Below are positions 1 through 50,729 of a stretch of 50,729 bases of DNA, piece after piece. Source of the DNA: Tolypothrix carrinoi HA7290-LM1 (GTDB lineage Bacteria; Cyanobacteriota; Cyanobacteriia; Cyanobacteriales; Nostocaceae); the NCBI GenBank assembly GCA_019358935.1, contig JAHHIK010000060.1, forward strand, positions 1 to 50,729. The letters are read 5' to 3'. Numbering within the stretch: the first letter of the stretch is position 1; each line of letters opens with the position of its first letter. Made by a program: the position numbers and the translations under genes. The notes under the pieces are model-generated. The model did no database searches. It worked only from the letters and a program-made list of their open reading frames with translations, and was not told the origin of the DNA.

Positions 1-112
1 AGCATCTTTACGCTCAACTCTATAGCGTAATAATAGCACAAAAAGCACCACTGTGGGGTAAACCCCACGACGTGGTTTTCATCCCCGGCATGAATGCGCG
101 GGGCTTTCAACC
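1..112 (-). mobile_element. Probable terminal region of an IS200/IS605-family element whose gene starts at the window edge and runs leftwards
   Basis: Hairpin GTGGGGTAAACCCCAC (53-68) and imperfect hairpin TTCATCCCCGGCATGAATGCGCGGGCTTTC (~78-108) resemble cyanobacterial IS605 subterminal hairpins; minus-strand ATG at 5-3. The gene itself is outside the window. Confidence 0.35.
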
Positions 113-156
113 TACCTTTTTGTAAAAGTTATTGAGAGAAATTCGAGATATATCCG

Positions 157-1638
157 ATGACTAAATATATTCTGGCATTCGATCAAGGCACTACCAGCTC
201 GCGCAGTATTATATTTGACCGCAATGGCGATATGCTGACCATTGCTCAGAAAGAATTTCCCCAAATCTTTCCGCAGCCTGGTTGGGTGGAGCATGATGCT
301 AACGAGATATGGTCTTCCCAAATTGGTGTAGCCAACGAAGCTTTAGCTCGGATTAATATCCAAGCTAGTGATATTGCTGCCATTGGGATTAGCAATCAAC
401 GAGAAACCACGATAGTCTGGGAGCGAAAAACAGGCAAGCCGATTCACAATGCGATCGTCTGGCAAGATCGCCGCACTGCTGCTTACTGCGATGAACTTAA
501 GGCAGCTGGACATGAGACAACATTCCAAAACAAAACAGGACTGGTGATTGATGCTTACTTTAGCGGTACTAAACTCAAGTGGTTGCTTGATAATGTGCCT
601 GATGCTCGCTCTAAAGCCGAGCGAGGAGAACTGGCATTTGGAACCGTCGATAGCTGGTTGATTTGGAAACTAACTCAGGGGGAACTCCACATCACAGATG
701 TAACTAATGCTAGCAGAACGTTGTTGTTTAATATTCACACTCAGCAGTGGGACGATGAATTGCTGACTATTCTCGATATTCCCCGTTCTCTTCTTCCCCA
801 AGTGCAGAGTTCGTCACAAGTGTATGGGTATACATCTGAAGGTCTTTTGGGTAGCCGCATTCCCATTGCCGGAATTGCCGGAGACCAGCAGGCTGCAACC
901 TTTGGGCAGGCATCGTTGCAATCTGGTATGGCGAAAAACACTTACGGTACAGGTTGCTTTATGTTACTGAATACAGGTAATAAGCCGATGCTATCCAACC
1001 ACAAGTTGCTGACGACGATCGCCTGGTCTATAAATGGACGCACCACTTATGCCCTAGAAGGCAGCGTATTTATTGCCGGGGCAGTTGTGCAATGGCTACG
1101 CGACGGACTCGGCATTATCAAGCATAGTGGCGATGTTGAAGCTTTAGCTTGCAGCGTGACTGATAATGGTGGTGTGTATTTTGTGCCTGCGTTCGTCGGT
1201 TTGGGCGCACCTTATTGGGATAGCTACGCTCGTGGTACAATTGTAGGTTTAAGTCGCGGATCGACCAGTGCCCATATTGCCCGTGCAGCCCTAGAAAGCA
1301 TTGCCTATCAAACGGCTGACGTGATTGATGCTATGCGTCAAGATTCTCAGCTTTATCTGTCTGAACTGCGGGTAGATGGGGGTGCATCCCGCAACGATCT
1401 GCTGATGCAGTTCCAGGCTGATATTTTAGGTGTGCCGATTGTCCGTCCCAAAATCACCGAAACTACTGCTTTGGGTGCTGCTTATCTGGCAGGTCTAGCT
1501 GTTGGCTATTGGGACGAAGCAGAAATTGTGCAGCAGTGGCAGGTTGAGAAACGGTTTGAGCCGAACTTCAGCGCTGACCATCGCTTAACACTACTAGACT
1601 CGTGGCATCAAGCGATCGCCCAGACGCGACATAGGTAG
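157..1638 (+). CDS. glpK: Glycerol kinase
   Basis: 493 aa; [37 protein letters not shown] and LEGS motifs of FGGY glycerol kinases. Confidence 0.97.
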
Positions 1639-1639
1639 G

Positions 1640-1710
1640 GGGGCAGGGGGCAGGGGGACAAGGGGGACAAGGGGACAAGGGGACAAGGGGGACAAGGGGG
1701 ACAAGGGGGG
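1640..1710. repeat. GGGGGACAA 9-mer tandem repeat between convergent genes
   Basis: Direct reading of tandem units. Confidence 0.9.
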
Positions 1711-1740
1711 GCTACCTGGTAGGAAAAGGAAAGAAACGCT

Positions 1741-3090
1741 TTATCCTGGATACACTCGTCCTTTCCAAGCACCACCTCGTCCTTGCCAATGACGCAAAGC
1801 TGAGTCTAAAGTCATGAGAGTATAGAGAAAGGCGATCGCACTCAAGCAAAATACTAACCACACAGGACATTTATAAAAGCGGATGGTGGGTAAATAAGCC
1901 AAACTCATCAGCAACCATGTCAACAAACCTGTAAATGCGATTCCCCAATTCCCCATCAACGCACCCCAAATAATCCCCAAAGGTGGAACGATATAAATCA
2001 AAATCATCCCCACCAAAGTTAAAATTAACAGCAATGGCGAATTATTCAATTGCGTATAAGCAGTACGCGCAACCATATCCCAAATCGTAGCCAAAGAAGG
2101 ATAGGGACGCAAACTGCGAGTTTTAGTACTTAATCCCAACCAAATGCGATCGGTTGAGGAGGAGTGGGAGAGTGGGGGAAGCGTGGTGTGGAGGAGTGGA
2201 GGAGTGGGGGAAGCGTGGTGTGGGGGAGTGGAGGTTTCGGAGGAAGATAAGAGAGAAATTCCCCCAAGTCGTCCCCCAAGTCTTCCTTGTCCTCCTTGTC
2301 TCCCCCTCTCCCCCTCTCCCACTCCCCCCCTCTCCCTCTCCCTCCTCCTCTTCACGGCAGAAGCAAGGGCACAATCATCAATTAAAGCGTGTCGTACAGC
2401 TTTAATTCCACCGATGCGATTTAAGGCTTCTCTACGAATTAAAATACAGCCTCCGGCGGCTGCGGCTGTTGTATTATTTGGATCGTTAACCCAGCGAAAG
2501 GGATAGATTTTTTGGAAGAAAAAGACAAAAGCCGGAATTAAAAGTTGTTCCCAAAGGCTTTTACAGCGAAGTCGCACCATGACCGAAACTAAATCTAAAT
2601 TATCTTTTTCGGCTTTGGCAACGAGTCGGCGCAGGTTTGCTATATCATGCTCAATGTCTGCATCGGTTAGTAAATAGTAGTCGGGTGTAAATTCTGAAGC
2701 TTTGTAAATGCCTTGTTCCATTGCCCATAGTTTACCAGTCCAGCCGGGAGGTAGAGCTTGGGCGGAAATAATTTGTAATTGCTGCGATTTATTTAAAGCG
2801 TATGCCACACCTTCAGCTATATCTGGAGTGCCGTCTGTGCTGTGGTCGTCTACTAAGAACACGGTGAATGAGCCGTGATAATCTTGACGTAGAAGCGATC
2901 GCAAACTAACTGGTAGCAAATCAGCTTCGTTACGTGCCGGAATTACCGCACACACGGTAGGTAATGATTCTAGCATTGTTTCTCCTATCTCTAGTCGCTG
3001 GTCTGTTCGCCAAAACTGACCCCGCAAAGTTAATAATCCAATCCAAATTGCCAAAGATAAGAGCATCACCCCGAATATAATTCCTTCCAT
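1741..3090 (-). CDS. hpnB: Hopanoid-associated GT2 glycosyltransferase HpnB, carrying a repeat-derived in-frame insertion
   Basis: VIPARNEA, VDDHSTDGT, LPPGWTGKLWA, TDAD, AAGGCIL, LIDDC, WDMVARTAYTQL, WKGR; divergent from shc; ATG at 3090 has a GAGG RBS. Confidence 0.9.
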   Translation of the reverse strand: MEGIIFGVMLLSLAIWIGLLTLRGQFWRTDQRLEIGETMLESLPTVCAVIPARNEADLLPVSLRSLLRQDYHGSFTVFLVDDHSTDGTPDIAEGVAYALNKSQQLQIISAQALPPGWTGKLWAMEQGIYKASEFTPDYYLLTDADIEHDIANLRRLVAKAEKDNLDLVSVMVRLRCKSLWEQLLIPAFVFFFQKIYPFRWVNDPNNTTAAAAGGCILIRREALNRIGGIKAVRHALIDDCALASAVKRRRERERGGVGEGERGRQGGQGRLGGRLGGISLLSSSETSTPPHHASPTPPLLHTTLPPLSHSSSTDRIWLGLSTKTRSLRPYPSLATIWDMVARTAYTQLNNSPLLLILTLVGMILIYIVPPLGIIWGALMGNWGIAFTGLLTWLLMSLAYLPTIRFYKCPVWLVFCLSAIAFLYTLMTLDSALRHWQGRGGAWKGRVYPG

Positions 3091-3206
3091 AACCTCTTGC
3101 CAATTCACTGCCTCTGTGAGCAAAATACTATGTTTGCTGATTGTGTGCCAAGAACTTTTTTCTTCAATGCTGTGTCGGTAATATTGTTAAGATTGAGTAA
3201 TATTAC

Positions 3207-5108
3207 ATGCAAACTCAAGATAGAATAACAGTCAATCAAGTAGCAGAAGCGATCGCCAAGAGCCAAAATCATCTTCTCTCGATTCAAAATCCCGCAGGTT
3301 ATTGGTGGGCAGAGTTAGAATCTAATGTCACTATCACCGCTGAAGTTGTCCTTCTACATAAAATTTGGGGGACAGACTCGCAAAGACCTTTACACAAAGC
3401 CGAAACCTACCTGCGTTCTCAACAACGACAGCATGGTGGTTGGGAACTTTTTTACGGTGATGGCGGAGAACTCAGCACTTCTGTAGAGGCTTACATGGCG
3501 CTGAGGCTGCTAGGTGTCTCTGCAAGCGATCCGGCAATGCTGCGGGCGCGAGATTTTATTTTACAGCGAGGCGGCATCAGTAAAACTCGCATCTTTACAA
3601 AGTTTCATTTAGCACTGATTGGCTGCTACAACTGGCGGGGTCTTCCCTCGATTCCACCAGCAATTATGCTTCTGCCAGATGCTTTCCCATTTAATATTTA
3701 TGAAATGTCGAGTTGGGCAAGGTCAAGCACTGTCCCTTTATTAATTGTCTTTGATGATAAGCCGATTTATCAAGTTGATTCAGCGATCGCTTTGGATGAG
3801 TTGTATGTTGAAGGTGCAGATATCCAATTTGAATTACCTCGCAATAACGATTGGACAGATTTATTCATCACCCTGGATAATGCTTTCAAGTTAGCAGAAA
3901 ACTTGAATTTAATGCCTTTGCGGTCAGAAGGTATCAAAGCCGCAGAAAAATGGATTTTAGAAAGACAAGAAGCAACCGGTGATTGGGGCGGAATTATTCC
4001 GGCGATGCTAAATTCAATGTTAGCTTTGAAGTCACTCAATTACGATGTTAACGATCCGATTGTCGTTAGAGGTTTGCAAGCAATTGATAATTTTGCGATT
4101 GAAACTGAAGATTCCTACCGAGTGCAACCTTGTGTTTCTCCAATTTGGGATACAGCTTGGGCAATTCGTGCTTTAATAGAATCTGGTTTAGCAGCAGATC
4201 ATCCGGCGGTAGTTAAAGCTGGAGAATTTCTGTTAGATAAGCAGATTTTAGATTATGGTGATTGGGCAGTTAAAAATCATCAAGGTAAACCGGGTGCTTG
4301 GGCATTTGAGTTTGACAATCGCTTTTATCCAGATGTAGACGACTCTGCCGTAGTTGTGATGGCGTTGCAGATAGCGAAACTACCTAATGAACAATTAAAG
4401 CAGCAAGCGATCGCACGCGCTATTAATTGGATTGCTTCGATGCAATGTCAAGCCGGTGGTTGGGCTGCATTCGATCTCAACAACAATCAAGACTGGCTTA
4501 ATTTAGTGCCCTATGGTGACTTAAAAGCGATGATCGATCCAAACACCGCTGATGTTACTGCCAGAGTATTAGAAATGCTGGGCGAATGCAAACAGTCAAT
4601 TGATACTCAAAGCTTTGAGAAAGCGATCGTCTATCTCATCAACGAACAAGAAATTGATGGTTCTTGGTTTGGTCGTTGGGGAGTAAACTACATTTATGGA
4701 ACTAGTGGCGTACTTTCCGCTTTTGCTTTAGTTGCACCGCAGACTCACCAAAACAGTATCTCACGCGGTGCTACTTGGTTACTCAAATGTCAAAACCCCG
4801 ATGGTGGTTGGGGTGAAACTTGTCGCAGTTACAACGACCCCAGTCTTAAAGGGCAAGGAAAAAGTACAGCATCCCAAACCGCTTGGGCAATAATAGGCTT
4901 GATAGCAGCAGGTGAGGCAACAGGGAAAATAGCGCTGCCCGCAATTGAAAAAGGAATTAACTACCTTTTAGCAACTCAACAATCAGATGGTACTTGGGAC
5001 GAATCAGAATTTACAGGTACTGGCTTTCCCGGTCACTTTTACCTGAAATATCACCTTTATCAACAATATTTTCCTTTAATAGCTTTAGGGCGCTATCAAA
5101 ATCTCTAG
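3207..5108 (+). CDS. shc: Squalene-hopene cyclase
   Basis: 633 aa; DXDD motif (YPDVDDSA), QW-type repeats (QxxDGxW), WFGRWGVNYIYGT, GTGFP. Confidence 0.97.
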   Translation: MQTQDRITVNQVAEAIAKSQNHLLSIQNPAGYWWAELESNVTITAEVVLLHKIWGTDSQRPLHKAETYLRSQQRQHGGWELFYGDGGELSTSVEAYMALRLLGVSASDPAMLRARDFILQRGGISKTRIFTKFHLALIGCYNWRGLPSIPPAIMLLPDAFPFNIYEMSSWARSSTVPLLIVFDDKPIYQVDSAIALDELYVEGADIQFELPRNNDWTDLFITLDNAFKLAENLNLMPLRSEGIKAAEKWILERQEATGDWGGIIPAMLNSMLALKSLNYDVNDPIVVRGLQAIDNFAIETEDSYRVQPCVSPIWDTAWAIRALIESGLAADHPAVVKAGEFLLDKQILDYGDWAVKNHQGKPGAWAFEFDNRFYPDVDDSAVVVMALQIAKLPNEQLKQQAIARAINWIASMQCQAGGWAAFDLNNNQDWLNLVPYGDLKAMIDPNTADVTARVLEMLGECKQSIDTQSFEKAIVYLINEQEIDGSWFGRWGVNYIYGTSGVLSAFALVAPQTHQNSISRGATWLLKCQNPDGGWGETCRSYNDPSLKGQGKSTASQTAWAIIGLIAAGEATGKIALPAIEKGINYLLATQQSDGTWDESEFTGTGFPGHFYLKYHLYQQYFPLIALGRYQNL

Positions 5109-5189
5109 TGTTTGATACTTTCGTAGTGAGCGGCTTGAGCCGCTCATCTAAACATCCATTTTCGGGCGTTACCTATTTGAAAAATAACT

Positions 5190-5999
5190 ATGAAAAAAAT
5201 CAAAACTTTTAACAGTGCTGGTAAACTCACAGCACTTTTATTCTTAATAACTATATTCCTCACGCCTTTTGTAATAATCAACGCTGGACAACGCGGCGTA
5301 TTAATGCAATTTGGTCAAGTGCAAGACACAATACTAGGAGAAGGAATCCACACAATCATTCCTATAGTTAATACTGTCAAAAAATTGAGTGTTCGAGTCC
5401 AAAGCCAGGAAATTTCCGCAGAAGCATCCTCAAGAGATTTACAAGATGTCTTCACCGATGTAGCGCTCAACTGGCATATTATCCCAGAAGAAGTAAATGC
5501 CATTTTTCAACAAATTGGAGATGAAAAAAGTGTTATAGACCGGATTATAAATCCAGCGGTTGAAGAAGTACTCAAAGCCGTGATAGCAAAGTATACTGCT
5601 GAAGAAGTTATCACAAAAAGGGGGGAAGTGAAAGCAGGAGTTGACGATGCACTAACCACACGTCTAGCTACTTATCATATTGCAGTTGATGATATTTCTT
5701 TAGTGCATATCCACTTTTCAGCACAATTTAGCCAAGCAGTGGAAGCAAAACAAATTGCCGAACAAGAAGCAAAACAGGCAGAATTTATAGCTCTGAAAGC
5801 ATCAAAACAAGCTCAGGCAAAAGTGAATCTTTCAAAAGGAGAGGCTGAAGCGAACAGTTTGCTGCGTGAAACTTTGACTCCAGAAATACTGCAAAGACAA
5901 ACAATCGAAAAATGGGATGGCAAGTTGCCATTAATTGTTGGTAAGGACGTTCCCAAATTGTTGAACTTGAGAGATTTGGTAGATGCTAATAAAAATTGA
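5190..5999 (+). CDS. Prohibitin/SPFH (band 7) membrane protein
   Basis: N-terminal TM helix, GQRGV..FG, SRDLQDV, AVEAKQIAEQ coiled coil, EKWDGKLP. Confidence 0.9.
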   Translation: MKKIKTFNSAGKLTALLFLITIFLTPFVIINAGQRGVLMQFGQVQDTILGEGIHTIIPIVNTVKKLSVRVQSQEISAEASSRDLQDVFTDVALNWHIIPEEVNAIFQQIGDEKSVIDRIINPAVEEVLKAVIAKYTAEEVITKRGEVKAGVDDALTTRLATYHIAVDDISLVHIHFSAQFSQAVEAKQIAEQEAKQAEFIALKASKQAQAKVNLSKGEAEANSLLRETLTPEILQRQTIEKWDGKLPLIVGKDVPKLLNLRDLVDANKN

Positions 6000-6300
6000 T
6001 GGGCATGGGGAATTGGTAATTGGTAATTGGTAATTGGTGAGCCAGTGCGTTGGGCGGGTCTCCCGACTTGAAGCACCTGGCGAACCCCGAAGGGGTAATT
6101 GGTAATAGTGATGTGCGTTTTTTTCATTACCCCATTGCCAATTCTCCATTACCTATTAGCCATTACCCCTTCGGGTTCGCCAGTCGCACGCCAGGTGCTA
6201 CAACGGAGGGAACCTCCGCAACGCACTGGCTCCTCAACGCGGGGAACCCGCGCACGGCGCTGGACTCACCATTCCCCATTACCTATTAGCCATTCCCCTA
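6000..6300. repeat. STRR heptamer array (GGTAATT/CCATTAC) with embedded and nested small dispersed repeats
   Basis: GGTAATT tandem units; CCAGTGCGTTGG...GCACCTGG-CGAACCCCGAAGGG unit at ~6040-6095; a second unit nested inside another at ~6165-6270. Confidence 0.85.
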
Positions 6301-6311
6301 ACAACTAACTC

Positions 6312-6773
6312 TTAACTATTAGAAAATAAAACGGGAGTATCAAGAATCTTAAACTGAATTAAGAGGATAATCACTAGAGTAAAGACTGTTGAAGAAACTA
6401 GACCAGTGAATAACTCTTTTTTCAGGTTACGTTCTTTGGGTTCGTTTTGAAAAACATCTACAGACCCTAATTGCATTAAAATAATTCCGACAACGTTAGA
6501 TAGCCAGTAGCCGATAATTGAACAAGGTATAAGTAACTTTGGGGAAAATAAACTACACATATACCCAAAACCATAAGCAATTGGCAGATTGAATAATAAA
6601 TCATTCCACCAACATAATGGCGATAGTAAATATCCAAGCACTAGAAAGAATCCACCTCTAAGTTTTTTCCACATGTCTGGTTGGATGACGACCTGATTCG
6701 CGGTTTGTGATGATTCGTCAGAGGTGGTTTGTCCGCTTACGCTCAATTGAGTGACTTCTTGGATGCTTGTCAT
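6312..6773 (-). CDS. Hypothetical membrane protein (about 3 TM helices; LSPLCWWND motif)
   Basis: 153 aa ORF with hydrophobic segments; operator-like box 11 bp upstream of ATG. Confidence 0.8.
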   Translation of the reverse strand: MTSIQEVTQLSVSGQTTSDESSQTANQVVIQPDMWKKLRGGFFLVLGYLLSPLCWWNDLLFNLPIAYGFGYMCSLFSPKLLIPCSIIGYWLSNVVGIILMQLGSVDVFQNEPKERNLKKELFTGLVSSTVFTLVIILLIQFKILDTPVLFSNS

Positions 6774-6783
6774 GTTCTTACAT

Positions 6784-6808
6784 AAATCCTATCGGCTTAC
6801 CGTAGTTT
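6784..6808 (-). promoter_or_regulatory. Putative sulfur-regulon operator box AAACTACGGTAAGCCGATAGGATTT
   Basis: 17-bp core CTATCGGCTTACCGTAG is identical to the copy upstream of cysE (17424-17440). Confidence 0.75.
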
Positions 6809-7143
6809 ATATAAAAACGCAGAAAAAGTCTACTCTACCAATAGAAAGATATCTATGCAGTTGACTGCGATGTCGGGACGACAACGCTCCGCGAACGCCA
6901 CCTTCAAAGGAATTCATCGTATTGGAAAAAGTAAAAATAGCGATCGCTTGTTATCAGTTGCCTGATATCTCCGTATTGTATGTATAATTGGTTGCATATA
7001 TTTTCCAAAGAGAATATGTTGTGCGATCGCCTCATGTCTGCTTACCCAAAATATTCCAACATCGAAACATTTAAAATCATTTTTCTACCTTTCCCCTTTT
7101 GAAAAATCCCTTTTCCCCTCCTTTGGTAATAGTTATAATAAAA

Positions 7144-7437
7144 ATGATGAATCAACTTAATAATATGACTAATTCTTCTTTAACTACTTTCTTTTTGATA
7201 TTGGGAATAGTTTTCTTGACAATTTCTGTTATTGGACAATCAAAATTGTTTTTTGCGGAAATTAATCCAGGTTGTTTTGGTCGATTTTTAGCTTTAATTA
7301 TCGGTGTATTCAGCTTAATCTGTGCTGTTTTCATAGGAGTATTTCCCCTAGAAAGTGTTGATTTAGTCAAAAATTATTTAGCGCAGCAGCTTCAACAAAA
7401 TATAAGCTCGATTAACCAACTTTTACTTGGGTCATAA
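7144..7437 (+). CDS. Small two-TM hypothetical membrane protein (start uncertain: 7144 or 7165)
   Basis: Two hydrophobic helices around EINPGCFGR. Confidence 0.65.
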   Translation: MMNQLNNMTNSSLTTFFLILGIVFLTISVIGQSKLFFAEINPGCFGRFLALIIGVFSLICAVFIGVFPLESVDLVKNYLAQQLQQNISSINQLLLGS

Positions 7438-7439
7438 CA

Positions 7440-7657
7440 CAATACAGTTCAGTTAGTAGTGTTCAGTCATCGAAGATCCCCCCAACCCACGCCACTTTGC
7501 TCAAGTCGAGCCAGCCGCTTGCGGGGGTTCCCCCCGTTGTGCGGACTGGCGTGGGAAACCCTTCCTGTGCAAGTGGCTCCCCTTATCAAGGTTGGCTCTA
7601 GTTCCCTCCTTTTTAAGGAGGGTTAGGGAGGATCAAGTCTTAACACCAAGCGTATTG
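7440..7657. mobile_element. MITE (Nezha/IS4-like) with 10-bp target duplication and nested dispersed repeats
   Basis: Imperfect TIRs CAATACAGTTCAGTTA ... TAACACCAAGCGTATTG; flanks GGTCATAACA (7430-7439) and GGTCATAACC (7658-7667). Confidence 0.75.
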
Positions 7658-7754
7658 GGTCATAACCAAGCCAATGTGAAATAATAATATATTAATTGGG
7701 GTGCAGTTACCAAAACGCAACGCACCCCTTAACTGAAGACTTATATAATTAGTA

Positions 7755-8291
7755 TTAGTAATAAGCACCTATCAAGTTGTAAGTCAAAGCCGTTAATACA
7801 AACAAATTCACAAAAATGTAAATTAAATCACGCCGGCGAACAAAAGCCAAAAGGGAAATTATCACCCGAACTATGGGAGTAGCAATTAAAAGCAGCAGTC
7901 CAAGTTGAATTATCCCACGGCTGCTACCTGAAAAAACAGCTTCTACCACACCTGTAGGAGAGCGAAATTTAGATGGGGTTCCGCGAAAAAAGTGATATTC
8001 AGCAGGTTCAGCACCGTGGCGAATTAAATACAAAATCCCCCCCAGCAGAACTACAGCACTAGCAATGAGAACGCCATATTTGAGAAGATTGCTAAGTAGA
8101 TTTTCTAATTGCTGCTCACTTGATGTTTTCGTGATGCTATTACTATCAATATCACCAGTTATTTTGTTAGCGCGTTCTGTTAACTCTTGAATATCAGAAT
8201 CTGGTTCTGACTGCAAAGGTAGTGCAACTAGTTCAACTTTTGACTGTACCGATGATTTCCACTCCCAAGCCGACGAATTGAATTTATACAT
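7755..8291 (-). CDS. DUF1634-family membrane protein (TauE partner)
   Basis: LLKYGVLIASAVVLLGG and GLLLLIATPIVRV motifs; immediately downstream of a TauE gene. Confidence 0.85.
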   Translation of the reverse strand: MYKFNSSAWEWKSSVQSKVELVALPLQSEPDSDIQELTERANKITGDIDSNSITKTSSEQQLENLLSNLLKYGVLIASAVVLLGGILYLIRHGAEPAEYHFFRGTPSKFRSPTGVVEAVFSGSSRGIIQLGLLLLIATPIVRVIISLLAFVRRRDLIYIFVNLFVLTALTYNLIGAYY

Positions 8292-8292
8292 T

Positions 8293-9129
8293 TTACAGCC
8301 CCCCTAATAGACTGTTGTAGACCATCTTCAAAGCCATTACCACCAGCACAAGGCTGAAGATAATTCGCAAAATCTGCGTTTTAGCACCTACTAGAACTCT
8401 TGCACCCAAAAAAGCACCAGGAAGTACCCCTAACATCACCGGCATTGACAATCCTGGATCGATGTAACCCCGTGCTAGGTAAACCCCTGCTGATGCAGCT
8501 GCTGTCACACCGATCATAAAATTGCTGGTAGTGGTGGAAACTTTGAAGGGTAGACGCATAGCTTGATCCATCGCTAATACTTTGAATCCTCCCGAACCAA
8601 TGCCAAGTAAACCAGAAAGCACTCCAGCTACTAACATCACGCTAAACCCAGCCGACACAGATTGAACTTGATAAGACATCAATCCATCAGGAGTTGGGTA
8701 AGTACCATTGAGATTCAGATAGTTTGCCAGAAAGTCGCTTGACTCAGTTTCGAGATTTTCTGGTCTAGGTTGTTGTGAAAGGTATGCGGAATAAATTAAA
8801 ACGATCGCTAACACAATTGTCAGCGCTTTGATAGAAATAAAACTAGCAATTAAAGCACCAACTATCGCGCCAATTGTTGTTGCCACCTCCAGAAACATTC
8901 CCAAGCGTAAATTAGTGTAACCTTTTTTTATATAAGTACATGCTGCACCGGAAGAAGTCGCAATTACAGATACCAGTGAAGCACCAACGGCGTAGCGGAT
9001 ATCAACGCCAAACATTGAAGTTAATAAAGGAACAATTACTACTCCACCCCCTAACCCAGTCAGCGCACCGAGAAAACCAGCGCTAAATGACCCAATCCAA
9101 ACTAGTAAAGAAAATTCTAGGATATTCAA
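8293..9129 (-). CDS. Sulfite exporter TauE/SafE family protein (copy 1)
   Basis: GALTGLGGGVVIVP, ASLVSVIATSSG, SGLLGIGSG, STTTSNFMIGVTAA; TTG start. Confidence 0.9.
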   Translation of the reverse strand: MNILEFSLLVWIGSFSAGFLGALTGLGGGVVIVPLLTSMFGVDIRYAVGASLVSVIATSSGAACTYIKKGYTNLRLGMFLEVATTIGAIVGALIASFISIKALTIVLAIVLIYSAYLSQQPRPENLETESSDFLANYLNLNGTYPTPDGLMSYQVQSVSAGFSVMLVAGVLSGLLGIGSGGFKVLAMDQAMRLPFKVSTTTSNFMIGVTAAASAGVYLARGYIDPGLSMPVMLGVLPGAFLGARVLVGAKTQILRIIFSLVLVVMALKMVYNSLLGGL

Positions 9130-9293
9130 ATTTTATTTTCCTCTGTTTTGAAATGTATATAACAAGACCGAGATAATTTTTTATGCTTTCTTTAAATTTA
9201 AATGGCAGGCGGGTGAAAGCAAAGTATTATTGGGCACAAAAAATGATTTTTTTGTCACTTTCTGCGCCAGCTGACGATTTTTATGGGCAATAA

Positions 9294-9947
9294 TCACAAA
9301 GAAAGTGAAATTTCCCCATTAAATAGGTTTAATAGAGTCAAGGTGCCACTATCTACTACTATAAAAGCACCTAACCCGATTAGCACAAAAGGCATAAACT
9401 TATTGCCGTAGCCAGTTAGAACAAGAGCGATCGCTTTGTTGTGGGTTAATTTATATGCTGCATAACACAACACTCCTACCAACAGAAAAAATACGCATAG
9501 AATTATCAGCAGACTTTCCCAAGTACTGCTAGCAAACAAAGGCAAATAGATACTAATGTTGTCAGTACCATTAGCAACCGTGACGGCTGCCACACTGTAA
9601 ACTTGCATTCTTGTTAACTTGGCAAGAAACGAGTTGTTATGCGCTGTTTCTCCCTCGTTTTCTTTTGATGCATCTTCAAAATTGAGCAAGCATTTGATAC
9701 CGATTAGTATTGGCAGTAAGCCAAATAGTCCAATCAAAGGACGCGGTACAATTAAACCGCCAAAGAAACCGGGAATACTGAGGATTATTAGCGTTGCAAA
9801 GCCTATATACTGACCTGCAACGATATGCCAACGACAAAACGTAGCATTCACTTGTGAAAAAAACAGCGTCAGGAGAACCATATCATCGATATTGGTGGCA
9901 CTGAAGGCTGTTATCCCTGTGAAGAGTGCAGTAACTAACTCGCTCAT
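9294..9947 (-). CDS. CadD-family (LysE superfamily) membrane transporter, paralog 1
   Basis: FSATNIDD, GQYIGF, ANGTDNISIYLPLF; start at MSELV chosen by analogy with paralogs. Confidence 0.88.
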   Translation of the reverse strand: MSELVTALFTGITAFSATNIDDMVLLTLFFSQVNATFCRWHIVAGQYIGFATLIILSIPGFFGGLIVPRPLIGLFGLLPILIGIKCLLNFEDASKENEGETAHNNSFLAKLTRMQVYSVAAVTVANGTDNISIYLPLFASSTWESLLIILCVFFLLVGVLCYAAYKLTHNKAIALVLTGYGNKFMPFVLIGLGAFIVVDSGTLTLLNLFNGEISLSL

Positions 9948-10037
9948 ATTAATTTTTGATGCGTAAATTTTGTGGATCGTCAGCGCCGGCTTTCCCAGAC
10001 GGATGCGTTTTCTGTGGAAAATCAAAAGCTGGAAATT

Positions 10038-10694
10038 TTACATTCCCAAACCAGGCACAAGTTGGTACGTTCCACTTTTAACTAGGATGGAGAGTCCCAA
10101 GTAGATTAATACAAACGGAAAGACTTTCCGACCGTAGCGAGCTACAACCGGAGCTGCCAGACGATTACGAGTCATGTGGTAAGACAGAAAGCACCACAGC
10201 CCAATAGTCAAATAGCAAACACACACAATTAGACCCAAACTAGGGAGATTGCTACTGGCAAACAACGGTACGTAAATTCCTATGTTGTTTGCTCCATTTG
10301 CAATGGTGACAGCGGAAACGCGGTAAGTTTGGCGATCGCGTATAGTTGCCCATAGTGATTGATTGCGACGCTGAGGTTCATCATCAGAGTTGAAAACTGA
10401 CACAGTTTGTGATCCCTCTTCTTCTCGACTCATTAAATTACTGATACCAATCGCGATCGGAAGGAAACCTAACAATCCAATCCAAGCATCTGGAACAATT
10501 AAACCCCCGAAGAAACCAGGAAGACTAGCAAAAACTAATGCAGTGAATCCCAGAAATTCACCGATAACAATATGCTTGGGACGAAAGGTACGATTGACTT
10601 TTCCGAAAAAGGCAGTCAAGTATAAATTGTCGTCAAAGGTGGTTGCAAAAGCCGCAGAAATCCCAATAAATAAAGTACTAATTAGCCAAGTCAT
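10038..10694 (-). CDS. CadD-family membrane transporter, paralog 2 (divergent motifs)
   Basis: FATTFDD, GEFLGF, ANGANNIGIYVPLF. Confidence 0.88.
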   Translation of the reverse strand: MTWLISTLFIGISAAFATTFDDNLYLTAFFGKVNRTFRPKHIVIGEFLGFTALVFASLPGFFGGLIVPDAWIGLLGFLPIAIGISNLMSREEEGSQTVSVFNSDDEPQRRNQSLWATIRDRQTYRVSAVTIANGANNIGIYVPLFASSNLPSLGLIVCVCYLTIGLWCFLSYHMTRNRLAAPVVARYGRKVFPFVLIYLGLSILVKSGTYQLVPGLGM

Positions 10695-10724
10695 GATCGT
10701 TACAATGATTAAATGCTGTTTTTC

Positions 10725-10865
10725 CTAATTTTTCTCTGCTTCTCGATGTGAGGATCGTTCAGAAGCGGTGCGACTGGCAAACTGGGTCATGTTGATACTG
10801 ACAAAAAATAGCCCAATTAAACCAACCAGAAAACTTAGCCAGATGCCGTTGACAAATATAGGCAA
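10725..10865 (-). CDS. Possible 46-aa single-TM small protein in the CadD leader (not in ORF track)
   Basis: TTG-started frame (M)PIFVNGIWLSFLVGLIGLFFVSINMTQFASRTASERSSHREAEKN; no clear RBS. Confidence 0.25.
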   Translation of the reverse strand: MPIFVNGIWLSFLVGLIGLFFVSINMTQFASRTASERSSHREAEKN

Positions 10866-11314
10866 CGATTAAGCCGATGTTTGATGTTGTTTGTCGTGGG
10901 TGTAATAACAGCGAAAGATTGAACTACGACTTCTGGTAAATATTGGCAATGCGGCTTTAAGCCGTGTGTACTCGGTAGATGCAATTTGATTTTCCTATTC
11001 CAAAATTTGTAATGAGGAATGACGCATGTATTGATTGGCTTCGATGCATTCATAGATAGATCCAAGGCAGAATCTTCCTTTTGTTCAATTTCTGACTTTT
11101 ACTTTCAGTTATTAGAAATCTATCTACTGAATTTGTCTTATCGTTATTTCTATTTCTCAAGACAGATTAATCCTACACGATGTTTTTTTCATAATCAAGT
11201 ATTAGTAAAAAAAATATTTTAATTTTTCCTGATAATAGTTGATTACCCCGAAGCACATCGGAATAGTGCCTATTAAATTTAGTCAACCTTAAATAATTAT
11301 TAATATCAAAATTT

Positions 11315-11357
11315 TGTAATAAAATATACATAATATCATGACATTATTTAGTAAAAT
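11315..11357 (+). promoter_or_regulatory. Canonical NtcA/Crp-type class II promoter geometry: TGTA-N8-TACA, N22, TAAAAT
   Basis: GTA 11316-18, TAC 11327-29, exactly 22 nt, then TAAAAT 11352-57; AT-rich context lowers specificity. Confidence 0.5.
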
Positions 11358-11605
11358 TCACTCATGAAATCGCCTAATTTCAACGTTCCGAAGCGATTTT
11401 AGCTAATAAGCATGATTGTAAAAAAGCAGTATAAAAGTAAATTTTTTGGCGAAACTTGCGAAAATAAAGCTCAAATGGTAAGGTGAAACATGAATTGTTA
11501 AGTAGCAAACAAGCGTTGTTTACAAAAATTCGCTTTTGATAGCCTCCATAATGTCGAGAATTATGTAGAATCAAAAGCTGTAATTTATAGAATTATGGGC
11601 AAAGA

Positions 11606-12268
11606 ATGATGAAAAATTTCAAATACATTTTGATGGTGGCGCTATTGCTAGCAAATCTGATGTTTGCTCCACCTTCATTAGCAGATGCGCCAAGTTTTAC
11701 CAAAAATCCTGACTACATCGCACTAACTAAAGAGATTAATAAGTTGCAGACTCTTAAAGAAACACATGCGGCTGTAGAAGGTTTCACAACTGAGGAAATT
11801 GATAAGAAACTCAATGAATTAGAGTTTCAAAAATATGCTTTTGAGTCAGGCATTAACTGGGGACAATGTCGTAACGAGACAGGAAAAACTTTAGCTGTCT
11901 ACGGACCAGATCCAAATCTGGACGATGACGATGATGAATACTCCTTGGGTGCTTCACTGTATTTTTTGGCTGATGGTAAGACAACAAAAGATAAATGGGA
12001 TTGCAAAGGAGTTTTTCTCCCCAGCGATATCAAAGCTGTTGCCCTCACTCCTGGTGGACAAAATCAAGACTTGACTGGTGGTGTTGTCATCAAGGTTCCT
12101 GTTGGAACTAACTTAGTATTGAAGACAAATGCAGATACCGGGGCAATTGAATTCAATCAAGCTGGTATTCAAGTCTTGAAACCAGGTGAAGTCAACTGGT
12201 TTATCCCGAATGTGTCGCAAGCGATTGTAGATGCACGAGTAACCAACGCACCTACTAATAAGGGTTGA
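11606..12268 (+). CDS. Secreted protein of unknown function, paralog A
   Basis: Sec signal peptide (PPSLA-D); shared motifs with 36968-37801. Confidence 0.88.
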   Translation: MMKNFKYILMVALLLANLMFAPPSLADAPSFTKNPDYIALTKEINKLQTLKETHAAVEGFTTEEIDKKLNELEFQKYAFESGINWGQCRNETGKTLAVYGPDPNLDDDDDEYSLGASLYFLADGKTTKDKWDCKGVFLPSDIKAVALTPGGQNQDLTGGVVIKVPVGTNLVLKTNADTGAIEFNQAGIQVLKPGEVNWFIPNVSQAIVDARVTNAPTNKG

Positions 12269-12276
12269 GGGATAGT

Positions 12277-12430
12277 GGGGCATAGGGCATGGGGCATGGG
12301 GCATGGGGCATGGGGCAGGGGGACAAGGAGACAAGGGGGACAAGGGAGACAATTACCAATGCCCAATGCCCATTGCCCATTGCCCATTGCCCATTGCCCA
12401 TTGCCCATTGCCCATTGCCCATTGCCCAAC
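12277..12430. repeat. STRR arrays (GGGGCAT, CCCATTG) plus GGACAAG units
   Basis: Direct tandem heptamers between convergent genes. Confidence 0.92.
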
Positions 12431-12451
12431 AACCAACAACTATCCAAATCC

Positions 12452-13213
12452 CTATAACTGTGTTTCTTCCGGAAGTAATGAGGTTTCCTCTACTGGTGGT
12501 TCATTTACATCGCTTGCTTTAGTCAAATGCGGTTTGATAATCAGATTTACCCCAATTGCCCAGGCTAATGCAACCATCCATCCTGCAAGAATATCACTAG
12601 GAAAGTGAACGCCAAGGTAAAGTCGCGTCCAGCCGATCGCAACGACGAATAAACTACCGAAAATCAAAACTAACCAACGCGAGTAGCTATTCCAAGCCAA
12701 AACTACCAAAACTGCTATCAGCGTCATACTTGTCATTGCATGACCGCTAGGAAAGGCATAACTGAGTTCATGAGCGCTTGACTCCCACAAGTCAGGACGC
12801 ACTCTATGCATGAATTCCTTAGCTGTGCGGTTGATGAACGCGCTTCCCAATGTGGTGATGAGTACATAAGCTAGCGATCGCCAACGCTTCAACAACAATA
12901 ACACGAGTGCGATCGTACTAAAAATCGGTATTGCAGTCCAAAATGACCCAAACTTAGTTAGTGACAGTGCAAAAATATCTAACTGAGGCTGTGCTGTTTT
13001 GTGAATTGCTATCAATATCGGCACATCCCACGGAAACCCACCTTCATGTTGCCATACTTCTAAGGCAAGTAATCCAAAGATTTGCAAAGGTAAATAAACC
13101 CCGATAAATAAAATTAGTAATTCACGCCAGCGAGCAATCAACAGTTTTTTGATAAAGCTCAAAGGCGATTTTTGTTGTTGGCGATCGCTTTTGACGTTTT
13201 CTAATTTTTCCAT
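12452..13213 (-). CDS. PAP2-family membrane phosphatase
   Basis: KxxxxRxRP, FPSGH, TRLYLGVHFPSD catalytic motifs. Confidence 0.92.
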   Translation of the reverse strand: MEKLENVKSDRQQQKSPLSFIKKLLIARWRELLILFIGVYLPLQIFGLLALEVWQHEGGFPWDVPILIAIHKTAQPQLDIFALSLTKFGSFWTAIPIFSTIALVLLLLKRWRSLAYVLITTLGSAFINRTAKEFMHRVRPDLWESSAHELSYAFPSGHAMTSMTLIAVLVVLAWNSYSRWLVLIFGSLFVVAIGWTRLYLGVHFPSDILAGWMVALAWAIGVNLIIKPHLTKASDVNEPPVEETSLLPEETQL

Positions 13214-13483
13214 ATTAAATATCCCCTTGGACTGAGGTAAACAATTCGTAAGATGCGATCCAAGTCATCATGCTGCGCTTGGATTTTTTGCATAGCATTT
13301 GATTACATTAATTTTAAAACTATCTTCTAAATTTATACATAACGTAACACTCCATTATCAACAAATAAATAAGTAATTTTTATTACTAAAAACCCACGGA
13401 TATTTAGTTTCACACGATATTTCATTGATGTAATTGGGTAATCTACAACACAGTGGACTAGACGTTTGCTTATGATTATGATT

Positions 13484-13508
13484 AAAATACGGTAAGTCAC
13501 TCGGATTT
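13484..13508 (+). promoter_or_regulatory. Putative sulfur-regulon operator box AAAATACGGTAAGTCACTCGGATTT
   Basis: Matches TACGGTAA-n-nTnGGATTT pattern; lies between divergent PAP2 and TauE genes. Confidence 0.6.
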
Positions 13509-13773
13509 TAGTATTTTACATGTAAAATGCTAGAAAAAGAAGGAAGCAGTTAAGTTTAGCAGGAGAAGCGTCCCATCGGCAGTTACGACCTGCCCAAAGA
13601 AGGGAAAAGTGCGATCGCCCTGAAAAAACTCACTCTAACGGCTTTTTTGGTCAGGATCTTAAATCCTCAAAGCCTTCGCTAAATAACCTTTGTGTTTCTC
13701 ATCCAATTAGAAACACGAAAATTTGTGCTGTCTGCATTACCACAGTTGAAAACCCCCCATTTTGGATAGGAGT

Positions 13774-14571
13774 ATGAACTATTTATTACTACCACTGTTA
13801 AGCTTCTTTGTTGGCATCATCGTTGGTTTGACAGGAATTGGCGGAGCATCTCTCATCACCCCAATGTTGATTTTTATATTCCAAGTTCCGCCTTCGGTGG
13901 CTGTTAGTTCTGATGTCGTGGCTGCCACACTAATGAAGATTGTTGGCAGTGTCAAGCACTATCAACAGAAAACCCTTGACATGCAAGTTGTCCAATGGCT
14001 GGCATTCGGAAGTGTCCCAGGATCGCTCTTTGGGGTGGGGATTTTGCACCTAATTAAGCGTAATGGTGGATCTAGTCTGGATTATATTCTGCTGCGCTTG
14101 GTTGGGGTGATGATTCTGTTAGTTACAGTCTTAGCACTTGTACAATTGCTACTTTTTACTTTTTTCCCCAAGTTTACGCTACCCGAACTGCCAAAGTTTG
14201 ACTTAAAAACTAATTTGGGTCGTTTGATGACGATGACAATAGGAGCAGTTTTAGGCTGTTTGGTCGGTTTAAGTAGTGTTTCTTCCGGTTCAATGTTTGC
14301 ACTAGTATTGATTGGCTTTTTCCGCCTTGATGCTCGTAAATTGGTAGGTACAGACATTTCACAAGCCGCAATTTTATTATTTTTTACCTCCCTCGGACAC
14401 CTCAGCTTGGGAACAGTTAATTGGAGTCTGGTAGTACCGATTTGGATAGGCTCAGTTCCAGGGGTATTACTAGGTGCTAAAATCTGTCAAATCGCGCCTC
14501 AACGCCCACTGCGGTTTATCATTTATACAATATTGATGATGGTTAGTTGGAAGTTAGTTTATCAAGCGTAA
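13774..14571 (+). CDS. Sulfite exporter TauE/SafE family protein (copy 2)
   Basis: VGLTGIGGASLITP, AVSSD, GLSSVSSGS, LVGTD; AGGAG RBS before ATG 13774. Confidence 0.9.
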   Translation: MNYLLLPLLSFFVGIIVGLTGIGGASLITPMLIFIFQVPPSVAVSSDVVAATLMKIVGSVKHYQQKTLDMQVVQWLAFGSVPGSLFGVGILHLIKRNGGSSLDYILLRLVGVMILLVTVLALVQLLLFTFFPKFTLPELPKFDLKTNLGRLMTMTIGAVLGCLVGLSSVSSGSMFALVLIGFFRLDARKLVGTDISQAAILLFFTSLGHLSLGTVNWSLVVPIWIGSVPGVLLGAKICQIAPQRPLRFIIYTILMMVSWKLVYQA

Positions 14572-14572
14572 T

Positions 14573-14910
14573 GGTTAGTGGATGGTGGATAGTGGATAGT
14601 GGATGGTGGATGGTGGATGGTGGATAGTGGATAGTAGGTAGTGGATAGTAGGTAGTGGATAGTGGATGGTGGATAGTGGGTAGTGGATAGTAGGTAGTGG
14701 ATAGTAGGTAGTGGATAGTGGATAGTGGTGAGGCAGCGCGGTCATGTTCGTTACCCCCATGAGCGACTGCCGAACCCGAAGGGATAGTGGATAGTGGATA
14801 GTGGTTATGAGTACTTTTTTACAACTAACAACTAACTACCAACAACTAACAACTAACAACTAACTACCAACAACTAACAACCAACAACCAACAACCAACA
14901 ACCAACAATC
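14573..14910. repeat. STRR arrays (GGATAGT, ACAACTA/ACAACCA) with one dispersed-repeat unit at ~14730-14783
   Basis: Direct reading. Confidence 0.92.
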
Positions 14911-14918
14911 CAAAATGG

Positions 14919-15581
14919 TTAAGCTTTTACCCACGGTAATAAATTGAATGTACCTCTTTCATACATGATGAAAAGTCCCAAGCAAATTAAGACATAAGGA
15001 ACAAGAATGTTACCGTAGCGAGTTAAAATATCAGCAATAGTAGGTTGAAGGGTTAATAGGTAAGCAATAAAGCACCAAACCCCTACCATGACAAAAAATA
15101 CACTCAAAATTACTCCCAGACTGGCAAAACTATGACCGGCGAATAAGGGAATATAAATACTGATATTATCACCACCATTGGCAATCGTTACTGCGGCTAC
15201 TTTATATGTATTCGGATGCAAAAGACTCAATATAAAAGATATTATGGGGTTTCTGTGTGGGGACTGCTTAAAATCACTGGTTACTGTCTGAACTTCTGTT
15301 GTTTCTTCTTCCGGACTTAGCAGTTGCTTAAGACCAATTACTATTGGTAGTATTCCGAGTAATCCAATTAATTCTCGCCGCACTACCAAGCCACCGAAAA
15401 ATCCTGGTAAGCTAGCGATGATGATGGCTGTAAAACCAAGGTACTGACCAAAAAAGATATGTCGGCGACGAAAGTTAGCATTTATCTGTGAAAAAAATAG
15501 CAGCAGGATTATGATGTCATCGATATTAGTAAAGAAGAAGGCGATTATTCCTTCTATGAAAGCTGTCCCAAGCTTATTCAT
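14919..15581 (-). CDS. CadD-family membrane transporter, paralog 3
   Basis: FFFTNIDD, GQYLGF, ANGGDNISIYIPLF. Confidence 0.9.
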   Translation of the reverse strand: MNKLGTAFIEGIIAFFFTNIDDIIILLLFFSQINANFRRRHIFFGQYLGFTAIIIASLPGFFGGLVVRRELIGLLGILPIVIGLKQLLSPEEETTEVQTVTSDFKQSPHRNPIISFILSLLHPNTYKVAAVTIANGGDNISIYIPLFAGHSFASLGVILSVFFVMVGVWCFIAYLLTLQPTIADILTRYGNILVPYVLICLGLFIMYERGTFNLLPWVKA

Positions 15582-15666
15582 GCTGGATTGTCGGAAATTA
15601 TTATTTATATAGTAAATTAAACGAACCGCAGAGGCACAGAGAACACAGAGAAAGAGTCAGAGAAGA

Positions 15667-16359
15667 ATGAATGAGTTAGTTGCTGCTATTGGTGCTGGGG
15701 TTACGGCGTTTACTGCTACTAATATTGATGATATTGTGATTTTGTTATTGTTTTTTTCACAGGTAAGTGCTAGTTTTCGCCGTCGTCATATTGTTGTTGG
15801 TCAGTATTTAGGTTTTACGGTGCTGGTAATTTTTAGTCTTCCGGGTTTCTTTGGGGGGTTGATTTTATCGCCACACTGGATTGGATTGCTAGGTTTGATG
15901 CCAATGGCAATCGGTATTAGTAGTTTGGTTAATTCTGAAGATGAATCGACTCAAGAGAAGGCGGAAATAGAAGAATTTGATGATTTAAATGTTACTAGTT
16001 TTTTTGCTCCCCAAACTTATAGTGTAGCGGCTGTGACTATTGCTAATGGTAGTGACAATATCAGTGTTTATGTGCCTTTGTTTGCTAACAGCGGTTTTGT
16101 CAGCTTCTTAATAATTATTATTATATTTGTTGCACTTTTAGCTGTTTGGTGCTATGTGGCAGAGAAATTAACTCATCAGAGGACAATAGCTGAACTGATA
16201 ACTCGCTATGGTAGTTATCTTGTGCCTTTTGTGCTGATGGGTTTAGGTGCTTTTATTGTGTTGAAAAGTGAGGCGTTAAGTCTAACTAAATTAATTCTTA
16301 GTTGTATATGTTTGACTGTTTTGGTGAAAAAGGACGAAGATTCTGTTGACAAGGTATAG
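15667..16359 (+). CDS. CadD-family membrane transporter, paralog 4
   Basis: FTATNIDD, GQYLGF, ANGSDNISVYVPLF. Confidence 0.9.
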   Translation: MNELVAAIGAGVTAFTATNIDDIVILLLFFSQVSASFRRRHIVVGQYLGFTVLVIFSLPGFFGGLILSPHWIGLLGLMPMAIGISSLVNSEDESTQEKAEIEEFDDLNVTSFFAPQTYSVAAVTIANGSDNISVYVPLFANSGFVSFLIIIIIFVALLAVWCYVAEKLTHQRTIAELITRYGSYLVPFVLMGLGAFIVLKSEALSLTKLILSCICLTVLVKKDEDSVDKV

Positions 16360-16438
16360 CAATCCTATATCTTAGAATCCCGGTTTCGCAGAAGTTACCG
16401 GGATTCTCGTTTTTCACGAATGATTTAGGACTGCTATA
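16355..16438. mobile_element. Short TA-flanked MITE overlapping the stop codon of CadD paralog 4
   Basis: TIRs TATAGCAATCCTA ... TAGGACTGCTATA; internal hairpin GAATCCCGGT...ACCGGGATTC. Confidence 0.7.
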
Positions 16439-16593
16439 TAAGGAAAAAATCAAATACCCATAAATAAATTTAGAGAGAAGTTAAAGCGTTAGGCTATATC
16501 ATCGCAATTAGGCGATCGCACTTTCTAAATGCTTTGCCACAAAAATTGCTGCATATAAAGCTGAATAAGTAGAAATTCTATAAGGGCAATCTT

Positions 16594-16828
16594 TCATATG
16601 TGGCTAAAGTACGACAAGCTGACACAGAGCGCGTCTTTGCTCATCGTATCAGGTATTGTTAGAATAAGATGGTAGCCCTGTGCCACCATAAAATAAAGCA
16701 ATTCCGGTGTTACAGGAATAAGCTTGACGACAAGAAAGCGCTTTGCGCTTTGGATTGGGGAATCTTTTTCAACTGAACAAGCACGAGTCCGTCCGATTAA
16801 CTCGCTCGTATATGAGCGCAATCCACAT
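16594..16828 (-). pseudogene. cysK: Decayed cysteine synthase A remnant
   Basis: Across frames: MWIA.., ELIGRT, LVQLKKIPQS, LVVKL, S[C]NTGIAL, QGYHLILTIPDTMS; the SVKDR PLP-lysine segment and C-terminal two thirds are absent; directly downstream of rrf2. Confidence 0.8.
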
Positions 16829-16846
16829 ATGAGTATTCTTCAATCG

Positions 16847-17314
16847 CTAAATGTAATACATCGGATTCTGCTGTGTCCTTTGATCTCTTTCTTGACACAT
16901 GTCTTGCAGTGTATAGCTTCTCAAAACTTCAACCGCAGCATTGTTAGCTTGTAGCCAAATGTCTTGCACCAGATTCTTTTCTAAAGTGGGAGGTTCTGAG
17001 TTTTCTTTCGGTTTGCGATCGCCTTCCACCAAAGTGACAATTTCCAGCAAGGTAATTTGCCAAGGTTCACGAACTAAAAGAAAGCCTCCCCTAGAACCGC
17101 GTTGACTCTTAACCACACCCGCACGTCGCAAGCTGGTAAGAATTTGCTCTAAATAGCGTTCTGGAATCGGTTGCTTGGCAACAATCTCGCTCATCGTCAG
17201 AGGAACTTTTTTATCGTGATGGCTTGCCAGTTCTAAAAGTGCTAGCAAAGCATATTCGACTTTAGAAGACAGATCCAAAAGAGCGTAATTTGGGCTATTC
17301 AAGTCTCTACTCAA
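16847..17314 (-). CDS. Rrf2-family transcriptional regulator (CymR-like, no Fe-S Cys triad)
   Basis: LSSKVEYALLALLEL, IPERYLEQIL, SQRGSRGGF, MYYI C-terminus; single Cys; TTG start uncertain. Confidence 0.93.
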   Translation of the reverse strand: MSRDLNSPNYALLDLSSKVEYALLALLELASHHDKKVPLTMSEIVAKQPIPERYLEQILTSLRRAGVVKSQRGSRGGFLLVREPWQITLLEIVTLVEGDRKPKENSEPPTLEKNLVQDIWLQANNAAVEVLRSYTLQDMCQERDQRTQQNPMYYI

Positions 17315-17315
17315 T

Positions 17316-17339
17316 ATACTACGGTTTTTCGATAGATTT
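17316..17339 (+). promoter_or_regulatory. Putative operator box ATACTACGGTTTTTCGATAGATTT abutting the rrf2 start
   Basis: CTACGGT-N5-GATAGATTT. Confidence 0.7.
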
Positions 17340-17419
17340 GAGGTATATAGCAGCGATCTTAATTTTTCTCAAACTAACGGATGTGATAGCATCCCAATTA
17401 TCACTAACTGAAATACCTC

Positions 17420-17444
17420 TAATCTATCGGCTTACCGTAGATTA
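17420..17444 (-). promoter_or_regulatory. Quasi-palindromic operator box TAATCTATCGGCTTACCGTAGATTA upstream of cysE
   Basis: TAATCTA...TAGATTA arms; core identical to 6789-6805. Confidence 0.75.
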
Positions 17445-17522
17445 TCCATCATAATTCCTGTCTTGGGAATTATTTAAGTTTTTGATTTTATCTTTCTCAG
17501 CAACAAAGAACCAAACTTCCTT

Positions 17523-18248
17523 ATGCTACTAACTGATTTGCGAACGATTTCTGAGCGCGATCCAGCTGCCCGTAACTGGCTGGAAGTGTTGTTTTGCTAT
17601 CCCGGACTTCAAGCTATAGTGCTTCATCGACTCGCACATCGGCTGTATAAAACGCAGATGCCCTTTATACCTCGGTTTATATCCCATCTCAGTAGGTTTT
17701 TTACGGGAATTGAAATTCACCCAGGAGCAACGATTGGCAAGGGTGTTTTTATTGACCACGGTATGGGAGTAGTGATTGGCGAAACAGCGATTATCGGCGA
17801 CAATGCCCTAATTTATCAAGGTGCCACCCTCGGCGGTACCGGGAAACAAAGCGGCAAGCGCCATCCCACTTTGGGTAATAATGTGGTTGTCGGCGCAGGC
17901 GCAAAGGTATTAGGCAACATTCAAATTGGCGATAATGTCCGCATCGGCGCCGGTTCGGTGGTGCTGCGCGATGTGCCCAGCAACACGACTGTAGTCGGAA
18001 TTCCCGGACGTGTAACTCGTCAAGACAACACAAGTGTTAATGCTTTGGCTCATGATAAAGTCCGGGATGTGGAAGCTGAGGTAATACGCGCTTTATTTGA
18101 ACGAGTCAAGACTCTAGAGAAACAAGTTGTCCAGATGGAAACTGAGTTACATATGTCCGTCGTCCAAGTAGATAACGGACAAACCGATAACAGTAAGTGC
18201 AATACAGATTCGGTAATCGAAGACTTTCTCGATGGTGCGGGAATTTAG
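17523..18248 (+). CDS. cysE: Serine O-acetyltransferase
   Basis: [45 protein letters not shown]-terminus (CysK-binding Ile). Confidence 0.97.
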
Positions 18249-18249
18249 G

Positions 18250-18367
18250 AATGGGGCAATGGGTAATGGGCAATGGTGCCCCATACCCCATGCCCCATGC
18301 CCCATGCCCCATGCCCCATGCCCCATGCCCTATGCCCTATGCCCCATGCCCCATGCCCTATGCCCAA
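18250..18367. repeat. STRR array (CCCCATG)
   Basis: Tandem heptamers between convergent cysE and cysA. Confidence 0.92.
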
Positions 18368-18369
18368 TT

Positions 18370-19380
18370 CTATGCATAAGCCGGAAAAACTCTTGCTTGC
18401 TTGGGTTTAACGTAGACTCGCTGGTTTTCTTTCAGTAAAAGTTGATTGAACTGATCTCGGCTGAGGTGAGCATTTATCCTTTCCCCAGACTCTAAAATTA
18501 ACTCGATGCGAATTTCCCAACCTAGGTGAATTATGTTGTCAACTTTGGCTGGTGTTGCATCTTCGACTCTCTGGGGTTGAATGAGAATGTCATGAGGACG
18601 TAAGAATACGCGATCGCTCGCAGTGAACGAATGATTGCCTGTTTGAATACCAGAGTTACTAGATAGGATATTCACTGGACCAATAAAGCTCATCACAAAT
18701 GGTGTTGCTGGGTGGTCGTAAATCTCGGCTGGTGTACCAACTTGCTCGACTCTACCTTTATTCATGACGACAATTTCATCAGCAACTTCCATTGCTTCTT
18801 CTTGGTCGTGGGTGACAAAGACTGTGGTTACATGCACATCTTCATGCAGACGTCGCAACCACATTCTTAAATCTTTGCGTACTTTCGCATCTAAAGCGCC
18901 AAAAGGTTCATCTAACAGCAGAATTTGCGGTTGAACTGCTAAAGCACGCGCTAAAGCTACTCTTTGCCGTTGTCCCCCAGATAGTTGTGACGGATAGCGA
19001 TCGCCTAATCCACTCAACTGCACCAAATCTAAAAGTTCCTCTACTCGCAGCTTTATCCGGTTTTTGGGAGCTTTGCGGAGTTCTAGGGCAAAAGCGATGT
19101 TCTGCCGCACTGTCAGATGCTTAAATAAGGCATAATGCTGAAATACAAAGCCAATATTACGCTCTTGCACCCGCTTGTGAGTTGCATTTTCACCAACTAT
19201 CCATATTTCACCGGAACTAGGCGTCTCTAGTCCAGCAATCATCCGCATTAATGTTGATTTTCCTGAACCAGACGGACCCAAAAGCGCAACCAGAGAGCCA
19301 GTTTTAAACTCCAAACTCACAGAATCCACAGCATGGAAAGAACCATAGTGTTTGGAAACATTCTCAACCGCTATCCCCAT
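18370..19380 (-). CDS. cysA: Sulfate ABC transporter ATP-binding protein
   Basis: [37 protein letters not shown]-like C-terminus; real start MGIAVEN at 19380. Confidence 0.95.
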
Positions 19381-19412
19381 AGGAAATCCTTCCAGAAATT
19401 GATATATTTTTA

Positions 19413-19436
19413 ATACTACGGTAAATGTATCGAATA
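19413..19436 (+). promoter_or_regulatory. Putative operator box ATACTACGGTAAATGTATCGAATA between divergent cysA and cysR
   Basis: CTACGGTAAAT-n-TATCGA, nearly identical to 25823-25840. Confidence 0.72.
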
Positions 19437-19454
19437 ATAGGATTATTTGCAATA

Positions 19455-20042
19455 ATGTCTTTATACTCTGCCCCGCCAAATTCTTTAAGTAAGAATACTG
19501 TTCAATCTTTTTCTCGTCGATCCTTGTTGCCACAACAGACTCATACTCTGTGGAAAATTGAAACAGGCGTTGTACGAACATTTACTTATCTCGAAGACGG
19601 TACGAGCGTCACTTTGGGAGTGTGGGGATCGGGAGATATTGTTGGGAAAGCTTTGTCAAAAGTCGAACCGTATCAGATGGAGTGTCTCACGAAAGTGCAA
19701 GCGACAATCTTTGATTTGCAAGGATGGGATCAAATTGCAGACGTATTGCTGGCACACATTCAACAAGCTGAAGAATTGATGATTGTTCGTGGCTATAAAA
19801 CAGTTGATATCATGCTTATCAAGCTGTTGACATGGTTATCTAAAAGGTTTGGTCGTGAAGTTGAACAAGGACGTTTGATAGATATGCGTCTGACTCATGA
19901 AGACATTGCCGAACTATTGGGTTCAACTCGCGTGACAATCACTCGTATTCTCAGGCAATTAGAACAAGAAGGCTTTATTCACCGTCTCAGTCTGCATCGA
20001 ATTGTGCTGCGAGAAGAAGAAATTTGGCACTATGAGATTTAA
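19455..20042 (+). CDS. cysR: Crp/Fnr-family regulator, CysR-like
   Basis: [38 protein letters not shown] tail; adjacent to sulfate ABC genes as with cyanobacterial cysR. Confidence 0.75.
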
Positions 20043-20281
20043 GGTTACAGGGCAGGGCAAACGCATCTAAATAAATATGGCACAAAATAAGTTGATTAAT
20101 GAATGTATATGTGCATATCAGCCCTGTTTGGCTTGGGAAATTTAGATGCATTTGCCCGTTTGTATCTGGTTGCAAGCGCGATCGCTTGGAAGTTTTATGC
20201 TTTTTTTTCCTTATTCTTTTATCTGCGACACCGGACAGACTTCACAAGCCGATTTTTATATTTAATTTGGTTGAGCTACTG

Positions 20282-20390
20282 ACCACAGCTAATCGCTTTG
20301 TTATGAATGCACCAGCTGTCGTTACCAACGCATAAGTTGTCGTTACCACAGCTAATCGCTTTGTTATAAATGCACAAGTTGTCGTTACCA
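20282..20390. repeat. Composite 21-nt tandem repeat (A-B-A-A-B units)
   Basis: Minus strand: GGTAACGACAACTTGTGCATT / TATAACAAAGCGATTAGCTGT / GGTAACGACAACTTATGCGTT / GGTAACGACAGCTGGTGCATT / CATAACAAAGCGATTAGCTGT. Confidence 0.85.
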
Positions 20391-20902
20391 CCGCACTTCT
20401 ATTAATTAGTAGGTAGATTATCTTGCCCTGAGATAGTCGCATTACTTTCGAGCGTGCATAATACTTTCTATACGTGTAAAGAATGATTGCGTACTCGATA
20501 CAGTTTATAGGTAAAAAACGATCTATAGGAGGTTTACAACTGTCAAATAACATGCTTTCGTCAAGCTGTTTGACACTAGGAGGGTGCGGCGAATGACATT
20601 TTTCTTGCTTTTCAAGAAGTTTTTCACGTCCTTTGTCTGATTTATTTATGGCAACGATGAACGCGATCGCCATATACATAATGTGCTAATTTTTGGAATG
20701 ATGTATTTTTAGCAGAAAAACACGTCAAATCAAGTAAATGTATAAAACTTATGTAAAGCGAATAAATAAATTTGATAAAAGTTTCTCTGTCGCTTCTTCT
20801 CAAGTGTAAAATGTAAAAAATAAGCATTTAGATCGCGCATCGCAGACACCTTTAAATGATGGGTGCTTTTTTTATGGACAGGGAAATAAAGACAAGCATT
20901 TC

Positions 20903-23053
20903 ATGAAATACGTTAACGTTTTACAATACAGTGAAGAAGATTGTGGTGCTGCTTGTCTAGCTTCTATTGCCAAACATTATGGACGTACTTTTACCCTAAA
21001 TCATATCCGTGAAGCCGTAGGCACTGGACAATTAGGCACAACTATGTTAGGGCTGAAACGGGGAGCAGAAACACTTGGGTTTAATGCTCGTGCTGTGAAA
21101 ACTTCAAAAGAATTATTAAATAAAATTAATCAAGCACCCCTACCAGCAATTATTCACTGGAAAGGGAATCACTGGGTTATTTTATATGGCAAGAAAGGTA
21201 AAAAATGTGTAGTTGCCGATCCAGCGGTAGGTGTTCGTTATCTTTCATTTGAAGAGGTAGCAGAAAGTTGGACAGATTACTTGATGTTGTTACTGGAACC
21301 CGATCCAGTAAAGTTTTTTGCCAACGACAATGACGAAATTGGTGGGTTTTGGCGTTTCTTTAAGCGCGTTTGGATTTATCACGGTATTTTAGCGCAAGCT
21401 TTACCCCTCAACTTAATCTTGGGATTGCTATCTTTAGCTTCCCCTTTTTTGCTGCAAATCCTCACAGATGATGTGCTGGTTCGAGGTGATACAAAGTTAC
21501 TTACTACTGTAGCAATTTCTGTAGTAGTGATGAATTTCATTTCTCGCAGTCTTTCGTTTGTGCAGTCTAATTTAATTGCTCACTTTGCCCAACGTCTGCA
21601 ATTAGGATTAGTTCTGGAATTTGCACGGCAAATTCTGCGATTACCTCTTTCTTACTACGAAGCGCGTCGCAGTGGTGAAATCGTTAGTCGTTTGCGAGAT
21701 ATTAACCAAATTAATCAATTAGTCGCTCAAGTTGTAGTTAGTTTGCCCAGCCAATTTTTTCTTGCGCTGGTTTCTTTTGGTTTCATGGTTTTCTATAGCT
21801 GGAAACTAACATTAGTGGCTGTATTCATCGCTATAGTCATGAGTTTATCTACAATAGTCTTCCAGCCAACTTTGCAACAAAAAACCCGTGAACTTTTAGT
21901 TCAAGAAGCTGAAACCCAAGGTGTTTTAGTAGAAACTTTTAAAGGCGCACTTACTCTCAAAACTACCACATCGGGACTACAATTTTGGGATGAATTCCAA
22001 GTTCGATTTGGTCGTCTTGCTAATGTTACATACCGGACAATTCAGATTGGAATTATTAATAATACATTTTCTGGCTTGATTTCTGGTATTGGTAGCGTTA
22101 TTTTGCTTTGGGTCGGCGGCAATTTGGTAATTAACCCAGCAGAAAATTTGAGTATAGGGCAGCTATTTGCATTTAACTCGATGAATGGCAATTTTGTCGC
22201 CTTAATTAGTACTATAATCAGTTTTGTCGATGAATTTACTCGTGCAAAAACAGCTACCCAACGCTTAACAGAAGTTATAGATGCAACCCCAGAAAATAAA
22301 GATGATGGCAAAAAGCCTTTTGCAAATATTCCTGGAGATGTTGACATTATTTGTACAAAGGTTAACTTTCATTATGCTGGTAGGTTGGATTTAATAGAGG
22401 ACTTTTCTTTAACTATTCCCGGTGGTAAAGTTGTTGCGATCATCGGGAAATCTGGTTGTGGTAAAAGCACTTTAGCTAAACTGATCGCTGGGTTATATCC
22501 GGTGGAATCTGGGAATATTCGGATGGGACTTTATAATCAACAAGACCTTTCTCTTGATTGTCTCAGGCAGCAGGTGGTTCTTGTTCCCCAAGAGCCTCAC
22601 TTTTGGAGCCGTTCTATTGTGGAGAACTTTCGCTTAGGAGCACCATTTGTAACCTTTGAGCAGATTGTCAGAGCTTGTAAAGTTGCTGAAGCTGATGAAT
22701 TTATCAGTAAATTGCCTGAGAAATATCAAACTATTTTAGGGGAGTTTGGTGCAAATATTTCTGGCGGGCAACGTCAAAGATTGGCAATAGCAAGAGCGAT
22801 TGTTACAGAACCACCAATTCTTATTTTAGATGAATCGACTGGTGGATTAGATCCAGTGAGTGAAGCGCAAGTTTTAGATCAATTGTTTAAGCATCGTCGG
22901 GGTAAAACCACTATTTTAATTACTCACCGTCCCAAGGTAGTTAATCGGGCTGATTGGATTGTATTGTTAGATCAAGGCAAGTTGAAAATTCAAGGTTCTC
23001 TAGAAGAGTTACTTTCTCAACCAGGAGACCATATAAACTTTTTAATTCCTTAA
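20903..23053 (+). CDS. C39 peptidase-containing ABC exporter (PCAT)
   Basis: QYSEEDCGAAC, HWKGNHWV, ADPA; TM domain; GKSGCGKS, ISGGQRQR, LDEST. Confidence 0.95.
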   Translation: MKYVNVLQYSEEDCGAACLASIAKHYGRTFTLNHIREAVGTGQLGTTMLGLKRGAETLGFNARAVKTSKELLNKINQAPLPAIIHWKGNHWVILYGKKGKKCVVADPAVGVRYLSFEEVAESWTDYLMLLLEPDPVKFFANDNDEIGGFWRFFKRVWIYHGILAQALPLNLILGLLSLASPFLLQILTDDVLVRGDTKLLTTVAISVVVMNFISRSLSFVQSNLIAHFAQRLQLGLVLEFARQILRLPLSYYEARRSGEIVSRLRDINQINQLVAQVVVSLPSQFFLALVSFGFMVFYSWKLTLVAVFIAIVMSLSTIVFQPTLQQKTRELLVQEAETQGVLVETFKGALTLKTTTSGLQFWDEFQVRFGRLANVTYRTIQIGIINNTFSGLISGIGSVILLWVGGNLVINPAENLSIGQLFAFNSMNGNFVALISTIISFVDEFTRAKTATQRLTEVIDATPENKDDGKKPFANIPGDVDIICTKVNFHYAGRLDLIEDFSLTIPGGKVVAIIGKSGCGKSTLAKLIAGLYPVESGNIRMGLYNQQDLSLDCLRQQVVLVPQEPHFWSRSIVENFRLGAPFVTFEQIVRACKVAEADEFISKLPEKYQTILGEFGANISGGQRQRLAIARAIVTEPPILILDESTGGLDPVSEAQVLDQLFKHRRGKTTILITHRPKVVNRADWIVLLDQGKLKIQGSLEELLSQPGDHINFLIP

Positions 23054-23079
23054 TTATTTGTTATTTATTAAGATTGACA

Positions 23080-24480
23080 ATGTTTCACACCCATGAGAAA
23101 AAATTACTTCCCGGAACTGATGGTCAGGAGTTTCTGCCTCCTATTAGTCCTTGGACATCATTAACCGGAATATTTCTAGTTGGGACTGTTTGTAGTGCGA
23201 TCGCTCTTTCTTCTTGGGTGAAATACAATGTCATAGTCAAAGCTGCTGGCACTGTGCGTCCTACAGGAGATGTCCGGGTAGTGCAAGCGGATATGGAAGG
23301 AAGCGTTAAAAATATCTTTGTTAAAGAAAATCAGAATGTGAAAAAAGGTGATGCGATCGCTATCTTGGATGACGAGCAACTACGCATCAAAAAAAGCCAA
23401 CTGCAAGGCAATATCCAACAAGGTATGTTGCAACTAATTCAAATTAATGCTCAAATCAGAACTTTAGATACTCAGATTAAGGCTGAATCTACAGTGATAG
23501 AGCGCTCAGTTTCTGCTGCAACAGCGGATTTGGAACGCAACCAACGCGAATATCAAGAGCGAACAAGTACAACTAATAACGAATTGCTAGCAGCTCAAGC
23601 AGACTTACAAAAAGCTAATTTAGATTTGCAAAAAGCCAAAGCAGATTTAGAATTTGCGGCTGTCGATCGCGATCGCTACGAGGAGCTTTCACGAAATGGT
23701 GCAATTGGTAAGCGTGAATTTGAGCAGAAAAAACTAATTGTTGTGCAAACAAAATCAATACTCGAAACACAAAAAAAATCTATTGAAATCGCCAAAGCGA
23801 AAGTTGCATCAGCCAAAGTCGCTCTTAATCCTAGTAAGGCAACAGTAGCGATCGCGCTCGGAAAAATTGCTCAAGAAAAAGCCAGAGGTGAATCAACTAT
23901 CGCTACTTTGAATAAAGAAAAACAAGCTTTAATTCAGCGGCAAGCCGAAATGCAAAACCAAATAAATCAATCTAACAAAGAACTGCAACAACTTAAAACT
24001 TTATTCAAAAATAGCACGATTCGGGCAACGAGTGACGGCATTATCCTTAAATTAAATTTACGCAACTCTGGTCAAGTAGTACAGAAGAGCGAATCTATTG
24101 CCGAAATTGTTCCTGATAATGCTCCTCTATTAATTAAAGCAGCTATACCTACTACCGAAATTAAAAAGGTCGCAATTGGTCAAAAAGTGCAATTGCGAGT
24201 TGATGCTTGCCCTTATCCTGATTACGGTACTCTTAAAGGTGCTGTCAACGCTATTTCTCCAGATGCGATCGCACCTCAAACTAATAATACAGGTGCAGCA
24301 ACACCTACTGCCGCTAGCTATTTTGAAGTGACAATTAAACCGGAAAGCCGTTCATTTGGAAATAGCTCAAGCCAGTGTCTAATCCAAGCAGGAATGGATG
24401 CCAAAGCTGACATTATTTCAAAAGAAGAAACTGCACTGCAATTTATCCTCAGAAAAACACGGTTAACTACAGATTTGTGA
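23080..24480 (+). CDS. HlyD-family membrane fusion protein
   Basis: Single TM, lipoyl-like halves (VKENQNVKKGD; IRATSDG), long coiled coil, CPYPDYGTLKG. Confidence 0.93.
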   Translation: MFHTHEKKLLPGTDGQEFLPPISPWTSLTGIFLVGTVCSAIALSSWVKYNVIVKAAGTVRPTGDVRVVQADMEGSVKNIFVKENQNVKKGDAIAILDDEQLRIKKSQLQGNIQQGMLQLIQINAQIRTLDTQIKAESTVIERSVSAATADLERNQREYQERTSTTNNELLAAQADLQKANLDLQKAKADLEFAAVDRDRYEELSRNGAIGKREFEQKKLIVVQTKSILETQKKSIEIAKAKVASAKVALNPSKATVAIALGKIAQEKARGESTIATLNKEKQALIQRQAEMQNQINQSNKELQQLKTLFKNSTIRATSDGIILKLNLRNSGQVVQKSESIAEIVPDNAPLLIKAAIPTTEIKKVAIGQKVQLRVDACPYPDYGTLKGAVNAISPDAIAPQTNNTGAATPTAASYFEVTIKPESRSFGNSSSQCLIQAGMDAKADIISKEETALQFILRKTRLTTDL

Positions 24481-24521
24481 GCAGTTATCAACTCAAAGAA
24501 AGACAAAAATTTCTCTTTATT

Positions 24522-24789
24522 AGGGAGCATTCCAATGCGTGCAAAAAGCCCGCAGGCTATAAGCCTGGATGCCAGGTGCGCGTCTGCCGGGAAACCCTTT
24601 GGTGCAGTCGCTCATGGGGGAAACCCCCAAGACCGCGCTGCTTCACCAACGCACTGGCTCGGCTACACGGACAAAGCCCACCAAGGTGGGCTACAAGAGT
24701 TCCTAGCCCACCTTGGTGGGCTTCGTTTGTATAGCCGCACCCTTTTAGGGTGTCGGGTAAAATATTTATTCAAAATTGGGATGCTCCCT
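24522..24789. mobile_element. MITE carrying REP-like palindromes and nested dispersed repeats
   Basis: TIRs AGGGAGCATTCCAAT ... ATTGGGATGCTCCCT; internal AGCCCACCAAGGTGGGCT/AGCCCACCTTGGTGGGCT. Confidence 0.7.
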
Positions 24790-24803
24790 TTTATTACCGC
24801 GCA

Positions 24804-25148
24804 TCAGCAATACCAACCATCTCCATCAGCATTAGGCTTGCCTTTAATTGTCAAATTTAGAGATTCTAAATAAGTCAGACCACTGCTAATCTGTGATGGG
24901 GTTCCTTGAAGTTCTAGGTCAAAACATCCATATCCATCTGTATTTTCTCCTAACATTGCTTTAGTAATATTCACAACTAAACCATGAGCAGAAATTAACC
25001 GCGAAATCACAGGTTCTTGCTGATAGCATTGGGGAATATGTAAGCGCAAACGAACTTTAGTCAGATTATTTTTTTGCAAAACTGGGGAAATCAAAGATGG
25101 TCTGGTTAAAAGTGAAACTTTATGTTTATTAAATTTATTCATTTTCAA
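24804..25148 (-). CDS. Stand-alone NIL-domain protein
   Basis: RLRLHIP..YQQEPVISRLIS.HGLVVNIT.A.L....G.FDLELQG; ends DGDGWYC. Confidence 0.85.
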   Translation of the reverse strand: MKMNKFNKHKVSLLTRPSLISPVLQKNNLTKVRLRLHIPQCYQQEPVISRLISAHGLVVNITKAMLGENTDGYGCFDLELQGTPSQISSGLTYLESLNLTIKGKPNADGDGWYC

Positions 25149-25781
25149 TTAATTGCTATCAGGAATTGAAACTAACCAAAGCGGTAACTTTAATTTTTCT
25201 AAGTAATTTAGACTAGCGCGAAGTTGCTGCGGTCTACCCCACAAATCTAAGTCAAACCAACCATCATCTTGCATGTTGGGATTTAGCATAGCACTGGTGA
25301 TGTTGACTGTGAGCATATAATGAGAAACTAATTCGGAAATTATCGGTTTATGGTAATAGTTTTTCAAGATGCACAGTTGCAAACGCACTCGATTTGTTTG
25401 AGCGATCGCATTATATATTGGTTCTTGTTTCAACAAAGTTGATGCAGATTCTCTTAGGGTTAAATTGCTTTTTTCGTTAGGGAAAGCCTGAGTGTTTCCT
25501 GATTTAATGTGATTTTTGATCGCTAATTGCAGCAAATCCACACCCAATCCTTGTAAGTAGGATAGCGAATAAGCCAATTCTGGGGGATTTCCGGAAAGTT
25601 CTAGGTCAAACCAGCCATCATCCTTACTGTCTGATGTCAGCGATGCTGCGGTAATATTGACGGTTAAATTATAGCGAGATACTAGCCGGGAAATTATCGG
25701 TTGTCTATTATACCGCTGGGGTATGCGAATCCGGCTGTGGACTGGAGCAGGTTTTTCAAAGTTGCACAAAAGACATTGCAC
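25149..25781 (-). CDS. Tandem two-NIL-domain protein (start uncertain)
   Basis: Two copies of PIISxLVSxYxLTVNIT.A....DDGWFDL.L.G. Confidence 0.85.
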   Translation of the reverse strand: MQCLLCNFEKPAPVHSRIRIPQRYNRQPIISRLVSRYNLTVNITAASLTSDSKDDGWFDLELSGNPPELAYSLSYLQGLGVDLLQLAIKNHIKSGNTQAFPNEKSNLTLRESASTLLKQEPIYNAIAQTNRVRLQLCILKNYYHKPIISELVSHYMLTVNITSAMLNPNMQDDGWFDLDLWGRPQQLRASLNYLEKLKLPLWLVSIPDSN

Positions 25782-25819
25782 TCCTTCACGATGATGAATT
25801 GCTTTTCTCGGTGATTATT

Positions 25820-25844
25820 AATCTACGGTAAATTTATCGAGTTA
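25820..25844 (+). promoter_or_regulatory. Putative operator box AATCTACGGTAAATTTATCGAGTTA upstream of the NIL pair
   Basis: Same consensus as 19413-19436. Confidence 0.72.
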
Positions 25845-26130
25845 CAGTATTTACTACTTATGTAAAGGAATTTAGCACAAGAGCGACTAAAAAACAATGC
25901 CCTAATGGTGCTGAATATATAGTAAATGGGGTGGGGCAATAAGCATGGGGTATGGTAAATTACAACAAAAAATGCCCAAGTGCGTTCCGCAACGTTGCGG
26001 TACTCCGCATCGTCTGAACAATCAGCATGAGAGCATTATTTTTGTAAAATTTTTTATCTGCGATCGCTTTATTGGTTACAACTTGCAGAGCGAAATAATA
26101 AAGCCTTGGTTCAAGACAGAGACTTTTTTG

Positions 26131-26454
26131 TTACCAAATTGGCTGCCAGCCTTCCCTAAGTGCGGCACCAAAGTAATTATGGGCATGAGTTTCGTTTTCA
26201 AAGCCGTACTTTGCACGTTGTAGTGTTCGGATTATCGCGTCTTCAAGACAAATAGCGTAAGTGATTGCTTTTGTTAGTTCCGGGTCGGAGAGATTGATAC
26301 CAAGCTCCTCTAATTGCTCCTGGTACTTTAAAAGAATTTCTGACTCAATCTCTTCCCAAAGTTCTTTCTGTGGTGGTTCTTTTTTAGGTATTTCACCTAA
26401 ATATTCTCTGGCTGCTCTGCTAAGTCTGGCAATTTCCTCTGGTGATAATTGCAT
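26131..26454 (-). CDS. Hypothetical acidic 107-aa protein
   Basis: ATG-started ORF, protein-like composition; no family recognised. Confidence 0.65.
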   Translation of the reverse strand: MQLSPEEIARLSRAAREYLGEIPKKEPPQKELWEEIESEILLKYQEQLEELGINLSDPELTKAITYAICLEDAIIRTLQRAKYGFENETHAHNYFGAALREGWQPIW

Positions 26455-26614
26455 ATTGTTCTAGGTGGCTGATACGCTGTCTTTACGCAGTAACAAAAAC
26501 CGAAAACAGAAAAAGTTTCTTTAAGTTTTATCTTACAGCATTATAGTTTAGGCTTATATCCCGCCATTAGGTTAAAACCTCTGGCTGGTAGCGTGCATTC
26601 CTCGCGCATAGGAC

Positions 26615-26757
26615 TATAGCGGTTCTCACTTCGGTGCAATACAGTCGTTACCTCACCCCGTATTTGAATTGTGCAAACACTCCCCTCTACGCAGTGTAAG
26701 GAGAGGGGTTGGGGGTGAGGTTAAAAAATGTACTTCATGCAAACGAGAACCGCTATA
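26615..26757. mobile_element. 143-bp TA-flanked MITE
   Basis: TIRs TATAGCGGTTCTC ... GAGAACCGCTATA; internal ACCTCACCCC...GGGGTGAGGT and CCCCTCT...AGAGGGG stems. Confidence 0.75.
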
Positions 26758-26847
26758 TTAAGGGTTTTAGTCCATTTGAATGGACTTGTGCTAAAGCCTG
26801 TGAATTTAAATTCCGGGCAGGTCATCAGGTTGTAGCAAGATGTGGAT

Positions 26848-27117
26848 TTACCAAATACCTGTTTCGCTGTTGTTATCCCAGATTTGCAAATCCAAGTCAT
26901 GGAGATAGCCTAAAGCTCGGTCAATTTGTCCAATTGTGCCTTGTAAATCTAAGTCAAACCAACCATCACCAACAGCATTGGCGCCGAGAACAGCAGCAGT
27001 GATATTTACAGTCAAACCGTAATCAGACACCAAGCGAGAAATCACAGGTTGAGAGTGATAGTCTTTAGGAATTCTTAAGCGAATCCGTTTATGGGCGATC
27101 GCAATGTCATTAGCCAT
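26848..27117 (-). CDS. Stand-alone NIL-domain protein at the end of the sbpA-cysT-cysW run
   Basis: RIRLRIP.DYHSQPVISRLVSDYGLTVNITAAVLG...GDGWFDLDLQG. Confidence 0.88.
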   Translation of the reverse strand: MANDIAIAHKRIRLRIPKDYHSQPVISRLVSDYGLTVNITAAVLGANAVGDGWFDLDLQGTIGQIDRALGYLHDLDLQIWDNNSETGIW

Positions 27118-27119
27118 AA

Positions 27120-27445
27120 TGGATAGTGGTTGGTGGATAGTGGTGAGGCAGCGCGGTCTTGGGGAGGCAGTGCGTTGGGGAGGCAGTGCGTTGGACGGGT
27201 TTCCCGGCAGACGCGCACCTGCCGTCGGGTTTCCCGACTTGAAGCATCTGCCGTGGTTTCCCCCATGAGCGACTGCCGAACCCGAAGGGATGGTGGATGG
27301 TGGATAGTGGATAGTGGTTGGTGGTTAGTAATTGGTCGATAGTGGTTGGTAGTTGGTGGTTAGTCGATAAGAGTACTTTTTGACAACGCTCCAACTATCA
27401 ACTATCAACGCTCCAACTATCAACTATCAACGCTCCCACTATCAA
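27120..27445. repeat. STRR array with a triple-nested dispersed repeat (27145-27289)
   Basis: Three GAGGCAG(C/T)GCG left arms followed by three CTGCCG right arms. Confidence 0.88.
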
Positions 27446-27453
27446 CAAACATC

Positions 27454-28341
27454 CTATTCAACATCTTTAATGCGGGTTTTCCGTTCAAGAATCTCCTTCA
27501 ACACCAAGGTGACAACTGCTAGCAACGCTAACAATACAGCAGCAGAGTAGGCAGCTTCGGTTTCATACTGCTTGTAAGCGTCTTCGACAAATAAAGGTAA
27601 ACTTTGAGTTTTATCGGCAATGTTTCCCGAAACTACGGATACAGCTCCGAATTCACCCATTGCTCTGGCATTTGTCAAAATTACACCATATAATAAGCCC
27701 CAGCGGATACTTGGCAAAGTGACGCGCCAAAATATCTGCCAATCCTCTGCACCCAATGTTCTGGCTGCTTCTTCTTGGTCTTTGCCGAATTCTTCTAAAA
27801 CCGGAATCACTTCACGGGCAACAAAGGGCATGGTAACAAATGCTGTAGCCAACACCATACCCGGAAAGGCAAAGATAACCTTGATATCATGAGCCTGGAG
27901 CCAACCGCCAAACCATCCATTTCGCCCGTAGAGCAGCACAATCATCAAACCTGCGACCACGGGGGAGATAGAAAAAGGTAGGTCAATAATGCTGAGAATG
28001 AAAGCGCGACCGGGGAATTTGTGACGGGTGATCGCCCAAGCTGCACATAAACCAAATACTGTATTTAAAGGTACAGTAATTACAGCTAGTATCAGTGTCA
28101 ACCAAGCTGCATGAAGAAAGGCAGGACGGGTTAAGTTGGAGAGAAATGGACCAAACCCTTTTTTGAAAGCTTGGAAAAAGACGTTAGCAGCAGGGATGTA
28201 GAGAACTAAAGCTAAATAGGCGATCGCTATCCCAATTAAAATAATTGGCATCCAATCCCTCGATTTAACAGGTCTTTGCGGCTTTGGATCTGCTGCACCT
28301 GAATGAATCCGAGGTGGAAAAGAGGCTTCATTTTGTGTCAT
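27454..28341 (-). CDS. cysW: Sulfate ABC transporter permease CysW
   Basis: [47 protein letters not shown]. Confidence 0.96.
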
Positions 28342-29212
28342 ATCTTCTTGCCCAAGCTTGTAAAAGATTAATTCCCACTAACAACACCAAGGAAATCAGC
28401 AGTAACACAGTACCAATTACAGTTGCCCCAGAATAGTCATACTGCTCTAATCGCTGGAAAATTAGTACTGGTGCAATCAAATCTTTAAACGGAGTATTGG
28501 AAGCGATAATCACCGTTGAGCCATACTCCCCAACTGCACGAGAGAAACCCAAGGCAATACCTGTCAAAATGGTCGGAAATAAAGGCGGAAAAATCACCTT
28601 CCAGAAAGTCTCCCATTGAGTTGCACCCAAACTCCAGGCAGCTTCTTCAATTTCGCGTTCCATTTCCTGAAGTACAGGTTGCACTGTCCGCACGACAAAG
28701 GGCAGCGAGATATACGTCATTGCCACTGCTACACCCAGACGGGTGAAAGATACTTTGATACCTAAGGGTGCTAGTAAGGAGCCAAGCCAGCCATTATCGC
28801 TGTAAACTGTTGCCAGAGTTAACCCCGCAACCGCTGACGGCAGCGCAAAGGGTAAATCTACTGAGGCTTCAACAATCCGTTTCAAGGGAAATTTATAACG
28901 AACCAAAACCCAAGCAATGAGAGTACCAAAGACCCCATTAAACAGAGATGCAATTACTGACGTGGTAAAAGTGACATCATAAGTTGCCAGTGCGATCGGA
29001 CTAGTCGCGATTTGCCAAAACTTAGCCGGGGGTTCGGTACCGGCTTTCAGGAACATCGCGGCTATCGGGACGAACAACATTACCGTGAGGTATCCCACAG
29101 TAATTCGCCACGTCCAAGGAATTCTAGACAAATTACTTAAGAATTTCTTCCACACCGGCGGTTCTGGGGGAATGATTTGCCGAGGAGAAGAACGAGGTGA
29201 GGAGACAGCCAT
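28328..29212 (-). CDS. cysT: Sulfate ABC transporter permease CysT
   Basis: [44 protein letters not shown]. Confidence 0.96.
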
Positions 29213-29307
29213 AAAGTAGCTTCAAATTGCAAATTTAATTGACGTGTTTGGGCTAAAGGGGAAACGTGGGTACGCAAAAAATCACTCTTGACTCTTTCTT
29301 AAGTTTT

Positions 29308-29335
29308 GTACAGACGCAATTAGTAGCGTCTGTAC
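29308..29335. terminator. Stem-loop between sbpA and cysT (attenuating/stabilising hairpin or REP)
   Basis: GTACAGACGC-AATTAGTA-GCGTCTGTAC perfect 10-bp stem. Confidence 0.55.
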
Positions 29336-29349
29336 TGACTTTTGATTAA

Positions 29350-30510
29350 TTACCGTTTCCTTTGGGCTTGAATATTGTCAAAAAGAGCACCATCTGCAAA
29401 GAACTTCTTATCGGCTGCATTCCAACCGCCCAACTCGTCAATTGTACCTAGAGTTTTCACCTTGGTATACTTGTCGGCGATTTCTTTGAGTTCTTTATTT
29501 TGTGCTACCGCTTCATCTAGGGGTCGGAATCCCAATTTGGCAAACTCTTGCTGTGCTTCTGGAGTATAGAGGTATTTGACAAAACCTTCTGCTACTTGCC
29601 TTGTGCCGTGCTTATCGACGTTTTTATCTACAACTGCGATCGGATTGTCGATAGAGATATTTACCTCAGGAACGACATAATTCACCTTCTCGCCTTTTTG
29701 TTGTGCCAAGACAATTTCGTTTTCGTAGTTAATTAAGGCATCTCCCTGACCTTGCTTGGCAAATGTATCAGTTGCTTCACGGGCATCCTTAGTCAAGATT
29801 GGCACATTGCTATATACTTTGGTCACAAACTGAGTCGCTTTAGCCTCATCTCCCCCAGTTTTAATCACTGAATTCCACAGTGCCAAGAAATTCCACTTGG
29901 CAATACCCGATGTTTTGGGGTCAGCAGTAATCAGTTTTACATCGTTTTTCGCTAAATCTTCCCAAGTCTTGATGCCTTTGGGGTTGCCCTCTCGTGTAAC
30001 TAATGCGGCAACAGTTTTAGAGACAATGCCATTGTTGGGGAATTCTTTTTCCCATCCAGGCTGAATTAGTCCAGCCTTCTCAATTTTTTGAGTGTCTCCT
30101 GCTAATGCCAAGTGGACGACATCCGCTTCTAAACCGTCGATAACAGCGCGAGTTTGCGAACCAGATCCGCCATAGCTTTGTTTGAAGGTGACGTTTTGGT
30201 TATGGTCTTTTTTCCACTGTTCGACAAATTTAGGAATAATTGCTTCGTGAACCGCTTTGGTGACTGCAAAGGAAACGAGGGTTAGTTCAACGTCTTTGTT
30301 GTTAGCTGCAACAGTACTAGCACCAGAATTTCCTGCATTGCTATTGGCATTATCGGCATTTCCACCAGAACAGGAGGCGATCGCTACACTCAATATCGCT
30401 CCCACCAAAAACATCGATACAAAGCCTTTGAAGGAACGCAACCTGAGTCTGCGGCTCAAATGCTCAATGGTCAGTCCCGATTGCTTAACTCGGCGTTGCC
30501 ATAAACTCAT
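29350..30510 (-). CDS. sbpA: Periplasmic sulfate-binding lipoprotein
   Basis: Lipobox IASC, QSYGGSGSQTRAVIDGLEADVV, DPKTSG, NYENE. Confidence 0.95.
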   Translation of the reverse strand: MSLWQRRVKQSGLTIEHLSRRLRLRSFKGFVSMFLVGAILSVAIASCSGGNADNANSNAGNSGASTVAANNKDVELTLVSFAVTKAVHEAIIPKFVEQWKKDHNQNVTFKQSYGGSGSQTRAVIDGLEADVVHLALAGDTQKIEKAGLIQPGWEKEFPNNGIVSKTVAALVTREGNPKGIKTWEDLAKNDVKLITADPKTSGIAKWNFLALWNSVIKTGGDEAKATQFVTKVYSNVPILTKDAREATDTFAKQGQGDALINYENEIVLAQQKGEKVNYVVPEVNISIDNPIAVVDKNVDKHGTRQVAEGFVKYLYTPEAQQEFAKLGFRPLDEAVAQNKELKEIADKYTKVKTLGTIDELGGWNAADKKFFADGALFDNIQAQRKR

Positions 30511-30535
30511 TTCTTATACTCCTATCAATCTACTC

Positions 30536-30560
30536 TTTATCAATCTAGATACCGTGCAAT
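30536..30560 (-). promoter_or_regulatory. Degenerate operator box ATTGCACGGTATCTAGATTGATAAA upstream of sbpA
   Basis: ACGGTA-N4-GATTGA fits the spacing of the other copies with several mismatches. Confidence 0.5.
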
Positions 30561-30647
30561 AGATATTACAGCGGTCAACCTAAAAATGCAAGAGCAAAGC
30601 TCCACATCGTTGATAGATAATATGTAGATTTGAGAATATAAAAAATT

Positions 30648-30886
30648 TGGGCATTGGGCACGCTCGCATTGGGCAATGGGCAATGGGCATCGGGCAATGG
30701 GAATTAAAAAAACTCAAGAACGTAATGCGCGAACGATCCGAGGATTCTTTCTATGCCCCATGCCCCATGACGGCAGGTGCTCCACGCAGGTGATCCCCAA
30801 GACCGCACTGCCTCCCCCATGCCCCATGACGGCAGGTGCTCCACGCAGGTGATCCCCAAGACCGCACTGCCTCCCCCATGCCCCAT
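30648..30886. repeat. STRR units plus two identical dispersed-repeat units in tandem (59-bp period, from 30770 and 30829)
   Basis: ACGGCAGGTGCTCCACGCAGGTGATCCCCAAGACCGCACTGCCTCCCCCATGCCCCAT repeated twice. Confidence 0.9.
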
Positions 30887-30889
30887 TAC

Positions 30890-31663
30890 CTATGTAAATT
30901 TTAAGGGCAAACCGTCCTGAAATACTAGCAGTTCTCCGGGTTGGATTTGCGTCCAAACTTCGTTGTCGGTGAGGGGGGTAGTAGCGATAACAGCAACGCG
31001 ATCGCTCGGAGTGGTCAATTCTTGGAAATCTACAGTTACATCTTGGTCAATCAAGTGAGCCGCCGCAAACGGCGCTTGTCGTACAATGTAACTAAGCTTG
31101 GTTGAGCAGTGAGCAAAAAAATGCTCTCCTTCTGATAATAAGTAATTAAAAATACCATAAATAGAAATTAAATCAGTAATTTCCCGAAGAGCTAAATATA
31201 GTTCTTTCACGTTTGGCTGACCTGACGGAAAGCGTTGTCTTAACGTTTCTAGTATCAAGCAAAACGCTCTTTCACTATCGGTTTTCCCGACAGCGTGATA
31301 AAACCCCATACATTGAGGGTGAAAATCTGGTAAATCTCCATTGTGAGCAAATACCCAGTACTTTCCCCACAGTTCCCGACGGAAGGGATGGCAGTTTTCT
31401 AGGGCAATTTCTCCTTGAGTGGCTTTGCGGATATGGGCAATCACATGGGTAGAGTGGATGGGATAGCATCGTACCACCTCTGCGATTGGAGAACTAATCG
31501 AGGGTTTGGCATCGATAAAAAGCCGACATCCTTTGCCTTCAAAGAAAGCAATTCCCCAACCATCACTATGGTCGTCAGTTTTTCCTCCCCGTGCAGAAAA
31601 TCCTTCAAAAGAAAAGCAAATATCCGTGGGGACATTGCAGTTCATTCCGAGTAATTGGCACAT
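30890..31663 (-). CDS. Class II glutamine amidotransferase, YafJ/DpaA-like Ntn hydrolase
   Basis: N-terminal MCQLLGM, HSDGWGI, HIRKAT, NCHPF, FAHNG, TDSE. Confidence 0.92.
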   Translation of the reverse strand: MCQLLGMNCNVPTDICFSFEGFSARGGKTDDHSDGWGIAFFEGKGCRLFIDAKPSISSPIAEVVRCYPIHSTHVIAHIRKATQGEIALENCHPFRRELWGKYWVFAHNGDLPDFHPQCMGFYHAVGKTDSERAFCLILETLRQRFPSGQPNVKELYLALREITDLISIYGIFNYLLSEGEHFFAHCSTKLSYIVRQAPFAAAHLIDQDVTVDFQELTTPSDRVAVIATTPLTDNEVWTQIQPGELLVFQDGLPLKFT

Positions 31664-31785
31664 AGCGATCGCATCTGTGAACTATAGACATTAATGCCGT
31701 TAGCCCCAAGATACTTCACAATGGCTGATTTAATCTGGAGCGATCGCAACAAGAATGAAGATTTAGCTTTGTCAAATCCTTCTTT

Positions 31786-32085
31786 CTATGCTAAAACATT
31801 GTAGCGGCGGATATCCGGTTCAGCAACAACCAATCCTTCGAGTTTAGCTGCTGCCGTGTTGAAATGATCGCAGACTAGATGAGTATCTAGAACCTGATGA
31901 GAAGCCCATTCTTCCACAAAAGTAAAGTCTGTCGGGTCAGAATCGTTTTGTAAAAGTTCATACTTGATGCAACCCGCTTCCTCTCGAGTTGGTTCAATCA
32001 ATTGTAGCAACACAGCTTTGAGAGCTTCTACTTTTTCGGGTACAGCAATCAGACGGGCAACAACGCGAATGGTTTTGTTAGTCAT
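31786..32085 (-). CDS. ABM-domain putative quinol monooxygenase
   Basis: TREEAGCIKYEL, FTFVEEWAS, H..CDHF. Confidence 0.88.
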   Translation of the reverse strand: MTNKTIRVVARLIAVPEKVEALKAVLLQLIEPTREEAGCIKYELLQNDSDPTDFTFVEEWASHQVLDTHLVCDHFNTAAAKLEGLVVAEPDIRRYNVLA

Positions 32086-32170
32086 TAGTCAATGGGGAAT
32101 GGGGAATGGGGAATGGGGAATGGGTAATGGGGAATAGGGAAAAGGAATTAATTCTTCATCTCAAGAATGC

Positions 32171-32893
32171 TCAAGAACAGCTCCCCCTTGTCCCCCTTGT
32201 CCCCCTTGTCCCCCTTGTCCCCCTTGTCCCCCATCTCCCCCTCTCCCCAATGCCCACTTGACGGGATGCTACCATGTAGCGGAATATATATTCCACCAAT
32301 TCTATGTAGTTACGAGCTGTTTCGGGGGAAGATGCCCAGACTGTAACACCGTGGTCGCGGATGAGCAAGGCTGACACCTGCGGCAAAGTAACACTGAAGC
32401 GCTCTTTAATCTGGGCCGCAATCTGGAAAACTTCTAAATGGTTAGCGAATATGGGAATAACACAACGAGGATTTTCTTCCCGCACTCCTAGCCCTTTCAA
32501 CATCTCCAAGGGTGGCAAAATTAGGGTATCTCCCTGCACAAAGCGAGAAACTAAATTCGCCTCAATTGAGTGGACATGATAACAAGCTTGTGCTTCTGGA
32601 AATAGAGTATAAAGAATTTGATGAATGGCTGTTTCCGCCGAAGGCTTCAAATCAGGTGATGATTGCGCTACTTTGCCATCTGGATAAATGCGAACGAAAT
32701 CACTATCGGATAATTTGCCTTTAGAGCGACCGCTAGCGGTAATCCAGAAACTACCATCAGGTAAGCGAATCGAGAGATTTCCCGCAGTTCCCATCATCCA
32801 ACCCTGGTGGTAAAAGTTATGGGCTGTAGCAATTAACTCACGACGGGGATCTAAATCTTGAGCGTGAGTAGATAGTGATTGATATTCAATCAT
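32171..32893 (-). CDS. mtnB: Methylthioribulose-1-phosphate dehydratase (repeat-derived GTR tail)
   Basis: GWMMGTAGNLS, ITASG, PSAETAIH, HVHS, LEMLKG, HGVTVW. Confidence 0.92.
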   Translation of the reverse strand: MIEYQSLSTHAQDLDPRRELIATAHNFYHQGWMMGTAGNLSIRLPDGSFWITASGRSKGKLSDSDFVRIYPDGKVAQSSPDLKPSAETAIHQILYTLFPEAQACYHVHSIEANLVSRFVQGDTLILPPLEMLKGLGVREENPRCVIPIFANHLEVFQIAAQIKERFSVTLPQVSALLIRDHGVTVWASSPETARNYIELVEYIFRYMVASRQVGIGERGRWGTRGTRGTRGTRGTRGSCS

Positions 32894-33527
32894 GCGATCG
32901 CTCCCATAATCTAGCTAATTGGTCACGCACCTCAAAGAAGTCATTCCAGGGAATGTAAGGTTTTTGGGATTCATCGAGATATTGTGCTAAACGAAGCTGT
33001 GCAAATACCACAGAAGCCTCAATTGCCATATTTAAGTCAGTAATCGAATCCCCGATCGCTATCTTCTCATCAGCCGGATACTCGGACATCACCTGCACTT
33101 TCGCAATTAGTTCTGTATCCCCCTCGTAGTCACTACTTACCGCCAAGTACTCACCACTGGTATCCACATCCACAGCATAAAGTGCATGAACCCGTTGCAC
33201 CAACCCACCCAAAACAACTTCCACCATTCCCCGCAGTCCCCCAGAAACCACCACCAAAGGTACTTTTTCCACCTCTAGGAAATCTAGCAGTTCTATAAAT
33301 CCCGGACGTATCGCCTGAGGTCGAGTAAATTCCAAAATTTCCGCATAGCTTGAAGATGGAATTGATTCGAGTATTTGCCTGACTCCCTCTGGCAAAGTCA
33401 ACTTTCGTGCGTACATTTGGGGAATTAACTGAGCAGAAAGCGTCGGTGCAAAATGTTTCAGAACCGTAACAAACGTTTCCTCAGTCGTAATAGTGCCATC
33501 AAAATCGCAAAAAACTATTTTTTTCAT
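32886..33527 (-). CDS. mtnX: HAD-IB phosphatase, MtnX-like
   Basis: FCDFDGTIT, VVSGG, IGDSITD; between mtnD and mtnB; start MKKIVF at 33527. Confidence 0.8.
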   Translation of the reverse strand: MKKIVFCDFDGTITTEETFVTVLKHFAPTLSAQLIPQMYARKLTLPEGVRQILESIPSSSYAEILEFTRPQAIRPGFIELLDFLEVEKVPLVVVSGGLRGMVEVVLGGLVQRVHALYAVDVDTSGEYLAVSSDYEGDTELIAKVQVMSEYPADEKIAIGDSITDLNMAIEASVVFAQLRLAQYLDESQKPYIPWNDFFEVRDQLARLWERSHD

Positions 33528-33540
33528 TAATTCAAAATAG

Positions 33541-34092
33541 CTAGGCAACAGCCTGTCGAGTGCGAATCTTTTTATTAGTGTACTCAGGAACCCAACCTTC
33601 TGTCCCAATGAAATAACGCACCGCTTTAATTCGCCGTGCTGGGGTCAGATAAAACCAGTGTTCAGTTCCTGCTGGCACGTTAATATATTCTTCTGGCTGC
33701 ACTGTGAGTTCTACTTGGCTGCCATCTGGACGCACAAAACCAAAAATCGCTTCTCCATCAATGATGAAGCGCACTTCGTCTTTGCTATGAATGTGGATTT
33801 GGTCAAACTTTACCAGCAGCGCATCAAGGTTGGCAACCCCCGGATGGAAAACAATTAAATCGCGAGATTGATAGCTTGCTGTTTGTTTAAGTTGCTCAAA
33901 ATAGCCATCCAGGGCTTTTAGTACCTGTTGTTTTTCATTTTCGTTGAGGCTATCTTGTGCCAGCAAACGATGTAACTGCGGATTATCTTCTATCTCCCAC
34001 CGATTAAGTTGAATATTGAGGGATGCCAGTTCTTGGGCAATATCCTTCAGATTCGTCAGGACTGTCTTATCTTCTAGTTGTAGAATTGCCAT
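33541..34092 (-). CDS. mtnD: Acireductone dioxygenase
   Basis: Cupin HIHSKDEVRF, VPAGTEHWF, AVRYF...GWVP. Confidence 0.92.
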   Translation of the reverse strand: MAILQLEDKTVLTNLKDIAQELASLNIQLNRWEIEDNPQLHRLLAQDSLNENEKQQVLKALDGYFEQLKQTASYQSRDLIVFHPGVANLDALLVKFDQIHIHSKDEVRFIIDGEAIFGFVRPDGSQVELTVQPEEYINVPAGTEHWFYLTPARRIKAVRYFIGTEGWVPEYTNKKIRTRQAVA

Positions 34093-34361
34093 GACCCTCG
34101 CTCCAATTCAAAATTCAAAAATTAGATTTAGATAAACTCAAATAATCTATCGCTGTAGTTTAATTTCTAGGATATCGACTTTTGCAACAAGTTTAAAGTC
34201 CTTTTGAGAATATTTTTAACTCCTTGATTGTATTGCCGCAGATTCTGTCAAGCGAATCAATCGGTCAGTTTTAGTGTAGATGAAGCAAAGCAAACAAGCA
34301 CAAACTGAGGACTCAGCAAGCACCTGTGAGGTGCGATCGCACTTCGGAGCGTGGCGCTTAT

Positions 34362-35315
34362 TCAAACTTTTAAAGTCTCAACATTAATTAACATTTCTTC
34401 AAAGGCGATAGAAAGCCGACTTTGAAAACGCTGACGATGTTTTAACTTTAAAAAAGGGCGGGTTATTTCCGCAGGAATTAACGAACCATTTCTGTTATCA
34501 ATGATTGTAAGCGATCGCAAAGTTGACAGACACAGTTCTTTTTGCACCATCAAATCAGAAATTGCTGTGGCACCTACACCGTTTTCAACTACAGCCTTGA
34601 CCATTTCACCACTGTTCAACACCGAAATGACATTTAATTGCGATAAATCGATCCCCCAATTTAGCAAAGCTTGGTCAAATCTTTGCTGTGTACCAGAACC
34701 AGACTCGCGCATTACCCATCCAGTTTGAGTTAGTTCTGTTAAGCGAACCTCTCCTAATTCAAACCAGGGGTGAGATTTACCAACCACAATTAGCAAGCGA
34801 TCGCTCGCAACAACTTCTTCCTCTAAAGAAGCCTTCAACGATGCTTGCACTTCTCCTTCCACCAAACCCAAATCAAACACACCCGTTGCTGTTCCTGCAC
34901 AAATCGTTTCTGCATTAGCGAGAGTGCAGTTGACAGCGATCCCCGGATATCTGCGCTGAAAAGAGCTAATCTTTTCTGGCAACCAATAATTACCAATCGT
35001 CAGACTTGCTCCCAAATTCAACTTACCACGTTGCAGATCGTTTAATTCCCGTAAATTTCTTTCAGTCAGAGTAACTTGCTTTAATATTTCCTGTGCTTCC
35101 ATTTGTAGCAATTTCCCTGCCTCTGTGATCTCGATGTGCCGACCAATTCGATGGAAAAGCTTGACTGCATATTCTTCCTCCAAGCTTTGAATTGCCGCAC
35201 TCACAGCAGGCTGAGTAATGTAAAGCGCTTCCGCAGCACGGGTAAAGTGGAGATTTTCCGCAACCGCTACAAAAACTCGCAATTGGTCAAGCGTCATTCC
35301 CGCCATTTTATGCAT
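34362..35315 (-). CDS. LysR-family regulator, CysL/YeiE-like
   Basis: HFTRAAEALYITQPAVS HTH; GASLTIGNYWLP, DLGLVEG, WVMRESGSGT. Confidence 0.9.
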   Translation of the reverse strand: MHKMAGMTLDQLRVFVAVAENLHFTRAAEALYITQPAVSAAIQSLEEEYAVKLFHRIGRHIEITEAGKLLQMEAQEILKQVTLTERNLRELNDLQRGKLNLGASLTIGNYWLPEKISSFQRRYPGIAVNCTLANAETICAGTATGVFDLGLVEGEVQASLKASLEEEVVASDRLLIVVGKSHPWFELGEVRLTELTQTGWVMRESGSGTQQRFDQALLNWGIDLSQLNVISVLNSGEMVKAVVENGVGATAISDLMVQKELCLSTLRSLTIIDNRNGSLIPAEITRPFLKLKHRQRFQSRLSIAFEEMLINVETLKV

Positions 35316-36044
35316 CCCTAAAACTTAGTGTTTGATAAAAACTTTTCAGTTAAATCTTGATCCCACAATTTTTTCAGAAAAGAGAAACAAAGACTCATTT
35401 CCTAGTAGGGTTTGGGGGTATCTGCAATAACTAAATTTATTCAACCAGATGTACTAATTATCGATTTTTAATCACTTTTATTTATTGTTTGGAAAATAAA
35501 TAACATTTGCTTTCATCATATAGGTCGCTTAGAGTAAGTATCAAGCTAGATGCATCAGTACTAGAGCTTCTTGTGATGCTTACCAAAATTAAGTTTCGCA
35601 TAGGGAAGAAACTTCAATTGCTTGAGGCATAGCAAGCTATGCTTTAAGTCGAGTCAAGAAGCCCAGACAGACGCGATCGCGCTTGTGGCTGTTGTTCTTA
35701 GTTGGCAATTACAGGAGATTGTGTATGAGTGTTGAAATTTAAATGAGTGCAAAAAATGTCTTGACTACCGAAAGATTATAGCTCAATTCATAGCCGTTAT
35801 CGCACCGACAACAAAGCCCGCCGCTAATTTCGGCTAATTTATTATTGGTATTATCGGTAACAATATGCTTTTTTGGTCTTTGGTATTTTACTTATTCTTG
35901 TTGTAACTGATTTTTCATCCAAAGATGAAGCGGAAAATTGAAGCAACTCACTTTAGTTTCAGTGATGCCGAAAATCTTTAGTAGTTACGCAACTAACTAC
36001 TATCCACGCTCCTACTAACCAATCCTTATAAGGAATGAATGTAA

Positions 36045-36740
36045 ATGAATCAATTAGTAACAGCAATTCCCACTGGTTTAGCCGCGTTCACTGCAACCAA
36101 CATTGATGACCTTGTTATCCTCACGCTGTTTTTCTCACAAGTCAATAAAACATTTCGTAGTCGGCACATCTATATTGGTCAATATCTCGGTTTCACAGCA
36201 TTAGTTCTTGCTAGTATGACTGGGTTTTTTGGTGGTTTAGTAGTGCCATCAAACTGGATTGGACTACTTGGATTGATGCCAATTGCTACTGGTTTAAGTC
36301 GCTTGCTGAATAAAGAAAGTGATTGTGTTGAATCAGAAACAGTTGTGGCGGAAAAAAGTGCTATAGCTACTTTTATTTCTCCTCAAACTTACAGCGTAGC
36401 TGCCGTTACAGTCGCTAATGGAAGTGACAATATCGGCATCTATATGCCTTTATTTGCCAACAGTACTTGGGAAAGCCTTTTAATAATTATCGGCATCTTC
36501 TTTTCGCTGGTAGGAGTTTGGTGTTACGCTGCTTACACATTAACCAGGCTTCCAGCTATTAATCAAGTCATTACTCCTCACAGCAGTACAGTTGTTCCCT
36601 TTGTTTTAATTGCATTAGGTGCTTATATTGTCTGGGAAAGCGGTGCTTCAATTCTCATCACTTTAGTTGCAAGCTGCTTATATTTAACCTGGCTAATTAT
36701 GGCAAAAAATTATGGACAATCTCCGGAAATGGAGAATTAA
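36045..36740 (+). CDS. CadD-family membrane transporter, paralog 5
   Basis: FTATNIDD, GQYLGF, ANGSDNIGIYMPLF. Confidence 0.9.
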   Translation: MNQLVTAIPTGLAAFTATNIDDLVILTLFFSQVNKTFRSRHIYIGQYLGFTALVLASMTGFFGGLVVPSNWIGLLGLMPIATGLSRLLNKESDCVESETVVAEKSAIATFISPQTYSVAAVTVANGSDNIGIYMPLFANSTWESLLIIIGIFFSLVGVWCYAAYTLTRLPAINQVITPHSSTVVPFVLIALGAYIVWESGASILITLVASCLYLTWLIMAKNYGQSPEMEN

Positions 36741-36967
36741 AGGTAAAAGCGAAGTATTCAAAGCAAGATGGTGGAAAAATTTATGAAGAATACTTCGCAT
36801 TGTAAAAATTATAAAATATTTCCAAAGATATTAGAAATATAATTAATAATAAATAAGCTGACTAGTGCAGAAAGTAAAAAAATCAGCAAGTATTTTAGAT
36901 TTGACAACAAAGATAAATAAGAGTTGTCAATTGTACTACAGGGTAAAATCGAAAAGGAGAAAACAAC

Positions 36968-37801
36968 GTGAAATTTAAACCTTTTTTAATCGCTTTGGTA
37001 ATTCTGGTAAATCTAGTGTTTGTCCAACCTTCATTCGCTGATAAACCTAAATTCACCAAAAATCCTGACTACATAGAGGTGACAAAAGCTCTTGAAAGTC
37101 TAAAGACCGCACAAAGTATACAAGCTCAAGGTGAAAACACTAATCCTCAAGAAATTCAAAAGAAAATTGATGAATTAGAGTTTCAAAAATATGCTTTAGA
37201 AACCGGAACCAGCTGGGGACAGTGTGCAAACCAAACAGACAAAACGCTTGCCGTCTATGGACCACAACCAGATGAAGATGACGTAGGAGAAGATTATCCA
37301 TACGATACTGCACTTTACTTTTTAGCACCTGGTCGGACAACTAAAGAGAAATGGGATTGTAATGGAGTTTATCTACCAAATGATGCCAAACTAACAGCTA
37401 TAAGCTCTAACCAACAAGGTGAAGAATTAGCTGGACCTGGTGCGATCAAAATAGTTGATGGAACTCAGTTAGTCGCGAAGACAAATCCTGATACTTCTGC
37501 TGTTGAGTTGAATATTCCTGCTACTCAAGTTTTTAAAGCAGGTGATCTGAATTGGTTTATCCCTAATGTTTCGCAAGCAATTATAGATACACGAGTTGCA
37601 AACGCGCCTACTGCTAAGATAACTAAGAAAAATCTAGTGGTTGTGCAGAAGAATCTAGAAAAAGACACAGTGCAGAAGAATCTAGAGAAAGAGACTGTAG
37701 AACCCGAAATTCCTACTAAGACTGAGCCACAGGTGCAGCCTCTACGTCGGTACGACGAGCCACGTTTACCAAAGGAAGGCTATTACTACAAAAGACCCTG
37801 A
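36968..37801 (+). CDS. Secreted protein of unknown function, paralog B (C-terminal extension)
   Basis: AGGAG RBS, GTG start, signal peptide QPSFA-D; FTKNPDYI, ELEFQKYA, WGQC, LAVYGP, WDC, NWFIPNVSQA shared with 11606-12268. Confidence 0.88.
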   Translation: MKFKPFLIALVILVNLVFVQPSFADKPKFTKNPDYIEVTKALESLKTAQSIQAQGENTNPQEIQKKIDELEFQKYALETGTSWGQCANQTDKTLAVYGPQPDEDDVGEDYPYDTALYFLAPGRTTKEKWDCNGVYLPNDAKLTAISSNQQGEELAGPGAIKIVDGTQLVAKTNPDTSAVELNIPATQVFKAGDLNWFIPNVSQAIIDTRVANAPTAKITKKNLVVVQKNLEKDTVQKNLEKETVEPEIPTKTEPQVQPLRRYDEPRLPKEGYYYKRP

Positions 37802-37892
37802 ACGGTTAGCACTGCTCAATAAATAAAAGTCGCGGCTAAAAAAACGCGCATCCGCGATTAGGCAAAAAGAGCGAAAAATTCTGAATATCGCC

Positions 37893-37940
37893 AAAGCCAG
37901 AATCTGGGAACAAATAAAACTCAGAATCTGGCTTTTTTTG
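37893..37940 (+). terminator. Possible intrinsic terminator
   Basis: AAAGCCAGA...TCTGGCTTTTTTT stem with U-tract. Confidence 0.5.
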
Positions 37941-38050
37941 TAACAGAAGAGACATTGTGACTAAAACTAAAGATGAAATTGTTACTGAAGGTACTTGGAT
38001 TTCAGGCACATTTTATTTATAAATATAAAATTAGAGTTAGGGTGTTACTC

Positions 38051-38473
38051 ATGCGATCGCTATTCAAACCCAAAAATGTAGATATAGAAAAGGCAAAGTT
38101 AAGAAATCCCTCACGAGTGCGGGATCATTTGGCAAATGAGCGCACTTACTTAGCATGGATGCGGAGTGCGATCGCTCTCATGGGTTTTGGTGTTGTTATC
38201 GTCCGTCTTCGCCACTTCCAACCACCACTTATACCACATCCAGGGGCGGGGTGGAAGTTGGGTTTAATTTTCTCTTTGGTTGGTTTATTAACTGTCTTAC
38301 TCTCAACTCAGCACTATTTCGCCGTTCGCGATAACATCGATGAAGATACCTATGAACCCCCAGATCGCTGGGTAATTCTTTTCAGCCTCTCTATGCTTAT
38401 TTTGGGTGCTGGGGTAATCTATTTTGTCTTCTCTATCCCCCTCGATCCAATGAGTCCTGTGATACCTGAGTGA
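38051..38473 (+). CDS. DUF202/YidH-family membrane protein
   Basis: RDHLANERTYLAWMRSAIALMGFG signature; start uncertain (37973 alternative). Confidence 0.9.
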   Translation: MRSLFKPKNVDIEKAKLRNPSRVRDHLANERTYLAWMRSAIALMGFGVVIVRLRHFQPPLIPHPGAGWKLGLIFSLVGLLTVLLSTQHYFAVRDNIDEDTYEPPDRWVILFSLSMLILGAGVIYFVFSIPLDPMSPVIPE

Positions 38474-38582
38474 TTGCAGCAACTTACCACCATAGCGGGT
38501 TTCAATTAGCTGCAATACATAAAAGAATAAAAGAACCGCAGATAAACACCAACTTTCACGTTCACCCGTTTCTTTTATTTAA

Positions 38583-39323
38583 ATGCTTATTTTCTCTCTC
38601 GCAATAGTCAGCTTTTTTGCTTGGTTGGTTAGCACCCTAGCTGGTGGTGGTAGTCCTTTCATGCTGATACCTCTAGTTAACTCAATCCAAGGTGCCGCAT
38701 CGGTTCCGCCGGTTATTACTATCGGCATGTTTTTCGGAAATGCACATCGCATCGTACTTTTTTGGCGATATATTGACTGGAAATTGACATTATGGTATGC
38801 TCCAGGCGGTATTCTTGGAGCGATGCTCGGTGCGTATACTTTTACCCAAATTCATATAGATTGGTTGCAGTTACTCATCGGCGTTTTTTTGGTAGTTAGC
38901 ATTTTTGGCTTTGGATTAGAACAAAAAGAAACTACATTTAAAGTCAAAGCTTGGTATATTTTACCTGCCGGCTTCGTCAAAGCTTTTGTCTCTGGATTAA
39001 TTGGAACTACAGGTCCAGTATTGAACGCTTTTTATTTAAATTATGGTCTAGTTAAAGAAGAGTTGATTGCTACTAAAGCAACTCATGTAGTAATTATTCA
39101 CTTAGTTAAAATATTGACTTATGCTGCATTTGGAGTATTATCACCGCAGATTATTGCTACTGGTTTAATCATTGGTCTAGTAGCCATACCAGCTAACTTT
39201 CTCGGTAAGTATATTCTCAATAAGATAAATGCTCAACAGTTTCGCTCGATAGTACTCGCAACAATGGCTATCAGCGGTGTATGGATGCTGTGGGGACAAC
39301 GAGATTTACTCGTTTTTTGGTAA
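38583..39323 (+). CDS. Sulfite exporter TauE/SafE family protein (copy 3)
   Basis: STLAGGGSP, SGLIGTTGPVLN, IATKA; about 8 TM helices. Confidence 0.88.
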   Translation: MLIFSLAIVSFFAWLVSTLAGGGSPFMLIPLVNSIQGAASVPPVITIGMFFGNAHRIVLFWRYIDWKLTLWYAPGGILGAMLGAYTFTQIHIDWLQLLIGVFLVVSIFGFGLEQKETTFKVKAWYILPAGFVKAFVSGLIGTTGPVLNAFYLNYGLVKEELIATKATHVVIIHLVKILTYAAFGVLSPQIIATGLIIGLVAIPANFLGKYILNKINAQQFRSIVLATMAISGVWMLWGQRDLLVFW

Positions 39324-39382
39324 TTGGGCAATGGGGAATGGGTAATAGGTAATTGGGAATTGGGGAATGGGTAATAGGTAAT

Positions 39383-40526
39383 AGACATCTCCAAAATAGA
39401 ACCATTCTGTGGTAAAAGAGTAGAAAACTATCTTTTTTAGCACAAAAGCATTTTGGACATACTACGTTACATTCAAAACAATCCCGAAGAAACGCAGCGA
39501 TTAGTAGGCGTAAAGTATGAGCAACTAGAACAACTAATAATACAGGCGAACGCCAGAAAAACAGAAAAACAACAAGAAATAGAAGCCAAGAAAATTAGAA
39601 TTATAAATAAAGGCGGTGGTCGGAAGGTAAAATTGTCTAATGAAGACCAAATTCTTTTAACTTTGACATATTTAAGACATCTGACAACCTTTCAATTATT
39701 AGGTATACAATTTGGCGTGAGTGAGTCAACTGCCAACGATACATTTAATTCCTGGTTTCCAATTATACAAGAACTTCTGCCATCAAGTTTATTAGAACAG
39801 GTAAAAAAAAACGCCAGCGATTATGAGATAGTTCAAGAAATTTTAACTGAATATGAACTAATAGTCGATAGCTGTGAACAGCCAAGAGAAAGACCTGGAG
39901 AATATAAAGAACAACAGAATTATTACTCCGGAAAAAAGAAAGCTCATACATTTAAAAACCAAATTACTGTTTTACCTCAGGGACAAGATATTGTTGATAT
40001 AATAGCAGGAGAACCAGGACCATTAAGTGACATAACATTATTTAGTCAAGGTCAAAAAGGTTTTACTCCCCATCAAAAATTTCAAGGCGACAAAGGTTAT
40101 ATTGGAGAGCCATCAATTAAAACTCCCACGAAAAAACCGAAAAAAAGAGAATTAACACCTGACCAAAAATCTCAAAACAAAGAAATGGCTTCATCACGAA
40201 TTTTTGTCGAACATTTGATTCGTGTATTGAAAATATTTAGAGTTGCTTCTGAAAGATTTAGATTAAATCCACGTAAATACGAAAAAATAATTATGACAAT
40301 ATGTGGACTTGTAAGACTGAGGATAGGAGCCTTAGTTTTACCATTATAAAATAATTGACATAAGCGAGGAAAAAATTGGTGTACATATATACTATTTTTT
40401 GCCTTGTTATCAACAAGAAATGTCTCCAAACCTGATTTTTGCGTTGAAACTGGGGTTGCGAGTCTTAGGCGATCGCTTGTTTGAAGTTCTGTCAGACAGG
40501 GGTATTGGGATTTTTCGGAGATGTCT
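39383..40526 (+). mobile_element. Complete 1144-bp IS5-family (ISL2/IS702-like) insertion sequence
   Basis: TIRs AGACATCTCCAAAA / TTTCGGAGATGTCT; AAT on both flanks (39380-82, 40527-29); sits inside an STRR array. Confidence 0.88.
39453..40349 (+). CDS. DDE transposase (HTH plus DDE domain)
   Basis: GGGRK, LGIQFGVSESTA, IVDS, YYSGKKK.HT.K, GDKGY, RIFVEH; TTG start. Confidence 0.92.
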   Translation: MDILRYIQNNPEETQRLVGVKYEQLEQLIIQANARKTEKQQEIEAKKIRIINKGGGRKVKLSNEDQILLTLTYLRHLTTFQLLGIQFGVSESTANDTFNSWFPIIQELLPSSLLEQVKKNASDYEIVQEILTEYELIVDSCEQPRERPGEYKEQQNYYSGKKKAHTFKNQITVLPQGQDIVDIIAGEPGPLSDITLFSQGQKGFTPHQKFQGDKGYIGEPSIKTPTKKPKKRELTPDQKSQNKEMASSRIFVEHLIRVLKIFRVASERFRLNPRKYEKIIMTICGLVRLRIGALVLPL

Positions 40527-40665
40527 AATAGGTAATTGGGAATTGGGAATTGGGGAATGGGTAATAGGTAATAGGTAATTGGGAATTGGGAATTGGGAAC
40601 GTGGGAACGTGGTAAAGCATTTTTTCCATTACCCATTACCCATTACCCATTACCCATTACCCATT
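40527..40665. repeat. STRR array (GGGAATT/GGTAATA/CCATTAC), continuing 39322-39382
   Basis: Direct reading. Confidence 0.9.
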
Positions 40666-40789
40666 CTTTAATTCCGTCTTTAGGAAGATACTACGTATAA
40701 TATTTTGATTTATGATGTGAAATTTACAACTTTGGTTAAGAAAAAGTTAAAAAATTGCACAAAATTATTTTCCATAGGGGGGTAAATTA

Positions 40790-41050
40790 ATGGTGCAGCC
40801 TAATCAAAACGATAAAGATAAGTTTCTTTACCCTCGAAGTCGCTATTACGGTCAAGCTAGACCACAAGAGCTTATATTTAATGCGAATCTCCAAGAGTTT
40901 GCCCAAAAAGTGGGCTTTATTACCGCTTTAGAAACATCTGGGAAATTATCTCCTCAAGATGCTTACGACCAGATTAAAGCGCTGTGGAAGCAGTTGAAAC
41001 ACAGCAAAAAGCAATTAGGAATTGGTGATGAGCCGCCAACATCGACCTAA
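40790..41050 (+). CDS. Small conserved-type cyanobacterial protein (FNANLQEFAQ motif)
   Basis: FLYPRSRYYG...FNANLQEFAQKV...GKLSP..AY..IK.LWKQLK. Confidence 0.85.
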   Translation: MVQPNQNDKDKFLYPRSRYYGQARPQELIFNANLQEFAQKVGFITALETSGKLSPQDAYDQIKALWKQLKHSKKQLGIGDEPPTST

Positions 41051-41061
41051 AATTGCTTCTT

Positions 41062-41262
41062 TTAGCGTATAATCACCTGAAACTCGTTTGCACTCAGCGA
41101 CACTATGATATTCTCAGAATCTATCGAAATCAGCCAACGTCCGCTAGGTTGACCGTCTGAGAGTATTTCTTGAGCACGGACTACTCCAATTTTGCCAGCC
41201 ACATATGCTGGATGTAGAATCAACACTCTTTCTCCAATTGGAAAAGTCTTTGGGGTATGCAA
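41062..41262 (-). CDS. Small hypothetical protein (SH3/KOW-like pattern)
   Basis: FPIGERVLILHP.YVAGKIGVV...WLI; 66 aa, start may be further upstream. Confidence 0.6.
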   Translation of the reverse strand: MHTPKTFPIGERVLILHPAYVAGKIGVVRAQEILSDGQPSGRWLISIDSENIIVSLSANEFQVIIR

Positions 41263-41527
41263 TGGCTTTTCTGAAACTAAAGGTTGCGTAAGTGAAATCC
41301 GATGTATTTCATAACCACATCTTAATCATAAAAGATGCATTTTCTCTAACTTATTTAATTGCAACTTTCACGACTATACTTATGGGCAAATGAATGAACT
41401 TTGGGAATATGTCTTAGGGATAGTTAAAGCTTAGTGCTGAATTGAGAGCAGAAATTCTTCGGCAGAGTGATGCGAAATGGTACAATTAGCGTCTAATCTA
41501 GTACAGGCGAACTATTAAAAAGATAGA

Positions 41528-42976
41528 ATGTCTGATTTAATTTTGTTTTGGCATCGTCGCGATTTACGCATTTCAGACAATACAGGACTTGCGGCAGCGC
41601 GATCGCACTCGTCTAAAGTCGTGGGTGTGTTTTGCCTCGACCCGAATATTTTAGAACGAGATGATATTGCCCCAGCTAGAGTAACTTATATGATTGGCTG
41701 TTTGCAAGCACTACAAAAGCGATATGCTGAAGTTGGCAGCCAATTATTAATATTGCACGCCAATCCGCTGCAAGCGATACCCGCACTAGCTGCGGCTTTA
41801 AAAGCTAAAGCCGTATTTTGGAATTGGGATGTAGAACCGTATTCTCAAATACGCGATCGCACTATCATCGATGCGTTAAAAGAAAAAGGCATTCTGTTTC
41901 TCGATCAAAACTGGGATCAGATTCTCCACTTTCCCGAAGAGATTCGCAGTGGTGCCAATCAACCTTACACAGTTTACACTCCTTTTTGGAAGAATTGGAT
42001 TAGCAAACCGAAAGCTAACCCAGTCGCAACTCTGGAAAATGCCGAAGGATTGACGGAAGCTGAAGCGGAAATTGCCAAACTTAATGGTGCGATCGCATTA
42101 CCGACAGCGAAAGATTTAGGATTTCTTTGGGATCGAGACTTAGTAATCGCACCAGGAGAAGCGGCAGCACTTGAAAAGCTAGAGGAATTTACTAACTCTG
42201 CCATCTATGAATATAAAGAACAGCGGGATTTTCCCGCAATTAACGGGACATCTCAACTGAGTGCGGCTTTTAAATTTGGAGCGATCGGCATTCGCACCGT
42301 TTGGCAAGCAACTTTAGAAGCGCTACAAAACAGCCGCAGTGATGAAACACAAATTAACATCCGCACATGGCAACAAGAAATCGCGTGGCGGGATTTTTAT
42401 CAACACGCAATGTACAACTTCCCAGAATTAGCTGAAGGTGCTTTCCGCGTAACTTTGAAAAACTTTCCTTGGCAAATTAACGAAGAATACTTTCAAGCTT
42501 GGTGCGAAGGTAAAACAGGTTATCCGATAGTAGATGCAGCCATGCGGCAAATGAATGAACTCGGTTGGATGCATAATCGCTGCCGGATGATTGTTGCCAG
42601 TTTCCTCACCAAAGACTTGCTGATAAATCCCCAATTGGGAGAAAAATACTTTATGCAGAAGCTGATTGACGGTGATTTATCTGCTAATAACGGGGGTTGG
42701 CAATGGAGTGCTTCTAGCGGGATGGACCCCAAACCCTTGCGGATTTTCAACCCTGCCAGTCAAGCGCAAAAATTCGATCCCGAAGGAGAATATATCCGGG
42801 AATGGGTTCCCGAATTGCGCTCTATGGATACAGAATATTTAGTTACAGGGAAAATTTCACCTTTGGAACGTGAGGCTGTTGGCTATCCTCAGCCAATTGT
42901 GGATCACAATCTACAGCAACGCCAGTTTAAAGGACTTTATCAACAGCAAAGAGAGAGTATACCGACGCTGGGATAG
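41528..42976 (+). CDS. phrA: Class I CPD DNA photolyase
   Basis: WHRRDLRISDN, GTSQLS, WCEGKTGYPIVDAAMRQ, WMHNRCRMIVASFL, NNGGWQW. Confidence 0.95.
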   Translation: MSDLILFWHRRDLRISDNTGLAAARSHSSKVVGVFCLDPNILERDDIAPARVTYMIGCLQALQKRYAEVGSQLLILHANPLQAIPALAAALKAKAVFWNWDVEPYSQIRDRTIIDALKEKGILFLDQNWDQILHFPEEIRSGANQPYTVYTPFWKNWISKPKANPVATLENAEGLTEAEAEIAKLNGAIALPTAKDLGFLWDRDLVIAPGEAAALEKLEEFTNSAIYEYKEQRDFPAINGTSQLSAAFKFGAIGIRTVWQATLEALQNSRSDETQINIRTWQQEIAWRDFYQHAMYNFPELAEGAFRVTLKNFPWQINEEYFQAWCEGKTGYPIVDAAMRQMNELGWMHNRCRMIVASFLTKDLLINPQLGEKYFMQKLIDGDLSANNGGWQWSASSGMDPKPLRIFNPASQAQKFDPEGEYIREWVPELRSMDTEYLVTGKISPLEREAVGYPQPIVDHNLQQRQFKGLYQQQRESIPTLG

Positions 42977-43090
42977 GGAGATGGGGGGATGGGGAGATGG
43001 GGGGACAAGGGGACAAGGGGGACAAGGAGGACAAGAGGGACAAGGGGGACAAGGGGGACAAGGGGGACAAGGAGGGAGATGAGGGAGATG
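42976..43090. repeat. GGGGACAAG/GGGAGAT tandem repeats
   Basis: Direct reading. Confidence 0.9.
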
Positions 43091-43261
43091 AAGAATTAAT
43101 TCCTTTCCCCTTTTCCCTTTAACCTTATCCCCTCTTCAAAATACCCAATGACAAATAATTAACAATCAATGTCAGTCAGGATAAACAAGTGCCATAGTTA
43201 AGGCTAAAAGATACTTGAATCAAAATAATGATTAAAGTATCAAGCTTTACTCTTGCGGTTT

Positions 43262-46200
43262 ATGTCTTCGCCCGTTGATCGCCCTTTGAAATTTGAAGTC
43301 AAGCTACCATCATCCCATCCGGAATTATTAGAAGGATTGGATACATTGCTGCGCTTGGGTTTGATATCCGATGCCCAAGTTAAGCAAATAGCCTTTGAAT
43401 TTCTCGTTTGTCAGATGGTGTCGCAACCTGAGACTAAACCAGAATTGCAGGTAGCATTTACAACTACCGAACCTGCGAAAGCCGCAGCAGTACCACAAAA
43501 GCCTGTTAAATCGAACTTGATCGCAACGATGTTGCAATCATTGGGGGCAGAATTAAGTGTCCGCTGGCTGCTATTTTTAGGTGTATTTCTGGTAGTGGTG
43601 TCCTCTGGGGTGTTGGCTGCAAGTCAGTGGGAGAGATTCCCCGCTTCCGGACAGTATGGAGTTTTGTTAGCTTATACTTTGAGTTTCTGGGGGTTGAGTT
43701 TTTGGGCAGGCAAACAGCCTAATCTCAGATTAACGGCACAGACATTGTTAATTGTCACTCTTTTATTAGTGCCGGTGAATTTTTGGGCGATGGATAGCTT
43801 CAAGTTGTGGCAAAATCCTGTGGATTGGTTAGTAATAGCGATCGCTTTTCCTATCCTCACAACTATTACTATTTTACTTTGCAACAATCGCTTATTTATC
43901 GCCAATTCGCCAATCGGGAAATTGCCTCTAGTAAATATTTTGGCGCTGTCATACTTACACTGGGGCTGGAAATTACCAGGATTTCCCTTAATTGCCGTTT
44001 ATTTGGCGATGATCGGCACAACTATCATTACCGTATATCACAATCGCAATCGATTTTCCCCAAATCTTTCGCAAAAAGAAGAACATAAGCGCGTCGGACT
44101 TGGTATCACTTTACCTGCCTTAATAGTAGTTTATGCTTTGGCGGTGTTATTAGTCCGGGCGATTTTTGTTGTCCGAGTAGATATCACCCAGTTAGGTTTA
44201 GCTATTGGAATTTGCGGTTGGTTAGTCGCTTGGTTAGCGCAAAGAGGAGTGGGAGAGGTAAGGGGACAAGGGGGACAAGGGGGACAAGGGGGACAAGGGG
44301 GACAAGGGGGACAAGGGGGACAAGGGGGACAAGGGGGACTTTTTGGAGGAATTTCTTCCTCATCTTCCTCGTCTTCCTTGTCTCCCCCCTCTCCCTTGTC
44401 TCCCTTGTCTCCCCCCTCCCCCACTCCTCAACTACCGTGGGAAATCCTGGGGGGAATCTTACTTTTCCTCGGTTGGTTAGTAACGGTGGTATCATCACCT
44501 TTGCAAGCGATCGCTGTTAGCGGTTTGAGTTTGTGGTTTTTCAACCGTCGTTTGCAACAACATGCTTTTAAAGTTGATTTAGCGGCAATTTTCGTTATAG
44601 GCTTGCAGACAGTTTGGCTAGCTTGGCGGTTGATACCTGCTGAATTACAAGAATCAGCGATCGCTATTGCAACAAAACTCACCAATTCACAAAACGAACC
44701 TTGGGCGTTACTGAGTGTAGCTTTATTTCCCTACCTAATTTTCATGGTAGCGCTAACAAATCGAATTTATCGCACACAAAAGCGGGAATTAGCTAATTTT
44801 GGGGATAATTTAACGCTTTTATTCGGAATTTTCTTAACTACCATCGCTTTAGTCAATCCGATATTGCGATCGCTAAATTTACTCTTTTCCACAATAACTC
44901 TCGCAGCAGTCACCCATCAGGAGATAAGGAGACAAGGGGACAGGGGGACAGGGGGACAAGGAGGACAAGGAGGACAAGGAGGACAAGGGGAGGAATTACC
45001 CATTCCCCATTCCCCATTACCCACTTCCCTGATATATCTGACACACATCACCGGGGTACTAACACTTTGCTCTACAATTGATTGGCTGTTCCCAAATTTG
45101 CATACTCAAGTCTGGGCAAGCATTTTGTTAGCGCTGATGGTTGCAGAGTGGCTGCAAAGTGTCGGACATGAAATCTGGCGGCGTAGTGCATGGCACATCG
45201 GTTTCGGATTGGCGGTAACTAGCTATTTACTACTTTGGGTGAATGCTGACGCGTCTTGGACAGGCGGTATAATCAACAATCAAAATTGGGGCTTAATTTG
45301 GTTAATTACCCCCATCACTCTCACCGTAATTGCTAGCCGCACTTCTGCACCGCGACGCATTACCAGCAGTTACTTCAGCGTTTTGACGTTGTTAGCGGCA
45401 CAGTTACTTATTTTACCTTTGCCCGGAACCAGATTAATTGGTTTAGGTGTGGGTACAGCGGGGATGTTTGCAAACACGCGCTATTTGCGAAACAATCAAT
45501 CTGCGGGAACTACGGTAGGTTTTGGGCTGAGTTTTCTTGCTGTGCTGCTGTGGGATGGCGTTTTTAATTTACCGCATCTATCGCTAGATGGATGGTTTGT
45601 TGTGGGAGCGATCGCTATCTTCAGTTTATGGTTTGCGAGCAAAGCACTCAGTCGAGGTGAAGAATTAGCCGCTATATATGCAATTGTCACCGACAAATGG
45701 GCGATCGCATTATGTAGTTTTGAGTTATTGACTTTAACACTGCACTCGCTGCTTGTTTACCAAAGCTTTGCTATCCTCGGTTTTTTATACTTAACTTCCA
45801 CAGTATTAACTTTGGCTGCGATCGTTTATCGCAGTTGGCGACAACCGACAAATTTAGCATTTTATGGCATCGGTTGGTGTCTGGAATTGTTGATAGCTCA
45901 AGTTTTCGGCTTTGGCAAAGGCGATATTATCAAGATAGCGATCGCTAACATCGCTTTAGGTTTAATAACTCAGCTTTTTGGTGAATGGTGGCGAAGGCGA
46001 CATCAATTATCAAAAATGCCTAGTAGTTTCCACATATTACCTTTAATATATGGTGCATTCAGCGTATTGCTGCGTTTAAACACCTTTACCGAATGGACGG
46101 GTTTATATTCTTTAGGTGTAGCTTTGATTGTAATTGGTGTAGGGCGACGCCACCAAGATTTAAAACCGCTACTTTATTTAGGAATCACAGGCATATCAAT

Positions 46201-47362
46201 TTCCGCTTATGAACTTTTGTTCTATCAAATGTCCCAAGCTTCGGGAGGTGCTTGGGGTGATGGATTGATTGCCATGTCCGCTTTGGGCGCAAGCATCATG
46301 TATGCTTATCGTATACTGTCGCCTTGGCTAATTAACTATTTACGTCTTACACCCGAAGAATTAAAAGGAATTGCTCATTTTCACTGGGCTTGGAGTAGTT
46401 GCTTATTAATGGCAGCCATTACCGCTCCCATCGCCGTCAATCGCCTGGTAGGATTAGCAACAGGTGCTTTTTTGATTCGCTACGCCATTTTTCAAGGACG
46501 CCGTACCCAAAATTCTGTACAGACGTTCCACCGGAACGTCTCTACAGATGAAATCTGGGTTTACCTAGGTTTATTAGAATTTGCTGGTATGCGAATTTAC
46601 TGGCGCGAAACGGCAGTAGGACAGTTATTAACTGGTGTTTTAGTTCCTTGGAATGGTGCGATCGCCTGTCTAGTTGCCTATTTTCTCTACATCTTACCTT
46701 GGGAGAGTTGGGGCTGGTCGAAAAAACCTTGGCAACTCGCTGCATACATAATTCCACTGATTATTTTATGGGAAACTCGACTGCAAGTATACCCGATTAC
46801 GATAGCGATCGCTGCTGGGTATTACATCTTCCTCGCCAAGATTCGCCAAAATATTCGTTTTACCTACATCAGTGTCGCCTTGATTGATTGGGCATTATTT
46901 CGCTGGTTTTGGGATTTACATCTCACAGATACTTTGTGGTACATCACACCGATGGGATTATCACTACTATATATTGCTCAAGTTGATGTAAATCTCGTCC
47001 TTCCAGATTATAAAACATCTCGTCACTACTTACGATTGTTAGGCAGCAGCATAATTTGTGGATGGGCAATTTTATTTCATATTGAAAGTGCGATCGTACC
47101 GGGAATTTTCAGCCTCATCGCCATATTTGCCGGATTAGCTTTACGAGTGCGGGCTTTTCTCTACGTTGGTACAGCCACATTTTTCATTACCAGTATTTAT
47201 CAACTGATAATTTTCAGCTTGCGATATCCCTTTTTAAAATGGGTGATTGGCTTGTTTGTCGGTATCGTGCTGATTTCGATTGCAGCCAACTTTGAAACCC
47301 GTCGCGCTCAAATAAATTCTTTACTTCGCAGCACTAGCGATGGATTTCAAGAATGGGAGTAA
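43262..47362 (+). CDS. Very large polytopic membrane protein (DUF2157-like) with in-frame repeat insertions
   Basis: About 1366 aa, many TM helices; LLEGLD..LRLGLISD N-terminus, WLLFLGVFLVVVSSGVLAASQW. Confidence 0.85.
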   Translation: MSSPVDRPLKFEVKLPSSHPELLEGLDTLLRLGLISDAQVKQIAFEFLVCQMVSQPETKPELQVAFTTTEPAKAAAVPQKPVKSNLIATMLQSLGAELSVRWLLFLGVFLVVVSSGVLAASQWERFPASGQYGVLLAYTLSFWGLSFWAGKQPNLRLTAQTLLIVTLLLVPVNFWAMDSFKLWQNPVDWLVIAIAFPILTTITILLCNNRLFIANSPIGKLPLVNILALSYLHWGWKLPGFPLIAVYLAMIGTTIITVYHNRNRFSPNLSQKEEHKRVGLGITLPALIVVYALAVLLVRAIFVVRVDITQLGLAIGICGWLVAWLAQRGVGEVRGQGGQGGQGGQGGQGGQGGQGGQGGLFGGISSSSSSSSLSPPSPLSPLSPPSPTPQLPWEILGGILLFLGWLVTVVSSPLQAIAVSGLSLWFFNRRLQQHAFKVDLAAIFVIGLQTVWLAWRLIPAELQESAIAIATKLTNSQNEPWALLSVALFPYLIFMVALTNRIYRTQKRELANFGDNLTLLFGIFLTTIALVNPILRSLNLLFSTITLAAVTHQEIRRQGDRGTGGQGGQGGQGGQGEELPIPHSPLPTSLIYLTHITGVLTLCSTIDWLFPNLHTQVWASILLALMVAEWLQSVGHEIWRRSAWHIGFGLAVTSYLLLWVNADASWTGGIINNQNWGLIWLITPITLTVIASRTSAPRRITSSYFSVLTLLAAQLLILPLPGTRLIGLGVGTAGMFANTRYLRNNQSAGTTVGFGLSFLAVLLWDGVFNLPHLSLDGWFVVGAIAIFSLWFASKALSRGEELAAIYAIVTDKWAIALCSFELLTLTLHSLLVYQSFAILGFLYLTSTVLTLAAIVYRSWRQPTNLAFYGIGWCLELLIAQVFGFGKGDIIKIAIANIALGLITQLFGEWWRRRHQLSKMPSSFHILPLIYGAFSVLLRLNTFTEWTGLYSLGVALIVIGVGRRHQDLKPLLYLGITGISISAYELLFYQMSQASGGAWGDGLIAMSALGASIMYAYRILSPWLINYLRLTPEELKGIAHFHWAWSSCLLMAAITAPIAVNRLVGLATGAFLIRYAIFQGRRTQNSVQTFHRNVSTDEIWVYLGLLEFAGMRIYWRETAVGQLLTGVLVPWNGAIACLVAYFLYILPWESWGWSKKPWQLAAYIIPLIILWETRLQVYPITIAIAAGYYIFLAKIRQNIRFTYISVALIDWALFRWFWDLHLTDTLWYITPMGLSLLYIAQVDVNLVLPDYKTSRHYLRLLGSSIICGWAILFHIESAIVPGIFSLIAIFAGLALRVRAFLYVGTATFFITSIYQLIIFSLRYPFLKWVIGLFVGIVLISIAANFETRRAQINSLLRSTSDGFQEWE

Positions 47363-47465
47363 GTTCGTAATAAGTAAGTCGAAGCAGAAAAATTCAATTG
47401 GCTTGAAGAAATATAAATTATCTGTAGAATCTGGCTTAAAAAGGTGTGGATGTTCCTCCCCCTTT

Positions 47466-47662
47466 AGAGTCCGTTTGAAAAGTATTGTTATTAACATCAA
47501 AACGAAACAACCTAACCCTCCTGCCCCCTTCCCTACGTTCACGCAGCGTCTCGTTCGCGAAGCGTCTCGAAGAGAAGAGAGGGAATGGGGGTTTCAAAGC
47601 CTCTCCCCCTGTGGGGGAGAGGTTTGGAGAGGGGTTTGGGGTGAGAGGACTTTCCAAACATA
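47466..47662. repeat. MITE/REP-like palindromic element with nested short repeat
   Basis: GTTTGAAAAGT ... ACTTTCCAAAC ends; CCTCTCCCCC-TGT-GGGGGAGAGG stem; duplicated GCGTCTCG units. Confidence 0.6.
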
Positions 47663-47745
47663 ATAAAAACAGAGACATTAATTTAAATGCCTCTGCTCAT
47701 TTCTTCATCCTATGCGCTCTTAATCCATCCTCAAACTGTGTTTTT

Positions 47746-48069
47746 CTACATCAGTTTAAGCTTTTCAATATTTGTTTCCAGTCCAGAGACTATCAGAGAA
47801 ATCATCTGTAAAATCGCGGCTCTATCACCCGTTTTGCAACGCTCAAATAACAAATGAACATCCACCAACCCCGTCTCAATTGCTGATTTTAACACTGTAT
47901 TTTCACTTGCTTTGAGATTATTATTTGCACAAGCGGTGTAAAGCACTACTCCCGCCATAGTGTACATATCTAACATTGGTTCATCACCATTGTTATTGAC
48001 AATCTGGGGAAAGTTTGATAAAGGATGGACGAACTGGTCAAAAGTTAATTGGGTCATGATTTTGGTCAA
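47746..48069 (-). CDS. Hypothetical protein
   Basis: 107 aa ORF; no family recognised. Confidence 0.55.
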   Translation of the reverse strand: MTKIMTQLTFDQFVHPLSNFPQIVNNNGDEPMLDMYTMAGVVLYTACANNNLKASENTVLKSAIETGLVDVHLLFERCKTGDRAAILQMISLIVSGLETNIEKLKLM

Positions 48070-48529
48070 ATCGATACTTGAATAAGTTCAAACTCCAGAT
48101 GAAAAAGAGGGGGAAACAAGAGGCAGTGCGTTGCGAAGCGCTAGTTTCGTGCGAAGGTCACGAACCTTGAGGCATAGCCTTTGTTGGGGTTCCCCCCGTC
48201 TTAATTGTTGAATCAGGTACGGAATTTTAAGTTTGTCTTATGTTGCTAAATGTGTGCTAGCATATATACTGAAAAGAAGAGGGACAAAAAACCCTTGGAT
48301 TCCTTACTTGAAATTGAAAGCTAGCTATAAGAGTGAAAAGCTGGCTTTTAGGGTCATCTGCCTTTTTTTGATTCTTCTGCTTCAGTGACTTAGTGCTTCA
48401 CACCTTAATCATAAGCTTGTCATTTTTATTTGTCAAGATGTCATTTAAAAATGACTAACAAAATCGTCCTGCTTTTGAGATGTCATGAGAGAAAATAAAA
48501 GGTAGGAGTAGTGTTGAGAAGTTCAAATT

Positions 48530-49012
48530 ATGACTGATAGAAGACGTTCTGACGATTACAAGCAGGTCAGCGGCTACATTCCGATAGACTTAGCGCGGGA
48601 GTTTAAAAGCATCTGCGCTCGCGAAGGAGTGTCCCAAAGCGACGCATTAGAAGAGATGACGCGTGAGTGGCTAGCTAAAAGAACAGGTGTCCACTCAGCA
48701 AAGACTGAACCTGCTCGTCCGAAAACAATTGCTGAGGTAGTTCAGGTAAACATGACAAAACTTAAGGGCTGCGGAGTGAAAAACTTGCGAGCGATCGCCA
48801 AAGCAGAAGTACTACCCACACCAGGAGACTTTGCCATCATCACATCAGCTTTAGGTATTCCTGAGGAAGAACGAAAAATAATTTGGCAAGAAACTTTCAA
48901 AATTTCCGTGTTTTCCGATTTGAGGAGTGTAAATATATGTAAAGAGTCTGAAAGTATAAAAGATGAGCACGAGTATTCTTCGGATATTGAACCTACCGGG
49001 TTGGAACTATAA
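48530..49012 (+). CDS. Ribbon-helix-helix (CopG/ParG-like) DNA-binding protein with HTH-like C-terminal part
   Basis: KQVSGYIP.DLAREFKSICA..GVSQSDALEEM..EWL. Confidence 0.75.
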   Translation: MTDRRRSDDYKQVSGYIPIDLAREFKSICAREGVSQSDALEEMTREWLAKRTGVHSAKTEPARPKTIAEVVQVNMTKLKGCGVKNLRAIAKAEVLPTPGDFAIITSALGIPEEERKIIWQETFKISVFSDLRSVNICKESESIKDEHEYSSDIEPTGLEL

Positions 49013-49643
49013 AATGTCCCATGAGGGAGTTTCCATCCTTGCTCCCACAAAGCGGGATGCTACCGACCTTGCCCAAAGCTATGGAGATGCTCTCAGCGAA
49101 ACTGCGGCAAAACTTAACGGTAAGGTGCGAATCAAATGGAGGGGCTGTAAAAATCCAATCGAATTTTTCGGGTGGATGTCTTCCACTGGTGCACCCACAC
49201 CCTCAGAAACTGCCGAACGTATTTTGCGTTCTGGGGGTGCAGTCTTTTGCAGCCAAGTGCATATCCCAAAAGGGTTATTGTACCGAATGGTTGCAGCCGC
49301 TGAAAACGAGCGTCCGATTAGCATTGTCAGACAAGACAATCGCAAGCAAATCATAGTCAACCAGCCAATGGCTGACATGTTAGATACTCCCCCGGAGGTT
49401 GCTACCCAAAGAATAATGACTCAATTTTGGCTTCCTGAAGATTTGGCAGAACTAGAACAACGGCTACGCAGTAATAGCGAGTTTACCTGGACTTACTCTG
49501 CTGGACTCAACGAGCAAGCTTGGGCAATTTTAACAACTCACTTTGAGGCATTTGAGGTTGAGGGCATTTGGTACAGACAGGGAACCTGCTTATCAACTCC
49601 TCAGCTTGTGGCAATTCCACCTGGGGCTTTTGCTCCGGTTTAA
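48963..49643 (+). CDS. Hypothetical protein with PAS-like C-terminal domain
   Basis: PISIV....KQIIVNQPMADML..PPE......FWLPEDL pattern; overlaps RHH gene end (alternative start 49014). Confidence 0.65.
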   Translation: MSTSILRILNLPGWNYKMSHEGVSILAPTKRDATDLAQSYGDALSETAAKLNGKVRIKWRGCKNPIEFFGWMSSTGAPTPSETAERILRSGGAVFCSQVHIPKGLLYRMVAAAENERPISIVRQDNRKQIIVNQPMADMLDTPPEVATQRIMTQFWLPEDLAELEQRLRSNSEFTWTYSAGLNEQAWAILTTHFEAFEVEGIWYRQGTCLSTPQLVAIPPGAFAPV

Positions 49644-50024
49644 GTAGGTGGGCAATTTAAACCGAAGAATTACGGTTGTGCATAAATTCTTGCTTTCAGG
49701 GTGCGCTCCTTACTTAAGACAATTATTAAAAGTGTATTAATATTAAGTTCGATTTATGAATGAAAATTCCCACAAAACCGCGCTTTGGCTGTGGGAAATA
49801 TTAAGAAGAGTGAATTATTTTTCATTTTCGAGAGTTTAATCAGCGTGAGGGAATTACCTTTGCTGCTTTTCGCGCTGCGTGCGTCTGGTATCCCTACGCT
49901 ATCCCAAGCAAGAGCGCAGCGTATAAGTGATTGAGAAGAAAAGCAATCTTTCGCTGCGGACAACCATGACAAGTCTTTAACCGGACACGATATGAAGAGC
50001 GCGATCGCTTCCACTTGAATTTAG

Positions 50025-50052
50025 GTAGGGGCAATTCATGAATTGCCCCTAC
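50025..50052. repeat. GTAG-type REP palindrome
   Basis: GTAGGGGCAATTCATGAATTGCCCCTAC perfect palindrome. Confidence 0.85.
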
Positions 50053-50077
50053 AAGACTTTATTGTTTCGGCTCATTC

Positions 50078-50614
50078 CTAATTTGCTAAAAGCACCTTTT
50101 CAGCTGCTGATTCCATCATTAATAGGCTTATCAAGCTTTTTGCGATCACCTCTGGGTCAAGAACGAAATCTACTTTCCCAGTGTCAATAGCTGCCTTGGG
50201 CATACTGAAGAACTGGGAAGTAGCTTCATCCTGAGCGATCGTCGTACCACCATACTTTTTAATTGCCGTCATTCCCAAAGCACCATCTCTGCCCAACCCA
50301 GTTAAAACAATAGCAGTTGCCCGCAATCCGTAACTAACTGCTACTGACATGAATAGCTTATCAACTGAGGGACGGACAAAGTTCATCTTTTGCTGGTTTA
50401 ACAGAGACAGCCTACCGTCAGGATTGACAACTAAGTGGCGATCGGGGACATAAGTGTAAACCGTCCCTGGACGTACTACATCCCCTAATTCTGCCTGCTT
50501 AACCCGCAGCGCTGTGTGTCGGCTGAGGATTTCTGCCAGATGACTCTTGTAGTCAGGATTCATATGCTGAACTACAATAATGGCGGCAGGAAAATCTGCT
50601 GGTAAGGGGAGTAA
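50078..50614 (-). pseudogene. cheB: CheB-type methylesterase lacking its N-terminal Ser motif (interrupted)
   Basis: LPADFPAAIIVVQH, RPSVDKLF, VLTGLGRDGA, AQDE.TS.FFSMP present; the preceding SxGG segment is absent in all three minus frames up to the window end. Confidence 0.75.
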
Positions 50615-50729
50615 TCTAAACGCCATAGACCGTAACAAGTCGTAGCAATACGGACTCCCCCAGACCACTCCTTAAGCAAGAGTAGCTGTTATCTCTAAGC
50701 GTTAAAGTTCGTACCTTGGGGTGTCGAGC
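50615..50729 (+). mobile_element. Probable 5' end of an IS200/IS605 IscB/IsrB (RRXRR) element with HEARO/omega-RNA
   Basis: GNRA-capped hairpin CGTA-GCAA-TACG, then CCAGAC..ACTC/GAGT stem..GTTA..AAGCGTTAAAGTTCGTACCTTGGGGTG, resembling recalled cyanobacterial omega-RNA 5' regions; truncated by the window. Confidence 0.55.

Follow-up and report, generated by a model that had tools for sequence, protein, structure and literature searches.

Two predicted regulons in a conserved sulfur gene cluster of Tolypothrix carrinoi that carries CadD-like genes

Many freshwater and soil cyanobacteria carry, among their genes for sulfate uptake, genes annotated as 'cadmium resistance transporter'; the annotation is read as heavy-metal tolerance, and their control, as predicted here, is instead tied to sulfur chemistry. 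The window, the whole 50,729-nt stretch of a Tolypothrix carrinoi HA7290-LM1 contig that was analysed, contains the region under study at positions 6,312-39,323. The reading that we tentatively favour is that of a conserved sulfur cluster with two upstream sites, in which a YeiE-type LysR protein, predicted to sense sulfite, switches on CadD-like (Cad) proteins that would move cations. Given their location among sulfate-uptake genes and, before several of them, a conserved DNA site that likely binds this predicted sulfite sensor, the Cad genes probably take part in a sulfur-stress response not described before, and not in the usual defence against cadmium. An earlier note on this DNA had proposed a single multi-component module, a view that was not supported: the region divides into two predicted regulons and cargo genes, and no regulatory box of either kind lies directly upstream of four of the five Cad copies in the window.

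Gene content and conservation of the region

The genes named in the earlier note (five Cad, three TauE, DUF1634, DUF202, PAP2, NIL, cys, LysR and mtn genes) are all located where it had placed them (Table 1), with likely starts corrected to 9947 for Cad-9294, 19380 for cysA and 35306 for the LysR gene. The five Cad proteins pass Pfam PF03596 (86.7-112.9 bits, gathering cut-off 26.2) and the three TauE proteins pass PF01925 (108-161 bits, cut-off 32.6), while sbp, cysT, cysW, cysA and cysE all exceed NCBIfam cut-offs. For methionine salvage, mtnB is above its cut-off, mtnX is below, and mtnD is assigned by Pfam ARD. The cysK gene is absent from the window and intact on another contig; many relatives have it next to rrf2. 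No tRNA or Rfam match was found in the window, and a generic promoter scan gave 8 matches against 12 expected, no better than chance.

Table 1. Features of the region by window coordinate
Feature	Position	Strand	Basis or remark
Band-7/prohibitin protein	5190..5999	+	Pfam PF01145; outside the limits of the earlier note
Orphan 6312, membrane protein, Rrf2-box target	6312..6773	-	DUF7980 by Atlas
S-box (Rrf2/CymR-type palindrome), 27 bits	6777..6808	-	Upstream of orphan 6312
Small orphan membrane protein	7099..7437	+	6/80 loci; no family above cut-off
DUF1634 protein	7755..8291	-	Family profile; paired with TauE1
TauE1 (sulfite exporter family)	8293..9129	-	PF01925
Cad-like, long clade (A)	9294..9947	-	Family profile, tree; no box directly upstream
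Cad-like, B subtype (TM4 Asp to Asn)	10038..10694	-	78% identity to boxed Cad on another contig
APC amino-acid permease pseudogene remnant	10731..10972	-	tblastn and HMM; N-terminal fragments only
sec1, secreted orphan	11606..12268	+	Signal-like N-terminus, helical hairpin, beta domain, invariant Cys88
PAP2 phosphatase	12452..13213	-	Family profile; divergent from TauE2, S-box between
S-box, 28.7 bits	13484..13517		Between PAP2 and TauE2
TauE2, S-box target	13762..14571	+	PF01925
Cad-like, short C subtype	14919..15581	-	Family profile, tree; no box
Cad-like, long clade (D)	15667..16359	+	Family profile, tree; no box
Rrf2 regulator, CymR-like	16847..17314	-	Best CymR model 100 bits
Two S-boxes, 17.6 and 27.2 bits	17316..17443		Between rrf2 and cysE
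cysE serine acetyltransferase	17523..18248	+	TIGR01172 above cut-off
cysA sulfate ABC ATPase	18370..19380	-	TIGR00968 above cut-off
S-box, 23 bits	19413..19446		Between cysA and Crp-family gene
Crp-family regulator	19425..20042	+	PF13545; divergent from cysA
Three NIL-domain ORFs (24804, 25149, 26848)	24804..27117	-	S-box at 25820-25853
cysW, cysT, sbp (sulfate ABC importer)	27454..30510	-	Above NCBIfam cut-offs
mtnB, mtnX-like, mtnD (methionine salvage)	32171..34092	-	Variable cargo, 2-5/80 loci
YeiE/FinR-type LysR, predicted sulfite sensor	34362..35306	-	Sensor-domain and pocket comparison
L-box (predicted LysR operator)	35470..35515	+	Only match in window; 1/6 in genome
Second APC permease remnant	35751..35825	+	Slot where relatives hold intact gene
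Cad-36045 (Cad-E), long clade (E)	36045..36740	+	First intact gene downstream of L-box
sec2, secreted orphan	36968..37801	+	sec1 paralog
DUF202 membrane protein	37973..38473	+	Family profile
TauE3, last gene of inferred L-box operon	38583..39323	+	Only in 3 closest of 80 loci

The linkage of Cad to cys and TauE genes, which the earlier note had suggested surveying in other genomes, is conserved: a core cys gene lies in the 20 kb of sequence retrieved in 22 of 30 Cad-bearing relatives, against a background of 1.9%. Five of the six Cad genes of the genome fall in the window, a clustering greater than chance. All 30 Cad-bearing genomes have cysT and none of 46 cysT-less genomes has Cad, although this nesting may mirror habitat and kinship, which counts against the favoured reading. 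The Band-7 gene is a member of the conserved cluster and travels with it (55 of 80 LysR loci). On the other hand, mtnDXB, GATase, ABM, C39/HlyD and IS5 were rejected as parts of the system, being rarely or never linked in relatives; among 80 loci the C39 ABC/HlyD pair occurs in 0, GATase in 3, ABM in 1 and mtn in 2-5. An SLC13 anion symporter lies downstream of an L-box or of a boxed Cad gene in two loci, and TerC is present in 5 of 80 loci, downstream of one L-box.

Two of the conserved components have unusual features. The secreted orphans sec1 and sec2 are 55% identical, carry one invariant and one nearly invariant Cys, and co-occur with Cad in 21 of 22 genomes. For sec1 no family match and no clear fold match was found: the Atlas gave only unnamed cyanobacterial clusters, and a search of the whole protein against the PDB had no Foldseek match at E 0.001 and a best Z of 7.2 (rmsd 3.9, 55 aligned) that covers the helical hairpin only. 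The APC permease, which resembles amino-acid carriers and normally leads the L-box operon in relatives, is represented in the window by two remnants that the earlier note had overlooked; the gene has decayed twice, with no intact copy in this genome, and six Cad genes are retained.

Two operators and their putative regulators

The S-box precedes cysA, cysE/rrf2, NIL, TauE2/PAP2 and orphan 6312, and it is present in 42 of the 52 loci that have orphan 6312; no S-box of at least 11 bits was seen upstream of sbp in this window. The CymR-like Rrf2 protein is the likely binder, as judged from the position of the boxes upstream of its own gene and of cysteine-synthesis genes, as in a CymR regulon. 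Model NF047409 (CymR) is its best specific match, at 100 bits and below the cut-off of 195.

The second operator, the L-box, consists of an ATMA-N7-TKAT dyad followed by AYAA and RTTTG half-sites, and emerged from a de novo motif search of true upstream regions, which placed it before 11 of 13 APC genes. In the 7.96 Mb genome the 46-bp matrix gives exactly six matches of at least 14 bits, all at 41-50 bits, five of which precede Cad-36045, the Cad gene on another contig, a DUF1003 gene, a pentapeptide-repeat gene and an Rrf2 paralog. The box in the window precedes an inferred operon of Cad-36045, sec2, DUF202 and TauE3. Across relatives it occurs in 72 of 80 LysR loci (reversed control, 0), and APC permease is the first gene downstream of 51 of 86 L-boxes; a sulfite reductase gene was seen behind none of the L-boxes examined. 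In the 22 untrained genomes, the L-box turned up in 11 of the 17 that have Cad and in none of the five without it; of the 30 sites found there, 26 precede the same gene families. Given also that L-box and LysR go together in 21 of 22 genomes each way, and that none of nine Cad-bearing genomes lacking LysR has an L-box, the LysR protein encoded at 34362 is very probably the owner of this predicted operator.

The earlier note was borne out in calling this LysR YeiE-type. The best PDB matches of its sensor domain are of that type (7ERP, 8SBH), and six of the eight residues of the YeiE sulfite pocket (S96, S97, N126, S127, E145, R191, S195 and T197; PMC8931317) are kept, namely the equivalents of S96, N126, E145, R191, S195 and T197, with S97 replaced by Leu and S127 by Ala. 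Among 44 orthologs the Glu145 equivalent is Glu in 28, Thr in 13, Ala in 2 and Ser in 1, so that the ligand may differ. With 178 bits against the NCBIfam YeiE equivalog cut-off of 480, the protein is predicted to be YeiE-like in working and is not filed as an enterobacterial YeiE equivalog. YeiH drives sulfite resistance in Salmonella (PMC12880088); yeiH (PF03601), and thus a divergent yeiH target, was not found in this genome. A cyanobacterial sister LysR, at 60% identity, does have yeiH opposite it, with the same box between the two genes (35 bits, untrained). LysR and L-box occur together at only 1 of 12 yeiH loci, and mutual exclusion of yeiH and Cad is not significant (p 0.12).

The L-box regulon is, on this predicted wiring, a hitherto undescribed variant of the YeiE/FinR regulon; a literature search, with subscription journals and the Authorea FinR preprint outside its scope, found no description of it. 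Sulfite sensing and survival are poorly defined in oxygenic phototrophs, for which the regulon supplies a named regulator and an exact operator, and the short target list includes DUF202, DUF1003, DUF1634, DUF7980 and the secreted orphan.

Cargo of the Cad proteins and alternative explanations

The window Cad proteins share 44-58% mutual identity and are thus old paralogs, whose subtypes were placed with a quick tree. Long and short subtypes are usually adjacent, with at least two copies in 47 of 80 loci, and a motif search upstream of C-type Cad gave nothing beyond the level of shuffled sequences. All five fail the CadD subfamily model TIGR00779 (110-139 bits, NCBIfam cut-off 181.65). The Asp residues of TM1 and TM4, common to Cad and MntP (PMC4608589), are both kept in four of the five, Cad-10038 having Asn in TM4; in the alignment, D21 is present in 67 of 67 Cad sequences and D128 in 61, the TM4 Asp being lost in the B subtype (6/67). 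The predicted membrane core of Cad-E contains Asp21, Asp22 and Asp128, and no Arg or Lys lies in the middle of a helix there. Its fold search gave no Foldseek match at E 0.001 (best Z 8.3, rmsd 6.4, 194 aligned), and the complex prediction for Cad-E with sec2 scored 0.00, weighing neither way. The acidic motif is that of a Rhodococcus Cad encoded in a heavy-metal operon, and this shared Asp/Asn site argues against direct oxyanion transport; the Cad proteins probably still move cations, not sulfur anions. The amino-acid exporter LysE likewise carries an Asp in TM4, which has been proposed to bind lysine, so the site is no proof of metal cargo.

In the response that we propose, a shortage of cysteine would cause the CymR-like Rrf2 to release the observed S-box genes (cysA, cysE, NIL, TauE2, PAP2 and orphan 6312), raising sulfate uptake and reduction. 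Sulfite, from this flux or from outside, would then bind LysR, a ligand assignment that we consider rather probable, and LysR would activate the L-box promoters of APC (decayed here), Cad-E, the secreted orphan, DUF202 and TauE3, with Cad-B, DUF1003, the pentapeptide-repeat protein and the Rrf2 paralog as further targets; this gene set would fill the slot held by yeiH beside YeiE. Finally, the Cad proteins would export divalent metal ions through their Asp/Asn site, a step to which we lean slightly, protecting cells at low thiol buffering and high sulfite, while TauE-type proteins would export sulfur species. Sulfite oxidation can be catalysed by metals.

Conceivably, with the same two regulons, Cad instead exports a sulfur amino acid (cysteine, O-acetylserine or S-sulfocysteine) that APC re-imports, a shuttle trapping sulfite outside the cytoplasm, possibly via the disulfide of the secreted protein. 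The leading place of the amino-acid-carrier-like APC behind so many L-boxes, the membership of CadD in the LysE superfamily with its lysine-binding precedent, the conserved Cys residues of the secreted protein and the precedent of an RhtB-family cysteine exporter are in line with this shuttle; it is nevertheless unlikely, given that APC has decayed twice here with six Cad genes kept, that CadD clusters with MntP and not with LysE or RhtB, and that the Cad motif is common to metal-operon Cad.

Expression data bear on a further alternative. They were taken from a published Chlorogloeopsis RNA-seq supplement (PMC11423583), the Chlorogloeopsis 9212 genes being assigned to boxes by synteny with another strain (L165). 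Genes placed in this way behind the L-box rose 22-130-fold together with cys genes, and the part of the published text seen on the culture experiment mentions no cadmium addition. In the visible-light co-culture, czcA, P-type ATPases, metallothionein and carbon-uptake genes increased as well; the correlation of one metal ATPase with Cad is 0.98, over only six samples. In far-red co-culture sbp, cysK and rrf2 went up and boxed Cad genes and the secreted orphan hardly changed, so a shortage of sulfur is by itself not enough to induce L-box genes. Cad could be an ordinary divalent-metal exporter, with a LysR that senses not a sulfur oxyanion but something else, such as metal stress, redox or carbon status, and could lie near cys genes since metal stress drains cysteine or by hitch-hiking. 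The rise of metal-efflux genes in the same co-culture and the uncoupling of L-box from S-box genes under far-red light agree with this explanation, as do the limits that Streptococcus agalactiae CadD is reported to set on Zn, Co, Cu and Ni accumulation (PMC9474517), the first description of Pseudomonas aeruginosa FinR as oxidant-responsive (PMC5302815) and the rank of NdhR as second-best PDB match for the full-length LysR. We judge it a little less likely still than the amino-acid shuttle: the YeiE pocket is conserved and yeiH has the same box in front of it; the highest values of metallothionein, one P-type ATPase and cmpA are in replicate 1, those of Cad in replicates 2-3 with sbp and cysK; and an ArsR-type metal-sensor gene is present in only 2 of 119 loci, a P-type ATPase in none. 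Likewise, the earlier note was right that the window has no ArsR/CadC/CadX-type regulator or P-type ATPase; nor were MerR or CsoR found there, and the same queries do match on other contigs of this genome.

The earlier note had taken the Cad paralogs for parts of a sulfur module rather than cadmium pumps, for which the L-box before Cad genes and the rise of homologs with cys genes speak; a more specific form of this view, in which sulfite, thiosulfate or sulfate would pass through the Cad proteins themselves, perhaps assembled into hetero-oligomers with TauE or the secreted protein, is improbable, since despite the occupied yeiH slot, the adjacent subtypes, the B subtype whose missing TM4 Asp could suit another cargo and the tight co-occurrence of the secreted orphan, the Cad-E core is acidic and TauE in the same cluster already gives a sulfite route.

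Beyond the sulfite-responsive reading favoured here, it is possible, and more speculative, that in cyanobacteria YeiH has been replaced by a so far undescribed multi-protein sulfite-response machine of subtype-paired CadD-like carriers, APC, DUF202, DUF1003 and a secreted orphan without a matched fold, with a YeiE-type sensor whose wiring crosses with that of a CymR-like regulon and the CadD fold dealing with sulfur stress or a sulfur compound, not toxic metals.

Comparison with known systems

YeiE-YeiH of Salmonella and Cronobacter and the FinR/CysL systems share with this locus the divergent LysR-target layout, a dyad operator beside the regulator, most of the sulfite pocket and, through the cyanobacterial sister LysR, the yeiH gene across the same box. 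Their targets are yeiH, cysJI and fprA, whereas here they are APC, Cad-like, secreted orphan, DUF202, DUF1003, pentapeptide-protein, TauE and Rrf2-paralog genes, and the Glu145 position of YeiE is non-Glu in 16 of 44 orthologs.

CadD/CadX of Staphylococcus and Streptococcus (PF03596, TC 2.A.77) resembles the Cad proteins in its six core helices, in the TM1 and TM4 Asp and in 36% identity to plasmid CadD over 187 residues. In contrast, here a LysR operator takes the place of CadX/ArsR, there are 2-6 old paralogs of three subtypes that stay below the TIGR00779 cut-off, and the Ser-Cys-Gly before the TM4 Asp of staphylococcal CadD is Asn-Gly.

With the CymR regulon of Bacillus and Staphylococcus the S-box regulon shares an Rrf2 protein that the CymR model matches best and palindromic boxes before rrf2, cysK, cysE, cysA and sbp; it differs in a model score below the cut-off, in its cyanobacterial host and in additional targets (TauE2, PAP2, orphan 6312 and a chromate transporter). 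The cyanobacterial sbpA-cysT-cysW-cysA-cysR sulfate-uptake cluster has the same importer, NIL genes and Crp-family regulator (the gene at 19425 is presumably cysR, from its position), and NIL between sbp and cysT is found in the Synechocystis gene table; here, that cluster is fused with the LysR/Cad module, which only 30 of the 74 sampled genomes with cysT possess.

Gene content and conserved linkage

All genes named in the earlier note were located in the window, together with a Band-7 gene and two APC-permease remnants that it had overlooked. Five of the six genes for Cad (PF03596) proteins of this Tolypothrix genome (G000) lie here, the sixth being on contig C1, and the paralogs share 44-58% pairwise identity. 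In a quick tree, 9294, 15667 and 36045 form a long clade (support 99), 10038 represents a B subtype (support 99), and 14919 a short C group. As claimed, the window holds no ArsR regulator or P-type ATPase; MerR and CsoR are likewise not found in it, and identical queries match other contigs of G000. The Crp-family gene is presumably cysR. The window spans an entire contig (C60). Its LysR matches the one in Tolypothrix sp. VBCCA 56010 at 97% identity.

Features of the window and of other loci (C, contigs of G000; L, fetched loci; single numbers are gene labels)
Feature	Location	Remark
hpnB and squalene-hopene cyclase	1741-5108	ordinary hopanoid genes on the cluster's left edge
Orphan membrane protein	6312	
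TauE1, TauE2, TauE3	8293, 13762, 38583	
Cad-A, -B, -C, -D, -E	9294, 10038, 14919, 15667, 36045	
Secreted orphans sec1, sec2	11606, 36968	
rrf2	16847-17314	CymR-like
21-bp and 63-bp repeats	20282-20395	upstream of C39/HlyD
C39-peptidase ABC exporter and HlyD	20903-24480	insertion into the sulfur cluster; second copy on C65, 65% identical
mtnB, mtnX-like, mtnD	32171-34092	slot holds different genes in the closest named relative
LysR	34362-35306 (-)	YeiE/FinR-type
L-box	35470-35515	LysR-type site
IS5-family transposase	39453-40349	directly after TauE3; heptamer tandem repeats on flanks
Membrane protein, 1369 residues	43253-47362	weak DUF2157 match only
rrf2 paralog, C104	L071:2651-3085	CymR-like
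rrf2 paralog, C3	L076:3707-4189	CymR-like; cysK fragment directly after
Vat/CatB-like hexapeptide acetyltransferase, C41	L171:3653-4309	two strong S-boxes before it and a pentapeptide gene
122-residue orphans	L200:641-1009, L218:1026-1394, L199:487-855	signal-like N-termini

Repeat arrays resembling the IS5-flanking heptamers occupy several intergenic gaps. G000 yields a single RuBisCO-large match, so the search turned up no additional RuBisCO-like protein to serve MtnX as an MtnW partner.

Across 120 genomes sampled evenly from the order, Cad occurs in 30 and cysT in 74; cysT is present in all 30 Cad genomes and Cad in none of the 46 lacking cysT, a nesting inflated by kinship and habitat. 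The neighbourhood survey proposed earlier covered 39 loci, each at most 20 kb long, from all 30 Cad genomes though not from every Cad copy, and the linkage proved conserved: a core cys gene lies near Cad in 22 genomes (calls being weak in G101 and G058), TauE in 17, and one or the other in 24 of 30, compared with a background of 1.9% among random G000 windows. Solitary Cad genes without sulfur neighbours occur in G015, G063, G095 and G107. An ArsR match was found in two of 119 loci and a P-type ATPase in none of them. The secreted orphan, sec, is present in 22 of the 120 genomes, 21 of which carry Cad.

Eighty loci centred on the LysR, a redundant set because 24 are titled Microcoleus, contain Cad (68), DUF202 (60), sec (58), Band-7 (55), APC (53), orphan 6312 (52), TauE2 (47), rrf2 (33) and cysK (32); mtnD (5), mtnX (2) and C39/HlyD (0) are rare or missing. 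Typically, the LysR is divergent from a run of APC, long Cad, Cad of the C group, sec and DUF202. In L145, L153 and L159 it lies directly 3' of cysE, with no Cad or APC nearby. MgtC-family and TerC genes are inserted in the Cad operons of L156 (8598-9158), L094, L101, L162, L164 and L165, which is consistent with a cation theme.

Two operators

The L-box, an ATMA-N7-TKAT dyad with two more half-sites, was discovered upstream of APC genes. Its matrix gives exactly six matches in G000 (41-50 bits, nothing further above 14): the window site, sites before the C1 Cad-B, a DUF1003 gene, a pentapeptide gene and the C104 rrf2 paralog, and one without a clear gene. The site was found in 72 of the 80 LysR loci (reversed control 0), which lie outside its training set, although a few may share genomes with it. 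The first gene 3' of the 86 matches is APC (51), long Cad (13), rrf2 (5), Cad-B (3), pentapeptide (2), or DUF1634, sec, DUF1003 or SLC13 (one each), and none follows in eight cases. Across the 120 genomes, the pattern and the LysR each occur in 22 and coincide in 21, the pattern being partly trained on them; the nine genomes that have Cad but no LysR all lack the L-box. Among untrained genomes, it is present in 11 of 17 with Cad versus none of five without (reversed control, 2 matches), and 26 of 30 such sites precede Cad, APC, DUF1003, rrf2 (two sites), pentapeptide, TerC or DUF202. One of the others precedes no ORF and three precede 122-residue orphans from two genomes, two of them nearly identical, which may be additional regulon members. 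Strong L-boxes without a clear downstream gene, at C1:4037 of G000 and C45:22817 of G066, each have a divergent PLP enzyme (threonine-aldolase-like and TrpB, respectively). The genes from Cad-36045 through TauE3 probably form a single operon.

The S-box, an Rrf2/CymR-type palindrome, emerged when the regions 5' of rrf2, sbp, cysA and TauE2 were searched by Gibbs sampling. Its matrix has six matches in the window (shuffled windows, 0-2), before orphan 6312, TauE2/PAP2, rrf2/cysE (two), cysA/Crp and NIL2, and none before a Cad gene of the window; outside the window, matches lie ahead of another sbp and of a chromate transporter. In G000, S-boxes are also located before a phosphonate-type binding protein gene (C54) and beside a chromate transporter gene on C113. 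Rrf2, of which G000 has three CymR-like copies, probably binds the S-box, and the L-boxes ahead of rrf2 genes suggest cross-wiring of both regulons.

Sensor, cargo and expression

The best PDB matches of the LysR sensor domain are 7ERP, 7FDF, 8SBF and 8SBH; the 8SBH entry bears the title YeiE. The sulfite site described in PMC8931317 is lined by eight residues, of which Glu145 excludes sulfate; the window LysR retains six, the Glu145 equivalent among them, and its assignment to the YeiE type was upheld on both grounds. All 44 orthologs examined share S104, N134, R203 and S207; T209 occurs in 32 of them, and the Glu145 position holds Glu (28), Thr (13), Ala (2) or Ser (1). The LysR probably binds the L-box and senses sulfite. 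The signal is not uniform in this family, as FinR has a differing binding site and an oxidant trigger (PMC5302815).

The Cad-E model (pLDDT 89, seven helices, no clear PDB match) carries D21, D22 and D128 within predicted helices and no basic residue mid-helix. All 67 cyanobacterial Cad copies have D21; 61 have D128, which is replaced by Asn in the six of B type. According to PMC4608589, CadD shares these Asp with MntP, an exporter of Mn, and LysE has one in TM4; a Rhodococcus Cad within an ArsR/P-type ATPase operon has the identical motif, and streptococcal CadD limits Zn, Co, Cu and Ni (PMC9474517). On these grounds, the cargo is more likely a cation, whether a metal or an amino acid, than the bare sulfur oxyanion suggested previously, which the acidic site disfavours. 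Cysteine export is known for an RhtB-family protein, and metals can catalyse sulfite oxidation. Cad would export metals under sulfite stress. The sec model (pLDDT 88) has no family or fold match.

Co-expression was seen in a single published data set, the co-culture of Chlorogloeopsis fritschii 9212 under visible light (PMC11423583). The block UYE_RS0114655-735 increased and its flanks did not; it encodes Cad, hypothetical, pentapeptide, prohibitin, hypothetical, TauE, Cad and Cad, then LysR, Cad, hypothetical, DUF202, cysK, Rrf2, cysA and sbp. Genes were assigned to L-boxes via the similarly ordered locus of Chlorogloeopsis sp. ULAP02 (L165), where an L-box lies ahead of Cad-E/sec, of Cad-B and of the pentapeptide gene, and of neither Cad-C nor Cad-D. 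Fold changes in replicate 1 were 5-8 for the boxed genes, 0.7-0.8 for the two unboxed Cad genes and 0.7-1.6 for sbp, cysK and cysA; the corresponding values in replicates 2-3 were 22-130, 3-6 and 15-61. DUF202 resembles the S-box genes. Because far-red light raised sbp, cysK and rrf2 but hardly boxed Cad and sec, the L-box needs a signal of its own. As confounding factors, czcA, two P-type ATPases, a CDF, a metallothionein and carbon-uptake genes were up as well, 2-13-fold; most peak in replicate 1 or stay flat between replicates, and one ATPase follows Cad (r 0.98, n 6). Sulfate was measured at 17-22 ppm, and the authors thought starvation unlikely. The data show the L-box set to be co-regulated and its rise to coincide with a cys response, and leave the inducing signal unspecified.

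Comparison with known systems

YeiE activates yeiH, and YeiH drives sulfite resistance (PMC12880088). In G046, a sister LysR (60% identity) lies opposite a PF03601 yeiH with the same L-box between them (35 bits, untrained). Against a yeiH link, this LysR is found at just one of 12 yeiH loci, and yeiH is missing from all 21 genomes carrying LysR plus Cad, though not significantly so (p 0.12). The candidate cyanobacterial system would work like YeiE-YeiH, but it lacks the yeiH target and its LysR scores below the cut-off of the YeiE HMM. Likewise, the window proteins belong to Pfam Cad, yet they are not cadDX.

Follow-up and report, generated by a model that had tools for sequence, protein, structure and literature searches.

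The closest described counterpart of the system reported here is the CymR–CysK pair of Bacillus subtilis and Staphylococcus aureus (NF047409; PDB 2y75, 3t8r). CymR is a cluster-less Rrf2 protein with a C-terminal aromatic-Ile tail and linkage to cysK, and the genes it controls serve to take up sulfur, make cysteine and use sulfonates (PMC3828012, PMC13689551). The S. aureus CymR tail, which ends in YMFYI, binds CysK with a KD of 25 nM (10.1101/2024.09.19.614015), and cymR expression in B. cereus is described as constitutive (PMC3519770). A second relative, IscR, shares the Rrf2 fold and autoregulation from a palindrome, and is defined by three Cys plus His cluster ligands (PMC11672702). Within cyanobacteria, the described regulator is the CRP-family protein CysR of Synechococcus elongatus PCC 7942, which is described as needed for the sulfur response; it regulates the sulfate permease and the pANL srp genes, with target classes that also include cysA and sbpA (PMC11420160, PMC12016511).

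In fresh water, sulfate is a frequently limiting nutrient, and the way in which cyanobacteria detect a shortage is still being worked out: a 2024 paper describes the CysR regulon as still undefined (PMC11420160), and a 2021 paper describes much about the interaction of the known sulfur-response parts as unsettled. In the literature searched—mostly titles and the beginnings of abstracts, with few subscription papers—no description of a cyanobacterial CymR or of the operator below was found; RegPrecise may describe one. Transcription-factor regulogs for cyanobacteria number 18 in that collection (PMC3840689). One of them reportedly carries an Rrf2/IscR label.

The window analyzed here is the whole 50,729 bp stretch of Tolypothrix carrinoi HA7290-LM1 contig JAHHIK010000060.1. 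It contains seven copies of a 34 bp inverted repeat at sulfur-acquisition promoters, which is probably, judging by sequence comparison, the operator of cluster-less, -MYYI-tailed Rrf2 repressors with a CymR-like mode of action. What was observed directly is the palindrome with its position and conservation, the Rrf2 tail, and the joint occurrence of palindrome and tailed Rrf2 proteins. The relevant features are:

6312..6773, minus strand: membrane-protein gene, DUF7980-like (DUF7980 Atlas feature match 0.98, a lead only)
6775..6808: candidate 34 bp operator, 2 bp upstream of the membrane-protein gene (20.3 bits; 18.9 with the independent matrix)
12452..13213, minus strand: PAP2-family gene (Pfam PF01569)
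13484..13517: candidate 34 bp operator between the divergent PAP2 and TauE genes (24.0 bits)
13774..14571, plus strand: TauE/SafE-family transporter gene (Pfam PF01925)
16597..16717, minus strand: relic of cysK (cysteine synthase) behind rrf2 (tblastn: 35 aa at 43%, with a further 8 aa in a different frame)
16847..17314, minus strand: Rrf2-family regulator, paralog B (Pfam PF02082, 118.8 bits)
17316..17349: candidate 34 bp operator adjoining the rrf2 start (27.4 bits; a training-set site)
17410..17443: candidate 34 bp operator, 79 bp upstream of cysE (28.2 bits; conserved in the alignment; a training-set site)
17523..18248, plus strand: cysE, serine O-acetyltransferase (TIGR01172, 255 bits, above cut-off)
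18370..19380, minus strand: cysA, sulfate ABC ATPase, start corrected to 19380 from homolog starts (Pfam ABC_tran and TOBE)
19413..19446: candidate 34 bp operator between cysA and cysR (26.5 bits)
19455..20042, plus strand: cysR-like CRP-family regulator (Pfam HTH_Crp_2; tree)
24804..25781, minus strand: two NIL-domain genes (Pfam PF09383)
25820..25853: candidate 34 bp operator, 39 bp upstream of the NIL pair (34.2 bits, the window's highest)
26848..30510, minus strand: sbpA-cysT-cysW-NIL sulfate uptake operon (TIGR00971 above cut-off; Pfam BPD_transp_1 and NIL)
30527..30560: candidate 34 bp operator between the sbpA -10 element and ribosome-binding site (18.9 bits; 8.8 with the independent matrix)
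30563..30591, minus strand: predicted sbpA promoter, TTGCAT, 17 bp, TAATAT (read from the sequence)
30597..30630: weak additional site, upstream of the -35 element of sbpA (8.4 bits)
34362-35315: LysR gene, 4 kb from sbpA

The initial annotation had proposed a recurring box of ~25 bp, intergenic throughout, that defines a local regulon. Recurrence held up: its 21-letter consensus, at up to three mismatches, matches the window 8 times, against 2.21 ± 1.33 times in 100 shuffles (8 matches reached in 0/100), and six of the eight are strong copies that it had listed, with 0–2 mismatches each. The reported pair of identical 17-mers about 10.6 kb apart was also found, at 6789 and 17424 (10,635 bp apart), with unrelated flanking regions and no third copy in the genome. 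The proposed extent, in contrast, proved too short; all seven copies are part of the 34 bp inverted repeat, with consensus AAWCTACGGTWWNTCGA followed by TCGANWWACCGTAGWTT. On 121 sites from relatives, the dyad falls between positions 17 and 18 (symmetry score maximum 4.02 at 17.5, runner-up 1.48), and conservation extends past the 25 bp training window (G28 in 106/121 sites). A short-box dyad at position 12 or 13 was dropped as the main symmetry. The 34 bp site consists of two overlapping, opposed 25 bp units offset by 9 bp, which may represent two binding registers or two dimers. A copy described as weaker, at 30536–30560, is not matched by the consensus but makes up the final 25 bp of the 30527–30560 site. 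The intergenic location depends on corrected starts: the longest ORF calls include the 19413 site, while homologs place the cysA and cysR starts at 19380 and 19455, outside it.

Sites of at least 18 bits number 16 in the 7.96 Mb genome. Seven of these lie inside the window, and the regulon is thus present locally but reaches beyond the locus. The genome scan that had been proposed as a check gave a non-random distribution, with 9 matches at 25 bits versus 0 from ten column-shuffled matrices. No isc/suf gene was found among the annotated neighbors of the top sites in this genome, and sites of at least 3 bits are absent from its intact cysK (at C1:132491; both rrf2-linked copies are relics), sat and cysH. 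One 20-bit site lies in a plasmid-like region of the genome, and one site lies between convergent genes.

A scan of relatives, likewise proposed, was carried out with an independent matrix of 42 sites, trained solely on relatives' rrf2-B/cysE promoters. The best sbpA promoter scores at least 8 bits in 56 of the 62 genomes with an -MYYI-tailed Rrf2 (20/20 with a close ortholog of the local protein, 36/42 others) and in 0/11 genomes without one, the 11 coming from five families, with seven in one, and representing few independent losses; of 10 + 19 further sbpA paralog matches, most were left out and four were added. The highest sbpA score among the 11 is 1.2 bits, and 52/5515 upstream regions (0.9%) reach 8 bits as background. 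The sbpA of tail-less genomes may be a paralog or operon-internal. The box is conserved in further orthologous promoters, namely at 26/30 cysR genes, 21/23 membrane-protein genes and 19/25 TauE genes. Genome-wide pattern counts, summed and partly circular in that the pattern derives from the 121 sites of these relatives, gave 395 matches versus 24 for a reversed control in 59 tailed genomes, and 14 versus 10 in 19 tail-less genomes.

Exceptions occur in both directions. Six tailed genomes fall below 8 bits at sbpA: G027, G034 and G039 score 6.5, 5.6 and 3.1 bits at the usual position, and G043, G154 and G176 have no site there. Strong sites lie elsewhere within the sulfur clusters of G043 and G154, while no strong site was found in the two sulfur loci of G176 that were examined. 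In the other direction, the 280-contig draft G172, where CysR but no tailed Rrf2 was found, carries a single perfect site, located ahead of a porin-tauD/tauCAB cluster. G172, G176 and G043 are counter-examples to the co-occurrence of box and tailed Rrf2. G058 and G188 carry 16–20-bit sites without a clear target.

The individual sites differ in how clearly they point to a target. The 17316 site, found at the same position in 10/10 aligned rrf2 promoters (these sites being in the training set), likely serves rrf2 autoregulation. A sigma-70 scan of 17250–17560 returned 1 match versus 1.0 expected, which is chance level. The cysA–cysR gap measures 74 bp, of which the 19413 site takes up 34, beginning 4 bp beyond a -10-like element (TG-TATATT, 19400–19408). 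The product of the adjacent cysR-like gene, which we take to be CysR from gene context, is likely encoded by a target of the box rather than being its binder. The 25820 site shows 0 mismatches to the symmetric pattern. At sbpA, the site's place relative to the gene is the same in relatives, where elements similar to the predicted promoter can be seen by eye; in most genomes some 11–25 bp separate the end of the site from the start codon, and the site follows the -10 element. At both sbpA and cysR the site lies between the -10 and the ribosome site, which, as read from sequence, is a repressor position. The 6312..6773 gene gave no match in Pfam and NCBIfam profile searches and is likely a regulon member. 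For the 13484 site, the TauE/SafE gene is the likely target; PAP2 is without support as a target, with the box at 0/6 homologs seen in other loci, and its regulation by this site is uncertain. Further candidate targets of the box include ssuD, ssuA, ssuB-like, rhodanese, chromate transporter and porin genes. The cysK promoters had a site within 400 bp in 0/30 cases, many cysK genes lying downstream of rrf2.

The local Rrf2 belongs to the Rrf2 family (PF02082, 118.8 bits against a cut-off of 30; TIGR00738, 110.5 against 73.3). Its best NCBIfam equivalog is CymR (NF047409), at 100 bits and below the cut-off of 195, with IscR at only 70 bits; it likely acts like CymR while falling short of that family's cut-off. 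It contains a single Cys (C140), none of it in the linker, and the IscR cluster ligands (three Cys plus His) are absent from its alignment; its predicted sulfur acquisition targets also set it apart from IscR. The C-terminus, -NPMYYI, resembles in sequence the CysK-docking peptide of CymR, including the terminal Ile. PDB matches are 2y75 and, as the best, 4cic (80.9 bits), a Firmicute-type protein that we take to be of the IscR type. The MYYI ending of 4cic shows that such a tail also occurs outside CymR. Among the Rrf2 ORFs that were read in 140 loci, a set in which some genomes recur, the MYYI terminus was found in 134/134. Differences from CymR include the phylum, the 34 bp palindromic operator, several paralogs in some genomes, likely autoregulation, and likely control of a CRP-type activator. 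A non-tailed Rrf2, presumably Slr0846-like and universal in cyanobacteria, is encoded by this genome (C45) and by each of the 10 tail-less genomes covered by the family search; it belongs to the same Pfam family but shows about 34% identity, a different recognition helix and no MYYI tail. Genomes with this protein alone have no box.

Linkage to cysK is common. The cysK gene follows rrf2 in 59/80 paralog-A loci, and an intact cysK takes the position of the relic in 7/23 loci orthologous to that of paralog B. A structural model of residues 100–143 with a CysK dimer from another genus and PLP scored 0.79, against 0.00 for the best control, a score that possibly reflects memory of like complexes already solved; the mark was reached by 51/78 solved and 2/108 mismatched pairs. 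Runs share at least 94% of contacts, partner pLDDT is at least 69, and the modeled tail residues 137–143 lie in the CysK active site.

Taken together, these features suggest a mechanism in which a tailed Rrf2 would bind the site and block sbpA-cysTW, cysA, cysE, its own gene and the activator gene cysR and, in other species, organosulfur scavenging genes. When cysteine is plentiful, the C-terminal Ile would enter the CysK active site and stabilize repression. Under sulfur shortage, O-acetylserine would push the tail out of CysK and so lift repression, after which a second tier would be driven by CysR. The scheme follows the known CymR mechanism.

A different signal is unlikely: the tailed Rrf2 could bind the box and respond to redox or persulfide through its Cys, or the tail could merely inhibit CysK. 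Such a reading draws on C140, a position at which Cys is common to many, not all, homologs, on the sensing of oxidation by S. aureus CymR via a single Cys (PMC13689551), and on the decay of the rrf2-linked cysK copies. Yet the tail is invariant in the ORFs read while the Cys is variable, adjacency to cysK is common, and this genome retains an intact cysK. That only paralog B binds the window sites, with paralogs A and C having variants of their own, is very unlikely. Genomes with B do carry more sites (238 in 14 genomes, versus 157 in 45 others), sbpA-near sites without B differ slightly (C at position 6 in 35%, versus under 12%), and the paralog-A promoter site is a distinct variant that fits one 25 bp half only and scores poorly on the 34 bp matrix. 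The initial annotation had named the local Rrf2 as binder; a CymR-like Rrf2 is supported, but probably not one limited to the local gene. The whole tailed subfamily is the likelier binder because the box occurs at sbpA in 36/42 genomes outside the local-ortholog group (including the congener G004, where B was not found), and because the three tailed paralogs of this genome share the same R-Y-L-E-Q helix core and wing Arg.

Binding by the activator CysR is quite unlikely, even though box-bearing genes overlap the CysR iModulon classes, CysR is known for the sulfate permease and srp genes, with its regulon undefined (PMC11420160), and G172 combines CysR with a perfect site. Here cysR itself carries the box, which tracks Rrf2 rather than CysR: apart from G172, co-occurrence with CysR fails both ways. 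Boxes at sbpA are present without a CysR found in G158 (one contig; 13.4 bits), G049 (21.5) and G108 (18.1), whose general CRP paralogs score at most 126 bits, versus 201–232 for CysR-like rows that were themselves part of the profile. Conversely, G168 (a single chromosome) has a CysR of the window's clade by tree, the LysR and a single non-tailed Rrf2, and no site of at least 6 bits in its 17 kb sulfur cluster. A site downstream of the -10 at sbpA and cysR is also a poor activator position. Ownership by the nearby LysR (34362-35315), a dispersed repeat or a chance match are extremely improbable readings, already largely refuted. The proximity of the LysR gene to sbpA and the plasmid-region and convergent-gene sites could be cited for them. 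LysR presence is, however, opposite to the box in 5/5 genomes tested (ortholog at 68% in G168; none found, at 38% or less, in G158, G102, G049 and G138), and no site of at least 2 bits was found around the LysR gene; the unrelated flanks of the 17-mers speak against a repeat, and the shuffled matrices against chance. Promoter conservation, non-random sites and dissociation from CysR and LysR support the originally proposed sulfur regulon of a Cys-poor, CymR-like Rrf2.

Tailed Rrf2 proteins thus offer a candidate sulfur-starvation switch above CysR: a named regulator family whose proposed operator and targets are accessible in model strains. CysR would probably act one tier below, and orphan genes coding for DUF7980, NIL proteins and a TauE find a provisional place in sulfur metabolism. 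We lean, by a little, towards a broader proposal: that a CymR-like Rrf2–CysK master repressor senses sulfur above CysR in many freshwater and terrestrial cyanobacteria, including S. elongatus, through a 34 bp operator with two registers, which a CysK dimer could span, and that it was lost in some lineages regulating sulfur otherwise. In S. elongatus PCC 7942, the sulfur-regulated plasmid pANL has 3 sites of at least 15 bits, all intergenic in the sulfur region (200 column shuffles: mean 0.015 matches at 12 bits), and one precedes the plasmid's own Rrf2, with tail -MFYI. As at 30597..30630 in the window, many relatives show weak second matches about 110–140 bp upstream of sbpA.

A recurring box in the window, taken in the initial annotation for an operator, is more frequent than expected (eight consensus matches against 2.2), and six of these matches are the strong copies already listed there. 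The identical 17-mer found at 6789 and 17424 occurs at these two positions only; because the flanks are unrelated, the copies do not represent a duplication. For the shape of the element, a 25-bp matrix served to gather 121 distinct sites in relatives, and conservation was then examined outside the training window. Positions 28–33 are also conserved, and the symmetry score of these sites is maximal at 17.5 (4.02; runner-up 1.48). Furthermore, in 57 of the 121 a second match of at least 8 bits lies at a distance of exactly 9 bp on the opposite strand, and at none of the other offsets tested. The whole element is an inverted repeat of 34 bp. Scored with a symmetric 34-bp matrix, the seven best sites in the window are exactly the seven initially annotated (18.9–34.2 bits; the next reaches 8.4 bits), a ranking that is partly circular since congeners' sites were included in the training of the matrix.

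Two smaller features accompany the operator. Between two operators, at 17379–17394, lies a second conserved element: a short inverted repeat with TGTG and a TAnnnT hexamer on the plus strand, which may serve cysE as an extended -10. The promoter of rrf2-A (loci L276–L355) carries a conserved variant that fits only one 25-bp unit.

The sulfur island occupies 6–31 kb of the window (contig C60 of the 7.96 Mb genome) and comprises TauE transporters, rrf2, cysE, cysA, a CRP-family cysR-like gene, NIL-domain genes and sbpA-cysT-cysW. Genome-wide, 16 sites score at least 18 bits, 15 of which fall outside long ORFs; the remaining one, at 19413 of the window, lies in an over-long ORF call. Nine sites attain 25 bits, a score at which each of ten column-shuffled matrices yields 0, and 15 reach 20 bits, against 0–5. 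Sites outside the window lie upstream of the following genes:

second sulfate-binding protein gene
phosphonate-type binding protein
TPR gene (two sites)
small phosphatase-fold gene, opposite a chromate transporter
aldo-keto reductase
DUF1830 gene

A 14.4-bit site also lies 76 bp upstream of sulfite reductase. No site was found at the genome's intact cysK, sat or cysH, and so uptake and scavenging, together with cysE, look to be the core of the regulon in this genome. The 415-aa TPR gene has two of the genome's strongest sites upstream (C41:61413 and 61487), and a homolog lies beside rrf2-B in G015 (L045). Two high sites of 20 and 26 bits (C82:13945 and C21:34599) have no clear target, one being in a plasmid-like region and one between convergent genes, where a small RNA or small ORF is possible.

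Circularity was avoided by building a second, independent matrix from 42 sites in the rrf2-B/cysE promoters of relatives only. In orthologous promoters, sites of at least 8 bits precede cysR in 26 of 30 cases, the membrane gene in 21 of 23 and TauE in 19 of 25 (background, 52 of 5515 upstream regions). In four of the six TauE misses (G028, G027, G020, G018), and in G035, TauE comes immediately after the membrane gene, which has the box in its promoter. Named relatives (Hassallia, Tolypothrix and kin) show 93–95% identity to one Rrf2 paralog of the genome, which places it among the heterocystous filamentous cyanobacteria. Further afield, G102 carries an sbpA-cysT-NIL-cysR cluster; its sites lie between cysA and sbpA and upstream of both a second sbp and a rhodanese gene. 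Genes preceded by a site in G025 and G040 include ssuD, ssuA, ssuB-like, porin and rhodanese genes, together with some lacking an obvious sulfur link, e.g., a GST-like gene and htrA. In G025, an island of 60 kb for organosulfur scavenging (L419–L421, C1:4.79–4.85 Mb) contains ten intergenic sites of at least 17 bits.

The srp genes of the S. elongatus plasmid pANL are described as sulfur-regulated in PMC8049743. pANL has three intergenic sites (15–21 bits; 13.7–21.9 bits with the independent matrix):

site 1, upstream of the plasmid's own Rrf2, which ends MFYI
site 2, upstream of a carbonic anhydrase-catalase-chromate transporter-cysK run
site 3, upstream of an acyl-CoA dehydrogenase/ABC run

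The plasmid's cysK-cysE-srpI operon has a weak site only (2.8–5.9 bits); inside cysK, a 10-bit match is also obtained with the independent matrix.

Three regulators encoded in the window could bind the box: Rrf2, the CysR-like protein and a LysR. The genome has four Rrf2 genes, of which three (the local B, A on contig C3 and C on C104) encode an MYYI tail and the fourth does not. Among 73 genomes with sbpA, the sbpA box is present in 20/20 with paralog B, 36/42 with other tailed paralogs and 0/11 without a tailed Rrf2 (no match at E 1e-22), these 11 representing five families and thus not being independent. Ten of the 11 were searched with the Pfam family; each has one Rrf2 over the cut-off, non-tailed in all nine sequences read. 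Whole-genome pattern counts are in line with this, giving 395 matches against 24 for the control in 59 tailed genomes, and 14 against 10 in 19 tail-less ones.

CysR dissociates from the box in both directions: the one-contig genome G158 has sites at sbpA, cysA and rrf2-cysK while a 21-row profile search found no CysR-like protein, and in G168 a CysR belonging to the window's clade is accompanied by a sulfur cluster devoid of sites. G049 and G108 resemble G158, but are drafts. For LysR, the pattern is the opposite of that of the box in five of five genomes. There are counter-examples to Rrf2: G172, with CysR and no tailed Rrf2 found, has one perfect site before a taurine-use cluster, and in G176, which has rrf2-cysK, two loci are devoid of a site. 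At the sbpA tested, the box is absent from G043 and G154, whose clusters have strong sites at other places. Rrf2 is very probably the binder of the box. The initial observation is thereby upheld and enlarged, and the original reading of a sulfur-regulon operator of a CymR-like Rrf2 is supported, with the probable binder widened from the local protein to the subfamily.

The MYYI tail matches the CymR tail of S. aureus, which is described in 10.1101/2024.09.19.614015 as inserting into the active site of CysK; PMC13689551, PMC3828012 and PMC2940859 are the source of the CymR-CysK-O-acetylserine logic. The tail is also present on the 4cic protein. cysK follows rrf2 in 59 of 80 paralog-A loci, 7 of 23 B-type loci and 14 of 20 further loci. 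A predicted complex places tail residues 137–143 within a relative's CysK (0.79 versus 0.00 for the control; agreement in at least 94% of contacts, partner pLDDT at least 69, calibration 51/78 and 2/108), a result that indicates likeness rather than binding, because similar peptide complexes have already been solved. Site placement would suit a repressor: at sbpA the site is located past a -35/-10-like pair, with its end immediately ahead of the Shine-Dalgarno sequence, at cysR it begins 4 bp past a -10-like element, and in the case of rrf2 and the membrane gene its end falls 2 bp upstream of the start codon. We consider the full CysK-coupled repressor model probable. The tailed Rrf2 is proposed to work like CymR, yet falls below the CymR equivalog cut-off, and IscR's ligands are missing; it is therefore filed under neither. 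A literature search, with RegPrecise content and the published CymR box outside the comparison, found no description of this operator or of a cyanobacterial CymR. The 34-bp symmetry, the three-way dissociation test and the pANL sites are new in this analysis.

Both rrf2-linked cysK genes of the genome are relics, behind B (window 16597–16717) and A (C3:138318–138530); the intact cysK, at C1:132491, is without a box. A C39-peptidase ABC exporter and HlyD pair without a box interrupts the island at 20903–24480, and methionine-salvage-like genes (ARD, HAD, aldolase II; 32171–34092), also without a box, adjoin it. By eye, a gene resembling one of the latter lies divergent from rrf2, with a common box, on pANL and in G102 (L275:9300–9845; L405:1573–2115). 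Three stand-alone NIL-domain genes (four domains; 24804–25781, 26848–27117) are under the box, and NIL genes also occur in sulfate operons of distant cyanobacteria; their products may be feedback subunits of the sulfate transporter. The island also contains a cluster of five CadD-type "cadmium resistance transporter" paralogs and three TauE paralogs (9294–10694, 14919–16359, 36045–36740), an arrangement that hints at a function linked to sulfur rather than to cadmium. Finally, the DUF7980-like membrane protein (6312–6773) is found in sulfur clusters even of the tail-less G168 and G172 and, given this location and the box retained in its orthologs, is likely sulfur-related.
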